A DNA stretch of 64,000 nt, taken from positions 167,065 through 231,064 of the forward strand of contig CANDNA010000001.1 of assembly GCA_947385955.1 (NCBI GenBank), written 5' to 3'. The position numbers and the translations under genes were made by a program. The DNA comes from an uncultured Clostridia bacterium (GTDB lineage Bacteria; Bacillota; Clostridia; Lachnospirales; Lachnospiraceae). The notes under the pieces are model-generated. The model made no database searches and was not told the DNA's origin. It saw only the letters and a list, made by a program, of their open reading frames with translations. Positions 1-64,000 of this stretch are shown here, in pieces (positions within the stretch are counted from its first letter, which is position 1; every line of letters begins with the position of its first letter).

Positions 1-1742
1 GCCTGTATGATCCTCCGATATACTGCCGAAAGCCGCGGAAAAGGCTCTTCACTTCCGGGTTTTACCGCCACCCTGATACCTCCTCCTTCTACTGCAAACG
101 CTCTCACTTTATGGATGCTCAGCCCCGGAATCTGCCGGATCAGCACTTCATAGTCCTCCTGTGTTACCAGCACGCAGCTCTTTCGGATATCCGACGCAAA
201 CCGGCGGCCCACCGCTTCCACAGTCTCTTCCGCCCTGCCGCCCCTTCCTGTAAAAGGATTGTAGAAAACGGCCTGATCTTCTGACGGATTCAGAGAGAAT
301 CCGTTTTCTGCCCGTATGTTGCCTCTCTCTCCCTGATATACCACACAGGCACACAATGATAACCGGGCTTCTTCATACGCTCCCGCATCCTCAATCCGTA
401 CGGCGCCTTCTTCTGCCAGAAGAGTATACCGAAGTCCGTCCCGCTCCTTTTCCCCCGGCCTGTAAAACTGATATTTTTCTCCGCCGTCCGATGTTTTCAG
501 ACAGGCAGAAAGGACAAACGTATCTCCCAGAATATGACACAGGGGACGCAAAGACAGTGTTTCTCCCAGATATCCATAAATACGGCCGATCTGATAATGG
601 GACAGAAATTCCGGTCTGCGCAGTACCAGTACGGCGCAGGGCTTTCCTGCCCCGCTCTCCCGGACCAGTCCTTCTCCATCCAGCGTAAAACGCCATGTTC
701 CCAGCTCTTCCCGCTCCCGCCAAAACCATCTTTTATTGTCATCTTCCAGCCGGGCTTCCCCGGCTTCTTCATATCTGTAATAAAATCCATCCCGCTCCAG
801 TCCGTATACGGTCAGCTCACAGGTTTCCAGCATGGCATTTCTGACAGAGAACCCCTCTGCCATCTGAAATTCCAAAGTTGCTGCCAGCGTATCTTTCTGC
901 CTGACCGGAAACAGAAAATCCAGAAAAAACCTGGCCCGGGGCGGGCTGTCATATTCCGCCCGGTCCAGACGGCACCGAAGCGTATATCCCGTCCCGCCAA
1001 ACCTGGGATCGGCGCTGCCTTCCATCTCCGGCATCTTAAGCCTGATCAGACCGTCCTGCAGAAAAGCCCCGGTCCCGTCCTGGCAGACAATCCGGCAATA
1101 TCCGCCTTTTGTATACAGGCTCCAGCTCAGATCGGCAAACAGGCCTCCTGCCGTTTCCGGGATCCGGTTTCTGGGAAAAGCCGGCGCTGCCTTCATCCAA
1201 ATGGTAAGCCACTCCCCCGGCCCCGGCAGCCGCTCCAGTATAAAATAAAGACAGTCCCCGGCCTCCGGCCTGCTGCCAAATAAAAGCACACTGCCGGGCG
1301 TCTCTTTCTCCAGCCCTGTCCCGATGCTTCGCAGATTTCCGTCCGTTTCCAGAAACAGTCCCGTCAAAGCGCTGCCCCTTGTATCCACTTCCTGCTCTGT
1401 TTCAAAGCATAAACCGCCGGCATACAGTTTTTGACCGGGCAGCAGGCAGTCCGGTCCCTCTGTTCCCCGCCGTGTCAGCCACACACTGGCGGCCTGTCCC
1501 TTTTCCCTGTAAAAACCGGCCAGGCCGCAGAGCATCTCCACCGCCTGGCTGCTTACCTGGTACAGTCCGCTCCTCTGCAGTGCCTGAAAAGCAGTGAGAT
1601 TTTCCAGAATGGCAATCCCCGGATCCGATACATGATAATTGGTCCACTCACTCCGGTAGAGAAGGATCTGTGCCATAGCCTCCTGCATCATCTCTTCCAG
1701 TTCTTTTATATTGTCAGCTTCTTCTCTCCTCTTACTCAGCAT
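1..1742 (-). CDS. Partial CDS (N-terminal ~580 aa in window; continues past the left edge): large structural protein immediately downstream of baseplate-J, in the position of Afp12 / gpI or a fibre-proximal baseplate component. Function not recognisable from sequence.
   Basis: Hand translation of the minus strand from ATG 1742..1740 (MLSKRREEADNIKELEEMMQEAMAQILLYRSEW...) gives an unbroken open frame to position 1. It is the one minus frame with no reported short ORFs. The overlapping plus-strand ORFs look like GC-rich shadow frames. The ORF track would omit it for lack of an in-window stop. Confidence 0.5.
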   Translation of the reverse strand, partial: MLSKRREEADNIKELEEMMQEAMAQILLYRSEWTNYHVSDPGIAILENLTAFQALQRSGLYQVSSQAVEMLCGLAGFYREKGQAASVWLTRRGTEGPDCLLPGQKLYAGGLCFETEQEVDTRGSALTGLFLETDGNLRSIGTGLEKETPGSVLLFGSRPEAGDCLYFILERLPGPGEWLTIWMKAAPAFPRNRIPETAGGLFADLSWSLYTKGGYCRIVCQDGTGAFLQDGLIRLKMPEMEGSADPRFGGTGYTLRCRLDRAEYDSPPRARFFLDFLFPVRQKDTLAATLEFQMAEGFSVRNAMLETCELTVYGLERDGFYYRYEEAGEARLEDDNKRWFWREREELGTWRFTLDGEGLVRESGAGKPCAVLVLRRPEFLSHYQIGRIYGYLGETLSLRPLCHILGDTFVLSACLKTSDGGEKYQFYRPGEKERDGLRYTLLAEEGAVRIEDAGAYEEARLSLCACVVYQGERGNIRAENGFSLNPSEDQAVFYNPFTGRGGRAEETVEAVGRRFASDIRKSCVLVTQEDYEVLIRQIPGLSIHKVRAFAVEGGGIRVAVKPGSEEPFPRLSAVYRRIIQ

Positions 1743-1746
1743 CCCC

Positions 1747-4722
1747 TTATCCTCCGCGCACATAAATCTGATGTGCCCCGTTGCAGCACACTGCAAAAGG
1801 ATTGCCCGCTGCTTTTTCAAACGGCATCTCGTGCAGCCCCTTCTCATCCCGGCGGGCCGCTGTAACGGCATACCGTTCCACATAGCCATCCTGTCCTATG
1901 CCATGCAGCATCATACCAATCTGCTCTTCTGTGGGAAATTCCCCGATCTGCCGCCCCTCTCCCGGCCCGCTTCCCGGTTCCAGATACGCCTCTATCTGCT
2001 CCAGATACCGCCGCCTCACAGATATCCCCTCTCTGATATCCGGGATCTGCAGCCACAGCTTTACACTGACTTCCACAAAATCCGGCGCCTCGATACAAAG
2101 TTCTCCTTCCCGGCAGCCTGCCTCACACTGTCTGTCAAGTACGGTTTTCAGTTCCCTGCGCAGGCGGTAAAAAGAATGCATACCGTCCCGGTAATCCCTC
2201 ATCAGAACGACCAGATGAATCTGCCGCTCCTGCACCCTGCCCTGCCTGTCCACACCGCAGATACAGGCTGCCTGTGCCACATCCTCTGAAAATCCCAGCG
2301 CCTCTCTCTCATAATCATATTCCGATACCAGCCTTCTCCTGCTGCCGATCAGATGACTGCTCCGCCAAAGCGCCCGCTGTGTCCGCTCCAGGTCACTGCC
2401 GCCGAATCCGGCCGCCGGGTTTTTCACCTCCCGGACAGACTGCACATTGCCGTAAAAGCCGTCAATGCTGCCGGGCTCCACATTGCCCAGACTGCCCCTG
2501 CAGCTTTTGCGAATCACCCGAAACGCCGTATCCGCAGTTTCTCCGGGAATGCGGACCCGGATACCGTCGCCGAACAGAAGCCTGTTGTTGATCCGGTCAA
2601 CCTGATACAGCCGTTCTCCGCCCTCTGCCTCCAGAAAATGGTCGGCCTCTTCCCATTTTACATAAAAAGCCGAAATTTCTCCCCGGCTGTCATATTCTGC
2701 CTGTACCGTATCCGGCCGGTTTTTCAGCATTTCTTCCATCTCCCTGGGAGCAAGCCGGCGTTTTTCATTGACCCACACCTCTGCCTCCAGCAGATTGTCC
2801 CCATAAAGCGGAAACTCCATATCCGGCCGGGCCGTATCCAGATAATAGTCCTCTGCCGCGGCAGTCTCCACATTGTGCGCCATCACTGCATTTGGCAGGA
2901 TCTCTTCTATGAACTCCCGAAAGCGGCTGATTTCCTCCCGGCTTCCGTTTTCATCCCGCAGCCTGAGCCAGCAGCGTTTTACCCCTTCCAGCTCCGTCAG
3001 CCCCATATCCGACGGAGGTTCAAACATCACAATACCCGAATGGCTCAGATTCCCGGTCCCGTCCCTTACCCACAGTTCCTGAAACCCTCTGCCGGTACTG
3101 TATTCCCACAAAATCCTGCCTTCCCGTCCGTTCTCTTCCCGGCGTAACTTAATATACAGGCTGACAGGCCCCTGCCGCCATACCTGGTCAAATCCCAGAT
3201 ACAGAGCATTGCCCGGATAAGGGAACGGGAGAAATACCGGATGGGAAATGCCGTTTTGTAAAAGCGGCAGCAGATCTTCATACCGGGCGCCGCACACCCT
3301 GAAAAGCCCGTCCGGTTTTACCGTCTGCCCCTCATAGCTGTAACAGATCTGCAAGTTCCGGATCACCGGAATGAAATGGACTGCCGGCCGCATATAGCAG
3401 TGATCCGACTTAAGAATCCACAGCCGCAGGCAGCGTCCCTGATAACCGTCCATCTGCAGCGCCTGCCAGTCATGAGGCGCATAAAAGGAAAAACGCTGTT
3501 TTCCTGCCTGTTCCCGTGCGCCAAACAGCAGTTCCGGATTCCCTTCGGTATGCAGTCTTTTCCAGCCCGTCCCGTTAAAATAAGCGAATCCCACTTCCTC
3601 TGCCGCACACATCCAGGGCCGCTCATCTGCCCGGTACCTGGGAATTTTACGGATCAGCGGCAGCGGCTTTTCCTCCTCTTCCCGCCTCAGTGCAAAGCAT
3701 TTTTCTTCAAAAGACAGCACAAATTCCAGTTCTATCAGCGCCCCTTTTCTGGAAAACACCTCATCCTGTCCGATATAGCATTCCCGGTACAGGGCCAGCT
3801 CTTCTCCAAAGGGCCGGAAACAATCCACATCCTGTTCAAACATTTCATCGGAAACATACTCTGCCTTTCTCCGGCCCGCATCCCCGAACAGTTCCACCGA
3901 CTTTATGGAAATCCCATCGCCGGGCATAAGCTGATGCAGTATCACCGCCCCGGTTTTTTCCCCGTAAAGAGGCAGCCTGCCAAAAGTCCCTTCCGTACGA
4001 AGGATAATCCGGTCTCCTTCCCGCCTTACCTGCTCAACCTCCCTCAGGCCTGTACCGCTATCATACAAAAAGCGATACCGCCTTTCATCCGAAAATAAAG
4101 AGGCCAGCTCTCTGGCAGACTTTTCACCCGAAAACCGGATACCTGCCTGCATACCGGCCCTGTCAAACAGATCTCCATGATAAATCACCAGCTCCTGCTT
4201 CCAGATCTCCCGTCCCTCTTCCTCCGGCCCCTGTCCTTCCGTCACAGGAAACGGCGCCCATGTTTTCATCTCTCCCAGATAAGAACGGATACTGGCATGC
4301 CCGCAGGATATTCCCACAATATCGGTCAGGGAAACACCCGACACAAACAGATCCTGCATCGTTTCAAAAATCAGAGGTTCCCCCTCCTTTGCCCTGGCTG
4401 TCAGTTTCGTGGCTTTTCCCACTACAGCGCCGCTTCTGTCCCGGGCCTTCATCACCACGATGCTCTGCGCCGCCCTGGCAGGCCGCAGCGCCATTCCCAT
4501 CAGATCCGCAAACATGGTCCGGAACCGGGAAAAGGAGCCGTCAAACAGACGTATCGTTTCCTCCGTCTGCTTTGCATAGATCATTGCGATAATCGAACCG
4601 ATGTCCGGGTTTTCTTCGGAAAATTTCCACTCAGGCACGTAAGAAGCCGCCAGCTCCCTGATCTGTCTGCGGATTTCTTCCGCTCTTCTCTGATCCGGCA
4701 CAGATCTATCTTCTGCCGCCAT
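1747..4722 (-). CDS. Baseplate J-like protein (T4 gp6 / P2 gpJ / Afp11-like), 991 aa
   Basis: Large protein directly downstream of the gp25-like gene with overlapping start. Size and position are typical of the baseplate wedge gp6/gpJ family in contractile tail modules. Confidence 0.65.
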   Translation of the reverse strand: MAAEDRSVPDQRRAEEIRRQIRELAASYVPEWKFSEENPDIGSIIAMIYAKQTEETIRLFDGSFSRFRTMFADLMGMALRPARAAQSIVVMKARDRSGAVVGKATKLTARAKEGEPLIFETMQDLFVSGVSLTDIVGISCGHASIRSYLGEMKTWAPFPVTEGQGPEEEGREIWKQELVIYHGDLFDRAGMQAGIRFSGEKSARELASLFSDERRYRFLYDSGTGLREVEQVRREGDRIILRTEGTFGRLPLYGEKTGAVILHQLMPGDGISIKSVELFGDAGRRKAEYVSDEMFEQDVDCFRPFGEELALYRECYIGQDEVFSRKGALIELEFVLSFEEKCFALRREEEEKPLPLIRKIPRYRADERPWMCAAEEVGFAYFNGTGWKRLHTEGNPELLFGAREQAGKQRFSFYAPHDWQALQMDGYQGRCLRLWILKSDHCYMRPAVHFIPVIRNLQICYSYEGQTVKPDGLFRVCGARYEDLLPLLQNGISHPVFLPFPYPGNALYLGFDQVWRQGPVSLYIKLRREENGREGRILWEYSTGRGFQELWVRDGTGNLSHSGIVMFEPPSDMGLTELEGVKRCWLRLRDENGSREEISRFREFIEEILPNAVMAHNVETAAAEDYYLDTARPDMEFPLYGDNLLEAEVWVNEKRRLAPREMEEMLKNRPDTVQAEYDSRGEISAFYVKWEEADHFLEAEGGERLYQVDRINNRLLFGDGIRVRIPGETADTAFRVIRKSCRGSLGNVEPGSIDGFYGNVQSVREVKNPAAGFGGSDLERTQRALWRSSHLIGSRRRLVSEYDYEREALGFSEDVAQAACICGVDRQGRVQERQIHLVVLMRDYRDGMHSFYRLRRELKTVLDRQCEAGCREGELCIEAPDFVEVSVKLWLQIPDIREGISVRRRYLEQIEAYLEPGSGPGEGRQIGEFPTEEQIGMMLHGIGQDGYVERYAVTAARRDEKGLHEMPFEKAAGNPFAVCCNGAHQIYVRGG

Positions 4723-5131
4723 TTATCCCACCCTCTGTCTCTGCATACAAGTAAAAGGGGAACACCAGATTCCCTTCCGTGTCCTCTGCCGCCAGTGTAT
4801 AATCCATATGGATCAGCAGACAGCCCCGATCCAGCTTTTCCTCAATCCGGATTCCCACATCCGCGATCCGCGGCTCCTGCTCAAGCAAAGTCTGCCGCAG
4901 TTCCCTGGCCATCATATTCAGCCGGGTGACAGAAGTATCCATAAACGTATATGCCATAATCCTGCTGCCAAATTCCGGATGAAGCCACCGCTCTCCCCGC
5001 TGGGTCATCAGGATACTGTAGACCGATTCCCGGACACTTGCCTCACCGGAAGATACCATAAACCGTCCCGTTGCCCTGTCAATCTGAGGCGGGAATTTCA
5101 TTCCTGTTCCCAAAAATTCCTGTCCTGCCAT
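4706..5131 (-). CDS. Baseplate wedge protein gp25 / GPW-like (lysozyme-like fold), 141 aa
   Basis: About 140 aa. N-terminal motif MAGQEFLGTGMKFPPQIDRATGRFMVSSGEASVRESVYSILMTQRGERWLHPEFGSRIMAYTF is characteristic of the GPW/gp25 family. RBS AAGGAGA upstream. Confidence 0.85.
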   Translation of the reverse strand: MAGQEFLGTGMKFPPQIDRATGRFMVSSGEASVRESVYSILMTQRGERWLHPEFGSRIMAYTFMDTSVTRLNMMARELRQTLLEQEPRIADVGIRIEEKLDRGCLLIHMDYTLAAEDTEGNLVFPFYLYAETEGGINGGRR

Positions 5132-5144
5132 ATCCGTCTCCTTC

Positions 5145-5960
5145 CTACCCCATTTTGATGACTTTGCCGTCTATCTTCGTCATCCCGTCACTGCTCAGCT
5201 TCAGCGCCGAAGAGGCTTCCGTTATCACCTGTCCCCCGCTGATACGGACACTGCCGTCTGCCTCCATTCCGATACCGCCGCTGGTCTGCATCATCACCTT
5301 ATCCGCCTCCACCTTCACTGCCCCGCTTTCTCCGTCCAGTATCACCCGGATCCGGTCTCCTACCTGAACGGTCAGCTTCTTTGCCGCCCTGAGCTCTATC
5401 CGCCCGTCATCCGTAGTCATTTCCACATGACAGTTATTTTCCTTATCTGTCAGTATCATTCTGTGTCTTTCATTGTCCAGTATCATTTTATGGGCATCGC
5501 CGCTGGTAGCCACAGTGATCCGGTCCTCATCCCCCTCCTTTTCCTCTCCGCCGTCCTCAAACAGGATATAACTGCCGTTCCGGGTCATGATTTTTTTACA
5601 GGTATTTTTCTCGTCCGTGCATTTGCGTAAGAAAGCATCATTGTCCCTGGACAGACAGCCGATCACATAAGGCTTTTCTATATTACCGTTTTCAAAAGCC
5701 AGCAGCACCTGATCCTGTTTTTCAGGCATAAAACAGGCGCCCCATTCCCGGCCCCGGTACATGGCAGCCACCTTTGCCCATTTCAGTTCATTGGCCCCCT
5801 CATCCCGGACCGGGATGGTCACGCAGATACGCCCCGGCATTTTTCCACTGTAATTTTCCGCTACAATGCCCACCACCACACCGGTGATCCGCTCTCCTCC
5901 CAGTTCTGTCCTGGTCACCTGTTTTCTGGAAACCTCATCCACAATATCCAGCAAAGCCAT
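5145..5960 (-). CDS. Spike / baseplate hub tip protein (phage gp5 / gpV / VgrG-like OB-fold plus beta-helix), 271 aa
   Basis: Size, position between the gpD-like and gp25-like genes, and a C-terminal repetitive beta-strand region (VTIPVRDEG... GDRIRVILDGESGAVKVEADKV...). AGGAGG RBS. Confidence 0.7.
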   Translation of the reverse strand: MALLDIVDEVSRKQVTRTELGGERITGVVVGIVAENYSGKMPGRICVTIPVRDEGANELKWAKVAAMYRGREWGACFMPEKQDQVLLAFENGNIEKPYVIGCLSRDNDAFLRKCTDEKNTCKKIMTRNGSYILFEDGGEEKEGDEDRITVATSGDAHKMILDNERHRMILTDKENNCHVEMTTDDGRIELRAAKKLTVQVGDRIRVILDGESGAVKVEADKVMMQTSGGIGMEADGSVRISGGQVITEASSALKLSSDGMTKIDGKVIKMG

Positions 5961-5979
5961 CTTATCCCTCCTGACGCCG

Positions 5980-7131
5980 TTATGGTGAAATGGCGGCTGC
6001 CTTTCCTTTGATCATTGTCCGAAACCCGCCCGTATCACTGACAATATGCCGTACCTGCGTGAGATAAAACCGATTGTCCGCAGGCTGTCCCAGCCCTGTT
6101 GTCTCAATAAAACAGCCCGGCTTTAATTCCGGCAGCCCCACGCATTCCGCTTCCAGCGTTCCCAGCCGGTATCCCATTTCTTCCAGCATAAAACCTGCCC
6201 GGTACTCCGCCTCCTGCCTTGAAGCAATGCTTCCGTCCACATACACCCTTCTGGTCTGGGACAGCAGTGCCTTTGCCCGGTTTCCCAGAGAAATCCTGTT
6301 GGGATTTTTCAGGGAAGCCGAGATCACCCGGCCCCTGCCGGTATCCATTCCCCTTGCCTCCACGGTCTGTACCAGTCCGGTCATATCATAGCTGATTTCA
6401 TATTCCAGCATCCCCTCATCCGTCCCCAGATTCATCAGGCACACATCCGTATCCTTCGCCCTGCGGAATATGACATTACCGTCATCTATATAAAATTCAT
6501 AATTGAACCGTTTTGCAGCTTTTACCACAAACTCATAATCGCTCTCGGACACCATCTCTATGGTTTCTGCGCTCACATCCTCCGAAGCCCCTTCCGGCTT
6601 CTGATCCGGCGTAGCCGTTACCGACAACTGACTGTATATGCCGCAGGAAAGCATCTGCTGGTATGGGCTCTGGCCAAACAGCTCCCTGACCGCGTCACTG
6701 TAGCATCCGGCCAGAAGCTGCCTTGCATTACAGTTAGACATCATCAGTCCCTTGACATCCAGCGCCGTCATCCGCACATGGTGAGGGTCCCCTTCCCGGT
6801 TTACATACGATATCTGTGCAAGAAAGCCCCGGAACACCTCCTGCATTCTGTTTCCGTAGCCCAGCAGTACCCGCACCGGATACCCCAGATAAGCATACTG
6901 CTTCAACTGCTCCGTCCGGTACTGCCGCTTCTGCGCATCATAACAGCCATAGACAGAGAATGTAACAGCGGATGCCTCGAATCCGCTGCTCAGCTCCACT
7001 TCCAGCTCACTGACCATAAAACCGGCATTGTTTTCTCCCAGATTCCGCTCCTGTATCCATATCTGCACCAGGGGATATGTAAATTCCATATACTGGCTTT
7101 TCAGAGTTTCGTATGAATAAACTGCTGCCAT
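5980..7131 (-). CDS. Phage late control gene D-like baseplate hub protein (gpD family)
   Basis: About 385 aa, located upstream of the spike as in P2 / R-pyocin modules. Start placed at MAAVYSY (ATG 7131), which has an AAGAGGAGA RBS. The ORF-track start at 7182 adds a basic leader. Confidence 0.55.
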   Translation of the reverse strand: MAAVYSYETLKSQYMEFTYPLVQIWIQERNLGENNAGFMVSELEVELSSGFEASAVTFSVYGCYDAQKRQYRTEQLKQYAYLGYPVRVLLGYGNRMQEVFRGFLAQISYVNREGDPHHVRMTALDVKGLMMSNCNARQLLAGCYSDAVRELFGQSPYQQMLSCGIYSQLSVTATPDQKPEGASEDVSAETIEMVSESDYEFVVKAAKRFNYEFYIDDGNVIFRRAKDTDVCLMNLGTDEGMLEYEISYDMTGLVQTVEARGMDTGRGRVISASLKNPNRISLGNRAKALLSQTRRVYVDGSIASRQEAEYRAGFMLEEMGYRLGTLEAECVGLPELKPGCFIETTGLGQPADNRFYLTQVRHIVSDTGGFRTMIKGKAAAISP

Positions 7132-7182
7132 ATCAGTTCTCCTCTTAGGCTGGTCGCACTGCTTATATTGGCTGCACCGCAT

Positions 7183-7413
7183 CTGTCATTTGCTGAGGGC
7201 GACTACGGAGGATATTAGAAATTCTCAGTGCTTTGTTCTCTGTCAGCAATTTCCGGACAGGGATGTCCGGAAAAAGCCCATCTGAGCCTGGATGGCGAAT
7301 ATGGGCCGGTTGCGTTACCTGCCAAACCCTGCAGGAAAGCACTTAGAATTTCTTATGTCCGCAGTCCGGAGCCGGAAGCAAACGATTGATGCAGCGCAGC
7401 GAACATATCCGCT
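7183..7413. other. 230-bp structured non-coding spacer inside the contractile-system operon, with nested inverted repeats
   Basis: 19-bp inverted repeat TAGAAATTCTCAGTGCTTT (7216-7234) and AAAGCACTTAGAATTTCTT (7336-7354) with 17/19 complementary. Perfect hairpin TCCGGACAGGGATGTCCGGA (7252-7271). GCCCAT...ATGGGC palindrome near 7277-7310. Confidence 0.5.
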
Positions 7414-7983
7414 TCAGTCCGCTTTTTCAAATGCACGGCTCACATCCTCCGCATCCTCCCGTATGGTCAGCTTTACGGATCCGGCCAGAGGAGCTCCCGT
7501 CCTGTCGAACATATCATAGGATGCGCTCATACTGCTGATAAAGCCTGTGCATTCCAGTTCTCCCCAGGAAAACGAAATCCTCCGGTCGGGGCTGTGCATC
7601 ATAAGGGCCAGAAACATTTCCACCCGCTTTTTTACAATGTCCGGCGTTTCTTTCTCCCGGCCGGCAAAGACCAGTTCCACTTCCAGTGTCCGGGTGCAGT
7701 TGCCTGCCACATTCACTGCCATATCCAGCCCGTCCCCTGCATTGTCCGCCTGCTCACTGATCTGTTGGGAAATATGGAGAGAGGAAGGGTTATACTGCAC
7801 AGAAATAATCTTTTCGTCCTGCCCTCTGACCGCCCCGGATGCCGCTCCCTGCTCCAGGACATTTCCGATCTGCATCATCCTGTCTGCTGTCTTTGTTTTT
7901 CTGCTTCTCTGAAGCGATACTGCGGAATCCGGATGCAGGAACCGGATAAGCGCTTTTGCTGTCTGTAAAGTAGATCCGTCCAT
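7414..7983 (-). CDS. Contractile-system core protein, paralog 2 of a tandem pair (tube-initiator / gpU-gpX-position protein), 189 aa
   Basis: Clear paralogy with the adjacent 188-aa protein (ISVQYNPSSL vs IPVQFQPSSL; ISFSWGELECTGF...VKLTI vs VSFNWGELYYKGR...VDLTI). AAAGAGG RBS. Confidence 0.5.
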   Translation of the reverse strand: MDGSTLQTAKALIRFLHPDSAVSLQRSRKTKTADRMMQIGNVLEQGAASGAVRGQDEKIISVQYNPSSLHISQQISEQADNAGDGLDMAVNVAGNCTRTLEVELVFAGREKETPDIVKKRVEMFLALMMHSPDRRISFSWGELECTGFISSMSASYDMFDRTGAPLAGSVKLTIREDAEDVSRAFEKAD

Positions 7984-8004
7984 ATCTGCCTCTTTTTATC
8001 ACTG

Positions 8005-8571
8005 TTATCTCAATCCGGATTCCGGACGGACGGATGTATCCGACATCGCTATTGTCAGATCCACTCTGGCCCTGACAGGGCTGCCATCCTGGCCGAACAT
8101 TTCATACTCTGCCTCTATTTCCGTTACTCTGCCCTTATAATACAGTTCTCCCCAGTTAAAAGAAACCTGTCTGGTAAAGGGGCTGCGCACAGCAGCCAAC
8201 AGCCCTTCCACCCGGGGCATTACATTCCCTTCTTCATGAAGGGTATGGTCAAATATCAGCGACAGGGACATGGTCAGGCGTTCCGGGGCTGCCGGTTCCG
8301 CATTTTCCGGTTTCCGCCTTCTGGTATCTTCCGGCTTGGAAATATCGCCCCTGCTGCCCTCTTTTGTCCTGGAGCTGCTCTGAAACCGCAGACTGGACGG
8401 CTGGAACTGTACCGGAATGATTTTGGTTTCCAATGTCCTGCTTTTGCTCCCGTCCACACCGTTTTGCAAAACCAGAGCCGTCTGTCCCGAAAATCCTGTA
8501 TTCGCTCCCGCCTGCATTGCCACCTGATCCCGGTAATCATAAAATTCCATGTACGCCGTTTCCGTTTCCAA
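8005..8571 (-). CDS. Contractile-system core protein, paralog 1 of a tandem pair, 188 aa
   Basis: See paralog 2. The listed start is a TTG codon abutting the stop of the upstream gene. An in-frame ATG (MEFYDY) lies 7 codons downstream. Confidence 0.5.
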   Translation of the reverse strand: METETAYMEFYDYRDQVAMQAGANTGFSGQTALVLQNGVDGSKSRTLETKIIPVQFQPSSLRFQSSSRTKEGSRGDISKPEDTRRRKPENAEPAAPERLTMSLSLIFDHTLHEEGNVMPRVEGLLAAVRSPFTRQVSFNWGELYYKGRVTEIEAEYEMFGQDGSPVRARVDLTIAMSDTSVRPESGLR

Positions 8572-11163
8572 TTAATAGCCTCTCCTTTTCCGCTCGTCCT
8601 GCAGCCGCCTTTCCAGCTTCTGATATACCTGCTGTGTAATCCGGTTGATCTGGACCGAAACTTCCGTCCCGGAAACAGTCTGGATTTTCTGAATTTCCGG
8701 CTGGCTGTATCCCGCAGACTTCCCGGAAGGGTTCTGTTTCCCTGACCTGTTTTTCTCTCCTTCGCCGTTTGCAGCCCCCTGGGACAACACAGTCTGCCTG
8801 AGTCGGTGTAATTGTTCCTGCAGCTCTTCTTCCCACCCGGAGGTCTGGCTTTGATAAAACAGTTCTGCCCCAGGCACCCCATCCTGCCTCCGCCCGCTGC
8901 CTTTTCCATCTGTCTGTCCTGATACCAGGCTTTTGTATGCCGATTCAAAAACCGGTATTTTTTCCCATACACCCACCTGCCTGTCCGCCGCTTTCCCGAC
9001 CGGCTGGTCGTCCGCATATAAAAAGGCTTCTCTTTCCCGGCTGTCCTCTGCAGGCGCTTCTCTGTTTCCCGCCCGGCCTTCTGTCTTTCCTCCGGCTTCT
9101 TCCAGCACCGTATGTAATGCAAGCATCATTTCCTGCTGCCGCTCCGGCTCCGTCTGCCCGGTCTGCTCCATTCGCCGCCGGATGTTCTGATATTCCTCAT
9201 ACAGACCGGGATCTCTCTGTAACAGGGCTGCTTCGCAGGCAGAAGATTTCTGCCCGGCCAGTCCTTCCCGTTTTGCCACCGCTTCCATAACCGCCTCCGG
9301 ATGCTCCAGAAAATGCAGGCCATCTCTCTGCATTCCTTTCCGGTCCGGCACAATATGATCCGCTGCGGCTTCCTGTCTGTCACCGCAGGATTCCACCAGT
9401 TTTTTGATCTGCAGATTCCGTTCATTGACCTGATCCAGAAAATGACGCCATTCCTGCATTTCATGGGCTGCCGTCTTTTGTTCCGGCTCCCCCTGTTCCG
9501 CATCCTCTGTATCAGCCCTGGCCTGCACCGGGTTTTTTTGTACTCTCTCTTCCCGGTCCCGGAGCAGTGCCCCGCCGATCTGATCCATCCCCACCCCTTC
9601 CTGTTCCGGCTTTATCAGGGCCGTTTTCTGCATCAGCTTTATCAGGGCTGCTTCCTGCTCCGACCCTGTCAGGGCCGCTGACTGCTCCGGCTCTGTCAGG
9701 GCTGTTTCCCGCATCGGCTCCGTCAGGGCTGCTTCCTGTTCCGGCTTTATCAGGACCGCTTCCTGCATCAGCTTTATCAGGACTGCTTCCTGCTGCGGCT
9801 CTTCCAGGGACATTCCCTGTTCCTCCGGATATCCGATGATGCTTCCTGTCTCCGGCCGCCTGCCCTGTCTCCGGACATTTGGGCTGTCCTTTTCTCCCTG
9901 CTCTGTCCCGTCAGCCTGCTCTTTTCCTTTCTGTCTTATCACATGGGTCAATTCTTCCATCTGTTCCTGCAGATTCCGGAGCTTCCAAAGGCCCTGCGCC
10001 TCCTCCTTCAGTCCGGCCGGCTGCTCTGACACGCCGTATGCCTGTCCCGTATCCACCAGTTCTCTGTCCTTCCATTCCGGTAAATCTTCCAGCAGATCAG
10101 CTGACTGCTCTGCCCATCCCTGCCATCCGGCCCCATAGTCCGGCTCACCATACTGCCAAAGCCTTTCTTCCACATAGCGGAGCTGTTCCGCTTCCTGAGC
10201 CAATATAACAGTGGAGCTGTTTCCCTCCGGTGTCTGCCGTCCCATCCCTGCGCCGGCCTGTTCCAGCACCGGACGGGCTGCCTGATACAGGACAGTGGAA
10301 TAGTCTTTCCAGCTCATGGAACCCGCCTGTTCCCGATCCACCGGGATTCGCTGGGCCACAAACAGCAGAATGGCCGCAGACAGCATTTCTTCCGCCTTTT
10401 GTGAAGACAGCTCTCCTGCCTTTTCCCCTGGACTGAGCGGATAAAAGGTATCCCCACAGGCCACATGGCCGTTTTCCCTGCCTGCCCTGCGGCGTTCCTC
10501 TTCCAGGCGCAGTATAACCGCGTTTTTAAAAAAGTCCGTCAACCCTGTCCATTCCCTCAGATACCGGGACCATTCCACTGTTCTGCTGACTTTGACATGT
10601 GCTTTTAATATCTCTGCTGTGACAGCCGTCCCCAGTCTGTCATATACTGCATATTCCAGACCCCGTCCGTTTCTCAGCTGCTTTCCGTTTTCCCCGGCAG
10701 TCTCCTGCTCCGTTTCGTTCAGCAGCCGCCTCAGAAACAGACCGCTTTTTTGATATTGCTTTGTCAGCTCCGCAATCCGCCCACTTTCTTCCCGGTAGCG
10801 GTCCAGATTCCGGAAAAATACCCCCGTCTGCCTGACGCCTGCCTGGCGCAGCAGGTTTGTGACAAATACGATATCCTGATAGGTAAATTTTCCGCTTATA
10901 TACAGGCAGAGCCTGTTAAAAAGCTGACTGACCAGCTCTGTCTGTACCTGTCCGTTTCTCTGTCCGTTCCCGGTCAGCCCTCTGCCGCCGGTTTCCACCA
11001 GCAGTACCTGCGGCAAAACCATCGTCATATGCAGCAATTCCACGGGAGGAATGTGTTTTGGGAAAAAACGGTAATTGCCTTCTGTTTTTTCAAACAGGGA
11101 ATTGCCCGCCGCCGGAAAGGGCCTGAGACATTTCGTCTGCAGCGGCTTTTGTATCTTCAGCAT
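8572..11163 (-). CDS. Putative tail tape-measure-like protein (863 aa) with internal 9-aa tandem repeats
   Basis: Sits between the tube genes and the hub genes, as tape measures do in P2-like modules. Low-complexity Glu/Gln/Ala-rich and coiled-coil-prone, with about eight 9-aa repeats. AAAGGAG RBS. The assignment rests on position and composition only. Confidence 0.4.
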   Translation of the reverse strand: MLKIQKPLQTKCLRPFPAAGNSLFEKTEGNYRFFPKHIPPVELLHMTMVLPQVLLVETGGRGLTGNGQRNGQVQTELVSQLFNRLCLYISGKFTYQDIVFVTNLLRQAGVRQTGVFFRNLDRYREESGRIAELTKQYQKSGLFLRRLLNETEQETAGENGKQLRNGRGLEYAVYDRLGTAVTAEILKAHVKVSRTVEWSRYLREWTGLTDFFKNAVILRLEEERRRAGRENGHVACGDTFYPLSPGEKAGELSSQKAEEMLSAAILLFVAQRIPVDREQAGSMSWKDYSTVLYQAARPVLEQAGAGMGRQTPEGNSSTVILAQEAEQLRYVEERLWQYGEPDYGAGWQGWAEQSADLLEDLPEWKDRELVDTGQAYGVSEQPAGLKEEAQGLWKLRNLQEQMEELTHVIRQKGKEQADGTEQGEKDSPNVRRQGRRPETGSIIGYPEEQGMSLEEPQQEAVLIKLMQEAVLIKPEQEAALTEPMRETALTEPEQSAALTGSEQEAALIKLMQKTALIKPEQEGVGMDQIGGALLRDREERVQKNPVQARADTEDAEQGEPEQKTAAHEMQEWRHFLDQVNERNLQIKKLVESCGDRQEAAADHIVPDRKGMQRDGLHFLEHPEAVMEAVAKREGLAGQKSSACEAALLQRDPGLYEEYQNIRRRMEQTGQTEPERQQEMMLALHTVLEEAGGKTEGRAGNREAPAEDSREREAFLYADDQPVGKAADRQVGVWEKIPVFESAYKSLVSGQTDGKGSGRRQDGVPGAELFYQSQTSGWEEELQEQLHRLRQTVLSQGAANGEGEKNRSGKQNPSGKSAGYSQPEIQKIQTVSGTEVSVQINRITQQVYQKLERRLQDERKRRGY
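9605..9805. repeat. Tandem repeat, ~8 copies of a 27-nt unit (cYGGCTYTRTCAGGGCYGCTTCCTGCW) inside the tape-measure-like gene
   Basis: Seen directly in the sequence. It encodes the 9-aa periodicity ...IKLMQEAVL IKPEQEAAL TEPMRETAL TEPEQSAAL TGSEQEAAL IKLMQKTAL IKPEQEG... Confidence 0.8.
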
Positions 11164-11185
11164 AGTCTGCTCCTTTTGCCCGTCA

Positions 11186-11647
11186 TCAGGATTCCACCAT
11201 AAGCCTCTGGTAAGCGATTTTGGTCGTTTCTGTCAAAAGGCCGCTGCCGCCGGCGTCCAGTTCCCCATAGGTTTTTCCCATAACGATGCATCCATAGAAA
11301 GTAAACGTCCTTACCGGACTGCCAAACTTTCCGGCAGCAGAGGATACATACAAGACAAGGGGCATTTCCAACTGCTTTCCCAACGGCAGCGGGTCAAAAT
11401 ACTCTGCACAGACATACCGTTCCACTTCCAGAATAAACGGGGAAGAAACCGGTTTTCTGCGCAGATGCACATAATCATTCACACCGCCTTCCTGTATGGA
11501 TTCATACTCCAGCTCTCTGGTTATGGCACTGATCTTTTTGCAGGGCAGGTCATAGTTTCCTTCCACCCGCAGCAGGAAGTTAAAACTGACCGCCGGATTT
11601 TTCAATATTTCATTTCCCATTCTTCCCGGTTCTCTGTACAGCGCCAT
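11186..11647 (-). CDS. Contractile-system tube protein, second paralog (T4 gp19-like), 153 aa
   Basis: About 150 aa, with the shared fold motif NFLLRVEG (compare NFLVTVDS in the other tube protein). About 200 bp of spacer lies upstream. Confidence 0.65.
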   Translation of the reverse strand: MALYREPGRMGNEILKNPAVSFNFLLRVEGNYDLPCKKISAITRELEYESIQEGGVNDYVHLRRKPVSSPFILEVERYVCAEYFDPLPLGKQLEMPLVLYVSSAAGKFGSPVRTFTFYGCIVMGKTYGELDAGGSGLLTETTKIAYQRLMVES

Positions 11648-11859
11648 CCCGGTTCCTTTCTACCTGTCAGGCTTTAAGTCAAAAATATTCTTTTCCTGTT
11701 TTTCTTTGGAGGGATTCACTCTTTTATGAATCTCAGAAATCTCATGGCACCACCTTCTCCGGCTTTTATGATCCAGTTCCATCACTTCCCTGTTGTCCCA
11801 GTGGAAATAATAAGCGATAAATGCCATTTCCTGATAAAGCTGCTGCTCCGGATAGAGTG

Positions 11860-12222
11860 TCAGCCCTCTTGTGTAAAATTTAGCGGCACATCATGGCTGT
11901 GCCCGCAGGACGGACACACCACCCGCATCACCGGCGGCTCGATATCATTGATCCGCTGGTACATATCCTGCAAAAACGCCAGATCCGCCGTAAACATTTT
12001 CTCCACTATGGAAGCCGTTACCACTTCCACACCTTCCAGCTCGGTGATTACTTTTGATAAAATCACCACCGACAGATAAGAAGGATTGCTCAGCACTCTC
12101 GGATCTCTCGTAGCGCTGATTTCATCCCCGGCCGTGGCAAGGCGCATCTTTCCCCGCCTGCTCACCTCTCCTGCCTGATTCACATAGCCTTTGGGCAGTT
12201 GAAAGTCAAAAATCGTTGTCAT
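11860..12222 (-). CDS. Small contractile-system-associated protein (120 aa) with a C-terminal CPSCGH zinc-ribbon-like motif. Function unknown.
   Basis: Conserved position between the two tube genes. VVCPSCGHSH motif at the C-terminus. No recognisable family. Confidence 0.4.
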   Translation of the reverse strand: MTTIFDFQLPKGYVNQAGEVSRRGKMRLATAGDEISATRDPRVLSNPSYLSVVILSKVITELEGVEVVTASIVEKMFTADLAFLQDMYQRINDIEPPVMRVVCPSCGHSHDVPLNFTQEG

Positions 12223-12238
12223 CTTTTTCTATTCCTTT

Positions 12239-12733
12239 TTAATTCGGTATCACCAATTCCTCATATGCAATCTCCACCGATTCAATGGCCACTTCGCTGG
12301 CAGTGGAATTTAAATCCGGCGCAGTGTATTTTGTCACCCAGGCATTGGTCAGAACCCATACTCTGGTACCGCTGATACTTGTTACCGGTGTGGAAGGCGC
12401 ACCTGCGTTAATATCAATCAATTCAATGGACACTTTGGAACGGGGCATCTCTCCCCTGGTTTCACTGACGCAGTCCTGTATCCATGTCTTGAAAGCATTG
12501 TCAATGGTATAGCCCATTTTCAGGGTAACATTCCCATGCTTGACAAGTCCCGGTACTTTCACCGGCGCCAGGCTGTGGGAATTGCCCTGACGGAACTCGA
12601 TCACATCCACCGAAGCCTCCACTCCGCTGACCTCGGTAAAAGCAGCCGTTCCGCTGACCGAATCCACTGTCACAAGGAAATTCATTTTTGTCAGGGGATA
12701 GAAAAGCCCCGATCCATTCTCATATGCTGCCAT
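12239..12733 (-). CDS. Contractile-system inner tube protein (T4 gp19 / Afp1-like), 164 aa
   Basis: Immediately downstream of the sheath gene. About 160 aa. MAAYENGSGLFYPLTKMNFLVTVDS... matches the 'phage tail protein' tube family typical of eCIS / T6SS-iv loci. Confidence 0.8.
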   Translation of the reverse strand: MAAYENGSGLFYPLTKMNFLVTVDSVSGTAAFTEVSGVEASVDVIEFRQGNSHSLAPVKVPGLVKHGNVTLKMGYTIDNAFKTWIQDCVSETRGEMPRSKVSIELIDINAGAPSTPVTSISGTRVWVLTNAWVTKYTAPDLNSTASEVAIESVEIAYEELVIPN

Positions 12734-12764
12734 AACTGTTCACTCCTTTTCTGCTTTGTGGGAC

Positions 12765-14462
12765 TTACCGGCCGGATGCCGACTCCGAGGTATACTGTGT
12801 CACCCTGAAAATTACAAATTCTGCCGGGCGCACCGGGGCAATGCCGATGTTGCAGATCAGCCGCCCGTTCCTGATATCATCCTGTGTCATCGTAGACGGA
12901 CCGATTTCCACAAAGAAACTTTCCTCCGGCGAGGCGCCTGCCAGCATACCGCTCCTCCACAGAGTTTCCAGAAAACCGCTGACAGTAAGACGCACTCTGG
13001 TCCACAGAGAAACATCATTCGGCTCAAATACCACCCAGCTTGTATTGGCCCGGATGCTTTCCTCCACATAGATAAAAAGCCTTCTTACATTGACATAGCG
13101 GAAGGTACTGTTACTGCCGACTGTCCGGGCGCCCCATACACGGATCCCCTGTCCCGGCAGCGCCCGGATCAGATTGATCCCTGCCGGATTCAGAATATCC
13201 TGCTCTTGTCTGGTAAAGGAAACCTTCAGACCGCTGCACAGCACCGTTTCATTGGCCGGCGCCTTATGTACACCTCTGGAACTGTCGGTTCTGGCATAGA
13301 CGCCCATCACCGCTCCGGAAGGGGGAAAATACCCATCCTTCTGTGTACAGCGGTCAAAACTCCGAAGCCAGGGATGATACATGGCTGCATAAGTACTGTC
13401 AATCATCTCCCTGTAGCGGAGCAGCTCTGCCGTATCACACATCTCTTCCGGCATATCCAGAACGGCAAAACGGCTGCCCGTCTTTTCACAGTGAGCCACT
13501 AAAGATACCATCACTTCCGCAGCGGTAACGCCGGGCACCGCCATCATACTCACCGTGTCATTTTCCAGAAATGACTGAATGCCTGTCCTCCTGCCGGCTC
13601 CCTCATCACGGCCGATAAAAGTACCGGCGTTTACCTGTTCTATACTGCCGTCGCTTCCACCTTCCAGCATAAAGGTCCCGGCAAAGATGTCCCCGCCCGA
13701 AACCGCGTCCGCAGGATTGTCCGCTCCGTCCTCTCTCTTCAGCGATACCCGGACCAGACGGCTCTTCTCCAGCCTGTTGCCTATATAATTGGGAGAAGCT
13801 ATATTAAAACTCAGATCACTGTAAATTTCCGTTTCGTCAAGATAACGGATCTGAAGTTCCGTTTCCGGAAGATACAGTACCCTCTCCGGTACCAGTCCTC
13901 CATCCACCACCTCTGTATCAAAAAGAGCTTCAAATGTGACATCATTGTCATAAATCGTCCGGATCCGGTTATACTTTCCGTCCACGGTAACAATATCCCC
14001 TTCTGCAAAACCGAAAATGGAACGTGCCCGATAAGTCCGCTCTCCTTTCTGCTCCATCAGCTGCAGTTTCTTTTTCAAAACAGTGGAAAAATTCATCTGG
14101 ATCCGATTTCCCCAGCTTCCTTCACTGGCTGCTTCCACCTGGAGGATATCGATTGTCGCACAGGCCTTTGCAGCGTCCTTTGGCGCTACCCGGCTCACAT
14201 AACAGCGTGTTCCCCCATTGGCAAAAAACTGCTCCACACTGCTGGCCAGATAACGGTATTCCCCATGCGTAAACTCACTCAAAGGACCGCCGAAAATCCG
14301 TAAAAATTCCGCATAGGACGGAACAAAAACCGGCGCCCCCGCTACAGGTCCCTTTACCGCCATCCCCACAAAACCGGCTGTGCTGGTTCCCACTCCCTCA
14401 ATTGTCCGGGGAGAATTGTCATACTCTTCCACATATACCCCCGGTGATAAATATTCTGCCAT
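12765..14462 (-). CDS. Contractile tail sheath protein, 565 aa
   Basis: The N-terminus MAEYLSPGVYVEEYDNSPRTIEGVGTSTAGFVGMAVKGP is the hallmark phage / eCIS sheath N-terminal motif. Size is about 560 aa. RBS present. Confidence 0.9.
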   Translation of the reverse strand: MAEYLSPGVYVEEYDNSPRTIEGVGTSTAGFVGMAVKGPVAGAPVFVPSYAEFLRIFGGPLSEFTHGEYRYLASSVEQFFANGGTRCYVSRVAPKDAAKACATIDILQVEAASEGSWGNRIQMNFSTVLKKKLQLMEQKGERTYRARSIFGFAEGDIVTVDGKYNRIRTIYDNDVTFEALFDTEVVDGGLVPERVLYLPETELQIRYLDETEIYSDLSFNIASPNYIGNRLEKSRLVRVSLKREDGADNPADAVSGGDIFAGTFMLEGGSDGSIEQVNAGTFIGRDEGAGRRTGIQSFLENDTVSMMAVPGVTAAEVMVSLVAHCEKTGSRFAVLDMPEEMCDTAELLRYREMIDSTYAAMYHPWLRSFDRCTQKDGYFPPSGAVMGVYARTDSSRGVHKAPANETVLCSGLKVSFTRQEQDILNPAGINLIRALPGQGIRVWGARTVGSNSTFRYVNVRRLFIYVEESIRANTSWVVFEPNDVSLWTRVRLTVSGFLETLWRSGMLAGASPEESFFVEIGPSTMTQDDIRNGRLICNIGIAPVRPAEFVIFRVTQYTSESASGR

Positions 14463-14486
14463 ACCATTCTCCTTCCTGTTTTTTCC

Positions 14487-14870
14487 CTATCGCAATACCT
14501 TCTTCTGTCCTGGATCCGCCACCGATATTACGCCGCCGAAAGCACACACCGTCTGTGCCTCACTGGTCAGACAGGGCACTCCCCCGGCCAGTATCTTTGT
14601 CTGTCCCTCTATCCACATCCCACTCACCTGGGGCGTACAGGGCTGTGGTACAATCACTCCTGTCACACTGAGCACCGGGGCAATCGCCGGATGCGTGGGG
14701 CAGACACAGGACGGACAGGGCATAATATTCACAAAAGCCGCGCCATCTTTTATCGTCATAGCCGGTTTTCCATCCAACAATACCTTCTGCTGGCTGGTGG
14801 CCGCCAAAGTTCCCGGCCCTGCGCCGCCGCTGCACAGGTACGCCGCCCCCGTTGCTACCAAAACTCCCAT
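14487..14870 (-). CDS. DUF4280 PAAR-like spike-sharpening protein, ~127 aa
   Basis: Motif ...MTIKDGAAFVNIMPCPSCVCPTHPAIAPVLSVTGV...CLTSEAQTVCAFGGVISV matches the DUF4280 pattern (NIMPFGxC...). Start chosen at MGVL (ATG 14870), which has an AGGAGG RBS. The ORF track begins 14 codons earlier. Confidence 0.75.
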   Translation of the reverse strand: MGVLVATGAAYLCSGGAGPGTLAATSQQKVLLDGKPAMTIKDGAAFVNIMPCPSCVCPTHPAIAPVLSVTGVIVPQPCTPQVSGMWIEGQTKILAGGVPCLTSEAQTVCAFGGVISVADPGQKKVLR

Positions 14871-14889
14871 TGTTCCCTCCTGCAGCCCG

Positions 14890-17484
14890 TCACGGACTGC
14901 TCTGTGTTCCATAATCCATCAATAAAGCCGTCAGTTCTTCCGATGCCGCAGTCACCTCTTCGTCGGCCAGTACTGCATAGCCGGTTCCGGGAATCACACA
15001 GGCCCGGCAGCCAAACTGCTCATACACATACTCCGGCGGCAAATACAAAACACCGGCATACCCGGCAGCCGCCTCCATTTCCTCAGTGCTCCCTCCGTTC
15101 CGGAATACCTGCTTCTGAAACGCAGTAAACTGATAATACACACTTCCTTTGGAAAGAATCACTGTTTTTCCTGTATCATGCCAGACATACCGATATCCCT
15201 TGCAGGCAGCCAGAGCCTGGCTGTTTACCAGCCCGTTTTTCTCTTCATACAGCCAGATCCCCTCCCGGCCCGCCAGAGAAGCAGCCAGAGCCCCGGCGCT
15301 CTCTGTCAGCGCTTCACTGCCCCAGGCATCGCCGCAGGCAGCCAGCGCTATGACTGCCGCCGTTTTTTCCTTTGGTGAAACCCCGGCAGCATCCGGGCCG
15401 TTTTCATTTTCCAGACTGCCGCCCAGCGCTTCCTCCAGAACAGATACGGCCTGCTCCGGCGTCAATGCCTCCTCCGGGGGATACGTCACCTCACTGCATA
15501 CGGCCACTGCCTCTTCGATCTTTTCCATGATTTCATCATACTCATTCTGTCCGCTCAGAAAACCGGCCTGGGCCATATCTTTATACACATCTTTCAATGC
15601 ATTCCCGGCCAGTGAAAAGCCGCCGCCAAGAGAGGCAATCAGCCCGTCCACACTGGCCTCCAGTTCCGACAGATGCTGCGCCCCGCTGCTTCGCAGCGCT
15701 TTTTGCGCATCGCTTTTCAGCCGTTCTATATTGGCAGCTTCGCTTCCGTCCGTTAACTGTGCGCTGGCAATGGCAATCTGTCCGTCCAGTGCGGCAATCC
15801 GGCTTCTGACTTCTGCCCCGCCACTGTCCTGTAACGCTTCCAGAGCTGCCTTTTCTTCATACAGCCGGTTCAGTCCGTCGGCCTGGGCCCTGGCTGCTTT
15901 CCGGATTTCCGCTTCCTTTGCCTCTATCCTGGCTTCCAGCCGTTTCGCCCTGTCCAGATCCAGGTCGTCCAGCGCTTCCAGCCGCTCTTCCTGCAGACTG
16001 GCTTTTTCCTCATACATGCGGTTTATCGGTATCTCCTCTGCTCCCGCCGTCATCCGGCTCAGCAGCATCTGCAGCCAGAGAAGATAACTGTCGGTGGATG
16101 CCTGCGCTGCCTGTTCATAAGCATCCCCAGGGACAGCGTCCAGAAAAGATGCCGCCTGCCTGATCCGCTCTCTGATATACTCCTGCGCTTCCTTATCTTC
16201 CATCCGGTCCACTGCCGCCTGAATATAAAACTGCAGTTCGTTCCGGGCCGTTTCATAAGCCGCCGTATCTTCTGCCATAATGTGTTCCAGTACCACGTGG
16301 GAAGCCTTTTCCTCCAGAGCTTCCTGATACCTCTGACTGATTCCCGGAGAAAGAGCCGACGCATATGCCGCATCCCCTGGCGGTATCAGCTCACTTTCCA
16401 GAAAAGCCAGTTCCCCGGCTGCATCACAGATTTCAGATTCCATAATATGCCCGAGCAGTATCAGATTCTGCACCTCCTCATCACAGGCGCTGTGATCCCC
16501 GGCCTGGGCATGTGATACCAGTGCCATTGCCAGACGGTATCTTACATTGTCCATCACCGTATCCCCCACGGCCAGCTCATTTCCCCGGGCCTGGTTCAAA
16601 GAGTCCATCAGATTCCGGCCGCTGTCCTGCATGGCTGTCAGCAGCGCCTGATCGAGCCGGAGAGGTTCGGATGTTTCCTCCTCTTCCCCTTCCGTATTCT
16701 TGCCGCCGCTCATTTCATCGCTCATCTCCTGTAAAGCGGCCGACAGACGTTCATACACCACCGCCCGCCTGCTGCAGTCCACCTTTCCCATGATTTCCTG
16801 TACCGTATCTTTTTCTTCCTGGGGCGCCCCGTTTTCGCACAATATCATATAATAGGACTGCAGCGCTTCCAACTGCTCATCATACTGCTGTGCCTCCCCG
16901 TCCTTCACATTGGTATCCTCAAAAAAACGCCGGATCCGATCCAGATTCCGTTTCATCTCCCGATCCGGGTCCGACCGGGAAAGCAGGTCATACTGCAGCT
17001 TCAAAGGCTCCAGCTCCGGCAGTGCGTCAATCTCATAAAGAGGCCGGATGGCAAACACCGACACAGCCTGCCCCGTACGCAGATCATAGGTAATGCCGTC
17101 CGCTCCTGTCCGATGGGTCAGAAACAGCGCTCCTATCTCCTCATTGTCCGCCATAATGCCCGTTTCCATCAGATCCGAAAGGGAAGCCGCATCCGTAATG
17201 TCCATCCACCTGCCGTCGGCCAGCTCCGATTTATAGTACCGGTTCCTCTGATTTGCATTGGATGCAGACGTTTCCGCAATCTGATACAGTTCATCCGTCA
17301 GTGCATGAAGATGGATCAGATGGGTCCCGATGATCAGCATGGAATCCTCTTCTGCCGCCGGGTCGATATGTACGCCGCTTTCTTCAAAAACAGCCTCCGT
17401 CGTCAGAAAAGTCCGCCAGATAAACACAGCCGCCAGGGCTCCCATCAGACTGCCTATGATATACTTTGCCGGTTTTCCTTTCAT
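14890..17484 (-). CDS. Membrane-anchored (single N-terminal TM) coiled-coil protein, 864 aa. Function unknown.
   Basis: Hydrophobic helix YIIGSLMGALAAVFIWRTFL at the N-terminus. Long Ala/Glu/Leu-rich segments with a heptad character. No Walker motifs. AGAGGA RBS. Co-oriented and tightly spaced with the sheath gene. Confidence 0.6.
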   Translation of the reverse strand: MKGKPAKYIIGSLMGALAAVFIWRTFLTTEAVFEESGVHIDPAAEEDSMLIIGTHLIHLHALTDELYQIAETSASNANQRNRYYKSELADGRWMDITDAASLSDLMETGIMADNEEIGALFLTHRTGADGITYDLRTGQAVSVFAIRPLYEIDALPELEPLKLQYDLLSRSDPDREMKRNLDRIRRFFEDTNVKDGEAQQYDEQLEALQSYYMILCENGAPQEEKDTVQEIMGKVDCSRRAVVYERLSAALQEMSDEMSGGKNTEGEEEETSEPLRLDQALLTAMQDSGRNLMDSLNQARGNELAVGDTVMDNVRYRLAMALVSHAQAGDHSACDEEVQNLILLGHIMESEICDAAGELAFLESELIPPGDAAYASALSPGISQRYQEALEEKASHVVLEHIMAEDTAAYETARNELQFYIQAAVDRMEDKEAQEYIRERIRQAASFLDAVPGDAYEQAAQASTDSYLLWLQMLLSRMTAGAEEIPINRMYEEKASLQEERLEALDDLDLDRAKRLEARIEAKEAEIRKAARAQADGLNRLYEEKAALEALQDSGGAEVRSRIAALDGQIAIASAQLTDGSEAANIERLKSDAQKALRSSGAQHLSELEASVDGLIASLGGGFSLAGNALKDVYKDMAQAGFLSGQNEYDEIMEKIEEAVAVCSEVTYPPEEALTPEQAVSVLEEALGGSLENENGPDAAGVSPKEKTAAVIALAACGDAWGSEALTESAGALAASLAGREGIWLYEEKNGLVNSQALAACKGYRYVWHDTGKTVILSKGSVYYQFTAFQKQVFRNGGSTEEMEAAAGYAGVLYLPPEYVYEQFGCRACVIPGTGYAVLADEEVTAASEELTALLMDYGTQSSP

Positions 17485-17523
17485 ATCTGATCCTCTGTGC
17501 GCTTTCGCTTCTTTCCTCTGCCG

Positions 17524-19560
17524 TCATTCGTACTCTTCTTCCCGGTTGATCTTCCCTGTCAGCGTATCAAAACTGCCCTCATATAAAAATGCGCCGTTTT
17601 CTTCATAAAACAATATGCGCAGACTGCCCAGGTCCGCTGTCACGGCCGACAGATAGACAAAGCTCTCTGTCACCGGTATGGGCTCTTCCGAATACAGAAA
17701 TCTTCCGTCCTTTTCCACTATCCGGTATGCACCCGCCGGTTCCCCCGGCTCCGGTGTCACCGTAACCCTGGCAATATTCATCCGGTTATCGGTCCGGACG
17801 GAAAAAGAAGCCACCGCCCTCGTTTCTTCTGCTTCCACCCGGTAATTTCCATAGAGCTCCAGAGGCGCCCGGTTAATCTGGGAATCAATTTCACAGACCG
17901 CTGACAGTTCTTCCTCCTCATATAAACGTACCTGGACGCTGTCCACGCCGTCCAGATCCAGTGCCAGATGCCGTATCTCGCTGCCGGGCGCTGTCCGCTC
18001 CCCGATCCTGACCCCGTTTACCCAAAGTTCATATCCGGAGACCGGCAGGGAAAACCCTTCCGGGATGCTGACGCCGAATATAAAAACATTGTCCTCCACT
18101 TTCGTCTGAATGTAATAATAGGCCCCCTCTATCCGGTCCGCAGTCACAAAACTGTCCCCGCCGCCGGTTTCCTCCGGCAATATGCCCCCTTCCTCCAGAT
18201 ACCTGCTGATACCGCCGCAGGTCAGCCGGTCAAAAGCATATAGCTGGCTGCTGTATTCCGCCAGCAGATCCAGCTCTTCCAACTGGTATCCCGCATATTC
18301 TTCCTGCAGATCCGAAAATTCCCCATAGGAAAGCTCTCCCATCCGGTTACGCACCCCGGCCCGCTCCAGCTCCGTTTTCAGGACCTGATTGGACGCTCTC
18401 ATCGCCTGATAAGCATTCCTGACCGTAATCAGATTTTCGTACGTATCCCTGACCCGGTTCTCCAGTTCCGCTTTCGCTCTTTCCTGCTCTGCCAGTGCAT
18501 CCGCATAGTCCAGCGCCGATGTATACAGCGCATAGGGGTCATCTTCCACGTAACGCACCCCGTCGATGGCGCCCTTGAACCATTCCTTTGGAATACGGAT
18601 AAACAGAATCCGCAGGCTTCCCGCCCAGGGCTGGTCGATCCTGATCAGAAAATCATTGTACGCTTTCCGAAAGGCATAGCTGTCCACTTCCTGACCGCTT
18701 TTGGCCTGATTCAGATAAGATTGAATGCTGTTCATCCGGGCGCCGTACTGTCCCCTCATCAGGCTTTCATTCAGTTCCAGGCCGATTCTATTGACTGCTG
18801 CGGTCATTTTTGTTTCATAATATCCATGATCCATTTCCAGTGTATAAGAAATCAGATCTGTCAGGGCGCTCCTTGGAATATCCGCTTCCACAAAAGGATC
18901 TGCAAAGCGGTAACCCACCGTAATATCCAGCTTTACCAGTTTGGAAATCTTCTCTTTGAGAAGCTCAAAATCCCGCTTCCGGGACGCCAGGTCACCGGAC
19001 AGCCGCTCCACTGTTTTTTTCATCTTTTCCACATCCGCCGCCGATGCGTCCCCTGTGATACATTTGATTTCATTGCGGTGCAGTGTATCCTGCCCGCTTT
19101 TCAGCCGTTCCTCCAGATAAACGATCTTTTCCTGGCAGACATAAGCCTGCACGTAAAGCAGGGACACTTCCTCCTTTACGGAATACGTCACATCATTCAG
19201 CCGATGGTTCAGTACATCAATCTGACTGCTGATCTGCAGGGGTTTATACTGCCATTCATAAGCGTCCGCCAATGCAGGCTGCTGAGGAAACCGAAAAGAC
19301 AGCAGGGGCGTCCACCGGAATGTGGACATATTTTTCTTTTTCAGACGGACAGATTTGACCGCTGCGGCATATTTCACCTGCTGCATCTCTATTTTGGCCA
19401 ATATCTGCCTGTATTCCCGGCTGCCGGCCAGGGCAAGCTGCCGGGCCTGCACAAGAGTCAGCGTTTTTTCCCCCGCTGCCTTTGCAGGGCAGCAGGGTAC
19501 GAAAGCCAGCAGGGCAATGATCACAGCCGCCATCGTCCCTTTTTGCATCCATCCCTTCAT
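17524..19560 (-). CDS. Secreted protein with a TolC / outer-membrane-efflux-protein-like (OEP) coiled-coil repeat region plus ~200-aa C-terminal extension, 678 aa
   Basis: Signal peptide MKGWMQKGTMAAVIIALLAFVPCCPAKAAG, then LTLVQARQLALAGSREY..., which is a typical OEP repeat start. Paired coiled-coil segments follow. GGAGGA RBS. Confidence 0.5.
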   Translation of the reverse strand: MKGWMQKGTMAAVIIALLAFVPCCPAKAAGEKTLTLVQARQLALAGSREYRQILAKIEMQQVKYAAAVKSVRLKKKNMSTFRWTPLLSFRFPQQPALADAYEWQYKPLQISSQIDVLNHRLNDVTYSVKEEVSLLYVQAYVCQEKIVYLEERLKSGQDTLHRNEIKCITGDASAADVEKMKKTVERLSGDLASRKRDFELLKEKISKLVKLDITVGYRFADPFVEADIPRSALTDLISYTLEMDHGYYETKMTAAVNRIGLELNESLMRGQYGARMNSIQSYLNQAKSGQEVDSYAFRKAYNDFLIRIDQPWAGSLRILFIRIPKEWFKGAIDGVRYVEDDPYALYTSALDYADALAEQERAKAELENRVRDTYENLITVRNAYQAMRASNQVLKTELERAGVRNRMGELSYGEFSDLQEEYAGYQLEELDLLAEYSSQLYAFDRLTCGGISRYLEEGGILPEETGGGDSFVTADRIEGAYYYIQTKVEDNVFIFGVSIPEGFSLPVSGYELWVNGVRIGERTAPGSEIRHLALDLDGVDSVQVRLYEEEELSAVCEIDSQINRAPLELYGNYRVEAEETRAVASFSVRTDNRMNIARVTVTPEPGEPAGAYRIVEKDGRFLYSEEPIPVTESFVYLSAVTADLGSLRILFYEENGAFLYEGSFDTLTGKINREEEYE

Positions 19561-19586
19561 GCCATTCCTCCTGCTCCCGTCCTTCT

Positions 19587-20744
19587 CTATATTTCTTTCT
19601 CTTCGATTAAATAACAGAAAAAGCCGCCGTTTTTTTCTGTGCAGAAAAAGGTATACAGATAGTCCGCCGTGTCAAACCGGTACAGATACATCAGATACTC
19701 TTTATCATATCCCGTTACCTGCATACAGTCCTCAAACAGGGGCGTCATCTCCATCCTGACCCCGCCGCCCATATCCTCCTGTCCGCCGGCCCGGTTCACA
19801 GCCACCGCATCCGGCATGGTCAGACGGGTATTTCCCTCGTAGACAGCCGGCCCCACAGCCCCGCTGACCTGCGGGATATTCTCCAGCAGACTGCCGCCCA
19901 GACAAATACTCTGACTGAGGACATAGATGCCGTCCACCGTCCATTCCCCGTCCACGGTTTCCTCCCCGTTATATGCCCTGTAAACAGCAGAAATCTCCGG
20001 CAGGAACACACAATATTCCCGGTCTGAAGTATAAGCCATCCGTCTGCCCGTGTAGAGAGACGCCATTTCCGAAGCGCTTCTGCCTGCCATTTCTTCATAC
20101 ACAATCCGGTCTTTTTGGAAGCTGCCTTCATAAATCTGCTTCCCGCTGCCGTTATACAGTATCCCATGTCCTTCTTTTTGTCCTTTGGAAAAACCGCCTT
20201 CATATTCGATCACACCGTTCTCACGATATAAAGTCCCCTCTCCGTCAAACTGGTTTTCCATAAAATCGCCTGTATACCACAGGATATTGCCCGGATAATA
20301 CCGCTCGCCCGATCCGCTGTACTGGTTTTGTGAAAAACCGCCCCGGTACACCAGATCTCCGCCCGGCGCATACAAAACACCGTTTCCATTGGCCGCGCCG
20401 CCCTCTACTTCTCCTTCATAAGCCAGATAACCGGACCGTCCCAGAATCGCCACTTGTCCGCTTTTAAACCGCAGCGGCAGCGCATTGTACCGATAAACGC
20501 TCACCCCGTCAGTTACCGTATCCGAACGGGCAGGCAGGCAGGCAAAGATCACCCACAGACTTCCCAGCCCCAGAAACGCCAGTGCCAGAACGGCCAGTCT
20601 CCTGGCAATCATCCAACCGCCAATGACCATATAATCCGCTTTTCCCCCGGGCCTGATGTGCGGCAGACAGCTGCCGTATTCCCTGCACTTTTCTCTGATA
20701 TAAGAAGGCTTTAACCGGTTCGGAATCCTACTGAAACAGTCCAT
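19587..20744 (-). CDS. MORN-repeat membrane protein
   Basis: At least 6 MORN-like repeats (YEGEVEGGAANGNGVLY, YRGGFSQNQYSGSGERYY, YTGDFMENQFDGEGTLY, YEGGFSKGQKEGHGILY, YEGSFQKDRIVY...) after a TM segment LAVLALAFLGLGSLWVIFACL. Start chosen at MDCF (ATG 20744), which has an AGGAGAG RBS. Confidence 0.7.
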   Translation of the reverse strand: MDCFSRIPNRLKPSYIREKCREYGSCLPHIRPGGKADYMVIGGWMIARRLAVLALAFLGLGSLWVIFACLPARSDTVTDGVSVYRYNALPLRFKSGQVAILGRSGYLAYEGEVEGGAANGNGVLYAPGGDLVYRGGFSQNQYSGSGERYYPGNILWYTGDFMENQFDGEGTLYRENGVIEYEGGFSKGQKEGHGILYNGSGKQIYEGSFQKDRIVYEEMAGRSASEMASLYTGRRMAYTSDREYCVFLPEISAVYRAYNGEETVDGEWTVDGIYVLSQSICLGGSLLENIPQVSGAVGPAVYEGNTRLTMPDAVAVNRAGGQEDMGGGVRMEMTPLFEDCMQVTGYDKEYLMYLYRFDTADYLYTFFCTEKNGGFFCYLIEEKEI

Positions 20745-23367
20745 AAAGCATCTCTCCTGCATGTATTGTCTCTGTCATCTTTTCCTCACAGGCAAACAGA
20801 TACCATCTGGCCGCCGGATCCTTTGGACAGCTTTTTACCAGTTCCATAAACCCATCCGCCGCTTCCCGGAACATGCCTCTCTCATACCGATCCACCGCTT
20901 CCCGGAATGCCTCCGCCGTTTCGGCCTTCTGTTCCCTCTCCGTCGTTTCACAGGCTTCCAGCACTTCGTACAGGGCAAAACATCTTTCGGAAGACGGCTT
21001 TACAAAGCCCAGATACCGGATCTGACCATATCCGTCCAGTCTCTCTTTTGTCTCCTCTGTAATCACCACATGCACCCCCAGTCCTTTCAGATCATCCATA
21101 TATGCGGACAAAAGCTCCAGATCCCGGGAAATCACAAAGGGACAGGTCCGGGCCGCACTGCCGGCCAGACCGCATATGCAGGCTCCGCTGTGCAGCAGCA
21201 CAAGCGGCCGGATCGGATACCTCTGATCTGCCCGTTCCCGCAGCCTCAGGATACCTGTCACAGCAAAACGCACTGCCTGAGCCGCCGTCAGTTCCGGTTC
21301 CTTATAGATCACATTCACAGATTCCAGCATATGGCCGGTCAGCAGCACACCGCCTGCCATTTCATTGCATCTGCCGACGCATTCCAGCAGACTGTTCAGA
21401 TATCGTATGTACTCTCCTGCCCCGCTGCTTTGCAGAATCACCTCTTTCTCCGCCACCGAAACCACGCCTGCCGTGGCCTGTACCGATACCGATTCCCCTA
21501 CCGGTACCTGCTCCAGTGTCTCTTTCCCAAACAGACTTTCAAACCCGTCCGGGGTAAATCTGGCATAGTACTTTACCACATTACCGCGGGAATATTCCTG
21601 GGCCTGCAGCGCTTTGCACATACGGTGCAGCGCGACCCAGATCCGTCCGTATTCATTGTCCGGAAACTTTTTTTCCGGCAGGTCGTACATACCGCCTGCC
21701 ACCCGTTTCATATAATAGGCCGCCGTTTTGACCGGACGGATAAAATGATATAAGATCAGCAGATTCAGCACCGTGGAAATCACGCCATAGATACAGGCCC
21801 ATTTCAGGCTGCTGCCCCACATCTCCCGGCTTCGTTCCTCCAGATCATACAATGTGGCTTTCCGGATAAAATAAAGATTTTTCCCTTCGGCTTTGTTAAT
21901 ATACACCTGATACCTGCGGCCCTGAAAGCTGCAGACCCCGCTGGCTTCACCATTTTCCTGCGCCTCTTTCAAAAGCTCCAGCGTATCCCTGCCATGACAG
22001 GCATACAGGCTCCGCCCGCTCACACAGTCTTCCCCATTGAGCACACAGGCATGTTCTCCGTCTGCATATACAAGCTCCGAAGAAAATTCAATGATTTTAT
22101 CCTGATCTTTTACCAGTACGCCCACCAATGTGCCGTCCACCGCATCAGCCCATTCCGTGTCATAAAAATCCAGTCCGCTCACATGGTCCAGACGGACACC
22201 CCTGTCATACATCAGTTCGACGGTTTCCATCGTCCCGAATACCTGATTGCTGATTCCCCGGCTCTCTTCCAGATATCCTCTGGAATGACGGTAAATATAA
22301 ATGGTAAGCAATACAATAAACATCATATTGACTGCCACAACACTGCCCATCATCGTCCGGATAACCGGGCGGAACTTCTGCTTTCTGTACAAAAAACAAA
22401 AGAGACATAAAGCGGTGAAAAGATAGAGAACGCTCCAAAGAGCCGCCGCCTTCCATCCCACATCCCACAATACCGGCCAGCCATACCCGATCTGGCTGCA
22501 ATCCATTCCCGTTTTCTTTTCACAGTCTGTCAGAGTATGGCTGTAGTCCCTGCTCCTGACAAGGGCCACGGCCTGACTGCCGCCCTTCAGACAGTCTGCC
22601 CCCAGCAGCCCGGAAGCCTTTATATTACAGAGGCTGCGGCTTTCTCCCTGTTCCAGAAACCACAGAGCATCCTCTTCCCCGGTGGTATACAACAGCCCGC
22701 CGGAAGAAATCTCCATCCACATTACCCGGCCGGCTGTTTCCTGTGGGAAAAAGCGGTAAGATTCCCCGGTAAAAAATCCCAGCGCCCCGTTACTTTGCAG
22801 GACATACAGGCGCTTCCCGTCAAAAGCCGCACTCACCACTTTATGTCCTGCCGGCAGAGTACGCCTCATCTCTTCTGTCAGCGGCGCCATGCCCTGTCCG
22901 GTCAGATCACAGGAATACAGGATCACTTCCCATTCCACCCGGTCCAGAGCCGTCAGATACAGCCGGCCTGCGGCCACTGAGGATGACGTAATACAGAGCT
23001 GGTTGCCGTAGTCCAGGCTGCCCACTGTTTTCTCCCGCTTCCACTCATCGTCTATCTGATTTACCGTAATCCGGCTGGTCCCGGCTCCTTCTTTCTGATG
23101 AATCAGCAAAAGCCCGCCGTCAGGCGTGGTTTTAAAACTGCTGACCGCCGCCGTAGGGCCATAGGCCCTGACCATCGTACCCGATCCGTCTATTTCATAC
23201 AGCCTGCTTCCGTAGTCCCCATTCTCCACCAATATCACATTTCCCTCATCCGTCAGCTCCACATTGGGAAATACATTGCTCAGATTCGGTTTCTGAATAC
23301 GAAAAATACCGATGACCGTGCCGATATAGGCCAAAACGGCTGTCACTGCAAATATGCTCTTTTTCAT
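20728..23367 (-). CDS. Membrane sensor-like protein, ~880 aa: N-terminal signal-anchor, extracytoplasmic beta-rich domain, two TM regions, and a C-terminal domain resembling a degenerate class-III nucleotide cyclase followed by a TPR-like tail
   Basis: Start chosen at MKKSIFAVTAVLAYIGTVIGIF (AGGAGAA RBS). TM segments lie near residues 350-420 and 600-620. The cyclase resemblance (VVKYYARFTPDGFESLF...LHSGACICGLAGSAARTCPFVISRDLELLSAYMD) is weak and the catalytic residues appear substituted. Confidence 0.35.
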   Translation of the reverse strand: MKKSIFAVTAVLAYIGTVIGIFRIQKPNLSNVFPNVELTDEGNVILVENGDYGSRLYEIDGSGTMVRAYGPTAAVSSFKTTPDGGLLLIHQKEGAGTSRITVNQIDDEWKREKTVGSLDYGNQLCITSSSVAAGRLYLTALDRVEWEVILYSCDLTGQGMAPLTEEMRRTLPAGHKVVSAAFDGKRLYVLQSNGALGFFTGESYRFFPQETAGRVMWMEISSGGLLYTTGEEDALWFLEQGESRSLCNIKASGLLGADCLKGGSQAVALVRSRDYSHTLTDCEKKTGMDCSQIGYGWPVLWDVGWKAAALWSVLYLFTALCLFCFLYRKQKFRPVIRTMMGSVVAVNMMFIVLLTIYIYRHSRGYLEESRGISNQVFGTMETVELMYDRGVRLDHVSGLDFYDTEWADAVDGTLVGVLVKDQDKIIEFSSELVYADGEHACVLNGEDCVSGRSLYACHGRDTLELLKEAQENGEASGVCSFQGRRYQVYINKAEGKNLYFIRKATLYDLEERSREMWGSSLKWACIYGVISTVLNLLILYHFIRPVKTAAYYMKRVAGGMYDLPEKKFPDNEYGRIWVALHRMCKALQAQEYSRGNVVKYYARFTPDGFESLFGKETLEQVPVGESVSVQATAGVVSVAEKEVILQSSGAGEYIRYLNSLLECVGRCNEMAGGVLLTGHMLESVNVIYKEPELTAAQAVRFAVTGILRLRERADQRYPIRPLVLLHSGACICGLAGSAARTCPFVISRDLELLSAYMDDLKGLGVHVVITEETKERLDGYGQIRYLGFVKPSSERCFALYEVLEACETTEREQKAETAEAFREAVDRYERGMFREAADGFMELVKSCPKDPAARWYLFACEEKMTETIHAGEMLYGLFQ

Positions 23368-23396
23368 CTTCCGTTCTCCTGCCTGTATCTGCCGGG

Positions 23397-24260
23397 TTAT
23401 TGCAGCAGCGACTCTGTGCCGATTGTCTGAAAAGAATTGTGGAACAGCCGCAGGAAAGGGATTTCTCCCCAGATCATCTGAGAAATCACCATACAAAGCG
23501 CAATCCCTGCCAGCAACAGGCAACCGATTACAAAGAGCCTGAATATCCCATGCCGATGGTTTTGAAAGGCCCGGCCCAGCCGCTTTCCGAATCTGACAAG
23601 CTGCCCGCTCTTTTTCCCGCTTCCTGCAAACCGCACATCCTGATACAGTTCCCCCATATGGGTATAGCTTCTCCGGTCCAGCTTGCGCTCTATCAGCATC
23701 CTGCAGATCCGTCCCCGTCCCTGTTCCTCTTCCAGCATCACAAGAAGCAGCTCTCCACAGGCCCCTGTACAGTCCCGCTGCCCCCGGCGGGCATCATACC
23801 CGGCCAGATCCAGCGAATAGCCTATCCGTACCCGTCCGTCCCGTTCCAGGTGGATCTGATCCTGCATAAGCGCCAGATACAGCAGAGATTCCGGCATCCT
23901 TACGGCCATGCACTCCCTGACCAACCCCTGCCATACCTTCCTTCGTTCCTCCGCATCATATCCTTCTCTTTGGTAAAACCGGCACAGAGGCCGCTCCGGA
24001 ACATAAGGAAAAGAAAAACACATGCGGGAGCCCTGAAAAAAGCATTCCACATAAGGTGTATCCATCTCCTGCCGCTCCTTCTGAAAACGGCAGAAAGCCT
24101 CCAGAACCTGACGGGCGACTCCCGGCTCCCGGATCAGCCACACCGTATAACATTCTTCTCCGCCGCCGTCCTCCCGTATACAGACCAGTACATCATTGAC
24201 CCTGCCTCTGAATACTTCCCGGATGCTGAAAAGGCGCATCGTACCTGTCTCCAGTATCAT
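23397..24260 (-). CDS. Hypothetical protein with C-terminal TM helix, 287 aa
   Basis: ORF with a GGAAAGGAACG RBS. C-terminal hydrophobic segment LFVIGCLLLAGIALCMVISQMIW. No recognisable domain. Confidence 0.5.
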   Translation of the reverse strand: MILETGTMRLFSIREVFRGRVNDVLVCIREDGGGEECYTVWLIREPGVARQVLEAFCRFQKERQEMDTPYVECFFQGSRMCFSFPYVPERPLCRFYQREGYDAEERRKVWQGLVRECMAVRMPESLLYLALMQDQIHLERDGRVRIGYSLDLAGYDARRGQRDCTGACGELLLVMLEEEQGRGRICRMLIERKLDRRSYTHMGELYQDVRFAGSGKKSGQLVRFGKRLGRAFQNHRHGIFRLFVIGCLLLAGIALCMVISQMIWGEIPFLRLFHNSFQTIGTESLLQ

Positions 24261-24283
24261 AGACGTTCCTTTCCGCTTTCTTT

Positions 24284-26029
24284 TTACTCCACAATCATAT
24301 AAGCATAGGTATCAATCTGGGGCATATCCGCACAGTAGATATGGATTTCATACAGTCCGCTGCCGGCAGGCGCCGTATACATCCCATCCTGGGAAATCCT
24401 GCCGCTGCCGCTTTCCGTCAGTTCATATACCAGGCGGCACGGCTCCATCCTGCAAAACAGAATATCGATATAACAGCTCTTCCCCGCCTCCAGCCTGACC
24501 GTAGGCATCCGCGGCACGATACTCATCTCCGAACAGTCTGCGGCCAGCCTGCTCTCTTCCGTGGAATGGAACCGCACAGCCACCCAGTTCAGCAGCAGCA
24601 CAATGCTCCTCTGCTCCCCTTCCAGCCGCGCCGCCACCTGAAAGCTTCCTTTTTCATGGTATACTTTGACCGCCGTTTTCACCCAGCTGTGGTCCTGCTC
24701 CCGGAACAGGTCGCTGTCGCCGTATATAGTACTTTTCACACTGCTGCCCATCACATCCGTTTCTTCCAGACAGGCCACTCCCACCTGTACGAATACTTCT
24801 CCGGCGCCCAGTCCATGCAAAATCTCCTCCGAAAAACAGATATCCCCCCGCTTCATATTCACATCCAGCGGAATCTCCAGTGTACCGTTTGTCATCAGAG
24901 GCATTTTGAAAGGCTCCCCAGGCGCCGCTGCCTGTACCGTTTCCGCTCTTTCCTCCATCCGTTCCCTGCCGGCCGGCGGAGCGAAACATGCCATATACTG
25001 CTGCCTCTCCGCTGATTTGGCCGGAGGCGCAATATATCTGCGCCTGTCTGTTACCGATGCGATCACATACGCATCCCCTGTACGGAACATTCTGATCTCT
25101 GCCAGCAGAAGTCCTTCCTCATCCTCTCTCCCGACAGATTCCAGATTTTCCTGCGCCGTCTGAGACAGCGCCATCTGCTCCGGTTCCAGACCGGTGAAAC
25201 AGATCTGCAAAGAGGCATCCTCCTTCACCGGCACATCATACTCTCCTACAAAAGCCTGCCCGCTTCCCCGCTTCCACAGAATACTGCCTGTGTCCGCTGT
25301 GCTTTGCTGTGCCAGAACCCAGTAATCTTTCCAAAATTCTTCTCCCTGCTCCAGAAAAATGTCCTGCATACCCACAGGCAGTTCATGCTCTCCTGTCTCC
25401 GTCACAAATGCGGGAAACTGAAGAACCCCTTCCAGCGACAATGATTTCCCGGCCCCGCTGCACTTTACCACTCTTACCCGGATCCGGACACGCCGCCCTC
25501 TGCACACAACCTTTGGCACACTGATCAGTACTCTGAAATCCTCCTGCTCCAGAAACACCGCTTCCTCCAAAAAGGCAGGTGTCTCCCGGAACACTTCCCC
25601 GGCCTCTGCCAGGAAAAGCTGATATCCTTCCCGGATCCGGTTACATTCATAATGTTCTTCCTGGCCTTCCTCTCCCATCGCAAACACCGGATGGACAGAC
25701 TCCTCCACATAACGTATTCTGAGCTGAGCCCGCTCTCCTCTGACGGTTTCAAACCCCTCAATGGCCGACAGCTTTCTGGCCACAGAAGCATGCAGGATCA
25801 TCTCACGTCCTCCGTCATCCAGTGCCGCGCCTTCTTCCACCAGCACAGTCAGATCATCCAGCCCGCTGACTTTCAGCCCGCACAGAACCCCCGGCCCATA
25901 CAGCATACGGTTCAGGAATCTCCTTTTATTGTTCATATAAAGCTGCTCTGCCGTAAAATCCATTGATGCCAGCATTTTTCCCGCATAATAACGGTTTCTT
26001 TCAAAAGGGAACCATTGTTTATGATTCAT
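24284..26029 (-). CDS. Hypothetical protein, first gene of the contractile-system cluster, 581 aa
   Basis: ORF with a GAAGAGGGAAAGAAGG RBS, immediately downstream of an AT-rich promoter region. Its N-terminus (NRYYAGKMLASMDFTAEQLYMNNKRRFLNRMLYGPGVLCGL) looks like a conserved-domain start, but I cannot place it. Confidence 0.5.
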   Translation of the reverse strand: MNHKQWFPFERNRYYAGKMLASMDFTAEQLYMNNKRRFLNRMLYGPGVLCGLKVSGLDDLTVLVEEGAALDDGGREMILHASVARKLSAIEGFETVRGERAQLRIRYVEESVHPVFAMGEEGQEEHYECNRIREGYQLFLAEAGEVFRETPAFLEEAVFLEQEDFRVLISVPKVVCRGRRVRIRVRVVKCSGAGKSLSLEGVLQFPAFVTETGEHELPVGMQDIFLEQGEEFWKDYWVLAQQSTADTGSILWKRGSGQAFVGEYDVPVKEDASLQICFTGLEPEQMALSQTAQENLESVGREDEEGLLLAEIRMFRTGDAYVIASVTDRRRYIAPPAKSAERQQYMACFAPPAGRERMEERAETVQAAAPGEPFKMPLMTNGTLEIPLDVNMKRGDICFSEEILHGLGAGEVFVQVGVACLEETDVMGSSVKSTIYGDSDLFREQDHSWVKTAVKVYHEKGSFQVAARLEGEQRSIVLLLNWVAVRFHSTEESRLAADCSEMSIVPRMPTVRLEAGKSCYIDILFCRMEPCRLVYELTESGSGRISQDGMYTAPAGSGLYEIHIYCADMPQIDTYAYMIVE

Positions 26030-26039
26030 CTGCCGCCTT

Positions 26040-26336
26040 CTTTCCCTCTTCCGTCCAGCCGGATCATAATCTCTCCGAGGCAGGAAGCCAAACTCTCAAT
26101 CTTTTTTACAGAATACGACAATTTCCAACATGCATCAATAGAGTTGACCTATATGCACCTTTTTTTCACACAAATATACCATATCAGGTAATTTTGTAAG
26201 AAAACAGAAAATATCCGTTTATACTATTTGACAATCTTTTTACCCATCTGATAAAATAAATCAACATTCAGGCCTTTCCTGATATTTTTGTTTCTGTCGC
26301 AGCAGACTGTTTTGATTACAAAGGAGGCGCTTTTGC
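26040..26336. promoter_or_regulatory. AT-rich divergent promoter region between the contractile-system cluster (minus) and an HATPase-like gene (plus)
   Basis: GC content drops sharply here. Plus strand: TTGACA (26229-26234), a 17-nt spacer, then ATAAAA. Minus strand: TTGATG-N17-TATTCT around 26110-26145. These are sigma-A-like candidates only. Confidence 0.35.
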
Positions 26337-27215
26337 GTGAAAACACAGGCTTTCTCGGCTGTCGAACGCCATTTTCTCACAGGTCACACCCTCTGTTTCC
26401 TTGCCGCTCTGATTTTTTTTCTGCAGGGGGCCTTTTTACCATGTCTGATCTGTATACTGCTGTTGGGCCTGTCCTTTCCGCTTTTTTTATTGTCTGACAA
26501 ACCGGCGGCCCTGTTTGTCCGTCATATAACAGAAGCGCCGGAAACCGGACAGACCACCGAATCAGTTGAATCCACTGACCCGAAAACTCCTGTTCTGTCC
26601 ACACCTTCGCTCCCGCCTGAAGATTACGCTCTTCCCGCAGCTCCCAATCTGCCAAAAGACGATTCCCTGCTTATCCTGCCCGGCTCTGTCAAAAAGCCGG
26701 TGTCTCTGGACCTGATTTCCCTCTGTATGGAAACGGGGAAAGAGCTGTTCTCCTTATACCGCCTGTACCCTTCTCAGTTCCGGATTTTAAGTGAAGAAAA
26801 AGACCTGTTCCTCTCCACCGATCAGTCTCTTCTGAAGCTGATTCTCCATAACCTGATGGACAACGGGGCAAAATATGCCAGACATGACTGCGCCCGCGGC
26901 GCCCGCTTCACTCTGACGCTTTCCCGGCAGGACTCTGATGCATTGCTGATTTTCCGCAACAATACCTGCGGCGTTCCCGGAGCAGAGATCCCGCATCTTA
27001 CCGGACGCAATCAGCAGGGTTCCAACCGGATCAGCGGCACAGGACTGGGGCTTTTTCAGGCTGACGCCGCTGTCCGGGCCCTGCAGGGTTCTCTGAAAAT
27101 CAAAAGCTCACCCGGAACCGGCTTTGCAGTCTATGTGCAGCTTCCGGATCTGGGTGAGCTTTCCAGGTACTCAAATTCCATTCCGCCAAAGGAGGAACCT
27201 CATGAAACGGCGTAA
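26337..27215 (+). CDS. Membrane protein with a C-terminal HATPase_c (GHKL) domain but no recognisable DHp / His-box (orphan kinase-like ATPase), 292 aa
   Basis: GTG start. Two TM helices. N-box LHNLMDNGAKYA, G1 FRNNTCGVPG, G2 GTGLGL. No H-E-x-x-T/N-P-type phospho-acceptor region precedes them. Confidence 0.5.
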   Translation: MKTQAFSAVERHFLTGHTLCFLAALIFFLQGAFLPCLICILLLGLSFPLFLLSDKPAALFVRHITEAPETGQTTESVESTDPKTPVLSTPSLPPEDYALPAAPNLPKDDSLLILPGSVKKPVSLDLISLCMETGKELFSLYRLYPSQFRILSEEKDLFLSTDQSLLKLILHNLMDNGAKYARHDCARGARFTLTLSRQDSDALLIFRNNTCGVPGAEIPHLTGRNQQGSNRISGTGLGLFQADAAVRALQGSLKIKSSPGTGFAVYVQLPDLGELSRYSNSIPPKEEPHETA

Positions 27216-28026
27216 ACTCATACTCTGGACATTATTTCTATTTTATTGTCTGGCAGCAGTCCTCTGCCTGTTTTTCAAAGGGCCCCTGTTCTCAAAAAAG
27301 CCCGCTGACGCTGCCCCTGTTTCTTCCACTGACGCTGCTTTGGAAACACTTTTTGAAAAACCAGAGCAGGCAGAAGTAAACGGGGTGGAGCAGGATACGC
27401 AAGAGCAGACACCTTCTGAACAGGATACTGCAAACGCATCTTCCCAGGAGGAGACAGCCGCTGCTCCGACAGACAAATCATCCGCAAACGCCGCTTCAGA
27501 AACGGAAAACGCCTTTTCCCCTGTCCCTTTTTCCTGCAAAACCGTCTTTCTGCCCTTAAATGTCCGCAGTATGCCCTCCCTGACCAGCCCGGTCATTGCA
27601 AAAATCCGGCCCGGTGAACAGGGCATGGTTACCGGGATCATTGACGCGGACTGGGTCAGTGTCCTCTATCAGGATACTGCAGGCTACTGCGCTGCACGCT
27701 ATCTGGAATATACCCTTCCCCAGTCCCCGGAAGCAGCCGGAGAGAACGGAAAGCTCTCCGATACGCAGCCGGACGAACCGGCGCTGCCAGAACAAAAAGC
27801 CTCCCAGGGCCAGACTGCAAAAGCCGACAGCATCAAAATAATCCAGGGCTGTTATATCCGGAAAGAACCTGACTGGAGAAACCCTGATGTCATCATCCGG
27901 GTGGCAGAGGCCGGCGCCTCCTATCCCCATGTGCCGGAAAAGGACGCCCCCAGCTTCTATGCCATCCAACTGCCCGACCGTTCTGTGGCCTATGTATCCG
28001 TGGATTATGCTTCTTTGGGGGAATAG
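27202..28026 (+). CDS. Secreted protein with two bacterial SH3-like domains and a low-complexity acidic / Thr-Ala linker
   Basis: Start chosen at MKRRKLILW (AAAGGAGGAACC RBS), followed by a signal peptide. SH3b-like segments ...RSMPSLTSPVIAKIRPGEQGMVTGIIDADWVSVLYQDTAGYCAARYL... and a second one near the C-terminus. Confidence 0.5.
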   Translation: MKRRKLILWTLFLFYCLAAVLCLFFKGPLFSKKPADAAPVSSTDAALETLFEKPEQAEVNGVEQDTQEQTPSEQDTANASSQEETAAAPTDKSSANAASETENAFSPVPFSCKTVFLPLNVRSMPSLTSPVIAKIRPGEQGMVTGIIDADWVSVLYQDTAGYCAARYLEYTLPQSPEAAGENGKLSDTQPDEPALPEQKASQGQTAKADSIKIIQGCYIRKEPDWRNPDVIIRVAEAGASYPHVPEKDAPSFYAIQLPDRSVAYVSVDYASLGE

Positions 28027-28050
28027 CTATATAAATACGATTTTGCCTGC

Positions 28051-28077
28051 TGCTGTATTTCAAAAACGGCTTTCTAT
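28051..28077 (-). terminator. Weak stem-loop (AACGGC-N10-GCCGTT) plus T-run between convergent genes
   Basis: Minus-strand reading: AACGGCagaatagaaaGCCGTTTTTGAAAT, directly after the stop of the 28085..28414 gene. Confidence 0.3.
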
Positions 28078-28084
28078 TCTGCCG

Positions 28085-28414
28085 TTACTTCTTCCGATAT
28101 TTTTTCGTGATAACCAGACTGTAAATTGCCATCATTGCTATTGTTTCTGCCATTACCCCCAATACTGACAGCAAAATATATGGTGTATTTTGGCCGCCAA
28201 GCAAGGGTATGCCCAATACAATAAAAATCACTCCATAAGCAATAAACAGTTTACCTGTCGCATGATTATATTTTTTTATGTCATTCACCGGAAAAGTCTC
28301 AATATTTGCCCAAAAACCAACTGCCTTTTTGGAAAAAAAGGCACTGATGCCAATGCCGGTCATAATACAGCCGACTATGGCCCATAGTATAAATCCAATC
28401 GTTTTTCCGTCCAT
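28085..28414 (-). CDS. Small integral membrane protein (3-4 TM), 109 aa, lower GC than surroundings
   Basis: Hydrophobic profile (FILWAIVGCIMTGIGISAFF; LFIAYGVIFIVLGIPLLGG; ILLSVLGVMAETIAMMAIYSLVI). Lys-rich tail. Confidence 0.6.
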   Translation of the reverse strand: MDGKTIGFILWAIVGCIMTGIGISAFFSKKAVGFWANIETFPVNDIKKYNHATGKLFIAYGVIFIVLGIPLLGGQNTPYILLSVLGVMAETIAMMAIYSLVITKKYRKK

Positions 28415-28446
28415 ATTGTACCCGCTTCAACCTTTCGAACACCGAT

Positions 28447-29036
28447 TTATATCCCTAATCCTTCTCTTTCCCTTCCACCGGTCAATTCCTTCCGTTTTTT
28501 TACCACTTCACAGAAATCCTTCCTGGCAATCTCATATTTGGAAGCATCCCGCAGGATTGCAGAAGGATGATATGTGGCGGTTAACGCACAGTTTTTCCGG
28601 TATGTCCAGGTACCATGCTGTCTGGTGATTTTAAAATCCGGTGAAATGATGCGCTGTGCGGCAACACGTCCAAGACAGACAATAATCCGGGGCTTTAACA
28701 GAAACGTTTCATATTTCAGATAGGGGAAACAGGCTTCTTTTTCTTCCTCTTGGGGTTCACGATTCCCCGGCGGATGACATTTTAAAATATTGGTGATATA
28801 CAATTCCGTCCTGTCCAGCCCGCAATCCTGCAAAAGTCTGTCCAGCAATTTCCCCGAACTCCCCACAAACGGAATCCCCTGCTGATCCTCTTCTCCTCCG
28901 GGCGCCTCGGCAATCAGCATAAGATCAGACTGATGATTCCCCCGGCCCATTACGGGTTTCTTTCTGGTACGGCTCAGCGGACAACAGGTGCAGCCGTTAA
29001 CATGCTGTTCGATATCCTTCCATGTATATTGCATAA
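28447..29036 (-). CDS. Uracil-DNA glycosylase, family 4
   Basis: Motifs CTCCPL (Fe-S Cys cluster), LMLIAEAPGGEED (the GE-A/G-PG motif), and ATYHPSAILR (the HPS motif). Start chosen at MQYTWKD. The ORF track shows a 37-aa extension that is probably not translated. Confidence 0.8.
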
Positions 29037-29293
29037 AATCTCCTTTTCGGTATGTGTGTCTGGAACATAAAAATCTCCTTACAGGTAATCCGGCAATACT
29101 GCATTTGCAATCTGCCCGGAAAGCCATAAGGAGATCCTCTTTCATGTCCCGCTTCGATCATATGGAACTATATTGTTTTTCTGTAGCAAATTCACATCTT
29201 ATTTTACCGTTCCGGACCATGTAAGTCAAGCAGTACGACAATCCGTAACTGCCCGGTCTGCCCTGTGAAACCCATACCGGTTTTGACAGTCAG

Positions 29294-30118
29294 CTAAAAA
29301 TTCCCGCTGCCGCCTCCATGCGTCGTGCCGGAAGAAGAAGTATGTGTCCGGGAACCTCCGGAACTGCTCTTCTCCTCCTTTTTCCTGCGGTCAACATGCC
29401 TGTAAAGAAACAAATCGTTCTTTTTTGTCAGCTGCATACTGCCCTGTTTTATATAAGAATCCGCTGCGGACTGGCTCTGTACCGTTTTTAGCTGTCCCCT
29501 CATGATTCCCGTTACAATCAGCGACAGGATAAATGCTGTTACAAGCGCGGCCGCCAGACTTCCCGCAAACCCAAAAGGCTCCTGCGGAAGATTGTCAATA
29601 TCATACGGCTCACCGTTCCTTGCCTGTGTAATAAAAGCATCACACAACTGTGCATAATCTGTAAACGCTGCCGCATAATCGCCTGCGCTTAAATCAGCCA
29701 CAAATACTTCCGAGATATACTCCCGTCCTGCGTCGGTAATTGCCGTTATGCCATAACCGGTCGTCGATATTCCCCATTCTCTTTCCTCCATACTGATCAG
29801 GAGCAAAATCCCGTCCCGCTCTTCTCCGAACCCGTAACCGTTCTCATCATAAAAATCATCGGCGTATGACACCACAGAATATCCCTCCAGGGAATCTGCT
29901 GTAACCACAACGATATCAACCTGCTGCCGTTCACTGATCTCATCCAGCATATCCGACAGATCGGATCCTTCACTGTCTGAAAGCAAACCTGCCATATCTA
30001 CAACCCTCGGCAGTCCGCCTGCTGCGGACACAGGGAGCATCGGACTGGCAAACAAACACAATACTGCCAGAATCGGTACCAGAAAGATACCGGACAATTT
30101 CTTATTCCATGTTCTCAT
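29294..30118 (-). CDS. TPM-domain (TLP18.3 / Psb32 / MOLO-1 family) membrane protein with Gly-rich C-terminal tail
   Basis: Signal peptide, then the motif LPRVVDMAGLLSDSEGSDLSDMLDEISERQQVDIVVVT typical of TPM. A TM segment and a SSSGTTHGGGSGNF tail follow. Confidence 0.65.
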   Translation of the reverse strand: MRTWNKKLSGIFLVPILAVLCLFASPMLPVSAAGGLPRVVDMAGLLSDSEGSDLSDMLDEISERQQVDIVVVTADSLEGYSVVSYADDFYDENGYGFGEERDGILLLISMEEREWGISTTGYGITAITDAGREYISEVFVADLSAGDYAAAFTDYAQLCDAFITQARNGEPYDIDNLPQEPFGFAGSLAAALVTAFILSLIVTGIMRGQLKTVQSQSAADSYIKQGSMQLTKKNDLFLYRHVDRRKKEEKSSSGGSRTHTSSSGTTHGGGSGNF

Positions 30119-30133
30119 CCTTCGTACCCCTCC

Positions 30134-31219
30134 CTACAGCAGCCAGAACAGATAGAAAATCACAAACAATATCACACCGGTGATCCCTGTCAGACCAAAG
30201 AGCCATTTTCTGTATGCCGCTTTATCCAACGGCAAATCACCCACCATTTTGCCCGTCTGACCGTTCATGGCAAAAAGATAGTTCTGCCCGTTCCATCTGG
30301 TACTCAAAAGCCATACCGGTAAAAGCGCATAGGTGACTTTACCGTCCACCAGCCGGATACTGCCTGCCTCTTTTGTCACTGCAGAATACCCCCTGACAGT
30401 CTCGTAAAAAGCATCCTCCGCGCTTTTCCTGATCCGCTCATTGGCGCGCCCGGTACTCTGCTCTGCATCCACATCATATGTATCCGCCAGGTAGCCTGCC
30501 AGATATGCCGTCTGGAAATCCACCGCTTCCGAGAATTGAAAGGGTTCGATGGATTCCATCAGATCATCCGGCATTTTGGAAGAGCCGTCCACGGGAACTT
30601 TTTCAAATCCAATCTTTCCGCCCCGGCTTACCGCATAAAACTTTGTTTCCGTGTACTCATACTGATCGTCGCTCCATGTGCGGATTTTGGTTGCCTTATA
30701 GCGCATATTGACATTGGCGCCGGCATCAAACAGCCAGAACGGGACATATACCCCCTTTACTTCTTCGATATGGTTCTGATTCTTGAATACTTTGGGGAGC
30801 AGACGTTTTCCCTCATAATGTTTTCTGAGCGCTGCCTTCGCAGCATTTTTATCCACCTTAAACGGAATCACAAAATCCGGCCTCAACGCACCGGAAAACT
30901 GCCCCATCATGACCACAGGGTTTCCGCAGAACGGACAGGAAGTGGCTGCCGTATTCTCATCACAGGCGATTTCACCGCCGCAGGAATGGCAGACATAAGC
31001 ATTCAGCCTGCCAAGTTCATCCTCCTGCCACTCTTCTCCCGCTGCCACCTGCCAGCTCATGTTGTCCGTCTGGTCACTTCTCAGCTCACGGTCATAGCCC
31101 GCCAGTGTTTCCATATCAAATTCCGTATCGCAGAACGGACATTTCATTTTCTGTATTGTGCTGTCAAAGGCAATGGCGCCGCCACAGCACGGGCATTTAT
31201 ATTCCTGCATTGTCGCCAT
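30134..31219 (-). CDS. Zinc-ribbon (2x CxxC pairs) protein with C-terminal TM anchor, ~360 aa. Function unknown.
   Basis: CPCCGG...CPFCDT and CHSCGG...CPFCGN motifs. C-terminal helix LFGLTGITGVILFVIFYLFWLL. ATG start overlapping the upstream stop (TGATG). Confidence 0.55.
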   Translation of the reverse strand: MATMQEYKCPCCGGAIAFDSTIQKMKCPFCDTEFDMETLAGYDRELRSDQTDNMSWQVAAGEEWQEDELGRLNAYVCHSCGGEIACDENTAATSCPFCGNPVVMMGQFSGALRPDFVIPFKVDKNAAKAALRKHYEGKRLLPKVFKNQNHIEEVKGVYVPFWLFDAGANVNMRYKATKIRTWSDDQYEYTETKFYAVSRGGKIGFEKVPVDGSSKMPDDLMESIEPFQFSEAVDFQTAYLAGYLADTYDVDAEQSTGRANERIRKSAEDAFYETVRGYSAVTKEAGSIRLVDGKVTYALLPVWLLSTRWNGQNYLFAMNGQTGKMVGDLPLDKAAYRKWLFGLTGITGVILFVIFYLFWLL

Positions 31220-31416
31220 CAGTCTCCCCACACCTCACCGTTTTTATCGGTAAAGGTCCCTGTGCAGACTTTGATCAGGTCAATCAGCCAGCCGATTCCA
31301 AAGCAGCCGCCTGTCAGCAGCCAGATAATACCTGTTCCGACCTTTCCGGTCATGAACCGATGTACGCCAAGTCCTCCAAGAAATAATGTAATCAATATTG
31401 CTTTTGTTTTTGTCAT
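31219..31416 (-). CDS. TM2-domain small membrane protein, 65 aa
   Basis: [42 protein letters not shown] matches the TM2 / NINE pattern (G-x-x-G-x-H-R-F ... GIGWLxD). Confidence 0.7.
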
Positions 31417-31436
31417 TCCTATTCTCCTTTGTTATT

Positions 31437-32564
31437 TTAAACCGGTTTCTTTGCACCACATTCCGGGCAGAATTTTCCCCTGTTGACTGCCCCGCAGGAA
31501 CATTTCCAGGAGCCTGCCTGTTCCGGATCGCCCGGCCTCTGCTGCGCCTGTTGCTGTTGTCCCATTGCGAACAGATCCCTGGCGTTCATACCGCCTCCGG
31601 CATTCATGGCCATTCCCATGCCCATAAAGCCTGTCATTAATCCGGCGGAGTTGGACGCAGCCGCCCTCATGGCATCCGCCTGAGCGCCTGCCAGCGCTGC
31701 TCCTGCCATATTGGGGTTCTGCAAAGCCGCGGCCCGCTGTAACTGCCTGATCATCTCTGCATCTTCCTGCGGCAGAGTGACAGAACCAAGCGCGATGCTC
31801 ACTATCTTCAGCCCCCGCAGTTCACCCCACTTTGCCGAAAGGGCGGTATTCATCGCATCCTCCAGCTCCGTGTTATGGGAAACGATCTGATTCGGACGCA
31901 GTTCCAGATCCGAAAGCCTGCCAAATGCCGGCTGGAGCGCACTGATAAACTCGGTTTTCAACTGACTGTCCAGCTCACTGCGCTCATAATCCTGCTCTAC
32001 ATTACCGCAGACATTCGTATAAAACAGCAGGGGATCGGCTATTTTATACGAATAAACACCGGAACAGCGGACAGAGACATCCACATCCAGACCAATCCTG
32101 GAATCCACCACCCGGAAAGGGATCGGATTCGGCGTTCCGAACTTGTTGTCCACCAATTCTCTGGTATTAAAATAATACACCCTCTGATCCCTGCCTGTGT
32201 CGCCGCCAAATGTAAACCGCCTGCCGGCCGTCCTGAAAGTCTCCCGAACGCCTGCATCAAGACTCCCTGTAAAAATGCTGGGTTCCGTAGACGTATCATA
32301 TTTAAATTCACCCGGCTCCGCACATATTTCCACGATCTTTCCCTGCTCCACAATCATCATGCACTGGCCGTCCGCTACGGCAATCACACTGCCGTTGGAA
32401 ATGATATTATCATTTCCTTTTGTATTGGAAGAGCGGGAACTTGTGCGTTTTCTGCCCTTCGTAACCATAACATCCTGATCCATTGCCTCGCAGTAGAAAA
32501 ATTCCTTCCACTGATCCGCAAGCGTCCCTCCCAACGCACCCATTCCGGCTTTTATCAATCCCAT
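31437..32564 (-). CDS. SPFH / band-7 domain protein with C-terminal zinc ribbon
   Basis: Band-7-like core. Ala/Gly/Met-rich low-complexity linker. C-terminal WKCSCGAVNRGKFCPECGAKK. Start chosen at MGLIKAG. Confidence 0.65.
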   Translation of the reverse strand: MGLIKAGMGALGGTLADQWKEFFYCEAMDQDVMVTKGRKRTSSRSSNTKGNDNIISNGSVIAVADGQCMMIVEQGKIVEICAEPGEFKYDTSTEPSIFTGSLDAGVRETFRTAGRRFTFGGDTGRDQRVYYFNTRELVDNKFGTPNPIPFRVVDSRIGLDVDVSVRCSGVYSYKIADPLLFYTNVCGNVEQDYERSELDSQLKTEFISALQPAFGRLSDLELRPNQIVSHNTELEDAMNTALSAKWGELRGLKIVSIALGSVTLPQEDAEMIRQLQRAAALQNPNMAGAALAGAQADAMRAAASNSAGLMTGFMGMGMAMNAGGGMNARDLFAMGQQQQAQQRPGDPEQAGSWKCSCGAVNRGKFCPECGAKKPV

Positions 32565-32765
32565 AATGCAAACCCCCTTCTCCGGCAGCATATCGCTGAT
32601 CTATGGACATGACATAGTGTAGCCCATCCGTTTCCGAAAATGAATATTGTGACATGAAACGACCTGCAATCGCGACGAATCGACTCTCCGATCAGACAGC
32701 GCCTGCGGGAAACAGGAGACTGCCTTCCACAGACAACAGACCTACAGATTGTGCGGCACCGGCAC

Positions 32766-34043
32766 TCATATGGAAATACGCAGGATGAACTGTCCGTCTT
32801 TTACTGAAAATGTATATATGCCGCTGTACTGTTCCACAATAGCGCAAATACTTCGCACGCCAATCCCATGCCCTGACCGGTTTGTAACAGGAATCCCCCT
32901 GTCAAAAACAATATCCTCACCGCAGGAGTTGATGATCTGCAAAAAGAGCTTTCCCTTTTTTTCATACACGGAAACTCCTATTGCACCCGCCCTTCCCTTT
33001 TTGGTCTGTTCCCTGCAGGCATACAGCGCATTCTCCAACGCATTGGACAACAGTACGCACAAATCCGTTTCTGACACAGGAATGAACTGCGGAATCCTGA
33101 CCCTGACCTGCATCAGGATACCGCTGTCCTCAGCCCGCTTTGCAAATGTGGAAAAAATCAGGTTGACAGCCTCATTTTCACAGAATGCCGTTACCTTATT
33201 GGCTTCCGTTTCAGAATAAATCTCCCGGATGTATCCCTTTGCCTGCCCCAACTGTCCGTTTTCAATGCAGGAAAAAAGATACTGCATATGATGACGCATA
33301 TCATGCCGGTAAGCGCTTGTTTTTTCCTGAGACTCCCGCAGTGCGGCAATTTCACGGACTGCCTGCCCGATTTGCAGATTCAGGATTGCCTGCGTCTGTT
33401 CCAGTTGACTGCGGGTCCACCGCTCTTTTGAAATGTGCACCACGAAAAACAAATATGACAGACTACATACAAACGGCATAAATTCCACAGCCACCAGAAC
33501 ACCTTCCAAAAGCAGATCCGTATAGATGCGTGTCAGGTAATCAAAACCGTAATACAATGCCGGTACCAGTCCAAACTGGCACTGCAGAGACACCGGATAC
33601 TGTGAAACAGAACGTACAGCCGGCGCAACAAGCCATATCAGGAGCAGCAAAATCGGAAGCGTCATAATCAGTTCAGCCATATTCTGCATGATTGAATTGC
33701 CTGCAAATACGGCCGTAATCAGCAATGCCAGCCATCGCCGCACCTGACAGCACAGATAAGCGGTCAACACAGAAATCGCAGGCCATAAAAATTTCCGGTA
33801 CAGGATACAGAGCAGCACCGTCAGAGGGATATGCGTAATGAGCGGATAAAGCTCTTCTATGATATCTGCATTGATCCCAAAATAGACAATACCCTGAAAC
33901 AGTAAAATTACGGCAATGCCGCCCGACATGGCGAGGACTTTCTTCCGCGTCCAGAGAATATCGCAGAACGCCGCAGATAACACCATGCCAAAAACACCTA
34001 CGGAAGTAAGATTGATCAACTGGATATTGATCATGAAATACAT
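32766..34043 (-). CDS. Polytopic GHKL sensor histidine kinase of the LytTR-partner class (AgrC / YesM-like), 425 aa
   Basis: Six to seven N-terminal TM helices. C-terminal ATPase motifs NALENALYA and GHGIGVRSICAIVEQYSG. The start overlaps the LytTR regulator gene. Confidence 0.7.
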   Translation of the reverse strand: MYFMINIQLINLTSVGVFGMVLSAAFCDILWTRKKVLAMSGGIAVILLFQGIVYFGINADIIEELYPLITHIPLTVLLCILYRKFLWPAISVLTAYLCCQVRRWLALLITAVFAGNSIMQNMAELIMTLPILLLLIWLVAPAVRSVSQYPVSLQCQFGLVPALYYGFDYLTRIYTDLLLEGVLVAVEFMPFVCSLSYLFFVVHISKERWTRSQLEQTQAILNLQIGQAVREIAALRESQEKTSAYRHDMRHHMQYLFSCIENGQLGQAKGYIREIYSETEANKVTAFCENEAVNLIFSTFAKRAEDSGILMQVRVRIPQFIPVSETDLCVLLSNALENALYACREQTKKGRAGAIGVSVYEKKGKLFLQIINSCGEDIVFDRGIPVTNRSGHGIGVRSICAIVEQYSGIYTFSVKDGQFILRISI

Positions 34044-34771
34044 ACCTCTTCTCTGTTGAACATATATTCAAGATACAGCTCTTTGATCTCAGAGCACTTT
34101 CCGTGTGGAATCGGGATCTCCGCCAGATTCTCCATCGTAATTGCCTTATAGGAAATCTTCCGTATGTACTCCATATTAATCAAAAAGGAACGGTGCGGCC
34201 GCACAAAATTTTCATACTGTGACAGTTGGCCGCATAATTTATCCATACTCCCGGCGCCTTCCAAAACCCTGCCGTTTTCCATATGGAACAGCAAAGTGCG
34301 TCCCAGCACTTCACAGTATTCCAGTCTGCTCAGACCGATCCGTGTAATCCCGCTTTTGCAGCGCAGGATCAGGCTGTGCTGCTGTTCTTTCTGACATTCG
34401 GATATGACAGAATCCATCAGCCTGAAAAAATTCTCCTCCCAGATTGGCTTCAACTGATAAAAATACGCGCCCACTGTATAAGACTGCACCGCAAACTCGG
34501 ATGACGATGTCAGAAAAATAATTTTCATAACACTGTCATACTGCCGGATTTCTTTTGCGACATCGATACCGTTTTCATTTGGCAGGATAACATCCAGAAA
34601 CAGTATGTGGTAACGCACCCCTTTCTCGATTTCAGCCAGCAATTCCAGAGGACTGCAAAAAGCGGCGTAGCTGACCTCCTGATTGTTTTTTGTACAGTAC
34701 CTGCAAAGAAGGGCCTTAAGTTCGTCCAATACAGACACATCATCATCGCAAAATGCGGCCTTTATCATAAA
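34031..34771 (-). CDS. LytTR-family response regulator (REC + LytTR)
   Basis: Start at MIKAAFCDDDVSVLDEL. REC motifs include ILFLDVILP. LytTR signature FVRPHRSFLINMEYIRKI. The ORF track shows an upstream extension that is probably untranslated. Confidence 0.8.
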   Translation of the reverse strand, partial: FMIKAAFCDDDVSVLDELKALLCRYCTKNNQEVSYAAFCSPLELLAEIEKGVRYHILFLDVILPNENGIDVAKEIRQYDSVMKIIFLTSSSEFAVQSYTVGAYFYQLKPIWEENFFRLMDSVISECQKEQQHSLILRCKSGITRIGLSRLEYCEVLGRTLLFHMENGRVLEGAGSMDKLCGQLSQYENFVRPHRSFLINMEYIRKISYKAITMENLAEIPIPHGKCSEIKELYLEYMFNREEVCIS

Positions 34772-34963
34772 ACAACCTCGTCCTTTCCTTCCCCTATTAT
34801 GATAGTATGGAATATCACTCCAACGCTTGACAGAACATTTTTTCCTTAATAAACTGATAAGGTAAGACATACTATAACAGATATCCATCCCCAAAACCGG
34901 AGGCAGTGCGAAATGTATCTGAAACAGCGTGAATGGTAATGGGGATCTATCTGTGAAGAGATT

Positions 34964-37210
34964 GTGAGAAATGAGTGTGTACATATGAGAATACGGCAAA
35001 GACTTATCACAGCACTTGCAGCGGCATTGGTTCTGTCCGGCAGCTTTCCGGCATTTATCACAAAAGCAGAACAGATATCGGAAGAAACCATAACGGAACA
35101 GGAAACTGCTGAAATGCAGGACGCAGGACTACCGGACGGGGAAGAGGCTGTAACCGGTGAGCAGCTACCGGATGACGAAGAGACTGTAACCGATGAGCAG
35201 CTACCGGATAACGAAGAGACTGTAGCCGATGAGCAACTGTCGGATAACGAAGAAACTGTAACCGATGAGCAACTGTCGGATGACGAAGAGACTGTAACCG
35301 ATGAACAACTGACGGATGACGAAGAAACTGTAACCGGCGGACAATTATCAGATGAGCCATCCTCATCAAAAATAACAGCCATGTCCGTCCGGGAAACGGA
35401 ATACCTCACGGAAACTGAAATAACAGAAGAAACGCCGAAGCCTGAAACTGCCTTTCCGGTTCCTGACGAGGCGCCCGCATTCCATGCCCGTATCAAATTC
35501 CATATGGGATATACTGTGACAGGCACTTTTACCGACTTTACGCCTGATATCGTCCTGATCGAAACACTGTTCTCAACAGATGGGGAGAACTGGCAGACTG
35601 TCAGGAACAGTGTGTGGAACCTGTTCTCACTGGGTACCGATGACGAAGCCAAATTACAGGCACTGCAAAATCAGACCTGCCTCGTTGCCAACCAGGAACC
35701 GCTGAAAAGTTATGCTGCGGGAGATATTGATCATTTTGATCTCAAACTGCGCATCACCAAAAAAAACGGGCTTTCCTATGAGACGCAGTCCGCAGCGATT
35801 ACCCGCGGCGGTGTACAGCCCCTCCCTGAGGGGACAGAATGCAGAGCCCGTTTTTCTCCTGCCATCATCGTCCGCGAACCTGCCTCGCCACCGTACCGTT
35901 ATTGCCAGTACGGCAGATACCAGCTCACCATATCTGCGGATTCCACAGCTGAGGATATTTCTGCGCTTTTGCCGGATACCCTTCCTGTTGAAATCCAGTT
36001 TGATCGTGGAGCGGATTTTATCGCAATCGGTGTTGTTGACTGCCCTGTCACATGGAAACCGCTGTCTCTTCCCCGTCTTTCGGCCGGTGAAAGCATAACG
36101 ATTCCGGATGCCGCTGAAGAGATCCTGGTTCCCGACGGTGCCACGGTTTCCACGCCTCTTGGAACTTTTCGGTTGGATAAACCGCTGAGCCTGGACAGTC
36201 CGCCATCCACGGACGAAGTCAGGCTGGTTCTGAATGTCAGCGCAGAAAATCCAAATCCCACCGGGGTATTGCGGGCCGGATTAAACGGATTGGAAATGGC
36301 ATTCCATTACAACCCCACCGGCGCCGCATCCATACAGGCATACATACTGACAGAGGGGGAATCAAAATGGACGGAACTGTCCGGGCTCTCACTGCTGGAA
36401 GAGTTCCGTCAGCCCTCCACTGCAAACAGCGGCTATGCGCTCCTGCTGCACAATGACCAGGAACCCTATCGCTCTTACCTGGCCGCCACAAAGGCGGGAG
36501 AAACTCCCACACCGTTCTTTGTGGGCCTGAAGATAAACGGCGGCATCTATGACGGCAGACAGCTCATCCTGGCATGGCCGGACATCTATGAACAGCTTCC
36601 TGACCTGCCGAAAGTCGGCGGCGCTGAAGGAAATGAAGGCAATGCCGGCGCGTACAACAGGGAGGACAGCACCGACGGCGGACAGCGGCCGGGCCTGCAA
36701 ACAGCGGAGGACAATCAGGAAAAACAGCCCCAAACCTCTGCCCCGGATACCGGCAGGCAAACGCAGCCCACAACCCCCGCCGGTATGCCTGAACCTGTTT
36801 CCGCAATCTCCGAAAGCCAGAGCATCACCGCCGCAGATGAGTCCGTTTCCGTTCCTCAGGGAAACCAGTTTGTCCCAGGACAGGAGCCGGACCTGTCTCC
36901 GGCGATACCGGATACCACCGATACATTTGTTATGAATCAGGAGGACAGACTTCCCTCTGCTCCCCTTGCCCCCTCTGCTCCCCCTGCGCCACAGGATGTG
37001 ACAAATACAAAAGAAAATCTCCCTGCCCCGCCTGTTGCGCAGACAGCCATTGAACATCCTGTGGGGAATGAGCGCCCCATCCCTCTTCTCCCGGTTACAG
37101 CAGTTGTGACAACAGTTGTCTGTATCGGCGGCGCCGCTGCCTGCAAAGCAGCAGGATACCGACCGTTTTACCTGCTTGTCAGAACGCTCAGAAGTATCCT
37201 GTACAGATAA
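34964..37210 (+). CDS. Cell-surface protein: signal peptide, six acidic 12-aa repeats, large beta-rich region, Pro/Thr/Gln-rich stalk, and a C-terminal hydrophobic anchor
   Basis: Signal peptide (MRIRQRLITALAAALVLSGSFPAF). Repeats EETVTDEQLPDN x6. Stalk ...PAPPVAQTAIEHPVGNERPIPLLP, then VTAVVTTVVCIGGAAAC, then a basic tail. No LPXTG motif was seen. Exact start is uncertain (34964 or 34985). Confidence 0.6.
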   Translation: MRNECVHMRIRQRLITALAAALVLSGSFPAFITKAEQISEETITEQETAEMQDAGLPDGEEAVTGEQLPDDEETVTDEQLPDNEETVADEQLSDNEETVTDEQLSDDEETVTDEQLTDDEETVTGGQLSDEPSSSKITAMSVRETEYLTETEITEETPKPETAFPVPDEAPAFHARIKFHMGYTVTGTFTDFTPDIVLIETLFSTDGENWQTVRNSVWNLFSLGTDDEAKLQALQNQTCLVANQEPLKSYAAGDIDHFDLKLRITKKNGLSYETQSAAITRGGVQPLPEGTECRARFSPAIIVREPASPPYRYCQYGRYQLTISADSTAEDISALLPDTLPVEIQFDRGADFIAIGVVDCPVTWKPLSLPRLSAGESITIPDAAEEILVPDGATVSTPLGTFRLDKPLSLDSPPSTDEVRLVLNVSAENPNPTGVLRAGLNGLEMAFHYNPTGAASIQAYILTEGESKWTELSGLSLLEEFRQPSTANSGYALLLHNDQEPYRSYLAATKAGETPTPFFVGLKINGGIYDGRQLILAWPDIYEQLPDLPKVGGAEGNEGNAGAYNREDSTDGGQRPGLQTAEDNQEKQPQTSAPDTGRQTQPTTPAGMPEPVSAISESQSITAADESVSVPQGNQFVPGQEPDLSPAIPDTTDTFVMNQEDRLPSAPLAPSAPPAPQDVTNTKENLPAPPVAQTAIEHPVGNERPIPLLPVTAVVTTVVCIGGAAACKAAGYRPFYLLVRTLRSILYR
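35141..35356. repeat. Tandem repeat, 6 x 36 nt (GAAGAGRCTGTAACCGRTGAGCARCTRYCGGATRAC), encoding E-E-T-V-T-D-E-Q-L-P-D-D/N
   Basis: Seen directly in the sequence. The minus-strand ORF 35058..35369 is its shadow frame. Confidence 0.8.
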
Positions 37211-37261
37211 CGGAAACAGAAAAAACGGTTCGGAAACCACCCTTGTATTTCCGAACCGTTT

Positions 37262-39193
37262 TTAATTTAGTTGTGGAAATTCCATGACAAATTTCGTGCC
37301 TTTCCCCACAGTGGAGTACACCTCAATTGTCCCCTGCATCTTTGTCACAATGCCATGAACAATATAAAGGCCCAGCCCCGTCCCGTTTTCCCTGTTCTTT
37401 TCCCCTACATAAAACCGCCGAAAGACAAGCGGCAGCTCCTCCCTGGGAATGCCGCAGCCGGTGTCCTCCACAGTCACGCAGATTTTATTTTCCCTGGTCC
37501 ATGCAGATACTGTGATGCTCCCGTTTCCGGGTGTGGCTTTCAGCGCATTGTAAATCAGATTCTCAAAAAGGATATTCAGCTTTTCCGGCTGTGCCATCAA
37601 AAACGCATCCTGCTCCGGCGGTTCCACAATCAGATACACGGACTGCACTGCAGCTTCTCCGCAATGGGCAGCGTATACCTCTGCAAGCATTTCCCGGACA
37701 GATACCGGGACCGGTTCTGCGTCAATCTTATCCAGTGCATTGATCGTAGAAAGTCCCTGCAGTCGCCTTGCCATTTCCCACTGTTTGGCCTGTGCCTGAT
37801 CCAGATAATTCTGCAGTTCCGCATCCACTCCTACACCGCTCCTTCGAATCGCCTCGATAAAAGACTGGGTAGCAAACACGGGGGCCTTTAAATCATGCGC
37901 CAGATCGGAAAAAAACGCCTTGCGCTCATTTAAAAGCTGCGTCACTTCCTTTGTGCGTTCCTTCACCTGTTCTTCCAGATGATTGGTCAGCATATCATTT
38001 TCCTTCAAAATACGGCGGTTGCGCGATACCATCACAGCGCCAAATAACAGCACCAGCAAAAGCCCGCACCACTCAAACTGCCAGAAAAAACGGATGGGTT
38101 CAAAACGGTTGGAAAAGAAAAGATTGGCCAGCAGCCCTGTGCCGAACACCGTGCAGCATACCGGCGTATAGCGGCTTTCCCAGTCCTGCACCGTCGCACT
38201 CCTCACTGAGAAAAAAACGGCAGCGCAAAAAGTAATGACATAATAAAGATCCGTCAGCCTGCCATGAACAAAAACCGCCCAGGACAATACCGGAATCAGC
38301 AGTCCCAGCGTCATCAGAACAGCCGGAAACGCCAGCAGGAATCTACGCGCCCATCGCCAGAGCCTGCTGCCGGCGGCGCCGGATGCCAATACCGTAAGCT
38401 GTACCACACAGAAACACAGACAGTACATCGCCAGACTCTGTATCAGAAACCAATACTGTACCAGAGGGAAAAAAACAAAATACGATAACAGAAATACAAA
38501 ATACCGCGCCATATACAGGGCATAGCTGCAGCACAGCACCCCAAACCAGCGGGCAAGCCTCCCCCCTGTCCTCCACAGGAAAAGCGTAAATACTGCCAGC
38601 GCCAGTGGAATCAGAAAAGCAAACGCATAGGCAAAACACTGGACACTGCGCACCTGAAAAAGCGTTTCAACCGTCCCCAGGGCTGGCGGAAAATACATAC
38701 CGCTGTAATATCCCAGCTCAGATGAAGTCTCCACGGACAGAATGTGCTCACCCGGTGTCAGCAAAAATGTAATCTGCCCGCTGCCCATTCCCCGGGCAAG
38801 CTCTATCCCGTCCAGCAGGACCGTATACCCGGAATACAGTTGGGGAAAATCTACCGACACAACCCGTTCTGTTCCGTCATAGCGCAGCGTCAGCTGATAC
38901 TGTGCCTGCCCATGCGGCAAAGCAGCCGGATCTCTGCGCTGCAGATTGGAAAACTCCCCGATATAAGTGGGCTTGTCCGTCACACGGCTATCCGTCAGCA
39001 GCCAGCCGTCAATGAGAAAGATGGGACTGCTCCGTCCCAAATCCGCCTCCGTCAGGCTGATCACACCGGATTTTCCATAAGGCGGCGGTGTATCATATTT
39101 ATTGTCCTTATCATAAAGCAACAGGAAAAGAAACACCATCATGATCAATACACACAATGTCCGGCGCCGGACTTTATGCTGTTTCATGTGCAT
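37262..39193 (-). CDS. Sensor histidine kinase with 7TMR-DISM-type N-terminus (extracellular domain plus 7 TM), HisKA and HATPase_c
   Basis: Extracellular domain and multiple TM helices. H-box FFSDLAHDLKAPV. N/G boxes LIYNALKAT, DTGCGIP, GTGLGL. Confidence 0.75.
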   Translation of the reverse strand: MHMKQHKVRRRTLCVLIMMVFLFLLLYDKDNKYDTPPPYGKSGVISLTEADLGRSSPIFLIDGWLLTDSRVTDKPTYIGEFSNLQRRDPAALPHGQAQYQLTLRYDGTERVVSVDFPQLYSGYTVLLDGIELARGMGSGQITFLLTPGEHILSVETSSELGYYSGMYFPPALGTVETLFQVRSVQCFAYAFAFLIPLALAVFTLFLWRTGGRLARWFGVLCCSYALYMARYFVFLLSYFVFFPLVQYWFLIQSLAMYCLCFCVVQLTVLASGAAGSRLWRWARRFLLAFPAVLMTLGLLIPVLSWAVFVHGRLTDLYYVITFCAAVFFSVRSATVQDWESRYTPVCCTVFGTGLLANLFFSNRFEPIRFFWQFEWCGLLLVLLFGAVMVSRNRRILKENDMLTNHLEEQVKERTKEVTQLLNERKAFFSDLAHDLKAPVFATQSFIEAIRRSGVGVDAELQNYLDQAQAKQWEMARRLQGLSTINALDKIDAEPVPVSVREMLAEVYAAHCGEAAVQSVYLIVEPPEQDAFLMAQPEKLNILFENLIYNALKATPGNGSITVSAWTRENKICVTVEDTGCGIPREELPLVFRRFYVGEKNRENGTGLGLYIVHGIVTKMQGTIEVYSTVGKGTKFVMEFPQLN

Positions 39194-39209
39194 ACCCCTT
39201 CTTTTCTAT

Positions 39210-40661
39210 TCATGATATATCGGGATTCTTTGCAGGTACAAACCGATATCCCTGTCCCCATACCGTTTCAATAAAATGGTGACCGCTCCATGCCTTTTCC
39301 AGCTTCCGGCGAAGCCGCGACATATGCATCTGCACCAGCTGCCCGCCGTCCCAGGGCTGGCCGCTCCATATCATGCCGTAAATTTCCTCCGGTGTAAAAA
39401 TATGCCCCGCGTTTTTTGCAAAACGATACAGAATATCAAATTCAACCGGTGTAAGGAGCAGTTCTTCCCCGTCCATCCACACCCTGCGCTTTGTCAGATC
39501 CAGGAGGAGCGGGCCATAACTCATCTGTGTACGCTCTGATTTCGCCAGCCGGATACGTGTCTCCACCTTCGTCCAGAACAACTCCGCAGATGTATCCTTC
39601 GTAATATAGTCAATACCGCCGGACACAAATCCCTCCACCTGCTTATCCGGTTCTGTCAGACAGCTCAGGAAAATAACCGGTATATCCATTAACTTATGAA
39701 ACCTTTCACAGACAGAAAACCCATTTTCACCGGGAATCATCACATCCAGCAGCACACAGTCGCAGGGGGCTTCCGCCGCCAGACGCAGCGCATCCTCTCC
39801 ATTGTCGGCCAGTTGCACAATACAGCCATGTCTTTGCAGGATATCCGCCCATACAATGCGGTCAGCCGGATCGTCATCTACCAGCAGAATCCTCCAGGGA
39901 CCGTCAGTGGGTTCCGGTCTGCCTGCGGCAGATGCACCGGTCTCTGTCCCCTCCCGGATCAGAAAGCGCATATAGGCGTCCTGAACCTGGCCTCGCCGCT
40001 GGCGCGATAACGGAATCCTGTCCCCATTCTTCATCACGACACAATTGATATCAATAGCCTGAATATAACGCAAATTGACAAGATAAGAGCGATGTGTCTT
40101 TAAAAACTCCGGCCTCGACATCAGCTTCTCTTCAAAATCCGCCAAAGTGGCAGTCACCTCACGGACAACGCCATCCGCCAGATGAAAGAACACGGTTTTA
40201 TTGATCACCTCCACATAGGCAAGCGCTGAAAAAACAATCCTGCCAACGCCTTCCCTGCTCTTTATGATAAATCCCTGTTCTGTCTGCACGGACAGTTCTC
40301 CTCTTACTTTATCCAGCAGTTTAAAAAAGGAGTCCGCACTGATCGGCTTCAACAGATAATAGTATGCCCCCACACTGTAACTTTCCACAGCAAATTCCGG
40401 GGATGCAGACACGAAAATAAGCCTTACATTCTCATCCAGTTTTCTCAGCTCCTGTGCCGCCCCGATGCCGCCGGTCCCCGGCATCAGGACATCCAGCAGG
40501 ACAAGGTCATATTCCCCGCCCTTCAGTTCACATAAAAAATCCGTGCTGTTCATAAAGTAATGACAATCCACAGAAATTTTCCGGCTTACCTGATATTCTG
40601 TCATCAGCTCCCTGATACGGGAAATTTCCCGCTCATCGTCATCACAGACTGCTATCCGCAT
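39210..40661 (-). CDS. Fused dual response regulator, REC-LytTR-REC-wHTH (OmpR-type trans_reg_C), ~483 aa
   Basis: REC1 (MRIAVCDDDE...LLDVLMPG...LLKP). LytTR (FLKTHRSYLVNLRYIQAI). Linker. REC2 (RILLVDDDPADR...LLDVMIPGENG...YITKD). Winged helix (LTPVEFDILYRFAKNAGHIFTPEEIY...VWGQGYRF). GGAGGA RBS at the chosen ATG 40661. Confidence 0.7.
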   Translation of the reverse strand: MRIAVCDDDEREISRIRELMTEYQVSRKISVDCHYFMNSTDFLCELKGGEYDLVLLDVLMPGTGGIGAAQELRKLDENVRLIFVSASPEFAVESYSVGAYYYLLKPISADSFFKLLDKVRGELSVQTEQGFIIKSREGVGRIVFSALAYVEVINKTVFFHLADGVVREVTATLADFEEKLMSRPEFLKTHRSYLVNLRYIQAIDINCVVMKNGDRIPLSRQRRGQVQDAYMRFLIREGTETGASAAGRPEPTDGPWRILLVDDDPADRIVWADILQRHGCIVQLADNGEDALRLAAEAPCDCVLLDVMIPGENGFSVCERFHKLMDIPVIFLSCLTEPDKQVEGFVSGGIDYITKDTSAELFWTKVETRIRLAKSERTQMSYGPLLLDLTKRRVWMDGEELLLTPVEFDILYRFAKNAGHIFTPEEIYGMIWSGQPWDGGQLVQMHMSRLRRKLEKAWSGHHFIETVWGQGYRFVPAKNPDIS

Positions 40662-40854
40662 GGTTCCATCCTCCGCACACAAATTTTCTCTGAAAGAATC
40701 GTGTCACTTATCAGAAGCATGATATCACAGTCTGCGCCCACAGGCAAATCGAATGTCGGACGGACACATTCGATAAGGACAGATAAAGCCGGCCTTACCT
40801 TTGGCCGACTCTATCACTTCCCTATGTAAAATTTATCTTCTGTACGAAAATCCG

Positions 40855-41496
40855 TTACTGCTCCAGCAAAGCCGCAGCCACACCCATATAAGTGATGGTG
40901 TCATCTGCGGAAAGATACTCTCCCTCATAAGGATTTCCCGATGCGTCAAAGATATAAACTTCCGTATCTGATTCGCCAAAGCCAATCTGAAATACCTCGT
41001 CCGTATACACATCCGTAACTGTCAGCAATGTCCATCCAATGCCATCTTCGTCTGTCTCGGTTTCTGCCGTGTAGGTGCCGCAGATCACATCGCCTTCGCC
41101 ATCACCGGAAAACATAAACAGAGAAGCCATCGGTGTTCCCGAAGGTTCGGTAAACATGGAAAATACAAGCTCTATTCCATCTTCGTTCGTGGCGTAAATC
41201 CCGGCCTCAATCATATCCGTGGAAACATCCAGAAGCGTAAATCCTTCCGATTCACTGCTGTCAGCAGCTTCCTCCTGGTTTTCTGCTTCTGCTTCCATAG
41301 TTTCTTCCTCTGACGGTTCCGCCTCCGGCTCTTCCTCCTTTGTCTCAGCAGCCGGTTTGGGAGCCGGTGTCTGTGCCTCAGCAGCCTGTGCGGGAGCCGG
41401 CGCTGCAGCCGGCGCTTCTGACTTGCTGCCGCAGGCTGTTGTCAACGATGCCACCAGCAATGCCGATAATACAATGGATACAAATTTCTTTTTCAT
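40855..41496 (-). CDS. Lipoprotein with Ala/Pro/Glu-rich linker and a ~110-aa C-terminal domain shared with the LysM protein at 43987..44775
   Basis: Lipobox LVASLTTAC|GS after MKKKFVSIVLSAL. Start chosen at ATG 41496 (the ORF track has a 31-aa extension). The C-terminal GFTLLDVSTDMIEAG...TDVYTDEVFQIGFGES is paralogous to GFTLDYNQLASWVYGG... of the LysM protein. Confidence 0.6.
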   Translation of the reverse strand: MKKKFVSIVLSALLVASLTTACGSKSEAPAAAPAPAQAAEAQTPAPKPAAETKEEEPEAEPSEEETMEAEAENQEEAADSSESEGFTLLDVSTDMIEAGIYATNEDGIELVFSMFTEPSGTPMASLFMFSGDGEGDVICGTYTAETETDEDGIGWTLLTVTDVYTDEVFQIGFGESDTEVYIFDASGNPYEGEYLSADDTITYMGVAAALLEQ

Positions 41497-41629
41497 TTTT
41501 TTACCTCTCTTTTTCTTTCCTTTGCACACGCCGTTTTTCATACAGATCCGGGCGTGTGCGCACAGATCTGCCGGTTGAAAATGTTTCAACAGTGCTTCCT
41601 TCTATATTTGTAACATCCTACTTTTGTTG

Positions 41630-43672
41630 TCAGCCAAAGATCAGTGTAACCGGCTCAACATAATAGGTATTGTTATAAATATCTGTCAGACAATAATAGA
41701 GCAGATACTCGCCCTCTCCCGACGGCGTATACTCGATTCCCACAGAACTGTCATACACAAACGGTTCATCCAGGCAATATGCATCGTCATATTCCCCGTC
41801 GTAAGTATAGTAATCGCATATAAGCTGTATCTCGTCGCCATCTTCCACAGGAATCAGGCCTTTCATACTCATACCATTTTCGTAAAAGCGGACTGCTCCT
41901 TCAATGATACCTGTCCCTTCTTCATTCCACCGGACGACAAGGTTCACATACTCACCGTTAAGTTCACAGGGAATATAGCCTTCCACACAATCCTCTGTTG
42001 TGGAAACATACAACGGGACAATTTCATCCCCCATCGCAAACCAGTATCCGTCATAGTCAACCATCAGCGCACCGTCGTCATCCACCTCGAAATAGTTATC
42101 TGTCCCCAGGTCGATATATCCCTCACCGTCATCGTAAAAAAGCTGCATTTGAATATCGCTGAGAATCTCCCAGTCCTCATCGGACAGGGTAAGCGCAAAA
42201 TACTCTCCTCTGTCCTCAACCGTCAATTCCCCGCCATCGTATGCGGTTTCTTCATAGCTGTCCGCATATCCGCTGACATATTCCTCATCAAACCAACTGC
42301 ATGCAGACCAATTGCTGAAATCAGGCAGACCGCCCGGCTCAGATCCGCCGTCCAGCGCCTCGACGGGCGTATTGGAACCGATATACTCCTGACCGCCCAC
42401 CACAATATTGGCAAACGTCCTGATAAATTCGGTGTACTCTCCTTCCAGGCCGATATCGCTGTAAATAGCAAGCATATTTTCAAACGCATCCATGTCATGA
42501 TACGGAACATAAACAGTCATCCCGTTGGCATTTGCAATATTTCCCGAAGCCGATGCATAGGTAACTGCGTCATCTACCGCATCCACCAGTTCCTTCGAGC
42601 CCTCAATGTCACAATTCTGTGCAAAATGCATCAGATCGATGGTATCGTAACTGTCATCTCCGAAAGACCTGGTATTACTGACCGAGTGAGACACGATCTT
42701 AAAATGGTTTCCGTCAAGCTGCTCTCTGGCATTGGAGGCAAATACGCAAAGTGCATTGTAAACATTGCCCATCTTTGTCAAATCAACGATGCTGAGTGTA
42801 CACTCGTTCATCGGATTCTCTTCCTGACACACCCGGATAAAATCATCCACAATCGTCTTTCCGATTTCCTCAGTGGGTGTGGAAGGATTCTCGCAGATCA
42901 GATTCAGCCAGTCCGTATAGAACCATCCGCTGCCCGGTTCGACTTCTTCCGAGCCGATCATATAGTCCGCATGATGCTCTGCCATGCAGGCAGTCTCCAC
43001 AGTCGCCATCAGACATGCATCAAAACCGATCCAATCAAATTTCACACCGGCATTTTCAAGTGCACTGTCAATCTCGTTGATCTGCATGGAGTCGCCGCCA
43101 AAATTCTCGTCAATACCATAGCCATAGAGCGCACCGCCTCCGTGATCCCACATAATCAGCACATTTCTGTTGGCAGGGTAGTGTTGCCCGCAATAACTCA
43201 CAAAGTCGGAAAGCGTTGAGGGATCGGTCATGGATCTTGCTCCCATGTCCTCCTCAACACAGACAAGCCCACCCTCCACGACCTGCCAGATCTGATTGGT
43301 ATCTGGGCTGATCAGATTGTTCTGCCATACGCCCGTCCCACCGGTGTACAACAGAATATTCACACTGTCATTGATCTTCGCCTCACACATTTCCGTAATG
43401 TCCGCAGTGGCCGCGCCATAGTTCGATTCAAGATCGGTGCCGCACATATACACCATAATCGTAAACTGATCGTCACTGCCATTGATTTCTGTCCGTCCGG
43501 GACGCTGTACAGGTCCGGAGGACGCCGTTCCTTCCGAAAATCCACTGCCATTCTGCCCACTTTCTTCATAAAGGGACACCGTTTCCTCCGCAAAGCTGCA
43601 TCCGTACAGCGTTCCGGCCAGAAGAAATGCAGCGACTGCCGCCAATCGTTTGTTTCTTTTTATCTTTCGCAT
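41630..43672 (-). CDS. Clostripain-like cysteine peptidase (family C11) lipoprotein, 680 aa
   Basis: Lipoprotein signal (LLAGTLYGCS). MVYMCGTDLESNYGAATADI start of the C11 domain. Catalytic dyad contexts IMWDHGGGALYGYG (His) and WIGFDACLMATVE (Cys). Confidence 0.8.
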   Translation of the reverse strand: MRKIKRNKRLAAVAAFLLAGTLYGCSFAEETVSLYEESGQNGSGFSEGTASSGPVQRPGRTEINGSDDQFTIMVYMCGTDLESNYGAATADITEMCEAKINDSVNILLYTGGTGVWQNNLISPDTNQIWQVVEGGLVCVEEDMGARSMTDPSTLSDFVSYCGQHYPANRNVLIMWDHGGGALYGYGIDENFGGDSMQINEIDSALENAGVKFDWIGFDACLMATVETACMAEHHADYMIGSEEVEPGSGWFYTDWLNLICENPSTPTEEIGKTIVDDFIRVCQEENPMNECTLSIVDLTKMGNVYNALCVFASNAREQLDGNHFKIVSHSVSNTRSFGDDSYDTIDLMHFAQNCDIEGSKELVDAVDDAVTYASASGNIANANGMTVYVPYHDMDAFENMLAIYSDIGLEGEYTEFIRTFANIVVGGQEYIGSNTPVEALDGGSEPGGLPDFSNWSACSWFDEEYVSGYADSYEETAYDGGELTVEDRGEYFALTLSDEDWEILSDIQMQLFYDDGEGYIDLGTDNYFEVDDDGALMVDYDGYWFAMGDEIVPLYVSTTEDCVEGYIPCELNGEYVNLVVRWNEEGTGIIEGAVRFYENGMSMKGLIPVEDGDEIQLICDYYTYDGEYDDAYCLDEPFVYDSSVGIEYTPSGEGEYLLYYCLTDIYNNTYYVEPVTLIFG

Positions 43673-43693
43673 ACCAAATCTCCTCTGTCCTGA

Positions 43694-43721
43694 CCATATG
43701 TGCTCTTGTCAATCGGAAGTA
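43694..43721. repeat. Copy A of a ~28-nt motif CRTATGTGYTCTTGTCAATCGRAAGTAY, in the leader of the C11 peptidase gene
   Basis: Direct sequence comparison with copies at 44894-44921 (inverted) and 45006-45033 (direct). About 24-26 of 28 positions identical. Confidence 0.7.
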
Positions 43722-43887
43722 TCCTGTCATATTCGTTTCTCTGATTACGGTTTTGCCGTGATTGCTACAGATGACAGTGTACAGTAACCATTCCAAAAAA
43801 GGAGGCCGTTTTCATGAATCGACCCAAAACTGCATTCAAACGACCAGTATTTCCATAGAGGTTCCCCCTGCTGCATTTCTGCCTGCA

Positions 43888-43920
43888 GGAAAAGGCGGGA
43901 GCCCCGCTCCCGCCTTTTCC
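43888..43920 (-). terminator. Perfect 15-bp-stem hairpin GGAAAAGGCGGGAGC-ccc-GCTCCCGCCTTTTCC, downstream of the LysM gene
   Basis: Exact palindrome seen in the sequence. No clear U-tract follows, so the terminator function is a guess. It could be a protein-binding palindrome. Confidence 0.4.
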
Positions 43921-43986
43921 TGTCTATCATACTGTTGTCACATCTTTTTCAATTCTGTCACATGCAGAATCCGGCAAAATATCCGC

Positions 43987-44775
43987 CTATGCTACATGCG
44001 TGTATCCCTCAATTGCTGTTTTGATTAAATCCAGCACCACTTCACGGGTCTGAACATTGATTGTGGCAGTTCCAAGATCTCCCATATCGAGCGCAATCGT
44101 GCCGTCACCAATCTCTGTTACAGAACAGGTCAGAGACAGTCCGTTCGTCTCATCGGTGATTGTCATGTACTCGCCGCTATACGTAACCGGCCCTACGAAG
44201 CTGGCAGCAGTCATATCGTCATCATCGGCAAAAATGATGATCCCATAATCACTTTCCTCATCCATTGCCATAATGACCGCTTCACCGGTCGTACTCATTC
44301 CTGCAAATCCGCCGTAAACCCATGAGGCAAGCTGATTATAATCCAGTGTGAATCCCTGCTCTGCTGCCGGGGCCTGCGGTACAGGTGCTGCCACAGATGC
44401 TTCCGGCGCAGGTGCTGCCGTCGCTGACGCTTCCGGTGCAGGCGTTTCTGCGGGTGCGGGTGTCGTTACAGGCGCTGCAGGCGCAGGTGCTGCCGCCGGC
44501 GCTGCATTTCCGTTCACCGCAGGAATTGCAAGCACCTGTCCCTTATAAATAATATAATTGCTCTTTACAACTCCGGAATTTGCATCATAGATGAGCTTCC
44601 ATAATTCTTCATCGCCGTATACCTTTTTGGCAATTTTCCTGAGATAATCATTTTTCTCAACCGTGTAAGTGCCCTGGCCGGCCTCTGCTCTGACAGACGG
44701 GGCAGGCGCTGCCACAAATGCAAGCGCCAATGCAGCCGTTACCAGTAAGCCTTTTGCTAAACTTTTCAGTTTCAT
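43987..44775 (-). CDS. Secreted LysM-domain protein with Ala/Pro-rich linker and a C-terminal domain shared with the lipoprotein at 40855..41496
   Basis: Start at MKLKSLAKGLLVTAALALAFVAA (AGGAGG RBS). The ORF track has a 48-aa extension. LysM: GTYTVEKNDYLRKIAKKVYGDEELWKLIYDANSGVVKSNYIIYKGQVLAIP. Confidence 0.7.
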   Translation of the reverse strand: MKLKSLAKGLLVTAALALAFVAAPAPSVRAEAGQGTYTVEKNDYLRKIAKKVYGDEELWKLIYDANSGVVKSNYIIYKGQVLAIPAVNGNAAPAAAPAPAAPVTTPAPAETPAPEASATAAPAPEASVAAPVPQAPAAEQGFTLDYNQLASWVYGGFAGMSTTGEAVIMAMDEESDYGIIIFADDDDMTAASFVGPVTYSGEYMTITDETNGLSLTCSVTEIGDGTIALDMGDLGTATINVQTREVVLDLIKTAIEGYTHVA

Positions 44776-44893
44776 CTTAATCCTCCTGATCACAAATTGA
44801 AAGTTTCCCTCTCTGTTTTGGATTATTATACAGCAGCCATCAGGAAATACTGCTCCTTTTGCATGAATCGACCGGAATATGCACTCAATCGAC

Positions 44894-44921
44894 TGTACCT
44901 TCGATTGACGAGGACACATAC
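44894..44921. repeat. Copy C (inverted orientation) of the 28-nt motif. With copy B it bounds a ~140-bp MITE-like unit.
   Basis: GTACCTTCGATTGACGAGGACACATACG is the reverse complement of the copy at 45006-45033, with 3 mismatches. Confidence 0.7.
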
Positions 44922-45005
44922 GCCTCTGTTGTCTGTCTTGAAACTGCTGAAATTCTCTCCGCTTGAGGTCGCAGAGTCAGGCACAAGGAGATTTGGCGTC
45001 CTGAC

Positions 45006-45033
45006 CGTATGTGTTCTTGTCAATCGAAGGTAC
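45006..45033. repeat. Copy B of the 28-nt motif, overlapping the 3' end of the 45020..45313 gene
   Basis: CGTATGTGTTCTTGTCAATCGAAGGTAC. The GGAGATTTGG preceding it is the reverse complement of the CCAAATCTCC preceding copy A. Confidence 0.7.
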
Positions 45034-45313
45034 CTGCTTTGATCAAATCCAGCTCTTTCAGCATGGCAGCCGTATCTTTCATCCCCTGCATATATGCCAG
45101 TTCGCTGTATCTGAAATTGCATTCATTATACGCCGTCAAAAGCCGGTCCACTGCCAGAGACTGTTCTTTTGTCAGCCCGCATCCTTTTAACTGTTCCAAC
45201 AGGATTTCTACTTCCCTGCTTCTCCTTATATATTCTTTTTCGGCAGATACAATGCTCTCAAACCGCTCTCCCGTCATCTTCTTTACCAGTATTTTCAAAA
45301 TCGTATTTTCCAT
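45020..45313 (-). CDS. Hypothetical small protein, ~98 aa (the ORF-track version is 153 aa with an N-terminal extension)
   Basis: ORF with a plausible RBS at MENTILKIL. No recognisable domain. Confidence 0.4.
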   Translation of the reverse strand: MENTILKILVKKMTGERFESIVSAEKEYIRRSREVEILLEQLKGCGLTKEQSLAVDRLLTAYNECNFRYSELAYMQGMKDTAAMLKELDLIKAGTFD

Positions 45314-45902
45314 CTTATCCGCCTCCCCTGGTCTCTGCCGGACAGCAAAATCCACGCTGCTTTGCAGGATTCCCCGCCTGCTGCGGATCGCTTCAGCGAT
45401 AGATTTCCTCTCCGCCGGAGTACGATCCCACCCGGAGGGCTTTTTTTGATATAGGAAACCCGGAGGAATTTCACATATCAAAAAAAGAACCGTGTACTGT
45501 GATCAGCCACGGTCCCTCCTACCCTGACCCTCACCGGGTACAGCACGGTGACAGAATCACCTTCTGCCACCGGAATCTCCCGGCGAGAAATCAAAAAACG
45601 AGGTGCAAGGTATGCGTCCACACCTTCACCCCATTTATATCAAAGGCAACAAACATCATCCTGCAACAACACAAAAACTACTATACCCTTGTAATCATGG
45701 CAAAATTACTTTATAATATATTCGTGTATCGCAGACAACGTCTGTATCGTGTGGTAGCCTACTACCGCCCTTGCCTGACACTGCGCCAACAGTGTCAGGT
45801 GGTACACCATATGTTTTGATTTCTCTAACCTATTTTAGCATATCTGTCATCTTTATACAAGTAGCAAAGTACCGGATCTGCTCTGTGCAGGCATTTGCTG
45901 CC

Positions 45903-47396
45903 TCATGGGGAGAGCTGGTGCTCTCTCGCAGTCCGGATAACCCGGTCCACCGCTGCCTCTGCATGGACAGGCAGGCTCCCGGAGGTCTTGACATCTGTTT
46001 CGGATTCCGTTTCCTCCATCCCTCTGTCAAACCGATTCAGTGCATATCTTGCCAGCATACCGGAAACACGTCCCCGCTCTATGGAATCTTCCGCACCAAG
46101 TACGATAACGACCAGATCATGCTCCATGCTTCCGTCATCCGCAATCAGGGAAGTCACCAGGCAGGCCCCCGCCCTGTTGGTCGTTCCGGTTTTCAGGCCG
46201 GTGGCTTCAGGCAGATTGCGCAGAAGCGGGTTGGTATTGCGCACTTCAAAGTCCAGCGATTCCAGAGTGGCTTCTTCCAGAGAGGTGATGTCCGTAATCT
46301 GGGGATACACCTTTAAAAGGTAAGATACCAGACGGAACATATCCTTTGCACTCATGCTGTTCTGACGCTTTGCCGGAATAAAATCCTCCGTGTAGGAAGG
46401 CAGGCCGTTGCTGTTGAAAAAAATCGTCTGGGAAAGTCCCAGTTCCTGCGCTTTTTCATTCATCATCCGGACAAAAGCCTCTTCCGAACCGGCGACAGCT
46501 TCGGCCAGACACAATGCACATTCGTTGCTGGAGGGTAAAAGGGCCCCCACCAAAAGCTCCCGTACGGAAATCTGTTCCCCGGCTTTCAGAGGGACCACCC
46601 CATCTCCCGAAACGGCCAATGCTCCGGCTGCATCGGAAATCGTGACCTGCTTATCAAGCGTAAGCTGCCCGGATGAGACAGCCTCCATAGTCAAAAGACA
46701 CGTCATAAGTTTGGACGTGCTGGCTATGGGGTAGGACGTATCGGACTGATACTGATAGTAGATTTCCCCCGTGGTGGCATCCCCTGCCAATACGCTGTTG
46801 ACTCCGCCAAAATACCCGGCTTCTTCCAATGCGGCAGGATCGGGATCAAAAGGCTCCTGTGTATGAATCTGCAGGGAGCCGGCCGGCGAAACAGTCATAT
46901 CCACATCCAGAAGCATAGCCAAATCCACCGCCATCATAAAGCAGTCATACTCTCCGGAGGGAAGCTGCATAATCAGAGTATAGTAAAATACCTTTTCTCC
47001 ATTCACTTTGAATTCATTTCTCCGCAAGGCAATGTCCACATATCCGCCGCCTTCCCAGGGAACATTTTCCACGCCCGCCGGCGTATAGGCACTGCCCGGA
47101 TTCAGAGAAACGGCACTGCCTGCAATTTCCAGCGAGAAGGAGCATTCCGTATCCTTAAGAAGCATGGCTATGTCCCGCAGCGAAAGATAAGTATTATCAT
47201 CATAGCTGTAATCCAGCGTTTTTACAGTGCCTGTGCGGCCCGTGTCTGTCTGAACCTGACAGACGCCCGGGATTTCAAAGCTGGCCTCTGCCCGGATGAC
47301 CGGCACAGTAAAGCACATCAGAATGACAGACAATAGCAACACAATAGAAGCTGTTTTTCTCAGAATCGTTTTCATGGAGCCTCCCTCACTGCTCAA
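45903..47396 (-). CDS. D-alanyl-D-alanine carboxypeptidase (serine peptidase S11, low-MW PBP) with an N-terminal extra domain
   Basis: SxxK ASTSKLMT, SxN LPSSNECA, KTG LKTGTTNRAG. A signal peptide and a ~180-aa N-terminal domain precede the catalytic domain. Confidence 0.85.
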   Translation of the reverse strand: MSSEGGSMKTILRKTASIVLLLSVILMCFTVPVIRAEASFEIPGVCQVQTDTGRTGTVKTLDYSYDDNTYLSLRDIAMLLKDTECSFSLEIAGSAVSLNPGSAYTPAGVENVPWEGGGYVDIALRRNEFKVNGEKVFYYTLIMQLPSGEYDCFMMAVDLAMLLDVDMTVSPAGSLQIHTQEPFDPDPAALEEAGYFGGVNSVLAGDATTGEIYYQYQSDTSYPIASTSKLMTCLLTMEAVSSGQLTLDKQVTISDAAGALAVSGDGVVPLKAGEQISVRELLVGALLPSSNECALCLAEAVAGSEEAFVRMMNEKAQELGLSQTIFFNSNGLPSYTEDFIPAKRQNSMSAKDMFRLVSYLLKVYPQITDITSLEEATLESLDFEVRNTNPLLRNLPEATGLKTGTTNRAGACLVTSLIADDGSMEHDLVVIVLGAEDSIERGRVSGMLARYALNRFDRGMEETESETDVKTSGSLPVHAEAAVDRVIRTAREHQLSP

Positions 47397-48124
47397 TTTG
47401 CAGGTTGTTGTAAGGTGTATACCACAGGGGCCCCATCCGGAGAAAGGCCGGAAGGAACCGAATCTGTTCCTTCAGACAGGAGCAGATGGGAATCTTTCCG
47501 GATATAGTACGCCGCCCTTGTGGTGACATCCCCTCCGCTGTCAAACTGTCTGGTCAGAATATCCCCCGTCGTTTCATAAGTGCCACTGCCGTCATAGTAT
47601 GCCTGTAAATCTTCCAGGGGAGGCAAAAGCTCCGGACCATAAGACATCAGATAGGCATCCGTTGACATCCCAAACGTTTCCGTGACAAGATCCTCTATCG
47701 CTGCTTCATCCATGCCGCCCGTATACCCTGCCATAGAAAGCCGCTCGGCCAGAAGTTCCTGAAATGCTGCAGCAAATGCCGCATAGGCATCCTGCCGGCA
47801 GGCATCATAGCTTTCCTGTACCACATGGCAATGGAATGTTCCCGCAGAACGGGAGGTTTGTTCAAATGTCAGATTGACCTGTATGGTCAATTCCTGCATA
47901 CACGCTTCCATCTCTTCCAGCGAAACAGAAACCCCTTCTATCTCCTGCAGCCAGATAAAAGCTGTGACCGCAGTCTGCTCTGTCATGTCCAGACTGGCAG
48001 TCCATTCTCCGGAAAGCTCTCTGTCATCCGACAGAAAGAAATGCAAATAAGCCAAAAAAGCTGTGGAAATGCCCAGCGTTAAAAATAATAAAATAAATAC
48101 AACATTTTTTATGGTTTTTTTCAT
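47393..48124 (-). CDS. Hypothetical membrane-anchored protein, 243 aa, translationally coupled (ATGA overlap) to the carboxypeptidase gene
   Basis: N-terminal TM VVFILLFLTLGISTAFLAYLHFFL. Stop-start overlap at 47393-47396. Confidence 0.5.
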   Translation of the reverse strand: MKKTIKNVVFILLFLTLGISTAFLAYLHFFLSDDRELSGEWTASLDMTEQTAVTAFIWLQEIEGVSVSLEEMEACMQELTIQVNLTFEQTSRSAGTFHCHVVQESYDACRQDAYAAFAAAFQELLAERLSMAGYTGGMDEAAIEDLVTETFGMSTDAYLMSYGPELLPPLEDLQAYYDGSGTYETTGDILTRQFDSGGDVTTRAAYYIRKDSHLLLSEGTDSVPSGLSPDGAPVVYTLQQPAN

Positions 48125-48314
48125 CGTATTTTCCTGATTTTATCGAAACGACATATCGTCTTTATCTGCATCGGCTATTGTGTTCATTCTAACACAAACC
48201 TGTCTGTGCGCAAACAACGATTTCTTTTTGCCTGAAAAGGCATGCGGCATTTCCTGCTTCCTTTTCAGGCAATATGAAACCATCAGCATAATATGTACAA
48301 ATCGTAGCAGATAC

Positions 48315-50909
48315 TTATTTCAGGTATTTTTTCAGCTTGCAGACAACAGCCTGAATGTCAATCGGTTTTGCCAGATGGTCATTCATGCCGCACTCAAGAC
48401 ACTTTTGAATATCTTCCGAAAAAGCATCTGCCGTCATTGCAATAACAGGAATATCTGCATCCTCACGCTCCAGCGCCCGAATGGCCCTGGTCGCTTCGTA
48501 GCCGTTCATCACCGGCATTCTCACATCCATAATAATAGCATCATAATAGCCAACAGGGGACTTCTCAAACTTTTCAACACAGCTCTGCCCGTTTTCCACC
48601 CAATCCAATTCCATCTCAAGAACGGAAAGCAGTTCTCTGGCAACTTCCCAGTTAAGCTCATTATCCTCTGCCATCAGGATATGTTTCCCTCTGCATTCCA
48701 GGCCGATCTCTTCTTCCCCACCGGCGCCTTTTTTATCCGAAACACCGGCAAATACTTTAAGGGCATCCAACAAAGCGGACTGAAACACAGGTCTGCAGAC
48801 AAACCCTGAAATCCCGGCCTCTCGTGCCGCCTTTTCCATACTGCTCCAGTCACAGGCCGAGAGGAACAGCGCCGGACTGTCTTTTCCATAACTCGATTGA
48901 ATTTTCCTCGCCGCCTCAATTCCGTTCATCCCCGGCAAGTTCCAGCTTAAAAGGATTATCTGATAAGCATCATTGCCATGACAGTGTTCAGCAATCAGTT
49001 CCATTGCACGCTCAACACTCAGACACCATTCAGAACGAATCCCCAGCGACTGTAAGGAATGGACTGTGCTGCTGCACAGGCGCTCATCGTTATCGACGAC
49101 AAGCATATGCCAGTCCGGCAGTACTGTATCCATCTCCTGCTCTGCCACTTTTGCCAGGTCAAGAATAACATGAAACTCGCTCCCCTTTCCCTGCTCACTG
49201 CGGACAGAAATGGTGCCGCCCATCGCATCTACAATATACTTGGTAATCGCCATTCCCAGCCCGGACCCTTCGGTTTTCTGTACGCGTGTGTTGTCCTCTC
49301 TGCTGAAGGAGTCAAATATTTTCTCCTGGTATTCCTTCGACATACCAATGCCTGTATCTCTCACCAGGAAATGGGTACGGACACAGGAAGGATCTTTCGG
49401 CAATGGTTCCTGATATACAGACACTTTAACAGAACCATTCTCCGGTGTAAATTTAACGGCGTTCCCCAACAGGTTAATCAATACCTGGTTCAGCCGTACA
49501 CTGTCACAGCACACATCCTCCGAAAGAATTTCATAAGCAACTGCATCAAACTGCTGATTTTTCGCCTTAACCTGGGGCTGTATGATATTGACAATGCTGT
49601 CCATTACTTCCTTTAATGACACCAGCCCCACATTCAGCGTCATTTTGCCGCTTTCGATCTTTGATATATCCAGTACATCATTGATCAGTCCCAGCAAATG
49701 CTTACTGGACAGCGCAATTTTCCGCAGATATTCCTGAACCTGTTCCGGCTTATGCACATTGGCTGCGGCCAGGGACGTCATACCGATTATGGCGTTCATA
49801 GGAGTCCGTATATCATGGCTCATGCTGGAGAGAAATTCCTGTTTGGCCGCATTGGCATGTTCTGCTTCTTTCCGCGCCTCTTCAGCGGCTTTCCGTGCCG
49901 TATCCATTTCTGTGTTCATATCCTTCAATGCAGATACCTGGTTTCGGAATATTCTCAAATACCGGAAAAACAGGTAAAGAAGCATGACAATTACCAGAGA
50001 AGAAGCGATATAAACAAGAGTAAGCCACCGATTTCCCATACCTGAAATCGCCTGATCCAGCCCTTCAAAAGGAAGGATCGTCACCAGATACCATTCGCAG
50101 TAGGGGAGGCTGGTACAATACAGATGACAGCGCGATTCTTCGCTTTTCAGTATAACAGTATAATCTTCATTCGTATTCATGGCATCTGTCATCTGTTTCA
50201 CATAGGAATCCGCTTTATCACCCTGACCGTCAAAGATTTTATACAGTCGGTTAAAATAATTTTCGTTTTTGTCATTCTGATCCCCCACAACATAAGTGCC
50301 ATCCTCGCGTATAACAAAGGAATACATCTGTGAACTGTCAGACTCAAGGAAGAGGACCTCTCCCATATAATTGGCAGAAAGCCCTACCACAATGGCAAGG
50401 CTCCCGCTTCCATCTGACATAGGATATTCACAGGGGATCCCAAACAAAATTACCCCGTTCCCATTGTTGTCTACCGCAGATGCGACTTTGCGTTCCCCGT
50501 TTTTCAGACTTTCCAAAAACGTTTCAGGGTGATTCAGCTTCACTGTATCCCCGTAAATCATTTCGATCCTGCCGTCTGACGAATACAGGGCAGCGCATAA
50601 AAAATGCCTTGCCCTCGCACCGTATTCAATCTCCTCCTTCGAACCATAGCCCAAATCCCCCTCACCTGCCGCAATATGCGCTATGGATTCCGCCATTGTC
50701 AGGCGGAGCTCAATAACCGTTTCAAAATGTAAAGATACCTGCTCATTCATTCCGGCCATATAATCATTGCCTATATCTTCAATCGTATTTTCACACATAT
50801 CGTTAATGGATCTTCCAAGAAAGAAAAACACGAAACTCGTTAAACAAATGATTACTGCTATGTTAATTTTTAAGGAACGCAGCAAAGGCATGTTTTTCAT
50901 ATTTTTCAT
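48315..50909 (-). CDS. Hybrid sensor histidine kinase: periplasmic sensor domain between two TM helices, HisKA, HATPase_c, two receiver domains (864 aa)
   Basis: H-box SSMSHDIRTPMNAIIGM. N/G boxes LLGNAVKFT, DTGIGM, GSGLGM. REC1 LLVVDNDE...LLSWNLPGMNG. REC2 ILMAEDNELN...IIMDVRMPVMNG. Confidence 0.8.
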   Translation of the reverse strand: MKNMKNMPLLRSLKINIAVIICLTSFVFFFLGRSINDMCENTIEDIGNDYMAGMNEQVSLHFETVIELRLTMAESIAHIAAGEGDLGYGSKEEIEYGARARHFLCAALYSSDGRIEMIYGDTVKLNHPETFLESLKNGERKVASAVDNNGNGVILFGIPCEYPMSDGSGSLAIVVGLSANYMGEVLFLESDSSQMYSFVIREDGTYVVGDQNDKNENYFNRLYKIFDGQGDKADSYVKQMTDAMNTNEDYTVILKSEESRCHLYCTSLPYCEWYLVTILPFEGLDQAISGMGNRWLTLVYIASSLVIVMLLYLFFRYLRIFRNQVSALKDMNTEMDTARKAAEEARKEAEHANAAKQEFLSSMSHDIRTPMNAIIGMTSLAAANVHKPEQVQEYLRKIALSSKHLLGLINDVLDISKIESGKMTLNVGLVSLKEVMDSIVNIIQPQVKAKNQQFDAVAYEILSEDVCCDSVRLNQVLINLLGNAVKFTPENGSVKVSVYQEPLPKDPSCVRTHFLVRDTGIGMSKEYQEKIFDSFSREDNTRVQKTEGSGLGMAITKYIVDAMGGTISVRSEQGKGSEFHVILDLAKVAEQEMDTVLPDWHMLVVDNDERLCSSTVHSLQSLGIRSEWCLSVERAMELIAEHCHGNDAYQIILLSWNLPGMNGIEAARKIQSSYGKDSPALFLSACDWSSMEKAAREAGISGFVCRPVFQSALLDALKVFAGVSDKKGAGGEEEIGLECRGKHILMAEDNELNWEVARELLSVLEMELDWVENGQSCVEKFEKSPVGYYDAIIMDVRMPVMNGYEATRAIRALEREDADIPVIAMTADAFSEDIQKCLECGMNDHLAKPIDIQAVVCKLKKYLK

Positions 50910-50975
50910 CTCCTCTGTTTTTAATTTATTACCTGAGTCTGAACTCCGGCCACTGTCCGTTTCACGTTTTTACCA

Positions 50976-53579
50976 TCACCTCAGCCGGCTCATGACCCTG
51001 AACATTGTGGGGATGTCTACCGGCTTTGCCAGATGTTCATTCATCCCGGCGTCTTTAGCCAGGGCAATGTCCTCTTCAAATGTGTTTGCCGACAGCGCTA
51101 TGACAGGCACTGTTTTCGCATCTGTCCGTTCCAGACTGCGAATCACCCGGGTTGCCTCATATCCGCTCATAACCGGCATCATCAAATCCATAAGCACACA
51201 GTCGAAAGTGCCCGGAGCAGATGCCTCGAACGCGTCCACAGCAGCTTTGCCATCATTGGCGGTCACAACCTCCGCACCTGCCTCCTGAAGAATATACTCT
51301 ACGATTTCACAGTTAATCTCATTATCCTCCACCAAAAGAACACGCATTCCGGCAATGCTGTCCTGCATATCCTGCTCCTCTTTTGCAGGATCTCCGCTCC
51401 ATGCCTCATCGACCCGAAGAGGCAGCATGATTTGAACCACACTTCCTCTGCCAGGACAACTGTCTATCCTGATGCTTCCCTTCATCTCGTCCACCAGCTT
51501 TTTTACAATGGACATGCCAAGGCCCACGCCATTATAATTGGTTCTCGCATCCTGATGTTCCTGTGTAAAAGGCTCAAAAATGTGCTCCTTAAATTCTTCT
51601 CCGATGCCGATTCCAGTATCTTCGATCTCAAACCCGTAATCTGCAATCCCGTCCTGGCAGGCGTTTTCCCTTACCCGGACAAATACGGAACCATGAGGCC
51701 TGTTATATTTAAGAGCGTTGTCAATAACATTCATCAGGATTTTCTTTAAGTGCAGCGTATTTCCTATCAATCTGCCATGCCGTAAGCTGACCTCCTCCAG
51801 CACCAGCCGGACTCCCCTCTCCTCTGCCTGGGAAGAAAGGATCGAAATACAGTCCTCCACGGTATCCTGAAGAGCAAAAGGCTCTTCTACTGCCGACGGT
51901 CTCCCACTCTCCAGTCTGCTGACCTGCAGAACGTCGTTCACCAGAGAAAGCAGATGCTCCGTTGACACGCGGATTTTCTTATAACAGTCTCTCTGCCGCT
52001 CCGGATCATCCTGACTTTTTTCCAGGATAGATAACATTCCCATAATCCCATTGATGGGTGTACGAAGGTCATGAGACATATGGGAAAGAAATTCACTCTT
52101 TACCGAATTTGCTCTCCTTACCCTCTCCAATAACTCCAGAATGGACTGCTCCTGTTTCTTCCTTGTCATCATGGTTTCCGTGATGTCCTGATGGTATCCG
52201 CTCAGGCAGACACCCGGTTTTTTGAAAGTCTTGTCCGGCACTCCACCACATCGGACATAAATTTTACCCAGTTTTGGATGATTCCAAAGGTAAATCACCT
52301 CAGAACGCCCTGTTTCCAGTATCTCCAGAACCGCCTCCTGCACCATTTCCACATAGTCCGGCTCAATATTTTCAAACCAGCTTTGGTAACACGCCTCCGG
52401 ATCGATCTCATCCGGTACGCCCAGAAGAATCCGCATTGTACGGTCCGCATACATTCTTGGTTTACAGCCTTCCTCCAGTTCTATCGTCCAGATGCCTGTC
52501 CTGGCTCCTTCCAGAATATCCTCCAGGCTTTGCCGTGCCTCCAGCTTATGCTTCTCCTCCTGCTCCACCACGGCATTGACATCCCGCTGGGCAAAAATTG
52601 CGCAATTCTCCTCCTCGGTCTTTTCCGTAGCGGAAAAATGAAGTTCCATATGTTTCAGTCCGAATGAACTGTCTTTTACCTGATATCTGACAGAAATCTT
52701 TTTCTTTGTCTTAAGCTGAGCGAGCACATAGTCTTTTTTTGTCACAGCACGGAGCCGGTCCTGATCCTGTGGGACCACATACCGGAAAATATACTGCTCT
52801 ATAGCTGCCTGATAACCCTCCTTAAAATGAAAGGCCCAATCCATACCTGTCCATTCGCTGTGCCGATAAATCTCACATTCGCCTGTGTCAAAGTTCACCT
52901 GATAGATGCCCAGATAATCCACACTGAGAGCATGGAGAACGTTATAACTGCGATTTTGAAGTTTCCGGAACAGATTACGGCGTTTCAGCGAGGATACGAT
53001 AAAATATGCTGCGGTCTGCAGCATATTTGATGCGTATTCCAACGTTCTCACAGGAGGATTATCCACACCATAAAAACCGATGATTTTTTTGCCGTCATAA
53101 AGGGGTACCACCACAAGAGAATAAATGCCCTGCCGCTTCAGGTTCTCATACTGAAGCGGGTCAGACTCACGGATATCTTCCAGATTCTCAATAACAATAT
53201 GCCTGCCGATACTGAACTTCCGGTACCAGCCCGCGCATACCTCTGAAGGGACATTTTGAAGATTCTCCTTTTCCGGCACAACCCCCTCGGCTGTCCACTC
53301 ATAGGTATTATCATCGCCGCCGGATCTGTTCTGCTCGAATATGTAAGTCCGCTCCCCATTCAGCGCCTTGCCCAGATGCTCCAATAACACCTCCAACGAC
53401 TGATCCGGGGTTTCCTCCAGTAATGCAACACGAAGGCCCTCATTAATAATGGCTTCCAGATTCTGAACACTCCGCATACCACTATGCTGCGCACAGCTTC
53501 CGGCGGCTGGCACACCTTCACCACCCCATTCAAAAAGTCCACCTGAATACCCCATAAGACTGTCCTCCATACAGGCCAT
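50976..53579 (-). CDS. Cytoplasmic hybrid sensor histidine kinase: GAF, PAS-like, HisKA, HATPase_c, receiver (867 aa)
   Basis: H-box LSHMSHDLRTPINGIMGM. N/G boxes VIDNALKYN, DTGIGI, GVGLGM. REC VLLVEDNEIN...VLMDLMMPVMSG. N-terminal GAF-like region. Confidence 0.8.
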   Translation of the reverse strand: MACMEDSLMGYSGGLFEWGGEGVPAAGSCAQHSGMRSVQNLEAIINEGLRVALLEETPDQSLEVLLEHLGKALNGERTYIFEQNRSGGDDNTYEWTAEGVVPEKENLQNVPSEVCAGWYRKFSIGRHIVIENLEDIRESDPLQYENLKRQGIYSLVVVPLYDGKKIIGFYGVDNPPVRTLEYASNMLQTAAYFIVSSLKRRNLFRKLQNRSYNVLHALSVDYLGIYQVNFDTGECEIYRHSEWTGMDWAFHFKEGYQAAIEQYIFRYVVPQDQDRLRAVTKKDYVLAQLKTKKKISVRYQVKDSSFGLKHMELHFSATEKTEEENCAIFAQRDVNAVVEQEEKHKLEARQSLEDILEGARTGIWTIELEEGCKPRMYADRTMRILLGVPDEIDPEACYQSWFENIEPDYVEMVQEAVLEILETGRSEVIYLWNHPKLGKIYVRCGGVPDKTFKKPGVCLSGYHQDITETMMTRKKQEQSILELLERVRRANSVKSEFLSHMSHDLRTPINGIMGMLSILEKSQDDPERQRDCYKKIRVSTEHLLSLVNDVLQVSRLESGRPSAVEEPFALQDTVEDCISILSSQAEERGVRLVLEEVSLRHGRLIGNTLHLKKILMNVIDNALKYNRPHGSVFVRVRENACQDGIADYGFEIEDTGIGIGEEFKEHIFEPFTQEHQDARTNYNGVGLGMSIVKKLVDEMKGSIRIDSCPGRGSVVQIMLPLRVDEAWSGDPAKEEQDMQDSIAGMRVLLVEDNEINCEIVEYILQEAGAEVVTANDGKAAVDAFEASAPGTFDCVLMDLMMPVMSGYEATRVIRSLERTDAKTVPVIALSANTFEEDIALAKDAGMNEHLAKPVDIPTMFRVMSRLR

Positions 53580-54359
53580 TTTCCGGCCATAGTATCACAA
53601 CAAATTCCCGCGCCGGGATATTTCTTACCCCAAATCCCGATTGCAGAATATTCATATCATTTCGCTATATTTTTACAACTTTACCATAAAAATCCGGAAA
53701 GTCTGTGTCATAATATCATACGCATAAAATGACGTCAATATAAAATACAAACCCTTCCCCTCTTTTAAATACCAATTACACAAACCAGCGTCTGTTTTCA
53801 ATCAGGTAACATTCTTTTCACATATACCTCAAAGGATTGTTCTGTCAAATATTACCCGCAACAGAATGCGGAAAAAAGGAAGCCTTTTATAAAATTTCTC
53901 AAAAACTTTTCCAGATATCTTAAAAGTATGCCATTGCCCTTAGAACTCCTTTGCCCTGTCTTTTACTTTTCAGTAAATGGCATTCCAACATAAGAACGGT
54001 CTGACATTTTTTGCTCTCACAATAATTAAGCCAGGATAAGAATGGCTGTAATGCAGACCTTCCATAATGTTTTGCACCACAATTACTTTATTTTTTCCCA
54101 TCCTTCTTCTCCCGTATGGCACTGATTAATCTTATTACTCATGTAGAAGTATACCATACTGTCTTTACCTTTTCAATTAATTACGAACATAAGTTCTGTT
54201 TTTATTTTAAAAATTCCATGTTATTTATGAATTATTATTCGTTTTAGCCCTGCCAAATGTTTATATAAAATCCAAACAATATATAATAAGCACTTTATTC
54301 GACAATATATATGTCAAAACAAAGTGCTTATTCCCCCAAAATCTACTCCTTTCTATCCC
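53580..54359. other. ~780-bp AT-rich (~30% GC) non-coding stretch with no ORF >60 aa, left of the island's direct repeat. Contains the hairpin AATAAGCACTTTATT-N21-AACAAAGTGCTTATT (54283-54330).
   Basis: GC content drops relative to the ~58% flanks. The ORF track is empty here. The inverted repeat was read directly from the sequence. Confidence 0.5.
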
Positions 54360-54395
54360 GGCAGACTCCCCTCCACACACAACGACCCATACCCC
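54360..54395. repeat. Left 36-bp direct repeat (GGCAGACTCCCCTCCACACACAACGACCCATACCCC), a duplicated copy of the subtilase gene 3' end (attL-like)
   Basis: Identical 36/36 to 57863-57898. Its reverse complement encodes GYGSLCVEGSLP, the C-terminus of the S8 peptidase. Confidence 0.85.
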
Positions 54396-54575
54396 GCGTG
54401 TGTCAAGTTAATGTCACAAACTTTTTTCACTTTTTTTGAACGAAAATCGCTGAAACCCGCATAACTTCATGGGGCGTATGGTTCGCTAATGCTAAGTCAG
54501 GGCAAAATTGACGGTGAATTAGAGTCAAGTCGCTTTTATTTGTAAGCCACTGCTATTCCTTGCCATTAGGATATT

Positions 54576-55229
54576 TTATACTAATAATTCTCCAAAGCAT
54601 TGCATTAATTCTTTACTTTCCCTTACTATACTTCTTTTAAATCCGGCAAAACTACTTTCTCTACTTAACATTTTTTTAATTCTTTCCCAATATAGCGTTC
54701 GCAATTTGTTATCACTTTCATTGAAATAGTTCTCAATATATTCTGTAAATTCTTTTATTTCCTCAGAAATTTTGCTTTTTAAATTTCTCGCCTCAAATTC
54801 TGAGATTGCTGTTCCTGCACCATTATATATTTTATCCAATAATTCACGTGTTTCACTATTTTCAGCGCTGTATGATCTATCATCCTTCACTTCAACATAA
54901 TGTTTCGGATAACTGTCAAATATGATATGTATATACTTTTCCGGATCATCCTTTGTACAATCAATAATATGATCATATTGACTTCCTTTAATTCTATTAC
55001 AGTGCGCACAAGCATAAAAAAGATTGTCCCAATTATATTTTAAGTAGTCATTATTTTTACATGAGCGAAAATGTTCTACATTAATAACTGTTGGATTTTT
55101 TTCTTCACAAAGATAACACTTATTATAAAAATCCTTCTGTAATATAAAAATAATTTTCTCGCTCCGATAGTCTTCTTCTTTCTTAATAACTGTTCCTATC
55201 GGGAGTAACGACTTGTCTATTTTAACCAT
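54576..55229 (-). CDS. HNH endonuclease of the restriction/defence-associated type (TIGR02646-like, PtuB-like), 217 aa
   Basis: CYLCEEK...VEHFRSCKNNDYLKYNWDNLFYACAHCNRIKG carries the C-x2-C ... H ... N ... H/C HNH core. The start overlaps the upstream ATPase stop by 8 nt. Confidence 0.65.
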   Translation of the reverse strand: MVKIDKSLLPIGTVIKKEEDYRSEKIIFILQKDFYNKCYLCEEKNPTVINVEHFRSCKNNDYLKYNWDNLFYACAHCNRIKGSQYDHIIDCTKDDPEKYIHIIFDSYPKHYVEVKDDRSYSAENSETRELLDKIYNGAGTAISEFEARNLKSKISEEIKEFTEYIENYFNESDNKLRTLYWERIKKMLSRESSFAGFKRSIVRESKELMQCFGELLV

Positions 55230-56370
55230 TCTGTCTTTCTCTTTCCATTCTTTTAAAGTCTAATATAATATCCTTTGCCATAAAAACAGGAATTGATTTA
55301 AAATATTTAATCAATTCAGCTAACTTTTCATTTTCAATCTCATTTCGAGAATCTCCTTTTTCAACAAGTTCAACATACCCTCTATATTTCTCATTCATTA
55401 CATTTGAGTACATACTTGTATCAAAAAGAGAATTTACCAAACAGTCATAGGAATATTCTGATAAATTTTCTACCTGAATATTCTTCTCCAGATCATAAAC
55501 CACCGCCGACTCTATTGATGACACAACAAACGGAGAATGTGTTGCTACAATAAATTGCAAATTAGGGAAAATCTTTATTAAAAAAGGAAGAACCCTTTTT
55601 TGCCAGGAAATATGCAAATGTAATTCTATCTCATCTATTAAAACGATACCTGGTAAATCATATTTTAAATGAGCCTGATGTTCCATCCGTATTACTATTT
55701 CAGAAAAAATATGAAAAAGAGCTTCATAACCGCTTGCCATTTCATCCAAGCAAAACACTTCTCTATCTGGTAATTTAATCTTGAAACACATATCTTCCAA
55801 TGATAAGTCGAGTCGCAACTGCATATTTTCAAATAATTCTCTTAAGGCATTTTGTAGCCAATCAAACCACCTTTCAATATCTTCAACTCTTTCTTTTTCC
55901 CCTTTTTCCTTTGCTATCAATTTTTCAAAATATAAATATATCAACAACTGTCCAAATAAATAATTCATTTTTTCTGTAGGCATCTTTACTGCACTTATAT
56001 CTACAACCTCAACTGCCCTTGATTTACTTATTTCAAACTTTCTATCAGAAGGAAAATATATCTGCACAAACTCTCCCTTTTCATACAATTGATACATTTC
56101 TTTACCATCAATATCTTTTGATAAACTATTACATATTTTTAGTTTATCTGAAGAAATGCCAAAATCAAATTGTCTCCATGTTGAACCGGCAAATCCCCAC
56201 TCATGAATCCCTATTTGACTGCTAATTGCATTAAGCAATGTTGTTTTTCCACATCCATTAACTCCCGTAAGTATTAAGTGTTTCAACTTATCTCTGGATA
56301 ATTTTATTTTAATATTCTTCAAGTGCCTCACTTGCAAAACATCTATCTCTGTTAAAAATATATGTTCCAC
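55222..56370 (-). CDS. ABC/SMC-type ATPase (AAA_21/AAA_15-like, PtuA/AriA/OLD N-terminal class), 382 aa
   Basis: Walker A GVNGCGKTT. Q-loop / signature-like MASGYEALF. Walker B IVLIDEIELHLH. H-loop ATHSPF. Confidence 0.75.
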   Translation of the reverse strand: MEHIFLTEIDVLQVRHLKNIKIKLSRDKLKHLILTGVNGCGKTTLLNAISSQIGIHEWGFAGSTWRQFDFGISSDKLKICNSLSKDIDGKEMYQLYEKGEFVQIYFPSDRKFEISKSRAVEVVDISAVKMPTEKMNYLFGQLLIYLYFEKLIAKEKGEKERVEDIERWFDWLQNALRELFENMQLRLDLSLEDMCFKIKLPDREVFCLDEMASGYEALFHIFSEIVIRMEHQAHLKYDLPGIVLIDEIELHLHISWQKRVLPFLIKIFPNLQFIVATHSPFVVSSIESAVVYDLEKNIQVENLSEYSYDCLVNSLFDTSMYSNVMNEKYRGYVELVEKGDSRNEIENEKLAELIKYFKSIPVFMAKDIILDFKRMERERQNG

Positions 56371-56431
56371 TCTGACCTACTTCTTTGATTCCAATCTTCA
56401 TTATCTTAATTTACATATAATAAGCCAAAAG

Positions 56432-57733
56432 CTATAAAGTTTCTTCTTCAATTACCCATTGTCCGTTTTTCTTAGAACCTATTCTTTTTATAATGCCCTT
56501 TTCTCTTAAAGTACGAATATGTTTTGTAACCGTCGTCACTCCAACTCCTATTTGTCTACTAATTTCATGTACTGTAATATTACTGTTCGCTTTCATCCGG
56601 CTTAATATTTTCTTATCACATTCATTCAATACAATCCTCTTCTTCTTTTGTAAATCTCTTTCCACTACTTTACCTTTGTTTAATGGAATTGTTACTGTAA
56701 TAAAATTCTCTGTAATATCAAATACTTCTTTTCCATATTTAGATACAATTAAAGGCACGCCATGCCCTGTCTGCTCTATATAATCCAACTGAACCATAAT
56801 CTGCTGGAGTTCAAGATTCACAGGTTTACTTTTCCCCTCATAAAATTCCTCCAGTGTAAGTCCCTCTGGTAATCCTCCCACCGATATAACCTCAATGCGA
56901 TCTTCAAACATATACACGGCTGGCGGTGTCTGTCTTGACCAACGATTGTGCAAACAAGCATTTAACCATGCCTCTCTAAAGCATGGAAAATCAAACAGTT
57001 TGCTCTCCTTTCTAAGGCTGCCACCTACATCCACTATGGTATCATTTAGCGCTTCCATATAGTCTAACACCTGCTTTACAGCTACAAGTATACATTTATA
57101 ACCGTATTCATTCCTCCTAATCAAATCTGTCTTATCTGTGCCACGAAATACCGCAACTTTAATAGAATAACTATTAATATCTGCCAGAATAGCCGCCATT
57201 AAATTGTAAGTTCCGTCACGTGTCAAAAGATTTAAGTTCTGCTTAAACGTATTTTCCCGAAGCGTAAGATTATTTCCGGCATATAACATCTTAAGTTGCT
57301 CAAAACTTAACTCTTGATTATTCGCTTCAATATTTACGATAGAATCTGATACGCTAAGCATCAGATTGCGTAACTGCTGTGGCGATATTTCCCTGTCCTC
57401 GTCCGCCGATCTCATATAATACTTTCCATATGCCGAATAAGGTTTTTCATCTCCTTCTACAGTAACTCTAATTACATTTTTATCATCACATAGTTCCATA
57501 ATAATTGTCGGAATAACTTGTGGTTTAATCGCATTCGCAATTCCCTGAGATATTTCACGTAATGTACGATCACCAATTTGCTGGCCTAAAATTTCACCAT
57601 CATTTCTTACTCCAAAATACAATGTACCTTTTCCATTTTTATTTAACATAGAAGCCAATGAAATAACGCCTTCCTTCAATTCTCCAGTCGTTTTTTTAAA
57701 CTCTATCAGCTCTGTTTCCATACCGAAATTCAT
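56432..57733 (-). CDS. AlbA_2 (Schlafen-like 'divergent AAA') domain protein with HATPase_c_4-like middle region and C-terminal winged HTH, 433 aa
   Basis: N-terminus LIEFKKTTGELKEGVISLASMLNKNGKGTLYFGVRNDGEILG is the classic AlbA_2 motif. C-terminal HTH NITVHEISRQIGVGVTTVTKHIRTLREKGII. Confidence 0.65.
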   Translation of the reverse strand: MNFGMETELIEFKKTTGELKEGVISLASMLNKNGKGTLYFGVRNDGEILGQQIGDRTLREISQGIANAIKPQVIPTIIMELCDDKNVIRVTVEGDEKPYSAYGKYYMRSADEDREISPQQLRNLMLSVSDSIVNIEANNQELSFEQLKMLYAGNNLTLRENTFKQNLNLLTRDGTYNLMAAILADINSYSIKVAVFRGTDKTDLIRRNEYGYKCILVAVKQVLDYMEALNDTIVDVGGSLRKESKLFDFPCFREAWLNACLHNRWSRQTPPAVYMFEDRIEVISVGGLPEGLTLEEFYEGKSKPVNLELQQIMVQLDYIEQTGHGVPLIVSKYGKEVFDITENFITVTIPLNKGKVVERDLQKKKRIVLNECDKKILSRMKANSNITVHEISRQIGVGVTTVTKHIRTLREKGIIKRIGSKKNGQWVIEEETL

Positions 57734-57855
57734 AATATCACTCCTTCCATATTTATTATATCCTTTTTTATTATTTTAATCAACACTTATTAGACACTTT
57801 ATTCAGCGCCTATGTGATAAATAAAGTGTCTATTAACTCAAAAAACCACTCCATT

Positions 57856-59607
57856 CTACCTTGGCAGACTCCCCTCCACACACAACGACCCATACCCCAC
57901 CATCTCATTCGGAAATTCCGCAAACCCCGGCAGTGCTTTCGCACCCTTCTGCAGATATGCCTTCACTTTCTGTCCATACAGGTATGCATCATTTCCCTTC
58001 ACGATGCCCCATTCCATCAGCAGGGAAGAAGCGCCGGTTACGAACGGCGTCGCAAAGGAAGTGCCCGTTACTGCTTCCCGTCCGCCGCCTGCCGCTGCCG
58101 TTACGATTCCCACGCCCGGTGCCGCCAGGTCCGGTTTGCTCTGTATGATTCCCAGCCGTTCTCCCGCATCCGCCGCAAAGAAATATCCCCTGCCGGAAAA
58201 GTCTGCATAGGCCAGATCGGTTGTACGATAGGCGCCTACGGTAATGGCCCTGGAAGCTGTGGACGGAATGGTCAGCGTGGTATCCGGTGTGGCCCGGTAA
58301 AACCCGGTGCTCTCCCCGATGGCTGCCTGGCTGGGAAGGTACATGCTGAAATTGCCCGTCACGATACGGACCGGCTCCAGTGTAAAAGACCAGATTCCAC
58401 TGCTTACATATCTGTCCATCGGCAGGAAATCCAGATAAATCTCCTGCTGGGAGGAATATGGTACGGGCTCGCCGATATACAAAAGCACCTCTGTCCCTTC
58501 CATCGGAATACGGCGCATCCGTTCCCCGCCCGGATCATCCGTGGAAAATAAAGTGCTCCGTCCTCCCGGCGATGTCAGTGTGATGCGGAAAGTATCCGCA
58601 TAGTTTTTCCAGAGCTGTACACTGAATGCACTCTCGTAGCTTCCCACAGCCAGCTCCACCTTTGTGGACTCCAGCGCATTGCCTGCCATATGTCCTCTGG
58701 CCGCCCCTTCATTTCCGCTTCCCACACAGATCACACACCTGCCCACCTCAGATGCATTGTCCAGAAAGCGTTCCAGAAGGGAAGTCCCGTCATGGGAGCC
58801 ATAAGTATTGCCGAAACTGATGTTAATTGCTATGGGTTTTTGGAGAAGCAGCGCCTTTTTCACCAGATAGGTAACGGCCCGCATCAGTTCTGTAGTTCGG
58901 GGAAAAGAATCTCTGGCCGGTGTTCCCAGCCTGATGATCAGCAGTTCACTTTCCGGGGCCACCCCTTCTTTCCCCGCCGCAATACCGGCCACTGCCGTTC
59001 CATGCCCGCTGATATCCCGCACCGGCAGGCTTCTTTCCACAGCACCGTTTTCCTCCTCTGCCAGAGCGGTATTGATCTGCTCTGCAGTAAATTCCACTCC
59101 CGTCAGGAATCCTTCCGGCGGTTCCCATCCCTTCTCTGCATCCGGCACAAGGCTCTGATCCCAGATGGCCGCGATCTTCGTACTCCCGTCCGCATTCCTG
59201 AAATCCGGATGACGGTAGTCGATTCCCGAATCCGCAATACCGATCAACACCCCTCTGCCGCTCAGATAAGGAGGCCGTATGGTAACAGGCAGGATACAGG
59301 ATGCCTGCTTCCCTGCAAATACCTGAAAATACAGCCGTTTCGGCTTTTCCACATATTCAATCTCTTCTATTTCTGACAGAATTGCCATTTGGCTCTCCGG
59401 TACTGTCAGGATGGCATACCCTGCCAGCAACGGTTCCACCACGATGGAAAGCTCTTCCAAAAAAAGGAGGTCACCGTGATATTTCACGATGACCTCCCAG
59501 GTCCTGTCCTGCGGATCAAATCCAACCTCCAGGATTCCCGATTTTTCCCGTTCCTCCGGCGTTGCTTCCAGCGCCGCATTCAACAACAGTTCTAACTTTT
59601 CCGACAT
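57856..59607 (-). CDS. Subtilisin-like serine peptidase S8, Csp-type (germination-protease-like) architecture, 583 aa
   Basis: Catalytic Ser motif GTSFATPFVTGASSLL. His motif HGTAVAGIAAG. Asp region GIADSGIDYRHPDF. N-terminal WEVIVKYHGDL-type prodomain as in Csp proteases. The last 12 codons lie in the island's right direct repeat. Confidence 0.75.
   Translation of the reverse strand: MSEKLELLLNAALEATPEEREKSGILEVGFDPQDRTWEVIVKYHGDLLFLEELSIVVEPLLAGYAILTVPESQMAILSEIEEIEYVEKPKRLYFQVFAGKQASCILPVTIRPPYLSGRGVLIGIADSGIDYRHPDFRNADGSTKIAAIWDQSLVPDAEKGWEPPEGFLTGVEFTAEQINTALAEEENGAVERSLPVRDISGHGTAVAGIAAGKEGVAPESELLIIRLGTPARDSFPRTTELMRAVTYLVKKALLLQKPIAINISFGNTYGSHDGTSLLERFLDNASEVGRCVICVGSGNEGAARGHMAGNALESTKVELAVGSYESAFSVQLWKNYADTFRITLTSPGGRSTLFSTDDPGGERMRRIPMEGTEVLLYIGEPVPYSSQQEIYLDFLPMDRYVSSGIWSFTLEPVRIVTGNFSMYLPSQAAIGESTGFYRATPDTTLTIPSTASRAITVGAYRTTDLAYADFSGRGYFFAADAGERLGIIQSKPDLAAPGVGIVTAAAGGGREAVTGTSFATPFVTGASSLLMEWGIVKGNDAYLYGQKVKAYLQKGAKALPGFAEFPNEMVGYGSLCVEGSLPR
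57863..57898. repeat. Right 36-bp direct repeat (attR-like), forming the true 3' end of the S8 peptidase gene
   Basis: Identical 36/36 to 54360-54395. Confidence 0.85.
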
Positions 59608-59698
59608 AACTTTCCTGTCTCTTTTTGATCAGAATATGCATCATTTTCTGCAGCGTTCAGGTAAGCCTTACCGGATCCCCCGTTTATGCTCCGGCATC

Positions 59699-61819
59699 TT
59701 ACTTTGTCAGCAGCAGCATAATCTCATTGCTTCTTGCCACAAATTTTGCCATTGCTTCCGGTTCCAGCGGCGCATGCTGCAGCATAGCCAGATCGTAAAG
59801 CTGCTCGCACATCATCTTCACATGATCTCCGTCCTGATGCTCCAGCACATATTTTACAAGCGGATGGCTGCTGTTCAGAATCAGTGTTTCGCCTTCCCTG
59901 CCGCCGAACATATTGGCATCCATGCCAGGCATTGCATACATCTTCATCATATCCTGCATCCGTCTGCTTTCCTCGGACAACGTAATCATGGAAGAAATCT
60001 TTTTATTTTTCAGCTTCTCCACCGTTACCTTCAGGCCGTCCTTTTTCAAAGCCTTTTTAAACAGCTTACCGATGGACTCTGCCTGCTCTTCCATCTCTTT
60101 GGCCGCCTTTTTGCCGGTTTTCGCTTTAAAGGTATCCGTCAGATCCGCGTCAATCCTCTGGAACTTGATTCCTTCATTCTTCGTTTCCAACTGTGAAATA
60201 AAAGGCTGGTCAATATTGTGGGTCAGAATCACCGCATCCATACCTGCTGCCTTGAACATCCGGATATACTGTCCCTGCTGCTGCTCATCGGTTACATAAT
60301 AGATGACCTTTTCTTTCTGCTCTTCTTCTGACTCTTCCTCTTCTTCTCCATCCTCCGAAACAATTTCTGCTTCTACCGTTTCTCCGTTTTCATCGGTTGC
60401 CGTGCCGGCAGCAGCCTCTTCTTCTGTTTCCTGCTCTGCATTTTCTGCGCCGCTTTCGCCGCCTTCCTCAGAAACTGCCTCCGGATCGGACTTGCTTACC
60501 TGCAGGCACTCCGGCAATGTCAGATAGTTACCCTCCAGATTTTTAAACAGAATATAATCTGTCATCTTCTCACAGAATTTATCATCTTTCAGGCATCCAA
60601 ACTTGATAAAGGGACTGATGTCATCCCAGTATTTCTCATATTCTTCTTTTTCCGTCTTGCACATGCCGGACAGTTTGTCCGCCACCTTTTTGGAAATATA
60701 GTCCGATATCTTTCTGACAAAGCCGTCATTCTGCAGCGCACTTCTGGACACATTCAAAGGCAGATCCGGACAGTCGATCACACCTTTCAGCAGCAGCAAA
60801 AACTCCGGAATCACTTCCTTGATATTGTCCGCAATAAATACCTGATTGTTGTACAGCTTGATGGTTCCTTCTATGGACTCATATTCCATATTGATTTTGG
60901 GGAAATACAAAATCCCCTTTAAATTAAACGGATAGTCCATATTCAGATGAATCCAGAACAACGGCTCCTTATAATCCAGAAATACCTTCCGGTAAAATTC
61001 CAGATATTCTTCCCTGGTACACTCATTCGGATGTTTTGCCCAGAGAGGATTGGTGTCATTCATCAGCTCAGGCCGTTTTCTGATTTTGAGTCTGACCGGG
61101 TCTTCCTCTTTCTCCGGCTGCATCGTTTCCACTACCGTATCACTGTCCAGCTTTTCATCCTCATTGATTGTCTGGGTATCCTGTGTATCCGCCTTGGACA
61201 GGTAAATCTCCGTGGGCATAAAAGAACAGTATTTTTGAATAATGCCTCTTGCCTCATACTCATTGCAGAATTTCAGACAGTCTTCATTGATAAACAGAGT
61301 GATCTTCGTACCAACCTGATCCCTCTCACCCTCATCCATCGTAAACTGGGTACCGCCGTCGCATTCCCAGTGTACAGGCTTCGCTCCCTCTTTCCAGGAA
61401 AGGGTATCAATATGCACTTCATCCGCCACCATAAATGCAGAATAAAAGCCCAGGCCAAAATGTCCTATAATCTGATCCTCGTTGGTCTTATCCTTGTATT
61501 TCTCAATAAAATCCGCTGCCCCGGAAAACGCGATCTGGTTGATGTATTCCTCCACTTCATCTGCGGTCATCCCCAGCCCATTGTCCACAAAAGTCAGCGT
61601 TTTCTTCTCCGGACTTACTATCACATCCACTCTGGCCCGATAGTCCGCAGGCAGAGCATACTCTCCCATCATGTCCAGTTTCTTTAATTTGGTAATGGCA
61701 TCACAGCCGTTGGAAATCAGCTCCCGGAAAAAAATATCATGGTCAGAATATAACCACTTTTTAATAATCGGGAATATGTTATCGCTGTTAATTGACAGAT
61801 TGCCTTGTCTTGCTGCCAT
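59699..61819 (-). CDS. htpG: Molecular chaperone HtpG (Hsp90)
   Basis: N-terminal GHKL motifs (ELISNGCDA, DNGLGMT, GHFGLGFYSAFMVAD). Charged linker, middle and C-terminal domains. Length 706 aa. Confidence 0.9.
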   Translation of the reverse strand: MAARQGNLSINSDNIFPIIKKWLYSDHDIFFRELISNGCDAITKLKKLDMMGEYALPADYRARVDVIVSPEKKTLTFVDNGLGMTADEVEEYINQIAFSGAADFIEKYKDKTNEDQIIGHFGLGFYSAFMVADEVHIDTLSWKEGAKPVHWECDGGTQFTMDEGERDQVGTKITLFINEDCLKFCNEYEARGIIQKYCSFMPTEIYLSKADTQDTQTINEDEKLDSDTVVETMQPEKEEDPVRLKIRKRPELMNDTNPLWAKHPNECTREEYLEFYRKVFLDYKEPLFWIHLNMDYPFNLKGILYFPKINMEYESIEGTIKLYNNQVFIADNIKEVIPEFLLLLKGVIDCPDLPLNVSRSALQNDGFVRKISDYISKKVADKLSGMCKTEKEEYEKYWDDISPFIKFGCLKDDKFCEKMTDYILFKNLEGNYLTLPECLQVSKSDPEAVSEEGGESGAENAEQETEEEAAAGTATDENGETVEAEIVSEDGEEEEESEEEQKEKVIYYVTDEQQQGQYIRMFKAAGMDAVILTHNIDQPFISQLETKNEGIKFQRIDADLTDTFKAKTGKKAAKEMEEQAESIGKLFKKALKKDGLKVTVEKLKNKKISSMITLSEESRRMQDMMKMYAMPGMDANMFGGREGETLILNSSHPLVKYVLEHQDGDHVKMMCEQLYDLAMLQHAPLEPEAMAKFVARSNEIMLLLTK

Positions 61820-61886
61820 ATTTCTTTCACATCCTTTCTACTTATCTTCGATTGTAAGTCCCTCTGACCCAGAAGTCAAGAAAAAA

Positions 61887-61913
61887 TTAGCACTCATTCA
61901 AAATGAGTGCTAA
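61887..61913. promoter_or_regulatory. CIRCE operator (HrcA binding site) TTAGCACTC-N9-GAGTGCTAA upstream of htpG
   Basis: Exact match to the CIRCE consensus: TTAGCACTCattcaaaatGAGTGCTAA, 68-94 nt upstream of the htpG start codon. Confidence 0.85.
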
Positions 61914-61971
61914 TAATGTAAAAAAAGTATTGAATTTACGGCAAATTCTCATTTCTAAAATTTTTGTAAAC

Positions 61972-62514
61972 TTACTGCAAGCCGCCTTTCAGCGCTGTCT
62001 GCGGCAAACCAATCTGACTCCGCGGGCCGTCCACCTTCTCATACTTTAAAAATACATATTCCAGATCAAAATAGGTCTGTTCCTCACTGTCCTGTGTGAT
62101 CTGCCACTGCGGCATCTGATCCAGATTGGGAAAATAGCTGTCTGCCTCATAGCTGCGGTTGATCTTCGTAATATGTGCCGTATCACAGTAGGGAAGAAGC
62201 TGTTGATAAATGCTTTCACCGCCTACAATATAGATATCCTCCGAATCATATCGTTTCAGTTCTTCTCCCAGCTCTTTCAGGGAATGGACCACAAGCCCGT
62301 TTTTCACCTGCAGCTTTGTATCCCGTGATAAAATAATATTTTTGCGGCCCTGCAGAGGCATCCCCTGGGGAAATGTCTGAAGCGTCCGATGGCCCAGCAC
62401 GATCACCTTTCCCATCGTTTCTTCCCTGAAAAATTTCTGATCATTGGGAATCCGCACAAGAAGTTCATTTCTGTTGCCGATCGCCCAGTTATTGTCTACT
62501 GCAGCAATGATATT
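61972..62514 (-). CDS. folA: Dihydrofolate reductase
   Basis: MNIIAAVDNNWAIGNRNELLVRIPNDQKFFREETMGKVIVLGHRTLQTFP... is the canonical DHFR N-terminus and Gly-rich loop. About 180 aa. Start chosen at MNII. Confidence 0.85.
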   Translation of the reverse strand, partial: NIIAAVDNNWAIGNRNELLVRIPNDQKFFREETMGKVIVLGHRTLQTFPQGMPLQGRKNIILSRDTKLQVKNGLVVHSLKELGEELKRYDSEDIYIVGGESIYQQLLPYCDTAHITKINRSYEADSYFPNLDQMPQWQITQDSEEQTYFDLEYVFLKYEKVDGPRSQIGLPQTALKGGLQ

Positions 62515-62525
62515 CATGCCTTTTC

Positions 62526-64000: not shown

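Follow-up and report, generated by a model that had tools for sequence, protein, structure and literature searches.

A dense run of contractile-tail genes raises two questions: whether the genes are a phage remnant or a contractile injection system (CIS) in its own right, and where the syringe would act. Both are posed by the window (the whole 64 kb stretch of DNA that was analysed). Open reading frames and profile matches define a single, tightly packed operon on the minus strand of positions 1-26029, and the contractile-tail genes that the original prediction had placed there are present, with profile matches far beyond chance. The region is most of a chromosomal CIS operon in a spore-forming, gut-type Gram-positive Lachnospiraceae host; that this operon encodes a bona fide non-phage CIS is almost certain. 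By lineage it belongs to a kind already known, the Afp/PVC-related 'type II' CIS of monoderm bacteria and archaea. Its unusual trait is a set of five membrane or cell-surface proteins, one of them with a TolC fold, that are conserved within the CIS operon and hint at a syringe that works attached to the cell envelope.

The contractile sheath (Cis2, 565 amino acids, 12765-14462; minus strand, like all operon genes below) matches the Pfam families Phage_sheath_1 (1e-17) and Phage_sheath_1C (1.4e-18). Many sheath homologues from Lachnospiraceae chromosomes are 66-83% identical, and the best phage sheath reaches only 31.5%. The nearest solved sheaths in the PDB are those of an archaeal membrane-anchored CIS (9ezm, 6e-108) and then of the Streptomyces cytoplasmic CIS (8bky, 1e-99), and the wording 'eCIS / cytoplasmic CIS' chosen in the original prediction was thus apt; the sheaths of Anabaena tCIS, PVC, AlgoCIS and Afp rank behind these two (1e-43 to 1e-53), and the pyocin sheath matches at 1e-14 only. 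There are two gp19-type tube proteins: the main inner tube protein (Cis1, 12239-12733; Phage_T4_gp19, 1.7e-31), with 79-89% identity across the diverged loci L009-L013, and a paralogue (11186-11647) that matches the same family with its C-terminal part only (5.8e-9).

The tail assembly chaperone (120 amino acids, 11860-12222; phrog_508 'tail assembly chaperone', 3.5e-6) is encoded at the position of P2 gpE and lambda gpG. In frame -1 relative to its gene lies a DUF6760 reading frame (11660-11890; orthologues are annotated PF20546), and a slippery heptamer, A_AAT_TTT, is found at 11875-11881. The frame relation, the heptamer and conservation of the peptide that frame -1 encodes ahead of the first ATG all hold in five loci; the DUF6760 frame is predicted to provide the 'T' portion of a G/GT-like product of frameshifting. 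Two proteins that had been described as 'U/X-position' proteins (7414-7983 and 8005-8571) do exist, and their identity is that of tube-initiator-like CIS_tube proteins (PF19266, 2.4e-14 and 5.1e-14, respectively). The protein of 863 amino acids encoded at 8572-11163 is assigned to the tape measure (Cis14-like by position), as originally predicted, solely because of its size and because its gene lies between those of the tubes and those of the initiators; no family match was found in Pfam, NCBIfam or PHROG. Its gene contains a 27-nt tandem array (9597-9809), and a 9-amino-acid indel distinguishes the proteins of different strains. No effector was identified; alternatively to its role as tape measure, the 863-residue protein could be ejected and is a candidate cargo, and a tape-measure-related effector has a precedent (PMC11126660).

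Among the baseplate genes, the gpD/gp27-like hub (383 amino acids, 5980-7131) matches phrog_52 (tail, 1e-10) and phrog_196 (baseplate hub, 8e-5), and NCBIfam VgrG_rel below the cutoff (3e-11); its start was set, from sequence and gene calls, to an ATG with a ribosome-binding site within a reading frame that is open up to 7182. The gpV/gp5-like spike (Cis8-like, 5145-5960) has an OB-fold (Phage_base_V, 1.6e-16), and the spike tip is a DUF4280 PAAR-like protein (14487-14912; 3.9e-22) that probably starts at 14870 and would then have 127 amino acids, the length at which its orthologues are called. The sheath initiator is gp25/GPW-like (Cis9, 4706-5131; GPW_gp25, 3.7e-17). Two different wedge proteins are encoded. 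The large Baseplate-J/gp6-like Cis11a (991 amino acids, 1747-4722) has no match in Pfam, but matches TIGR02243 (4.4e-22, below cutoff), Streptomyces Cis11 (PDB 9gtp_1K, 5e-12) and Pvc11 (6e-3). The second Baseplate-J-like protein, Cis11b (1-1742), extends beyond the window, which holds 580 of its 702 amino acids, and is the large structural reading frame that had been seen to run off to the left: the fragment matches Baseplate_J (3e-4) and, below cutoff, TIGR02243 (1e-14), its full-length orthologue in locus L004 matches Baseplate_J at 1.2e-12, and the copy in the conspecific contig L006 matches Streptomyces Cis11 (9gtp_1K) at 4e-6. The sheath, both gp19-like tubes, the DUF4280 protein, gp25 and the gp5/VgrG-like spike of the original prediction are thus borne out by Pfam, its gpD-like hub by the two PHROG families and its baseplate-J protein by TIGR02243 and Streptomyces Cis11.

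An AAA+ ATPase and a DUF4255 cap had been expected to the left of position 1, and this is where both were found. Two conspecific contigs, L006 and L007, overlap the window with 99% nucleotide identity and extend leftwards past position 1 with, in this order, the remainder of Cis11b, a protein of 354 amino acids, a Pvc16_N (DUF4255) cap (199 amino acids) and an AAA+ ATPase (728 amino acids), followed by agrB, a 40-amino-acid ORF and a VWA protein. The 354-residue protein is a Tail_P2_I-like Cis12, as its orthologue in a related locus (about 75% identical) matches Tail_P2_I; cap and ATPase likewise occur in a locus that is about 75% identical. Pvc16_N caps and AAA+ ATPases are hallmarks of CIS, and finding both next to the left edge of the window supports the CIS identity of the operon. 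No capsid, portal, terminase, integrase, holin or endolysin was detected among the main ORF products of the 64 kb window or among all products of the 5.3 kb of conspecific DNA to its left, just as the original prediction had it for the tail cluster, and no tRNA was found at the locus.

A P2-like myovirus prophage remnant or an R-type tailocin, with unrelated chromosomal neighbours as upstream genes, would explain the P2-like gene order (sheath, tube, chaperone with -1 site, tape measure, hub, spike, gp25, J and I-like protein), the separate gpD-like hub and gpV-like spike, the Tail_P2_I-like protein and the slippery site of the chaperone (compare E/E+E' of P2). However, unlike P2 or R-type pyocins, the locus has a cap and an ATPase, and head, DNA-packaging, lysis and integrase genes are all absent from the scanned DNA, as are tRNAs. 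The distance of the sheath to phage sheaths also argues against this origin, and in every locus CIS genes enclose the upstream genes, with cis13 on one side and the DUF4280 gene, or the cap gene in L013 and L014, on the other; none of the six upstream proteins matches a PHROG of known function. A prophage or tailocin is therefore highly improbable and this reading is effectively refuted, in line with the stand-alone CIS without lysis cassette that had been proposed.

With Afp, PVC, AlgoCIS and the thylakoid-anchored tCIS of Anabaena, the operon shares sheath, tube, gp25, Baseplate J, spike, PAAR-like tip, cap and AAA+ ATPase. It differs from these systems in having a single sheath gene instead of three, distinct hub and spike proteins, a chaperone whose gene bears a frameshift site, and two Cis11 paralogues, and in sequence it is far more distant from them than from the systems of archaea and Streptomyces.

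The interval 1-26029 does not consist of tail genes throughout: about 11 kb of it (14890-26029) hold a Cis13-family gene and then five conserved envelope/signalling genes. The bitopic protein (23397-24260) has a cytoplasmic domain, a transmembrane helix (residues 236-268) and an invariant C-terminal tail (IGTESLLQ); it matches kinases of the PDB in register, at E-values that are not significant (0.07-0.3), and is a possible pseudokinase with a transmembrane helix. The HAMP sensor-like protein (879 amino acids, 20728-23367) has four transmembrane segments and two predicted outside domains, followed by HAMP, a conserved domain of about 200 amino acids and a TPR-like tail predicted to be intracellular. 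Its family profile matches the TM2-HAMP region of chemoreceptors (1.6e-5), and its homologue P0342 matches Pfam HAMP (8e-7); the C-terminal module is common to 2521 cluster representatives, and the C-terminal domain resembles a degenerate cyclase by eye only, without statistical support. The third protein (19587-20762) has an N-terminal transmembrane helix and MORN repeats (Pfam MORN, 1.5e-9). The fourth (17524-19560) has a signal peptide or anchor, a TolC/outer-membrane-factor (OMF) fold and two C-terminal FN3/Ig-like domains: when its AF2 model (pLDDT 77) was compared with the PDB by Foldseek, the top 44 matches were all OMF channels (E 8e-8 to 5e-4), Pfam OEP matches weakly (0.011), and a 68% identical homologue is named 'TolC family protein' by NCBI. 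As modelled, this product of a Gram-positive bacterium has the fold of the Gram-negative TolC channel. The fifth protein (14890-17484) starts with a transmembrane helix (residues 9-28) and, after a long stretch of unknown fold, ends with a Cu_amine_oxidN1 domain (1.8e-5); it is predicted to be extracytoplasmic, and its gene is syntenic wherever a related locus covers this stretch (9/9).

The module is flanked by cis13 and the DUF4280 gene, and its five genes either overlap or lie about 19-39 nt apart. Their order is kept in all nine related loci that were retrieved with enough DNA to span the module (L001-L003 and L009-L014), across which identity of the TolC-like protein drops to 35%. In L013 and L014, the cap gene is located inside the module stretch; L012 has no HAMP sensor, indicating that this component is dispensable. 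When the TolC-like protein was the sole query, all five metagenome loci fetched were CIS operons. Judged from gaps and overlaps, kept gene order and the loci obtained with the TolC-like query, the envelope module belongs to the CIS operon. It had been overlooked in the original prediction, together with the Cis13-family gene that opens the operon, the two CIS_tube initiators, the chaperone with its conserved -1 frameshift site and a TwoAYGGAY RNA element located within the operon.

Homology to solved CIS structures suggests how the particle would be assembled. The gpV-like spike with its DUF4280 tip and the gpD-like hub would nucleate the baseplate, with wedges made of gp25, the two different Cis11 paralogues and the Tail_P2_I-like Cis12. 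The gp19-type tube would be started by the two CIS_tube proteins and set or filled by the 863-residue protein and the chaperone pair, the latter probably made by -1 frameshifting; the sheath would polymerise around the tube and the Pvc16_N cap and the AAA+ ATPase would complete the assembly.

The anatomy of the operon points, tentatively and with a little less than even probability, to a particle that is coupled to the envelope of its own producer rather than to a free extracellular dart. With all links between module and particle taken from gene order, the Ig-like Cis13 at the baseplate rim, or else the Cis11/12 wedge, would dock on the cytoplasmic domains of the HAMP sensor and the bitopic protein, and these two would decide on the time of firing. 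The extracytoplasmic MORN, TolC-fold and Cu_amine_oxidN1 proteins would make or prime a place in the thick cell wall where tube and spike pass outwards, driven by the contracting sheath. With about 3.5 nm, the lumen of a trimeric TolC would not admit the CIS inner tube of about 8-9 nm, and a literal conduit would have to be another kind of oligomer. CIS identity, assembly and envelope-coupled mode together form our best explanation, which we rate at even odds as a whole. Docking of a baseplate on an envelope complex and firing gated by a membrane sensor resemble the canonical T6SS (TssA-M; TssJLM; PpkA/TagQRST) as a functional analogy only: profile searches of the operon products detected no TssB/C two-part sheath, no ClpV and no TssJ/L/M families. 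TssK-like and TssG-like features are described for eBAP3 and Tail_P2_I proteins (PMC12923769).

The closest solved relative by sheath, the CIS of Halogeometricum borinquense ('archaeal T6SS', 9ezm), has its closest Cis11 relatives in Bacillota, and its cluster contains two cis11 genes and an upstream membrane anchor gene (PMC11566945). Two cis11 genes, cis12, cis13 and membrane-protein genes upstream of the core are thus common to both systems; in contrast, the haloarchaeal anchor is a single protein with six transmembrane segments in an S-layer envelope, whereas the locus here, known from its genes, has five envelope proteins, including TolC-fold, MORN and HAMP sensor proteins, and a thick peptidoglycan wall.

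Cis13 can also be read differently. This fibre-like or connector protein (581 amino acids, 24284-26029), the product of the first gene of the operon, has a Cis13/eBAP-type N-terminus and Big_2/macroglobulin (C3b/MG)-like Ig domains. The only PDB match of its family profile, not significant, is the N-terminus of the crown protein of Anabaena tCIS. According to PMC12923769, Ig domains like these are the domain class of the eBAP3 'C3b/BIG' 'fibres', which extracellular CIS of Bacillota and Actinobacteriota combine with a Tail_P2_I adaptor, and target binding after release therefore fits the domains of Cis13 equally well. In such a classical eCIS, particles would assemble in the cytoplasm, be released by lysis of a fraction of the producers, bind targets by their Cis13 'fibres' and inject a payload, with the five envelope proteins serving release, regulation or self-protection instead of anchoring; the full Afp/PVC-type core, cap and ATPase included, is in agreement with this. 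However, no lysis cassette was found among the scanned products of the operon and its flanks, and Cis13 shows similar conservation in its C-terminal part (54-57%) and at its N-terminus (55%); its distal part is not hypervariable, unlike typical receptor-binding tips. Moreover, cis13 heads the operon, while about 90% of catalogued fibres are encoded downstream of Tail_P2_I (PMC12923769); the consulted passages of this catalogue say nothing of an envelope module within the operon. The extracellular reading leaves the five conserved membrane/surface proteins without a role, and the nearest characterised relatives, of haloarchaea and Streptomyces, are not extracellular (PMC11566945, PMC12237407). 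We consider it rather unlikely.

Still less probable is a self-directed device like CISSc of Streptomyces coelicolor (type IId, 8bky/9gtp), with free cytoplasmic particles that fire into the membrane of their own producer when stress or development gives the signal. Sensing this signal would be the task of the HAMP and kinase-like membrane proteins, as functional analogues of CisA, the membrane protein needed for CISSc firing (PMC12237407), and the outcome would be a regulated death of the producer, such as lysis of the mother cell or release of eDNA in a spore-former. As far as genes can tell, much is alike: the sheath, two Cis11 paralogues that both match Cis11 of CISSc, a wedge logic of two Cis11 positions and one Cis12, a monoderm host, and membrane proteins with cytoplasmic domains that the operon encodes, as the Streptomyces operon does CisA (PMC12237407), and sensor-type domains. 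The host is a spore-former with CspB (57856-59607), and Agr-type quorum-sensing genes flank the operon. In contrast, CISSc is devoid of fibres and Cis13 and employs a single Cis11 twice, its CisA is a single bitopic protein encoded downstream of the baseplate genes, and TolC-like, MORN or HAMP proteins are not reported there (PMC12237407). The three accessory proteins predicted to be extracytoplasmic, the TolC-fold protein among them, are hard to explain with a purely inward-acting device, and the envelope-coupled, outward-firing particle remains the reading we prefer.

Upstream of the operon, on the plus strand, is a divergent gene pair (26337-28026) that encodes a membrane protein with HATPase_c domain (26337-27215; 1e-14) and, within 27124-28026, an SH3_3 protein (5.5e-8). 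The pair also adjoins the operon in L009, L010 and L011 and is possibly an associated regulator and wall-binding pair.

The minus strand carries about 20 co-directional genes from position 26029 down to position 1 (ORF listing), and the gaps between them are mostly shorter than 40 nt or are overlaps, with the sole exception of 230 bp at 7183-7413. Profile searches identify a phage-type, single-chain sheath (12765-14462, Pfam Phage_sheath_1 and Phage_sheath_1C), two inner tubes (12239-12733 and 11186-11647, Phage_T4_gp19), a PAAR-like tip (14487-14912, DUF4280), a gp25-like protein (4706-5131, GPW_gp25) and a spike (5145-5960, Phage_base_V), all on the minus strand. The same strand encodes two CIS_tube initiators (7414-7983 and 8005-8571, PF19266), a hub of 383-400 aa (5980-7182) that matches the PHROG tail and baseplate-hub families and, weakly, NCBIfam VgrG_rel, and a tail assembly chaperone of 120 aa (11860-12222, PHROG tail-assembly-chaperone family). 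There are two baseplate-J-like proteins, Cis11a (991 aa) and Cis11b, the ORF at the left edge: both match TIGR02243 (putative baseplate assembly protein) and, in the baseplate structure 9gtp of the Streptomyces CIS, the Cis11 chain. The tail-like genes named in the original prediction (sheath, tubes, DUF4280, gp25, spike and baseplate J) are corroborated; the upstream third of the interval 1-26029 is an accessory envelope module that had gone unrecognised.

The operon runs off the left edge of the window, and conspecific contigs show what follows. The gp25 protein is on record with identical sequence in several contigs, one of them in NCBI assembly GCA_949879865.1; they have about 99% nucleotide identity to the window and therefore come from the same species. 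Identical-sequence look-ups for the sheath and Cis11a found no records. Past position 1, two conspecific contigs (L006 and L007) complete Cis11b, which comes to 702 aa, and continue with genes for a 354-aa protein, a Pvc16_N (DUF4255) cap (199 aa) and an AAA protein (728 aa); next come agrB, a 40-aa ORF and the gene for a VWA protein. Scanning the genome collection with the truncated left-edge protein retrieved only one locus. The gene order is the same in L004, a Lachnospiraceae MAG with a 75% identical Cis11b: here, the counterpart of the 354-aa protein matches Tail_P2_I (2.7e-6), the cap Pvc16_N (1.7e-27) and the ATPase AAA (9e-30). The AAA+ ATPase and DUF4255 cap that had been expected to the left of position 1 are therefore both there, outside the window and directly adjacent to it, in L006/L007 as well as in L004, and none of these loci has head or lysis genes at this position, which would have pointed to a prophage or tailocin. 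Measured against the Cis1-16 core set of dbeCIS and the eCIS literature, the sheath, tube, baseplate set, cap and AAA+ ATPase of an Afp/PVC-related CIS are all present. The interpretation as a stand-alone CIS is supported, and assembly would, by homology and without controversy, follow the pathway of the solved CIS structures.

Among the scanned products of the 64-kb window and of 5.3 kb leftward, there is no capsid, portal, terminase, integrase or replication gene; the window has no tRNA genes, and no lysis genes were found in or near the operon. Signalling genes of the right flank (26-64 kb) encode histidine kinases and response regulators, among them an AgrC/AgrA-like GHKL-LytTR pair; other products of this flank are uracil-DNA glycosylase, a TPM phosphatase, an SPFH protein, clostripain, a D-Ala-D-Ala carboxypeptidase, the CspB germination protease, HtpG, DHFR and an RNase J-like protein. 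The flank is ordinary chromosome of a spore-forming member of the Clostridia. A myovirus prophage was rejected, as head, packaging and integrase genes are missing from the scanned products and the flanks are housekeeping and regulatory. An R-type tailocin or diffocin was rejected too: no lysis cassette was found, the locus has both cap and ATPase, and the pyocin sheath matches only at 1e-14. Neither do the operon proteins include Pfam or NCBIfam families of the canonical T6SS (i-iii), namely TssB/TssC, ClpV or TssJ/L/M.

The operon is highly conserved. The sheath has many homologues with 66-83% identity, and all named ones are from Lachnospiraceae; for the tubes, identity is 79-89%. These values span many protein clusters (90% identity) of Lachnospiraceae genomes and metagenomes. 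The best phage sheath among 50,697 phage records has 31.5% identity (Bacillus phage BCD7). CIS sheaths in the PDB match at about 1e-32 to 6e-108: the best solved structure is the CIS of Halogeometricum borinquense (9ezm, 6e-108), followed by the Streptomyces CIS (8bky/9gtp, 1e-99; 8bl4, 4e-97), the thylakoid-anchored tCIS of Anabaena (7b5h, 4e-52) and various entries of PVC, AlgoCIS and Afp (1e-31 to 1e-52), while the R-type pyocin (3j9q, 1e-14) and T4 (various entries, about 1e-8) are far weaker. By these similarities, the operon belongs with the haloarchaeal and Streptomyces systems and not with the Afp/PVC group. The haloarchaeal CIS is attached to the cytoplasmic membrane and acts in contact-dependent antagonism; its cluster includes two cis11 genes, its Cis11 has its nearest relatives in Bacillota, and an upstream conserved membrane protein correlates with the mode of action (PMC11566945). 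The Streptomyces CIS is cytoplasmic and has no fibres, its wedge consists of two Cis11 copies and one Cis12, and firing requires the membrane protein CisA (PMC12237407). CIS loci of Firmicutes have already been catalogued (PMC8213781, PMC12923769) and the operon core is a member of this known kind; searchable literature yielded no description of a CIS from Lachnospiraceae.

Five proteins with TM segments or signal peptides are encoded within the operon, between cis13 and the DUF4280 gene and with operon-like spacing; none of the five matches a PHROG family of known function. The 287-aa protein has a single TM helix besides its cytoplasmic domain and ends in the invariant sequence IGTESLLQ. Its weak PDB matches are all protein kinases, in register (E 0.07-0.3), but even with a four-sequence profile the kinase match stays sub-significant (E 0.07), so the kinase-like reading is only a hint. 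For the 879-aa protein, which has four TM segments, a family profile matches chemoreceptor TM2-HAMP at 1.6e-5, and one homologue matches Pfam HAMP (8e-7). The C-terminal module of this protein is common to 2,521 cluster representatives and by eye resembles, we infer, a catalytically degenerate class III cyclase domain with TPR; a PDB search with the family profile returned TM-HAMP only. The third protein has MORN repeats and an N-terminal TM helix, and the 864-aa protein combines an N-terminal TM helix with a C-terminal Cu_amine_oxidN1 domain. No family was found in Pfam (E up to 10), NCBIfam or PHROGs for the 287-aa protein or for most of the length of the 864- and 879-aa proteins.

The remaining module protein (678 aa, 17524-19560) has a signal peptide or anchor; an AlphaFold2 model (pLDDT 77) shows two FN3-like domains C-terminal to a TolC/outer-membrane-factor fold. 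The model predicts the two-repeat, long alpha-helical barrel fold of the TolC family: the top 44 Foldseek hits in the PDB are all channels of the TolC, OprM or CusC type (E 8e-8 to 5e-4), with target-normalised TM-scores of 0.46-0.59. A 68%-identical homologue is annotated as 'TolC family protein' by NCBI; the Pfam OEP match is weak (0.011). Residues 81-101 and 319-339, where the hairpins of the family's full, 12-stranded outer-membrane beta-barrel would lie, are about 21 aa each and modelled with a pLDDT below 50; they are rich in aromatic and hydrophobic residues and nearly invariant across homologues (e.g. STFRWTPLLSF.FP). The host family is monoderm, and no efflux pump genes adjoin the gene. 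As a TolC trimer has too narrow a lumen to admit a CIS tube, the 678-aa protein is more likely to serve as a strut or anchor across the wall, or as a pore of different oligomeric state, than as a true TolC-type channel.

The order of the module is kept in all nine related loci with fetched DNA that covers it (L001, L002, L003, L009 and L010-L014), except that L012 lacks the gene for the 879-aa HAMP sensor altogether (982-2912). Five of the nine, L010-L014, are metagenome loci retrieved with the TolC-like protein as sole bait; here, the TolC-like protein has 35-47% and the sheath 63-69% identity. In two of them, the Pvc16_N cap gene and a gene of 257-271 aa lie between the homologue of the 864-aa gene and the DUF4280 gene (L013, 14997-16409; L014, 14478-15848), so that CIS genes enclose the module in another arrangement as well. 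We take conserved order and bracketing as strong evidence of a functional link between module and CIS, though not of any particular function. No description of an embedded module with TolC-fold, MORN, HAMP, kinase-like and Cu_amine_oxidN1 proteins was found in searchable literature.

In the literature searched, experimentally characterised CIS are from diderm bacteria, Streptomyces, cyanobacteria and haloarchaea, whereas the present host is a thick-walled Firmicute; an earlier survey found eCIS statistically depleted in mammal-associated bacteria including those of the human gut, with Bacteroides a mild exception (PMC8213781). We tentatively favour a CIS that is coupled to the envelope of its producer, a reading we hold at just short of an even chance, because the operon includes genes for five conserved membrane or surface proteins, because the nearest characterised relatives act at, or depend on, the producer membrane and because the operon has no lysis cassette. 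Conserved membrane-protein genes linked to the cluster are also a feature of the membrane-anchored CIS of haloarchaea, where Hbor_38620 is the anchor, and of Amoebophilus; the likeness is one of gene content. The Cis13 protein, encoded by the first operon gene (24284-26029), bears on the same point: it has Ig-like domains and fits the eBAP3 / C3b-BIG fibre class with Tail_P2_I adaptor of Bacillota (PMC12923769). This fibre-like protein and the adaptor would be compatible with an eCIS, whose particles are released from the cell and act on targets from outside. However, receptor-binding tips typically vary distally, whereas the C-terminal 200 residues of Cis13 are as conserved (54-57%) as its N-terminus (55%) and only the middle is variable (25-33%). 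The conserved distal part again favours envelope coupling and, with the lack of lysis genes in the operon and its surroundings, makes release as an eCIS rather unlikely.

A self-directed system like that of Streptomyces would agree with the similarities of sheath and Cis11, with the spore-forming host and with the sensor-type proteins. CISSc of Streptomyces coelicolor, however, has no Cis13 or fibre and has CisA encoded downstream of the baseplate genes; here, a Cis13-family gene is present and no gene for a bitopic, CisA-like protein was found downstream of the baseplate genes in L006/L007 and L004, where cis12, cap, ATPase and agrB are located instead. We regard a self-directed function as distinctly improbable. 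If, as we favour, the module anchors or gates the particle at the producer envelope, it would account for the way in which a CIS deals with a Gram-positive wall, and it would point to a widespread weapon for cell-cell interaction or a developmental device in one of the dominant families of the gut.

A more specific proposal is a Gram-positive counterpart of the T6SS in Lachnospiraceae, a docked CIS that fires through the thick wall into neighbours on a sensed signal. The rim of Cis13, Cis11 and Cis12 would dock the particle onto a dedicated trans-envelope complex, which would consist of the HAMP sensor, the kinase-like anchor, the MORN and Cu_amine_oxidN1 proteins and the TolC-fold protein as wall-spanning part. 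This proposal is speculative and on balance unlikely; if true, it would amount to an envelope apparatus not described before, with the TolC fold put to new use in a monoderm. Engineers of CIS delivery tools may also take an interest in the compact fibre and sensor parts.

The 863-aa protein (8572-11163) has no match in Pfam (E up to 10), NCBIfam or PHROGs. By position and size only, it is a candidate for the tape measure (Cis14); by analogy with Tme, a tape-measure-related effector of S. davawensis (PMC11126660), it is also a candidate cargo. No toxin domain was recognised in the operon proteins. The gene for the 863-aa protein contains a 27-nt tandem array of 7.9 copies (9597-9809) that encodes an E/Q/A/L-rich 9-aa repeat, and the conspecific copy in L005 has one extra 9-aa unit (872 versus 863 aa). 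Between conspecific copies, identity of the protein is only 96%, against about 99% for the neighbouring DNA; in relatives, its length ranges from 820 to 873 aa.

Near its end, five codons ahead of the stop, the chaperone gene has a slippery heptamer of canonical form (A_AAT_TTT, 11875-11881). The -1 frame is open from the heptamer and encodes a DUF6760 peptide (11660-11890). Heptamer, position and the -1-frame peptide preceding the first ATG are conserved in five loci from across the family (the window, L001, L002, L005 and L009), and a programmed -1 frameshift is predicted to fuse chaperone and DUF6760 to a product of about 187 aa. The predicted fusion is of the same kind as the frameshift products G/GT of lambda and E/E+E' of P2; a chaperone frameshift in a CIS was not found described in searchable literature.

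The gap at 7183-7413, between a CIS_tube gene and the hub gene, contains a full-length TwoAYGGAY RNA (RF01731, 112 bits, E 1e-19) at 7203-7367 on the plus strand, antisense to the operon. It is kept in the conspecific contigs L007 and L008, while L005 and L006 lack 131 bp (window 7191-7321), and it is absent from the relatives L001, L002 and L004. A transposed insertion was considered and rejected: no direct repeats flank the 131-bp strain difference, which has the look of a simple deletion.

Several observations concern the flanks. The agrB gene and the 40-aa ORF directly follow the ATPase gene (L006, 13958-14588; likewise L004, 9923-12107), and on the right, at a distance of 7-9 kb from the operon, are the genes for the AgrC-like GHKL kinase and the LytTR response regulator (window 32766-34999); with agr-type quorum-sensing genes on both flanks, the operon may be under density-dependent control. 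Beside cis13 is a divergent pair on the plus strand (26337-28026) that encodes a membrane HATPase_c protein, in which no HisKA domain is recognisable, and an SH3_3 protein; the pair is kept in the window, L009 (1864-3274), L010 and L011. Divergent promoter-like sites are found between cis13 and this pair (26063-26257). Further to the right, at about 54000-58000, the GC content drops to 31-36% compared with about 50% elsewhere; the genes in this stretch encode a 217-aa protein without assignment, an AAA_21/AAA_15 (AbiEii-type) ATPase (55222-56370) and a Schlafen AlbA_2/HATPase_c_4/HTH protein (56432-57733), and it looks like an acquired defence island.

Follow-up and report, generated by a model that had tools for sequence, protein, structure and literature searches.

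The window, a 64-kb stretch of DNA from a gut Lachnospiraceae bacterium with a Gram-positive (monoderm) envelope, carries the locus of a contractile injection system (CIS), a phage-tail-like machine, on its minus strand. Six ORFs were verified immediately upstream of the DUF4280, sheath, tube and baseplate genes and in the same orientation, as the sequence-only reading had described them. Independent gene calls on a near-identical public contig gave matching products of 581, 287, 879, 385, 678 and 864 aa, followed by DUF4280 (127 aa) and the sheath (565 aa). The genes are tightly packed, with spacers of 19–39 nt and one 17-nt overlap (in gene order 23, 29, −17, 26, 39 and 19 nt), and a purine-rich Shine-Dalgarno-like motif stands before each of the six starts. 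No terminator-like sites were found on the minus strand in the spacers of the six genes or between the 864-aa gene and DUF4280, all matches lying inside coding sequence. Because of this spacing and the lack of such sites, the earlier proposal that the six genes and the structural genes behave as one unit is supported, and they are probably co-transcribed. An AT-rich promoter had been placed near 26.1 kb, where a 307-nt AT-rich intergenic region (26030–26336, minus strand) indeed contains consensus matches at 26200–26173 and 26091–26063 that may act as promoters. The region is shared with a divergent gene for a membrane HATPase_c protein (26337–27215, plus strand), a candidate regulator; of 41 related loci, 25 have it beside the 581-aa gene.

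The CIS genes downstream of the six, all on the minus strand, begin with the DUF4280 PAAR-like spike tip of 127 aa (14487–14870; Pfam E 3.9e-22, NCBIfam IglG-like E 9e-11), the contractile sheath (12765–14462; Pfam Phage_sheath_1 and Phage_sheath_1C) and a Cis1/Cis5-like inner tube protein (12239–12733). They are followed by a 120-aa protein (11860–12222) conserved at 45–78% identity among CIS loci from many phyla, a 55-aa ORF (11660–11827) whose translation, compared by inspection, resembles that of the correspondingly placed DUF6760 gene in locus L083, and a second gp19-like tube-family protein (11186–11647), relatives of which carry C-terminal extensions to a total of up to 868 aa. Position and low conservation suggest that the 863-aa protein at 8572–11163 occupies the tape-measure position, and two CIS_tube-family genes (8005–8571 and 7414–7983, within 7414–8571) would encode the tube initiator or adaptor. 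The remainder comprises a 400-aa VgrG-related hub (5980–7182; NCBIfam VgrG_rel E 2.9e-11), a spike OB-fold protein (Phage_base_V/VgrG; 5145–5960), a gp25/TssE-like sheath initiator (4706–5131) and a 991-aa baseplate assembly protein (TIGR02243, gp6/J-like; 1747–4722). A second TIGR02243-like baseplate gene (1–1742) is open through the left window edge, and the CIS locus therefore extends past the window. No ClpV-type recycling ATPase was seen in the window.

The sequence-only reading had listed the 581-aa product (24284–26029, minus strand, as for all six) as hypothetical and had recognized no canonical eCIS structural component in the set; both statements had to be revised. Residues 9–145 form a Cis13-family N-terminal baseplate-anchor domain (NCBIfam E 1.4e-18), which is common to thousands of N-terminally matching proteins, and a string of Ig-like beta-sandwich domains follows, with no TM segment in the protein. 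The N-terminus also weakly matched that of the tCIS crown protein All3314. Given the Cis13-family and Ig-like domains, the protein is a recognized CIS part, and judged by its domain content the gene encodes the baseplate fibre of the CIS, a predicted cytoplasmic connector. At 59–67% identity, its distal end is as conserved as the baseplate anchor (66%).

Two further products would present domains to the cytoplasm. For the tail-anchored 287-aa protein (23397–24260), the TM scan reproduced the C-terminal TM segment noticed earlier, with a K+R-rich N-flank. Its predicted layout comprises a cytoplasmic domain of ~240 aa, a TM segment at 242–260 and a 25-aa external tail, which is the most conserved segment (50% identity vs 30–33% elsewhere). 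The cytoplasmic domain is possibly kinase-like, a weak and unproven assignment based on AKT-kinase matches with E 0.17–0.9. For the 879-aa polytopic, sensor-like protein (20728–23367), TM scan, positive-inside analysis and hhalign predicted four TM segments and two variable ectodomains; its cytoplasmic part would comprise a HAMP-like segment, a degenerate class-III cyclase homology domain and a conserved helical tail. The weak cyclase-like domain had been suspected from the letters and gave no direct match in Pfam, NCBIfam or PDB; its homology is supported because an intermediate, a Brevibacillus CIS-locus protein (L039; hhalign probability 99.7%, E 1e-25), carries HAMP and PF00211. By inspection of the family alignment, the catalytic motifs are absent. 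Identity is 14–20% in the ectodomains vs 44% in the cytoplasmic tail. A HAMP and cyclase-domain sensor and a MORN protein are also both present in a Brevibacillus CIS locus.

The remaining three proteins are predicted to lie outside. Gene call, TM scan and Pfam (MORN E 1.5e-9, three repeats) agree with the TM-anchored MORN protein proposed earlier, a bitopic 385-aa product (19587–20744) with a short cytoplasmic N-terminus, one TM segment, external MORN repeats and an uncharacterized C-terminal domain. The secreted 678-aa protein (17524–19560) carries a signal peptide and two OEP repeats built from long helical hairpins. In place of the TolC barrel strands it has two short aromatic segments that are conserved, and C-terminal beta-sandwich (Ig-like) domains occupy 471–678. 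On its own it stayed below the Pfam cutoff for OEP (E 0.011), but all 17 of 17 family members matched (best E 2.8e-11), and the top 44 PDB matches of its AlphaFold model were all OMF channels. As its TolC/OEP-like repeats had suggested, the protein was thereby confirmed as a genuine TolC/OMF homologue, its barrel segments being shortened. Its tip segments are 57–62% identical, the helices 37–40%, and the locus holds no membrane-fusion or transporter partner for it. The 864-aa protein (14890–17484) had been described as a single-TM coiled-coil protein; the single N-terminal TM segment (N-in) was recovered by the TM scan, whereas within its helical region the heptad signal was strong only at ~500–620. 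It further has a conserved membrane-proximal external domain (31–170) and a C-terminus matching Cu_amine_oxidN1 in Pfam.

Across relatives, the loci of TolC-like homologues were colinear and on the same strand in 100 of 100 cases, from many species and down to 35% identity, and no homologue lay away from a CIS locus among them. Where enough downstream DNA was available, the 864-aa homologue, DUF4280 and the sheath were present in 55/55 loci; where enough upstream DNA was available, the MORN, 287-aa and 581-aa genes were present in 43/43. The 879-aa sensor gene was found in 37 of these 43 and is missing from one subclade (6/43), where by gene content it is dispensable. The module occurred in 18 of the 19 genome loci with sheath identity of at least 60% and in none of the 29 more distant CIS loci below 60%. 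The cap gene Cis16 (Pvc16_N) separates the 864-aa gene from DUF4280 in most relatives; one subclade has Cis15 and Cis16 upstream of the 581-aa gene, so that the module is bracketed by canonical CIS genes. In the window's own subclade, no Cis16 was seen within the 64 kb. Gene order and protein length of the six were kept across the lineage, and their sequences diverge roughly as fast as those of baseplate and tape-measure proteins, without polymorphism.

Envelope attachment, one of two roles considered in the sequence-only reading, best fits these data because of the predicted topologies, with two conserved domains cytoplasmic and three proteins outside, and the conservation pattern. From gene content, homology, predicted topology and CIS synteny, all computed, we infer complex formation, docking and triggering; on balance we lean towards a complex, specific to this lineage, that docks a cell-bound CIS to the monoderm envelope and triggers it. 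Here, the fibre would be seated in the baseplate by its Cis13-type domain, and the conserved Ig-like domains at its distal end would extend towards the membrane. The other five proteins would form the envelope complex, in which the 287-aa protein (possibly kinase-like domain) and the four-TM sensor (HAMP, dead cyclase and helical tail) may offer their conserved cytoplasmic domains to the baseplate or the fibre. A scaffold spanning the wall could be built on the outside by the MORN protein, the coiled-coil protein of 864 aa and the TolC-like protein as a trimer, and the extended CIS would be held perpendicular to the cytoplasmic membrane. A TolC lumen measures ~2–3.5 nm and a CIS tube ~8–9 nm; since the lumen is too narrow for the tube, the trimer would serve as a strut or anchor and not as a conduit. 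The variable sensor ectodomains may couple an outside cue to firing, either as T6SS-like neighbour injection or, as known from Streptomyces and Anabaena, as lysis of the producing cell. The pattern of conserved segments in the fibre, the 287-aa tail, the TolC-like tips and the sensor fits internal contacts and a variable sensor.

Several observations count against docking, namely the absence of the sensor from one subclade, the failure to see Cis16 in the 64 kb and the weak kinase match of the 287-aa protein (E 0.17). Moreover, a fibre with N-terminal anchor, Ig-like build and no TM segment would equally fit the target-binding tail fibre of a released extracellular CIS (PMC12923769), with the five envelope proteins controlling production or release, for example by cue sensing, wall opening or weakening for exit, or lysis regulation. 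Such eBAP/Cis13-type anchors and fibre-like architectures are typical of eCIS fibres and common in Bacillota, relatives possess Cis15 and Cis16, and HAMP, dead cyclase and the neighbouring HATPase_c protein suggest regulation. The tape-measure-position gene and the missing ClpV are likewise eCIS-like, although tCIS and CIS-Sc share both. However, neither holin nor endolysin nor any further wall-hydrolase domain was found in the six proteins, the distal fibre domains are conserved like the anchor, unlike fast-evolving eCIS receptor-binding tips (PMC12923769), and five structural-looking envelope proteins in fixed order in at least 100 loci exceed the needs of a regulator. We therefore regard release as rather unlikely.

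Clostridial surface proteins often carry MORN, Ig-like and Cu_amine_oxidN1 domains. Together with the pump partners otherwise found beside TolC-like proteins of monoderm Firmicutes and their proposed S-layer location (PMC8809574), they would suit a separate adhesion or efflux-like surface/transport system with a TolC-like core, co-regulated with the CIS but physically apart. This appears improbable, as no such partner is encoded in the locus and the TolC-like genes, never outside a CIS locus among the 100 loci examined, are flanked by canonical CIS genes. Poorer still are the prospects of an effector or cargo-loading set, the other role considered earlier. Accessory or cargo genes can occur at this position, and the window shows no other toxin; however, five of the six proteins bear a Sec signal or TM segments, so that export would precede any loading into a cytoplasmic tube, one is the baseplate fibre, and order and length are conserved. 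Toxin domains, of which the earlier reading had recognized none either, and immunity domains were not found in the six, and the baseplate- and tape-measure-like divergence argues the same way. Fortuitous adjacency of unrelated genes is effectively refuted by the colinearity of the related loci.

Docking to the envelope has precedents in CIS-specific membrane adaptors at cluster edges, such as tCIS Cis13/Cis12 (PMC8894136), CisA (bioRxiv 10.1101/2024.06.25.600559) and Hbor_38620 (PMC11566945). In the Anabaena tCIS, as proposed here, baseplate and membrane are linked by a fibre-like protein whose N-terminal domain binds the baseplate, and the anchoring parts are lineage-specific additions (PMC8894136). 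However, tCIS Cis13 is small with its own C-terminal TM helix and serves thylakoids, whereas here an Ig-like-ended fibre lacking a TM segment would work with five separate envelope proteins at the cytoplasmic membrane of a monoderm. S. coelicolor CisA, compared by description, is one protein whose cytoplasmic region is disordered and whose external domain resembles a substrate-binding protein (bioRxiv 10.1101/2024.06.25.600559), in contrast to five proteins of other folds (TolC-like, MORN, HAMP with dead cyclase, tail-anchored). The putative anchor Hbor_38620 of the haloarchaeal T6SS-like CIS, a conserved uncharacterized membrane protein upstream of the core cluster, occurs in only one clade of CIS loci, whose action is membrane-attached and contact-dependent (PMC11566945). 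This phylogenetic logic matches the present module, although Hbor_38620, likened by description, is a single protein with six TM segments, its cytoplasmic domain having 150 residues, in an envelope of membrane and S-layer.

With TssJ-TssL-TssM of the T6SS, the proposed complex shares the concept of a multi-protein trans-envelope assembly docking a contractile tail, and TssL has the topology of the tail-anchored 287-aa protein. Pfam and NCBIfam searches, whose libraries include TssE, VgrG and IglG models, gave no TssJ/L/M match; in contrast to the T6SS, the host lacks an outer membrane, one gene of the locus occupies the tape-measure position, and ClpV was not seen. The eCIS tail fibres with eBAP3/eBAP4 anchors, common in Bacillota, share the conserved N-terminal anchor and beta-rich C-terminal domains (PMC12923769), but the 581-aa gene heads its operon instead of following the baseplate genes, and its distal domains are conserved, not hypervariable.

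A TolC-like protein had seemed unexpected next to a CIS. In a monoderm, such a protein is not in itself without precedent, as Firmicutes proteins with OMF fold and signal peptide are known where outer membrane and BAM machinery are lacking (PMC8809574). Those proteins are encoded alongside adaptor and inner-membrane pump subunits in operons (PMC8809574), whereas no pump partner accompanies the 678-aa protein, which differs further in its shortened barrel segments, its additional C-terminal Ig-like domains and its strict linkage to a CIS. No description of the present envelope module was found in the literature searched, and the link of a TolC-like protein to a CIS appears new. The anchors of Anabaena, Streptomyces and haloarchaea resemble the present case in principle, which would be realized here with different parts. 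Judged by synteny and distribution, the CIS of gut and rumen Lachnospiraceae includes these six genes as an integral part that is specific to the lineage.

The six genes of the module were found on the minus strand where the sequence-only reading had placed them. In their order on that strand, they encode a 581-aa protein (24284-26029), a 287-aa protein (23397-24260), an 879-aa sensor-like membrane protein (20728-23367), a MORN-repeat protein (19587 to 20744 or 20762), a 678-aa TolC-like protein (17524-19560) and an 864-aa protein (14890-17484). The start of the 879-aa gene was set at an ATG; the mechanical ORF list runs on to a TTG at 23523. Independent gene calls on L081, a near-identical public contig of the Logan assembly, gave 581, 287, 879, 385, 678 and 864 aa, followed by DUF4280 (127 aa), the sheath (565 aa) and the tube genes. 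An exact look-up of the sheath protein returned no record, and exact matching of the TolC-like protein led to public contigs. The tight spacing described earlier was confirmed, with spacers of 19-39 nt or small overlaps, and a purine-rich ribosome-binding motif precedes every start. All minus-strand terminator-like matches lie within coding sequence and none in the spacers. The sole sizeable gap is an AT-rich stretch of 307 nt (26030-26336) with promoter-like sites. Co-transcription of the six genes with the structural genes may therefore reasonably be inferred from the tight, terminator-free spacers and the promoter-like sites in the only gap. An Rfam search of the left end of the window and the promoter region gave nothing above threshold. 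Divergent from the module, a membrane protein with only a HATPase_c domain is encoded at 26337-27215 on the plus strand, followed by an SH3_3 protein (27124-28026, plus strand). In 25 of 41 related loci, the HATPase_c gene is a direct neighbour of the 581-aa gene, in some cases with both on one strand, and the HATPase_c protein may be a regulator of the system.

Downstream of the module lies a normal core of a contractile injection system (CIS). It starts with the DUF4280 (PAAR/IglG-like) and sheath genes and continues with a gp19-type tube protein and a 120-aa protein conserved across phyla. A 55-aa ORF (11660-11827, minus strand), easily missed by length cutoffs, lies after the 120-aa gene and before the second tube gene. 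On inspection of both translations, it resembles a 59-aa DUF6760-annotated gene at the same position in L083, an abundant human-gut relative. The second tube-family protein (11186-11647) has 153 aa in the window; in relatives, it is extended at the C-terminus to widely differing lengths, with totals of 205-868 aa (e.g., in the related loci L018:13575-16181 and L020:13066-15429). These extensions are reminiscent of cargo-fused tube proteins, and a Pfam search of the long ones found no toxin domain. The next gene, of 863 aa, occupies the tape-measure position. Two CIS_tube genes, a VgrG-related hub, a spike OB protein, gp25/TssE and a 991-aa TIGR02243 baseplate protein follow, and a viral-contig scan with the 991-aa protein found no relatives. 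A second TIGR02243-like baseplate gene (1-1742, minus strand, E 1.1e-14) is open through the left window edge, and the CIS locus therefore continues beyond the window. Homologues of Cis15 and Cis16 were not detectable anywhere in the 64-kb window; those of its subclade may lie beyond the left edge. Elsewhere, GC content falls to 30-37%, against about 50%, in an island at 54576-57733 with three genes on the minus strand. By eye, from the translations only, their products resemble an HNH nuclease, a P-loop/ABC-type ATPase and an AlbA_2/Schlafen-like HTH protein, and this could be a defence island.

The association of module and CIS was followed across related loci. Used as query against 185,579 species genomes, the sheath protein yielded 80 loci, with sheath identities from 68% down to 35%. 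By tblastn and ORF maps, the loci of the Lachnospiraceae clade share the order sensor, MORN, TolC-like, 864-aa, DUF4280 and sheath, and nothing comparable was seen by the same means in the remaining loci. From metagenomes, a scan that started from the TolC-like family added 80 further loci, the counts being pooled with those of the genomes. A TolC-like homologue was present in 100 pooled loci, colinear and on one strand in every case. The 864-aa gene, DUF4280 and sheath occurred in 55/55 loci with at least 8 kb of downstream sequence, and the MORN, 287-aa and 581-aa genes in all 43 loci with at least 7.5 kb upstream, 37 of which also hold the sensor gene. Among genome loci with enough upstream DNA, the module was found in 18 of 19 at a sheath identity of at least 60% and in 0 of 29 below 60%. 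The sole exception in the former group is L018, where giant 864-like genes fill the flank. Some relatives have two copies of the 864-aa gene or a much larger version of it, as at L012:2018-8164 (907 and 1139 aa), another related locus, and L018:32-8079 (748 and 1903 aa).

Most relatives, among them L020 (8216-9564) and some 60 further loci, have two more genes between the 864-aa gene and DUF4280, namely the cap gene Cis16 (Pvc16_N, E 6e-28) and an uncharacterised one of about 245 aa; the window (14871-14889) and its nearest relatives (L001, L023, L083-L089, L093 and L096) are without both genes there. The sensor-less subclade has a Cis15-type AAA ATPase and Cis16 directly upstream of the 581-aa gene. 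With Cis16 on one side, or Cis15 and Cis16 on the other, canonical CIS genes thus enclose the module. The human-gut relative L083 holds the same six genes at nearly equal lengths and 28-48% identity. Of the proteins of this lineage, some are present on public contigs numbering from dozens to more than 170. The proposed link to the CIS, for which three ways to fail had been fixed beforehand, survived all of them: colinearity is strict, same-lineage loci carry the module (18 of 19) and the spacers hold no terminator-like match. Module-type parts were also seen farther afield. A Brevibacillus porteri CIS locus (L039:1144-9817) encodes a membrane protein with HAMP and cyclase domains and a MORN protein beside Cis15 and Cis16, a Peptostreptococcaceae locus (L037, around 5482) has a cyclase-type homologue, and an Oscillibacter locus (L045:150-953) has MORN repeats upstream of DUF4280. 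It may therefore be that some components of the module are CIS accessories with an older history in Firmicutes. Two metagenome-assembled contigs labelled Bacteroides/Bacteroidales (L003 and L028) carry Firmicutes-type CIS loci, with sheaths 67% and 52% identical to that of the window, and are probably mis-binned.

The view that none of the six is a canonical component of extracellular CIS (eCIS) had to be revised for the 581-aa protein, a recognised CIS component by its Cis13-family N-domain. Pfam returned nothing for it. Residues 9-145 match positions 4-139 of the NCBIfam profile CIS13 (Cis13, NF053767) with an E-value of 1.4e-18, and the N-terminal baseplate-binding domain is thus present. 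The match covers the N-terminal third only and, at 67.4 bits vs a curated cutoff of 370, falls short of full-length Cis13 equivalence; the rest of the protein consists of Ig-like domains, a different set from Cis13. While Cis13 of the thylakoid-anchored type (tCIS) has a C-terminal TM helix, the 581-aa protein is without any hydrophobic segment. PDB searches with the single 581-aa and 678-aa sequences gave nothing useful, and family profiles were needed; that of the 581-aa family gave a weak match to the tCIS crown protein All3314 at its N-terminal end. Matches to the 145-residue N-domain were found in 3,474 representative proteins, and all 150 of those listed begin at or near the N-terminus; the full length is common to only about 300 proteins. 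A modular design of baseplate anchor plus fibre has been catalogued for CIS fibres and is common in Bacillota (PMC12923769), and judged by its sequence the 581-aa protein is a CIS component of this design.

In the predicted topology of the 287-aa protein, about 240 residues form a cytoplasmic domain, followed by a C-terminal TM whose inner flank is rich in K/R and by an external tail of 25 residues, the best conserved part of the protein. Its family profile matched AKT-type kinases in the PDB over residues 10-143 in a consistent register, the matches being weak (E 0.17-0.9), and a kinase-like fold is suggested as a lead only. The 879-aa protein has four TM segments in a positive-inside pattern, with predicted ectodomains of about 285 and 165 residues outside and the last 335 residues inside. 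The ectodomains are only 14-20% identical across the family. A cyclase domain had no direct match in Pfam, NCBIfam or PDB. The 935-aa protein of the Brevibacillus locus, which adjoins Cis15, Cis16 and the sheath, matches HAMP (E 3e-7) and Guanylate_cyc PF00211 (E 1.1e-8), and the 879-aa family profile aligns to it with 99.7% probability (E 1e-25) over 352 columns spanning the last TM, HAMP, cyclase domain and tail. Class III cyclase homology is therefore supported transitively. From inspection of the family alignment, we infer that the catalytic residues (two metal-binding Asp, transition-state Asn/Arg) are absent from the window's protein and the family, at positions which we take to be those of the canonical motifs. 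By way of the Brevibacillus intermediate and these absent residues, the earlier designation as a degenerate-cyclase sensor gained indirect support.

The MORN protein has one TM and predicted external repeats, and the repeats noted earlier were recovered as three Pfam PF02493 matches (E 1.5e-9, 37.6 bits vs a cutoff of 22.5). The 678-aa protein carries a signal peptide with an AKA-AG cleavage-type site. Alone, it scores below the Pfam OEP cutoff (15.9 vs 22 bits). All 17 family members examined match OEP PF02321 (best E 2.8e-11) with two tandem repeats of long alpha-helical hairpins, the family profile matches TolC in both halves, and NCBI names one homologue "TolC family protein". Long helical hairpins are seen in an AF2 model (pLDDT 78.4), whose 44 best PDB matches are without exception outer membrane factor (OMF) channels (E 1e-7 to 5e-4). 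OMFs such as TolC form a 12-stranded membrane-spanning beta-barrel, with two hairpins per protomer. At the barrel-strand positions, the 678-aa protein has segments of only about 18 and 21-30 residues (81-98, 319-339), with a pLDDT below 50 in the monomer model and an alternating aromatic pattern. These segments are the most conserved, at 57-62% identity vs 37-40% in the helices. Residues 471-678 form beta-sandwich domains. OMFs act together with a membrane-fusion adaptor plus a transporter of the inner membrane, whose genes are usually close by; no such partners (HlyD, RND, ABC, MFS) were found in the window locus or the L081 and L083 gene tables. OMFs reside in an outer membrane; the loci closest to the window are all from Lachnospiraceae, which are monoderm. 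For the 864-aa protein, described earlier as a single-TM coiled-coil protein, an N-in TM and a helical region were found, and clear heptad character is limited to about residues 500-620. It has a conserved membrane-proximal domain (49% identity) and a Cu_amine_oxidN1-like C-terminal end. PADLOC found no defence-system match among the six proteins, and Pfam and NCBIfam searches matched none of them to TssJ, TssL/DotU or TssM/IcmF. A lysis cassette was rejected, the module having no hydrolase or holin features.

Functions were read from sequence, predicted structure and synteny. The predicted series from inside to outside would begin with a baseplate-anchored cytoplasmic fibre, followed by two membrane proteins (287-aa and 879-aa) presenting conserved cytoplasmic domains and, last, three proteins displayed outside (MORN, TolC-like and 864-aa). 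The fibre tip, the 287-aa external tail, the TolC-like tips, the 864-aa membrane-proximal domain and the cytoplasmic tail of the sensor are conserved, and the sensor ectodomains are very variable, a pattern that fits internal contacts plus a variable sensor. Predicted topologies and conservation together favour, with moderate confidence, the reading that the six genes encode a complex which docks a cell-bound CIS at the envelope and triggers it. A CIS tube is much wider than the lumen of the TolC-like channel, which is therefore unlikely to serve as conduit for the tube. More plausibly, the TolC-like trimer would be a strut with its anchorage in the wall or S-layer, which agrees with the placement in the S-layer proposed for monoderm TolC-like proteins (PMC8809574).

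Three other readings were weighed against the docking complex. The particle could be a released eCIS with the 581-aa protein as target-binding fibre and envelope proteins governing release or regulation; the module contains no lysis-type domain, however, and the fibre tip is conserved, and we regard this as rather unlikely. That the envelope genes form a separate, merely co-regulated surface system appears more doubtful still in view of the strict CIS linkage and the missing pump partners. The alternative once offered, that the six proteins are effectors or serve cargo loading, is unlikely as five of them carry signal or TM segments and as the set shows no polymorphism. Chance adjacency to the CIS is excluded.

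The docking concept has precedents. In Anabaena, the tCIS proteins Cis13 and Cis12 anchor the system to thylakoids (PMC8894136), CisA is required for firing in Streptomyces (bioRxiv 10.1101/2024.06.25.600559), and a clade-specific membrane protein marks T6SS-like haloarchaeal systems (PMC11566945). By description, CisA, with a disordered cytoplasmic N-terminus, a TM and an SBP-like external domain, differs from each of the five envelope proteins. The literature searched contained no paper that connects CIS to Lachnospiraceae in such a way, to TolC-like proteins or to MORN proteins; one metagenome survey described digestive-tract CIS as lacking Cis13, judged by reference families. CIS with lineage-specific membrane adaptors are already known, and the composition and the monoderm setting are new with respect to that literature.

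CIS act as released particles or as membrane-bolted machines; for the membrane mode in thick-walled bacteria without an outer membrane, Streptomyces CisA is the sole Gram-positive adaptor found described in the literature searched. The lineage studied here is common in gut and rumen Lachnospiraceae and, with its predicted inner and outer parts, provides a delimited set of genes on which docking and triggering at a Gram-positive envelope can be studied. Tentatively, these loci might represent the Gram-positive equivalent of the T6SS, an injection apparatus of monoderm Firmicutes that would be anchored in the envelope, act on contact and be widespread in human-gut and rumen Lachnospiraceae. In it, a repurposed TolC-like trimer, MORN and coiled-coil proteins would make up the trans-wall complex and a dead-cyclase sensor would trigger firing. 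The docking complex would also give a function to a monoderm TolC-like protein, a standing puzzle, and in its light abundant gut commensals might engage in contact-dependent antagonism or undergo programmed lysis.

Follow-up and report, generated by a model that had tools for sequence, protein, structure and literature searches.

How a low-GC island that encodes no recombinase came to lie between two copies of the 3' end of a germination gene, one of which still terminates that gene, is the question raised by this locus. The window, i.e., the whole stretch of 64,000 nucleotides that was analyzed, contains an open reading frame at 57856 to 59607 which encodes a CspB-like germination subtilase of 583 amino acids, with Pfam matches to Peptidase_S8 (3.1e-31) and CspB_prodomain (2.3e-29), and is intact through its stop codon at 57856 to 57858. 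This gene, like the repeats, hairpins, cargo genes, and other elements described below, is on the minus strand. The 36-mer GGCAGACTCCCCTCCACACACAACGACCCATACCCC occurs in the window in two exact copies (54360 to 54395 and 57863 to 57898, 0 mismatches), where 0 matches are expected by chance (100 shuffles). According to the exact-repeat search and the translation, the proximal copy, at 57863 to 57898, lies inside the subtilase gene and encodes ..GYGSLCVEGSLP, after which come R and the stop codon; it comprises the last 12 Csp codons and would be the B' half of the attachment site. The distal copy is an orphan with no Csp coding sequence upstream of it, and a pseudo-stop TAG is located nearby at 54353 to 54355. 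Both copies are accompanied by a hairpin, with arms at 54285 to 54299 and 54318 to 54332 on the left (93% complementarity) and at 57787 to 57803 and 57820 to 57836 on the right (94%). Beyond the 36 identical positions, the next 22 contain 6 differences; 58 nucleotides are 90% identical (54338 to 54395 versus 57841 to 57898), and fainter similarity runs on through the hairpins (54274 to 54300 versus 57778 to 57804, 74%). The direct repeat is an imperfect unit of approximately 120 nucleotides, longer than the 36 bp first described. The GC content is 0.28 to 0.32 in the island (54600 to 56800) versus 0.55 to 0.60 in the subtilase gene (57800 to 58600). An ENA metagenome assembly (L081/L218) has the identical island structure, and the Logan contig L082 covers 2.3 kb of it at 99% identity. 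The earlier note on this DNA had reported a low-GC island of 3.5 kb, a perfect 36-bp direct repeat whose right copy forms the last 12 codons of an S8 peptidase, a reconstituted subtilase terminus with a displaced orphan copy, and a pair of diverged hairpins, all of which we recovered, with a GC content of approximately 0.30 in the island.

Between the 36-bp copies lie three cargo genes. The first (56432 to 57733) encodes a protein of 433 amino acids with SLFN_AlbA_2, HATPase_c_4, and winged-HTH domains (Pfam, 1.8e-15, 2.5e-13, and 1.7e-10, respectively), which appears to be an AlbA_2 regulator-like protein. The second (55222 to 56370) encodes a Septu PtuA ATPase of 382 amino acids (PADLOC PDLC00268, 6.6e-93; Pfam AAA_21 and AAA_15), and the third (54576 to 55229) encodes the Septu HNH nuclease PtuB of 217 amino acids (PADLOC PDLC00331, 1.3e-55). 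The island is predicted to be an anti-phage Septu cassette without a recombinase, in which the gene of a PtuA ATPase of the AAA_15/AAA_21 type adjoins that of the PtuB HNH nuclease on the same strand with an overlap of 8 nucleotides. A promoter-like site, TTGATT-17-TATAAT (57755 to 57783), precedes the first cassette gene; found by consensus scan, it matches the consensus in 10 of 12 positions, tied for the top score, and is a consensus match only. No recombinase was found by Pfam and PADLOC in the three island ORFs, and tblastn over the 64-kb window with three large serine recombinases (LSRs) gave 0 matches, in agreement with the initial claim that the island carries none.

Adjacent to the orphan repeat, we identified a noncoding end module of 135 bp (P arm; 54396 to 54530; nhmmer, 7.7e-41), which had gone unnoticed when the island ends were first described. 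The motif ACTTGACAnTAAT occurs in it three times in direct orientation and GGGG + P' once in inverted orientation, and its end, ..AACTTGACACACGC, is joined to the orphan repeat. Across approximately 20 species-level genomes, the module retains 85 to 97% nucleotide identity, whereas the identity of the Csp proteins is only about 53 to 75%; in every case, 1.2 to 9 kb separate the module from the Csp gene upstream, and a second Csp 3' end comes after it. Among 117 distinct module junctions from genomes, metagenomes, and IMG/VR, 101 continue into an in-frame Csp-type C terminus, G-(Y/W)-G, and the junction in the window, ..ACGC|GGGGTATGGG, agrees with these. The whole family probably inserts in Lachnospiraceae where Csp-family subtilase genes encode G-(Y/W)-G at their 3' end, and the gene order RNaseJ-DHFR-HtpG-Csp is kept in L001 to L011.

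The autonomous relatives indicate what drives these insertions. In five IMG/VR contigs and one isolate genome (L076, L084 to L086, L088, and L090), three genes with Resolvase, Recombinase, and Zn_ribbon_recom domains immediately precede the module, which marks the right end of integrative elements that a tandem LSR triplet would drive. In the isolate L076, a complete 7.1-kb element lies within the Csp 3' end, with attL GAGGGTGGGG|GCTTATGGTATAATAGTGTCAAGTTAG and attR ..CTTGACATACGC|GGGGTATGGGG; its module is 95% identical to that of the window, and besides the three LSRs it encodes a DUF6870 protein and a PIN-domain protein that may form a toxin-antitoxin pair with the small ORF upstream of it. 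An attL of the same type is present in L004, L048, L060, and L064. The two junctions of these five elements have only GGGG in common, so that the crossover would take place in the GGGG that opens the repeat on its 5' side (in the proximal copy, 57895 to 57898), and the 36-bp repeat would not be the crossover core. From the junction sequences, attB would read ..GGTG-GGGG-TATGGG.. and attP approximately ..TTGACAyACGC-GGGG-GCkTATGGTA.., and recombination at GGGG would yield attL (Csp|P') and attR (module|Csp 3' end).

In the window, the module is likewise joined to a Csp-type 3' end, and the gene side of the island is an intact Csp end followed by the hairpin rather than a Csp|P' attL. A motif search for the Csp|P' junction (GGGG|GCkTATGGTA..GTGTCAAGTTAG) in L081, L083, and L218, all of which match the window island at 100% identity, found none. 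The left copy is best read as a true attR joined to the module, and the right copy as a regenerated, attB-like gene end. Of the attL/attR pattern that had been proposed, site-specific integration at a gene's 3' end holds, but a pair of sites sharing a 36-bp crossover core does not. Of the tyrosine and serine integrases suggested at first, the serine type is indicated by the LSR triplet beside the relatives' modules; all recombinases found beside modules are of this type. Three tandem LSR genes beside a module are absent from both the island and the 64-kb window, which would make the window unit non-autonomous, as are 81 of the 102 units that could be classified, whose modules follow nonrecombinase genes; the other 21 modules lie directly behind LSR genes.

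The cassette is also found elsewhere. The unit from hairpin' through the AlbA_2, PtuA, and PtuB genes to the module recurs in L094 with 91.4% identity over 3,417 nucleotides, where it sits behind a different S8 gene, with ClpX upstream, whose product is only 31% identical to the window Csp. Its presence beside such a distant paralog indicates that the cassette is mobile and, together with the module junctions, supports the original proposal of a horizontally acquired island placed site specifically at the subtilase 3' end. Sequence common to the window, L094, and L058 begins at hairpin' (TTAGACACTTTATT..AATAAAGTGTCTAA; 57787 to 57836; inverted repeat I5), at TTAATAGACAC; this hairpin, with which the conserved part of the mobile cassette starts, is probably the Csp terminator.

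To the left of the orphan copy, the flank (53.97 to 54.36 kb) is the remnant of a second, KilA-N-type cassette rather than plain host DNA. It opens with a canonical hairpin (AATAAGCACTTTATT..AACAAAGTGCTTATT; 54285 to 54332; inverted repeat I15), where the next, older cassette begins; in L005, L006, L017, L061, and L084, a near-identical sequence comes after either Csp or a distal core. The remnant itself (53970 to 54284), recognized by its similarity to L006, keeps the upstream region and the first 19 codons (MPYGRRRMGKNKVIVVQNI); the window is 90% identical to L006 from 54065 to 54341 (11838 to 12116 in L006), the similarity stops at about 54065, and a KilA-N domain (1.5e-20) is present in the full-length protein of L006. 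The comparison with an empty site that the earlier note had proposed would consequently meet a site that is itself occupied. A same-species empty site and an excised circle of the cassette were looked for and not found.

Rather than a one-off, the island is a single unit in a kind of cassette array that recurs. The GC content of 22 cassettes analyzed is 0.30 to 0.42 versus 0.49 for the host, and nearly all of their genes have the same orientation as Csp. Annotated cargo is mostly related to defense (Septu, AbiL, Wadjet, CBASS, SIR2/ThsA-like, PDC-S02, PDC-M62, STAND/NACHT, and HipA-like). KilA-N and HipA-like cassettes share 80 to 99% protein identity across loci at differing array positions, and in the arrays of L084 and L090, LSR units are located directly upstream of cassettes.

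Taken together, we consider it probable, at approximately 0.7, that the island (54396 to 57838) is a non-autonomous member of a Csp-targeting LSR element family that forms arrays of defense cassettes. The best reading is a cassette comparable to a pseudo-SCC or a cis-mobilizable element (CIME), moved by LSRs in cis or in trans, which is close to the "minimal cargo island mobilised in trans" envisaged at the outset, the unit having no recombinase of its own. Whereas autonomous members carry three tandem LSRs beside the module (P), the window unit would have kept the module and attR and would hold, in place of the recombinases, defense cargo with its own putative promoter. On the Csp side, it would bring a copy of the last 12 codons, the stop codon, and a terminator-like hairpin, so that Csp stays intact. 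The cassette may have travelled joined to an LSR-bearing helper (accretion and cis-mobilization) or as a circle recombined in trans; it would then have integrated at the Csp attB, ahead of the older KilA-N cassette, and the helper would have left by excision between attL and an internal attR, a step that restores the gene end while the orphan copy stays behind. The predicted function is anti-phage defense, at a locus where cassettes would accumulate and be exchanged.

Part of the evidence does not fit LSR action alone. An LSR crossover at GGGG would carry the left core along with the cassette, yet the core is of type 1 in the window and type 2 in L094, with common sequence only from the hairpin on, which implies at least one non-LSR step, i.e., homologous recombination in the hairpin or the module. 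Moreover, phage-type LSRs do not canonically act on a cassette-type site (P|B'), and the 64-kb window contains neither a helper element nor an LSR or any other recombinase; these points, like the failure to find an excised circle or a same-species empty site, count against our explanation. It is conceivable, if unlikely, that DNA from a related array, delivered by transformation, transduction, or conjugation, was installed by RecA, using the core/hairpin on the left and the module/core on the right as arms or integrating a circle in Campbell fashion through the repeat of approximately 120 bp; the array architecture would then be earlier work of the serine recombinases, which did not place this unit. 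The 36 identical positions suffice for a RecA crossover and are directly followed by divergence, a pattern that gene conversion or homologous crossover fits as well as an LSR event does; identical or nearly identical copies with locus-specific variants in L046, L067, and L061, the two core types of the same cassette, and the mosaic junction of L034 (a type-2 core, then part of a type-1 core) point the same way. However, the arms are short and 75 to 97% identical, a double crossover alone makes no orphan gene end and merely copies an LSR-made architecture, and proximal and distal cores at many loci differ by 3 to 8 mismatches, as expected of LSR donor/recipient joints.

Decay in situ, in which an autonomous element lost its recombinase genes by deletion and left a dead remnant that was never a mobile cassette, would explain why the island has none, and the visibly truncated KilA-N unit next to it shows that decay occurs in the array. 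We regard it as very unlikely, since a simple deletion cannot recreate an intact Csp end in place of Csp|P', the three genes, promoter-like site, and module are all intact, and the gene end of an LSR lies within 900 nucleotides upstream of the module in 21 of 21 autonomous units, a position taken by PtuB in the window; the "decayed element" offered initially also does not sit well with the recombinase-less copy at another Csp paralog in L094. In the textbook pattern for tyrosine recombinase islands, a direct repeat reconstitutes the 3' end of a gene; the 36 bp would then be the attL/attR identity segment, as in islands targeting tRNA genes, with the integrase lost or encoded elsewhere. Still, Pfam detects no tyrosine integrase in the island, every recombinase-bearing element with this module has three serine recombinases, autonomous insertions share only GGGG at their junctions, and no tyrosine recombinase was seen beside modules among the partly annotated cargo ORFs, which makes this origin highly improbable. 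Apart from the many MAG contigs that break just after Csp, nothing speaks for a chance repeat or an assembly artifact, and given the expectation of 0 chance matches, the identical structure in an independent assembly, and the recurrence of the architecture in more than 100 contigs, either is scarcely credible.

The behavior of the window unit has parallels in known systems. In SCCmec, recombinase-less (pseudo-SCC) cassettes and tandem composite arrays are known. Like SCC, pseudo-SCC, and the Enterococcus cassette chromosome (CcrAB; rlmH 3' end), the family would use LSRs to integrate at a conserved gene's 3' terminus and regenerate it, with flanking direct repeats of tens of base pairs that hold the gene terminus and with highly variable cargo; its recombinases have the same domain architecture as CcrAB and CcrC. 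The enterococcal cassette has repeats of approximately 50 bp with the gene terminus, recombinase-less remnants, attL in rlmH, and attR downstream (PMC6222049). Membership in SCC was rejected, since the target is a Peptidase_S8/CspB-prodomain gene of the germination subtilase type and not rlmH (orfX). Three tandem recombinases instead of CcrAB or CcrC, a multimotif module of 135 bp as the element end, mostly anti-phage rather than antibiotic resistance cargo among the annotated genes, and Lachnospiraceae instead of staphylococci as hosts are further differences, so the window unit would work like an SCC element, the likeness claimed being one of behavior and not of sequence relationship to ccr or the SCC att sites. 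Dehalococcoides ssrA-specific islands also combine a serine recombinase, tandem stacking, and directly repeated ssrA 3' ends, but differ in their RNA-gene target, single recombinase, phylum, and reductive dehalogenase cargo. CIMEs were defined for integrative and conjugative elements (ICEs) with tyrosine integrases (ICESt1/3). They are remnants in Firmicutes that have att sites and no integration genes; stacked in tandem with autonomous elements at a single att site, they have cis-mobilization as their presumed mode of movement (PMC12084326); the window similarly has an attR and an attB-like gene end and lacks a recombinase. The autonomous units here are minimal, with no conjugation genes seen in the units annotated. 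Streptococcal ICEs and IMEs carry three tandem serine integrases at one extremity (Resolvase and Recombinase, mostly with a Zn ribbon) and insert site specifically in protein-coding genes with direct repeats of 2 to 8 bp (PMC4701971), with which the 4-nucleotide GGGG agrees. Those elements are conjugative and disrupt mutT, hsdM, or traG, and PMC4701971 describes for them no arrays like those found here, in which the cassettes lack recombinases and the gene ends are regenerated.

Mobile integrons offer a functional analogy only. They, too, gather co-oriented cassettes at a fixed entry point (attI/attC arrays); every cassette ends in a conserved recombination module, and most lack a recombinase. 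However, integrons use a tyrosine recombinase, folded single-stranded attC sites, and usually promoterless single-gene cassettes, whereas the units here are multigene and 1.2 to 9 kb long, the window cassette has a promoter-like site, and the recombinases are serine type and element borne. The mobile-element family inserted at Csp ends in gut Lachnospiraceae is previously unannotated. Tentatively, and with odds clearly against it, the LSR triplet and the multisite module might even constitute an integron-like platform whose recombinases act in trans on recombinase-less units. Excision and insertion would then use noncanonical pairs (module|core with Csp attB, or module|core with module|core), and the paired inverted half-sites in the module would be accessory (res-like) sites. 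If so, anti-phage systems would be collected, in a programmable manner, where a germination-protease gene ends, and the mobile pool would include the final 12 Csp codons themselves.

According to our analysis, the low-GC island at 54396 to 57838 is real, and the interpretation offered in the earlier note was close, in particular its option of a recombinase-less cargo mobilized in trans: no recombinase is encoded in it, and we regard it as a defense cassette (by predicted role) that is probably mobilizable. By sequence comparison, it is assigned to a family of elements which are driven by triplets of large serine recombinases (LSRs) and form SCC-like arrays at the 3' ends of Csp genes. The 36-bp direct repeat reported at its borders occurs exactly twice in the window, at 54360 to 54395 and 57863 to 57898, where none is expected by chance, and the GC content does fall to 0.28 to 0.32, versus 0.55 to 0.60 in the adjacent gene and about 0.49 in the surrounding chromosome. 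The right copy is, as had been proposed, the end of a gene (57856 to 59607, minus strand) whose 583-aa product combines Peptidase_S8 and CspB prodomain regions and is predicted to be a clostridial germination-type subtilase (Csp), while the left copy is indeed an orphan, its upstream coding sequence being absent. The two related AT-rich hairpins next to the copies are also present, with weak similarity through them. The repeat exceeds the length first noted, since 58 nt are 90% identical (36 bp without differences, then 6 of the next 22 positions differing) and weaker similarity continues across both hairpins; the imperfect repeat of about 120 nt corresponds to the Csp terminus plus a terminator-like hairpin. 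Inspection of the reading frames ruled out the orphan copy as a decayed Csp paralog, since neither an ORF nor similarity is found 5' of the 36 bp and similarity begins sharply at GGGG. The same island structure is present, identical, in an independent metagenome assembly, and 2.3 kb of it is found at 99% identity in a second contig. At a number of Csp 3' ends and orphan cores, the last codons contain a GC-rich hairpin insertion of about 24 nt, GCCTCAAGTCTTCGGACTTGAGGC (loci L006, at 11780 to 11805, L018, L034, L076, L129, L145, and others), which looks like a small inserted palindromic element and which in L006 alters and shortens the C terminus (..CVASSLRT, then stop).

The three island genes all lie on the Csp strand (minus). 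The first (56432 to 57733) encodes a protein with SLFN_AlbA_2, HATPase_c_4, and winged-helix domains according to Pfam, and it is followed by PtuA (55222 to 56370; PADLOC, 6.6e-93) and PtuB (54576 to 55229; PADLOC, 1.3e-55) of the Septu anti-phage system. A good consensus match to a sigma-70-like site, TTGATT-17-TATAAT, is located at 57783 to 57755, in the gap that separates the first gene from the proximal hairpin. Searches of the rest of the 64 kb by tblastn with large serine recombinases and by Pfam scans of ten further ORFs detected no recombinase. Close homologs of PtuA and PtuB (PtuA, 81 to 82% protein identity; PtuAB, 82 to 84% nucleotide identity) were found in other mobile contexts (contigs L091, 8001 to 9792, and L093, 6629 to 9944). 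One is an IME-like region (ParB, TnpV/MobC, and relaxase genes), and the other is an island of type I restriction-modification genes in which PtuB is followed by an AlbA_2 gene; the Septu module moves between elements of different kinds.

Between the PtuB stop codon and the orphan repeat lies a noncoding module of 135 nt (54396 to 54530), which had escaped the earlier note. It is 85 to 97% identical to segments found in numerous genomes of Lachnospiraceae, where the Csp proteins share only about 53 to 75% identity with that of the window, and in those genomes it is located 1.2 to 9 kb downstream of Csp, with a second Csp 3' end directly after it. The module begins abruptly with ACTTGACAnTAATT, its last nucleotides are ..AACTTGACAyACGC, and the motif ACTTGACAnTAAT is present in it as three direct copies. 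No Rfam match was obtained at an E value of ≤1 in 53500 to 58000, and the predicted folding is unremarkable, with z-scores of only −2.4 and −2.1; a structured RNA was rejected, since the repeated protein-site-like motifs and the place after LSR genes explain the module better.

The LSR genes became apparent when IMG/VR was scanned with a 20-nt module pattern, which identified five contigs where three tandem genes of about 530 to 610 aa directly precede the module. In locus L084, all three encode Resolvase, Recombinase, and Zn_ribbon_recom domains (Pfam), with DUF4368 also in the third. A complete element of 7.1 kb lies within the Csp 3' end of isolate 1xD42-87 (L076). Its attL joins Csp..GAGGGTGGGG to GCTTATGGTATAATAGTGTCAAGTTAG and is followed by a 78-aa protein with no Pfam match and a PIN-domain protein, which may form a toxin-antitoxin pair, then by a DUF6870 protein, which is a candidate directionality factor, LSR1, LSR2, LSR3, and the module, after which attR joins ..CTTGACATACGC to GGGGTATGGGG.. 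and the hairpin comes next. The same type of attL is shared by four further loci (L004, L048, L060, and L064). In these autonomous members, attL and attR have GGGG alone in common, which places the crossover within these four nucleotides, where the 36-bp repeat has its 5' edge. Hence, of the proposal that the two repeat copies are attL and attR, the left-copy junction stands as an att site, being by comparison a standard attR, while the 36 bp does not hold as the crossover segment. Repeats of 2 to 8 bp have been reported for ICEs with serine-integrase triplets (PMC4701971), with which GGGG agrees. The attP expected for L076 would read ..ACGC-GGGG-GCTTATGG... A perfect palindrome, TTGCCATACGC-GGGG-GCGTATGGCAA, with the dyad symmetry expected of an attP core, was found in contig L116 (700 to 790), adjoining only the last ~60 nt of a module and, as judged by eye, downstream of a GHKL-type sensor kinase-like gene. 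It was rejected as an excised circular junction because of the partial module and the unrelated gene context, and it could represent a relic resembling attP or else a secondary site.

Half-sites are paired at both element ends (window, 54396 to 54530; L076, 11750 to 11940): in the module, GGGG plus the left-end half-site (P'-like) is present in inverted orientation some 75 nt away from the terminal P site, and a second P'-like copy, also inverted, lies some 150 nt inward of the left end. Because the arms of the hairpin (GACACTTTATT) are similar to the motif of the outer half-site, the hairpin was considered as the crossover site; this was rejected since both arms are conserved together in all three cassette copies. 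These structures raise a testable question, namely, what requires the element to have three recombinases and an end with multiple sites. In L037 (14375 to 17200), a different small element, with the end AGGACGTTATAATAAGGTTAC, sits in an orphan core just after GGGGTATGGGG and encodes a TnpV-like protein, a TetR-like regulator, and a MATE-like transporter (N-terminal sequence only), and in L010 an end of similar sequence is located within Csp, at a different GGGG; the same target sequence may be used by a second family of recombinases.

With the L076 element as query, plasmid and phage collections returned only short, weak matches and no annotated relative, and full-text literature searches retrieved no description of a Csp-targeting LSR-triplet system. 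In metagenomes, at least 120 stretches were found, with the true module in 101 of those listed. Over all collections, the matches listed contain at least 117 distinct module junctions that are followed by 45 nt or more of sequence, 101 of which (101/117) continue in frame as a Csp-type C terminus, either type 1 (GYGALCVExSLPx), type 2 (GYGRLNIxGTFExLAxx), or GWG variants; the remaining 16 are mostly frameshifted or truncated forms of such sequence. Directly upstream of the module lies an LSR gene in 21 cases and another gene in 81, so about four-fifths of the units among the matches listed are recombinase-less, like that of the window. Some loci contain arrays with two or three units (e.g., L034, L036, L084, and L090), in which cassettes are sometimes preceded by LSR units. 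In the type 1 Csp array of L034 (14005 to 14110), one module is followed by a type 2 core (..GYGRIDINGTFETLARL, then stop) and then by a type 1 core end fragment and hairpin, a mosaic which implies exchange between arrays of two Csp paralogs. In metagenome-assembled genomes (MAGs) of the closest relatives (L001, L002, L003, and L005), contigs end 115 to 470 nt after Csp, which is probably explained by assembly breaks at cassette arrays that are repeated or vary between strains; MAGs probably underrepresent these arrays.

The left flank is the shortened remnant of a second, older cassette (53970 to 54359). Positions 54065 to 54341 are 90% identical to the start of the cassette in L006, a segment made up of the hairpin, the upstream region, and the 19 initial codons of a KilA-N gene. 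The match to this intact cassette ends at about 54065, where the window ORF (53970 to 54122) continues into unrelated sequence, and 53580 to 54065 (GC, ~0.35) gave no other match. The window therefore contains a two-unit array, the distal unit of which is truncated at the border with the sequence upstream of a hybrid histidine kinase gene. L006 was at first taken for an empty site, which was rejected since the module and a partial core lie 5 kb downstream; it is occupied by a different cassette. An exact-protein lookup for Csp returned no record, and those for PtuA, AlbA2, and the neighboring histidine kinase returned the same context only, so that no same-species empty site or alternative arrangement was found. 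Directly beyond the array (48315 to 53579) are two adjacent hybrid histidine kinase/response-regulator genes (864 and 867 aa, with a GAF domain in the second), the homologs of which lie upstream, not downstream, of Csp in L007 and L032, and the right flank of the array is thus not syntenic. Farther away, a long minus-strand cluster at 1 to 26000 (e.g., 12765 to 14462, 12239 to 12733, and 4706 to 5131) includes a 565-aa phage tail sheath homolog (Phage_sheath_1 and Phage_sheath_1C) with neighboring ORFs that by eye resemble tail-tube, gp25-like, and baseplate proteins; no capsid or integrase genes were noticed in it, and it may be a contractile injection system or tail-like particle locus.

The 22 cassettes analyzed measure 1.2 to 9 kb, have a GC content of 0.30 to 0.42, and carry nearly all genes in the orientation of Csp. 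Their annotated cargo is mostly defense related: besides Septu in the window, it includes AbiL (L043 and L055), Wadjet JetABCD (L045), a CBASS cyclase with E2 (L055), a SIR2/ThsA-like protein with PDC-S02 (L017), PDC-M62 (L078), STAND/NACHT NTPases (L006 and L067), HipA-like kinase pairs (seven loci), and KilA-N proteins (four loci). The KilA-N and HipA-like cassettes share 80 to 99% protein identity across loci whose Csp genes diverge far more, and they occupy the first, second, or third position depending on the array. The Septu cassette itself recurs in L094, where the unit from the Csp-side hairpin through AlbA2, PtuA, and PtuB to the module is 91.4% identical to that of the window over 3,417 nt and sits after another S8 gene (ClpX upstream), the product of which shares 31% identity with the window Csp and has a type 2 C terminus. 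About 20 further contigs of 2 to 5 kb contain little beyond the AlbA2-PtuA-PtuB cassette, as assembly breaks at shared flanks would produce. The 36-bp core of the window agrees with that of L021 at 35 of 36 positions although the Csp proteins are 54% identical, versus 31 of 36 for the closest relative L001 (Csp, 90% identical), which is weak evidence for exchange of the last 12 Csp codons together with cassettes.

Sequence comparison shows the family, its target, its recombinases, the attL and attR of autonomous members, the standard attR at the distal junction in the window, and the presence of the cassette at another Csp paralog. The cassette would have reached the Csp site by means of the family's recombinases. 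It could have been joined to a helper element that was later excised by attL × internal attR, a canonical reaction in which the gene end would be regenerated from the donor's core and which matches the accretion/CIME model described for Firmicutes (PMC12084326). Alternatively, the cassette could have been acted on in trans as a circle, for which a noncanonical site pair would be needed. SCC and ECC offer a precedent, being serine-recombinase elements with repeats of about 50 bp that include a gene 3' end and leave recombinase-less remnants (PMC6222049). The main rival explanation is that homologous recombination or gene conversion placed the unit of the window, as it could have done. A crossover at GGGG ought to carry the left core along with the cassette; however, the sequence shared by the window and L094 units begins only at the hairpin and their core types differ, which does not fit neatly. 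In addition, the two copies in the window show no difference over 36 bp but are diverged beyond, and the repeats of L046, L061, and L067 are similarly homogenized, while other loci differ at 3 to 8 positions. The core mismatch and the homogenized repeats therefore mean that homologous recombination or gene conversion in the hairpin, core, and module must also shape the arrays. The reading we prefer remains delivery by the family's recombinases. The island would work like a pseudo-SCC or a CIME although it is a member of neither.

The interest lies chiefly in the whole system, less in the single island. What emerges looks like a previously unannotated "cassette chromosome"-type system in abundant gut Lachnospiraceae, for which the target (G-Y-G codons at the end of subtilase genes of the Csp family), the element end (the 135-bp module), and the recombinase set (three LSRs) are defined. 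The module is a simple sequence handle with which to mine metagenomes for defense cassettes, including candidate new systems, and the att sites and recombinases could serve as integration tools to try in Lachnospiraceae, which are genetically hard to manipulate. The system would extend the SCC/CIME logic to defense islands.
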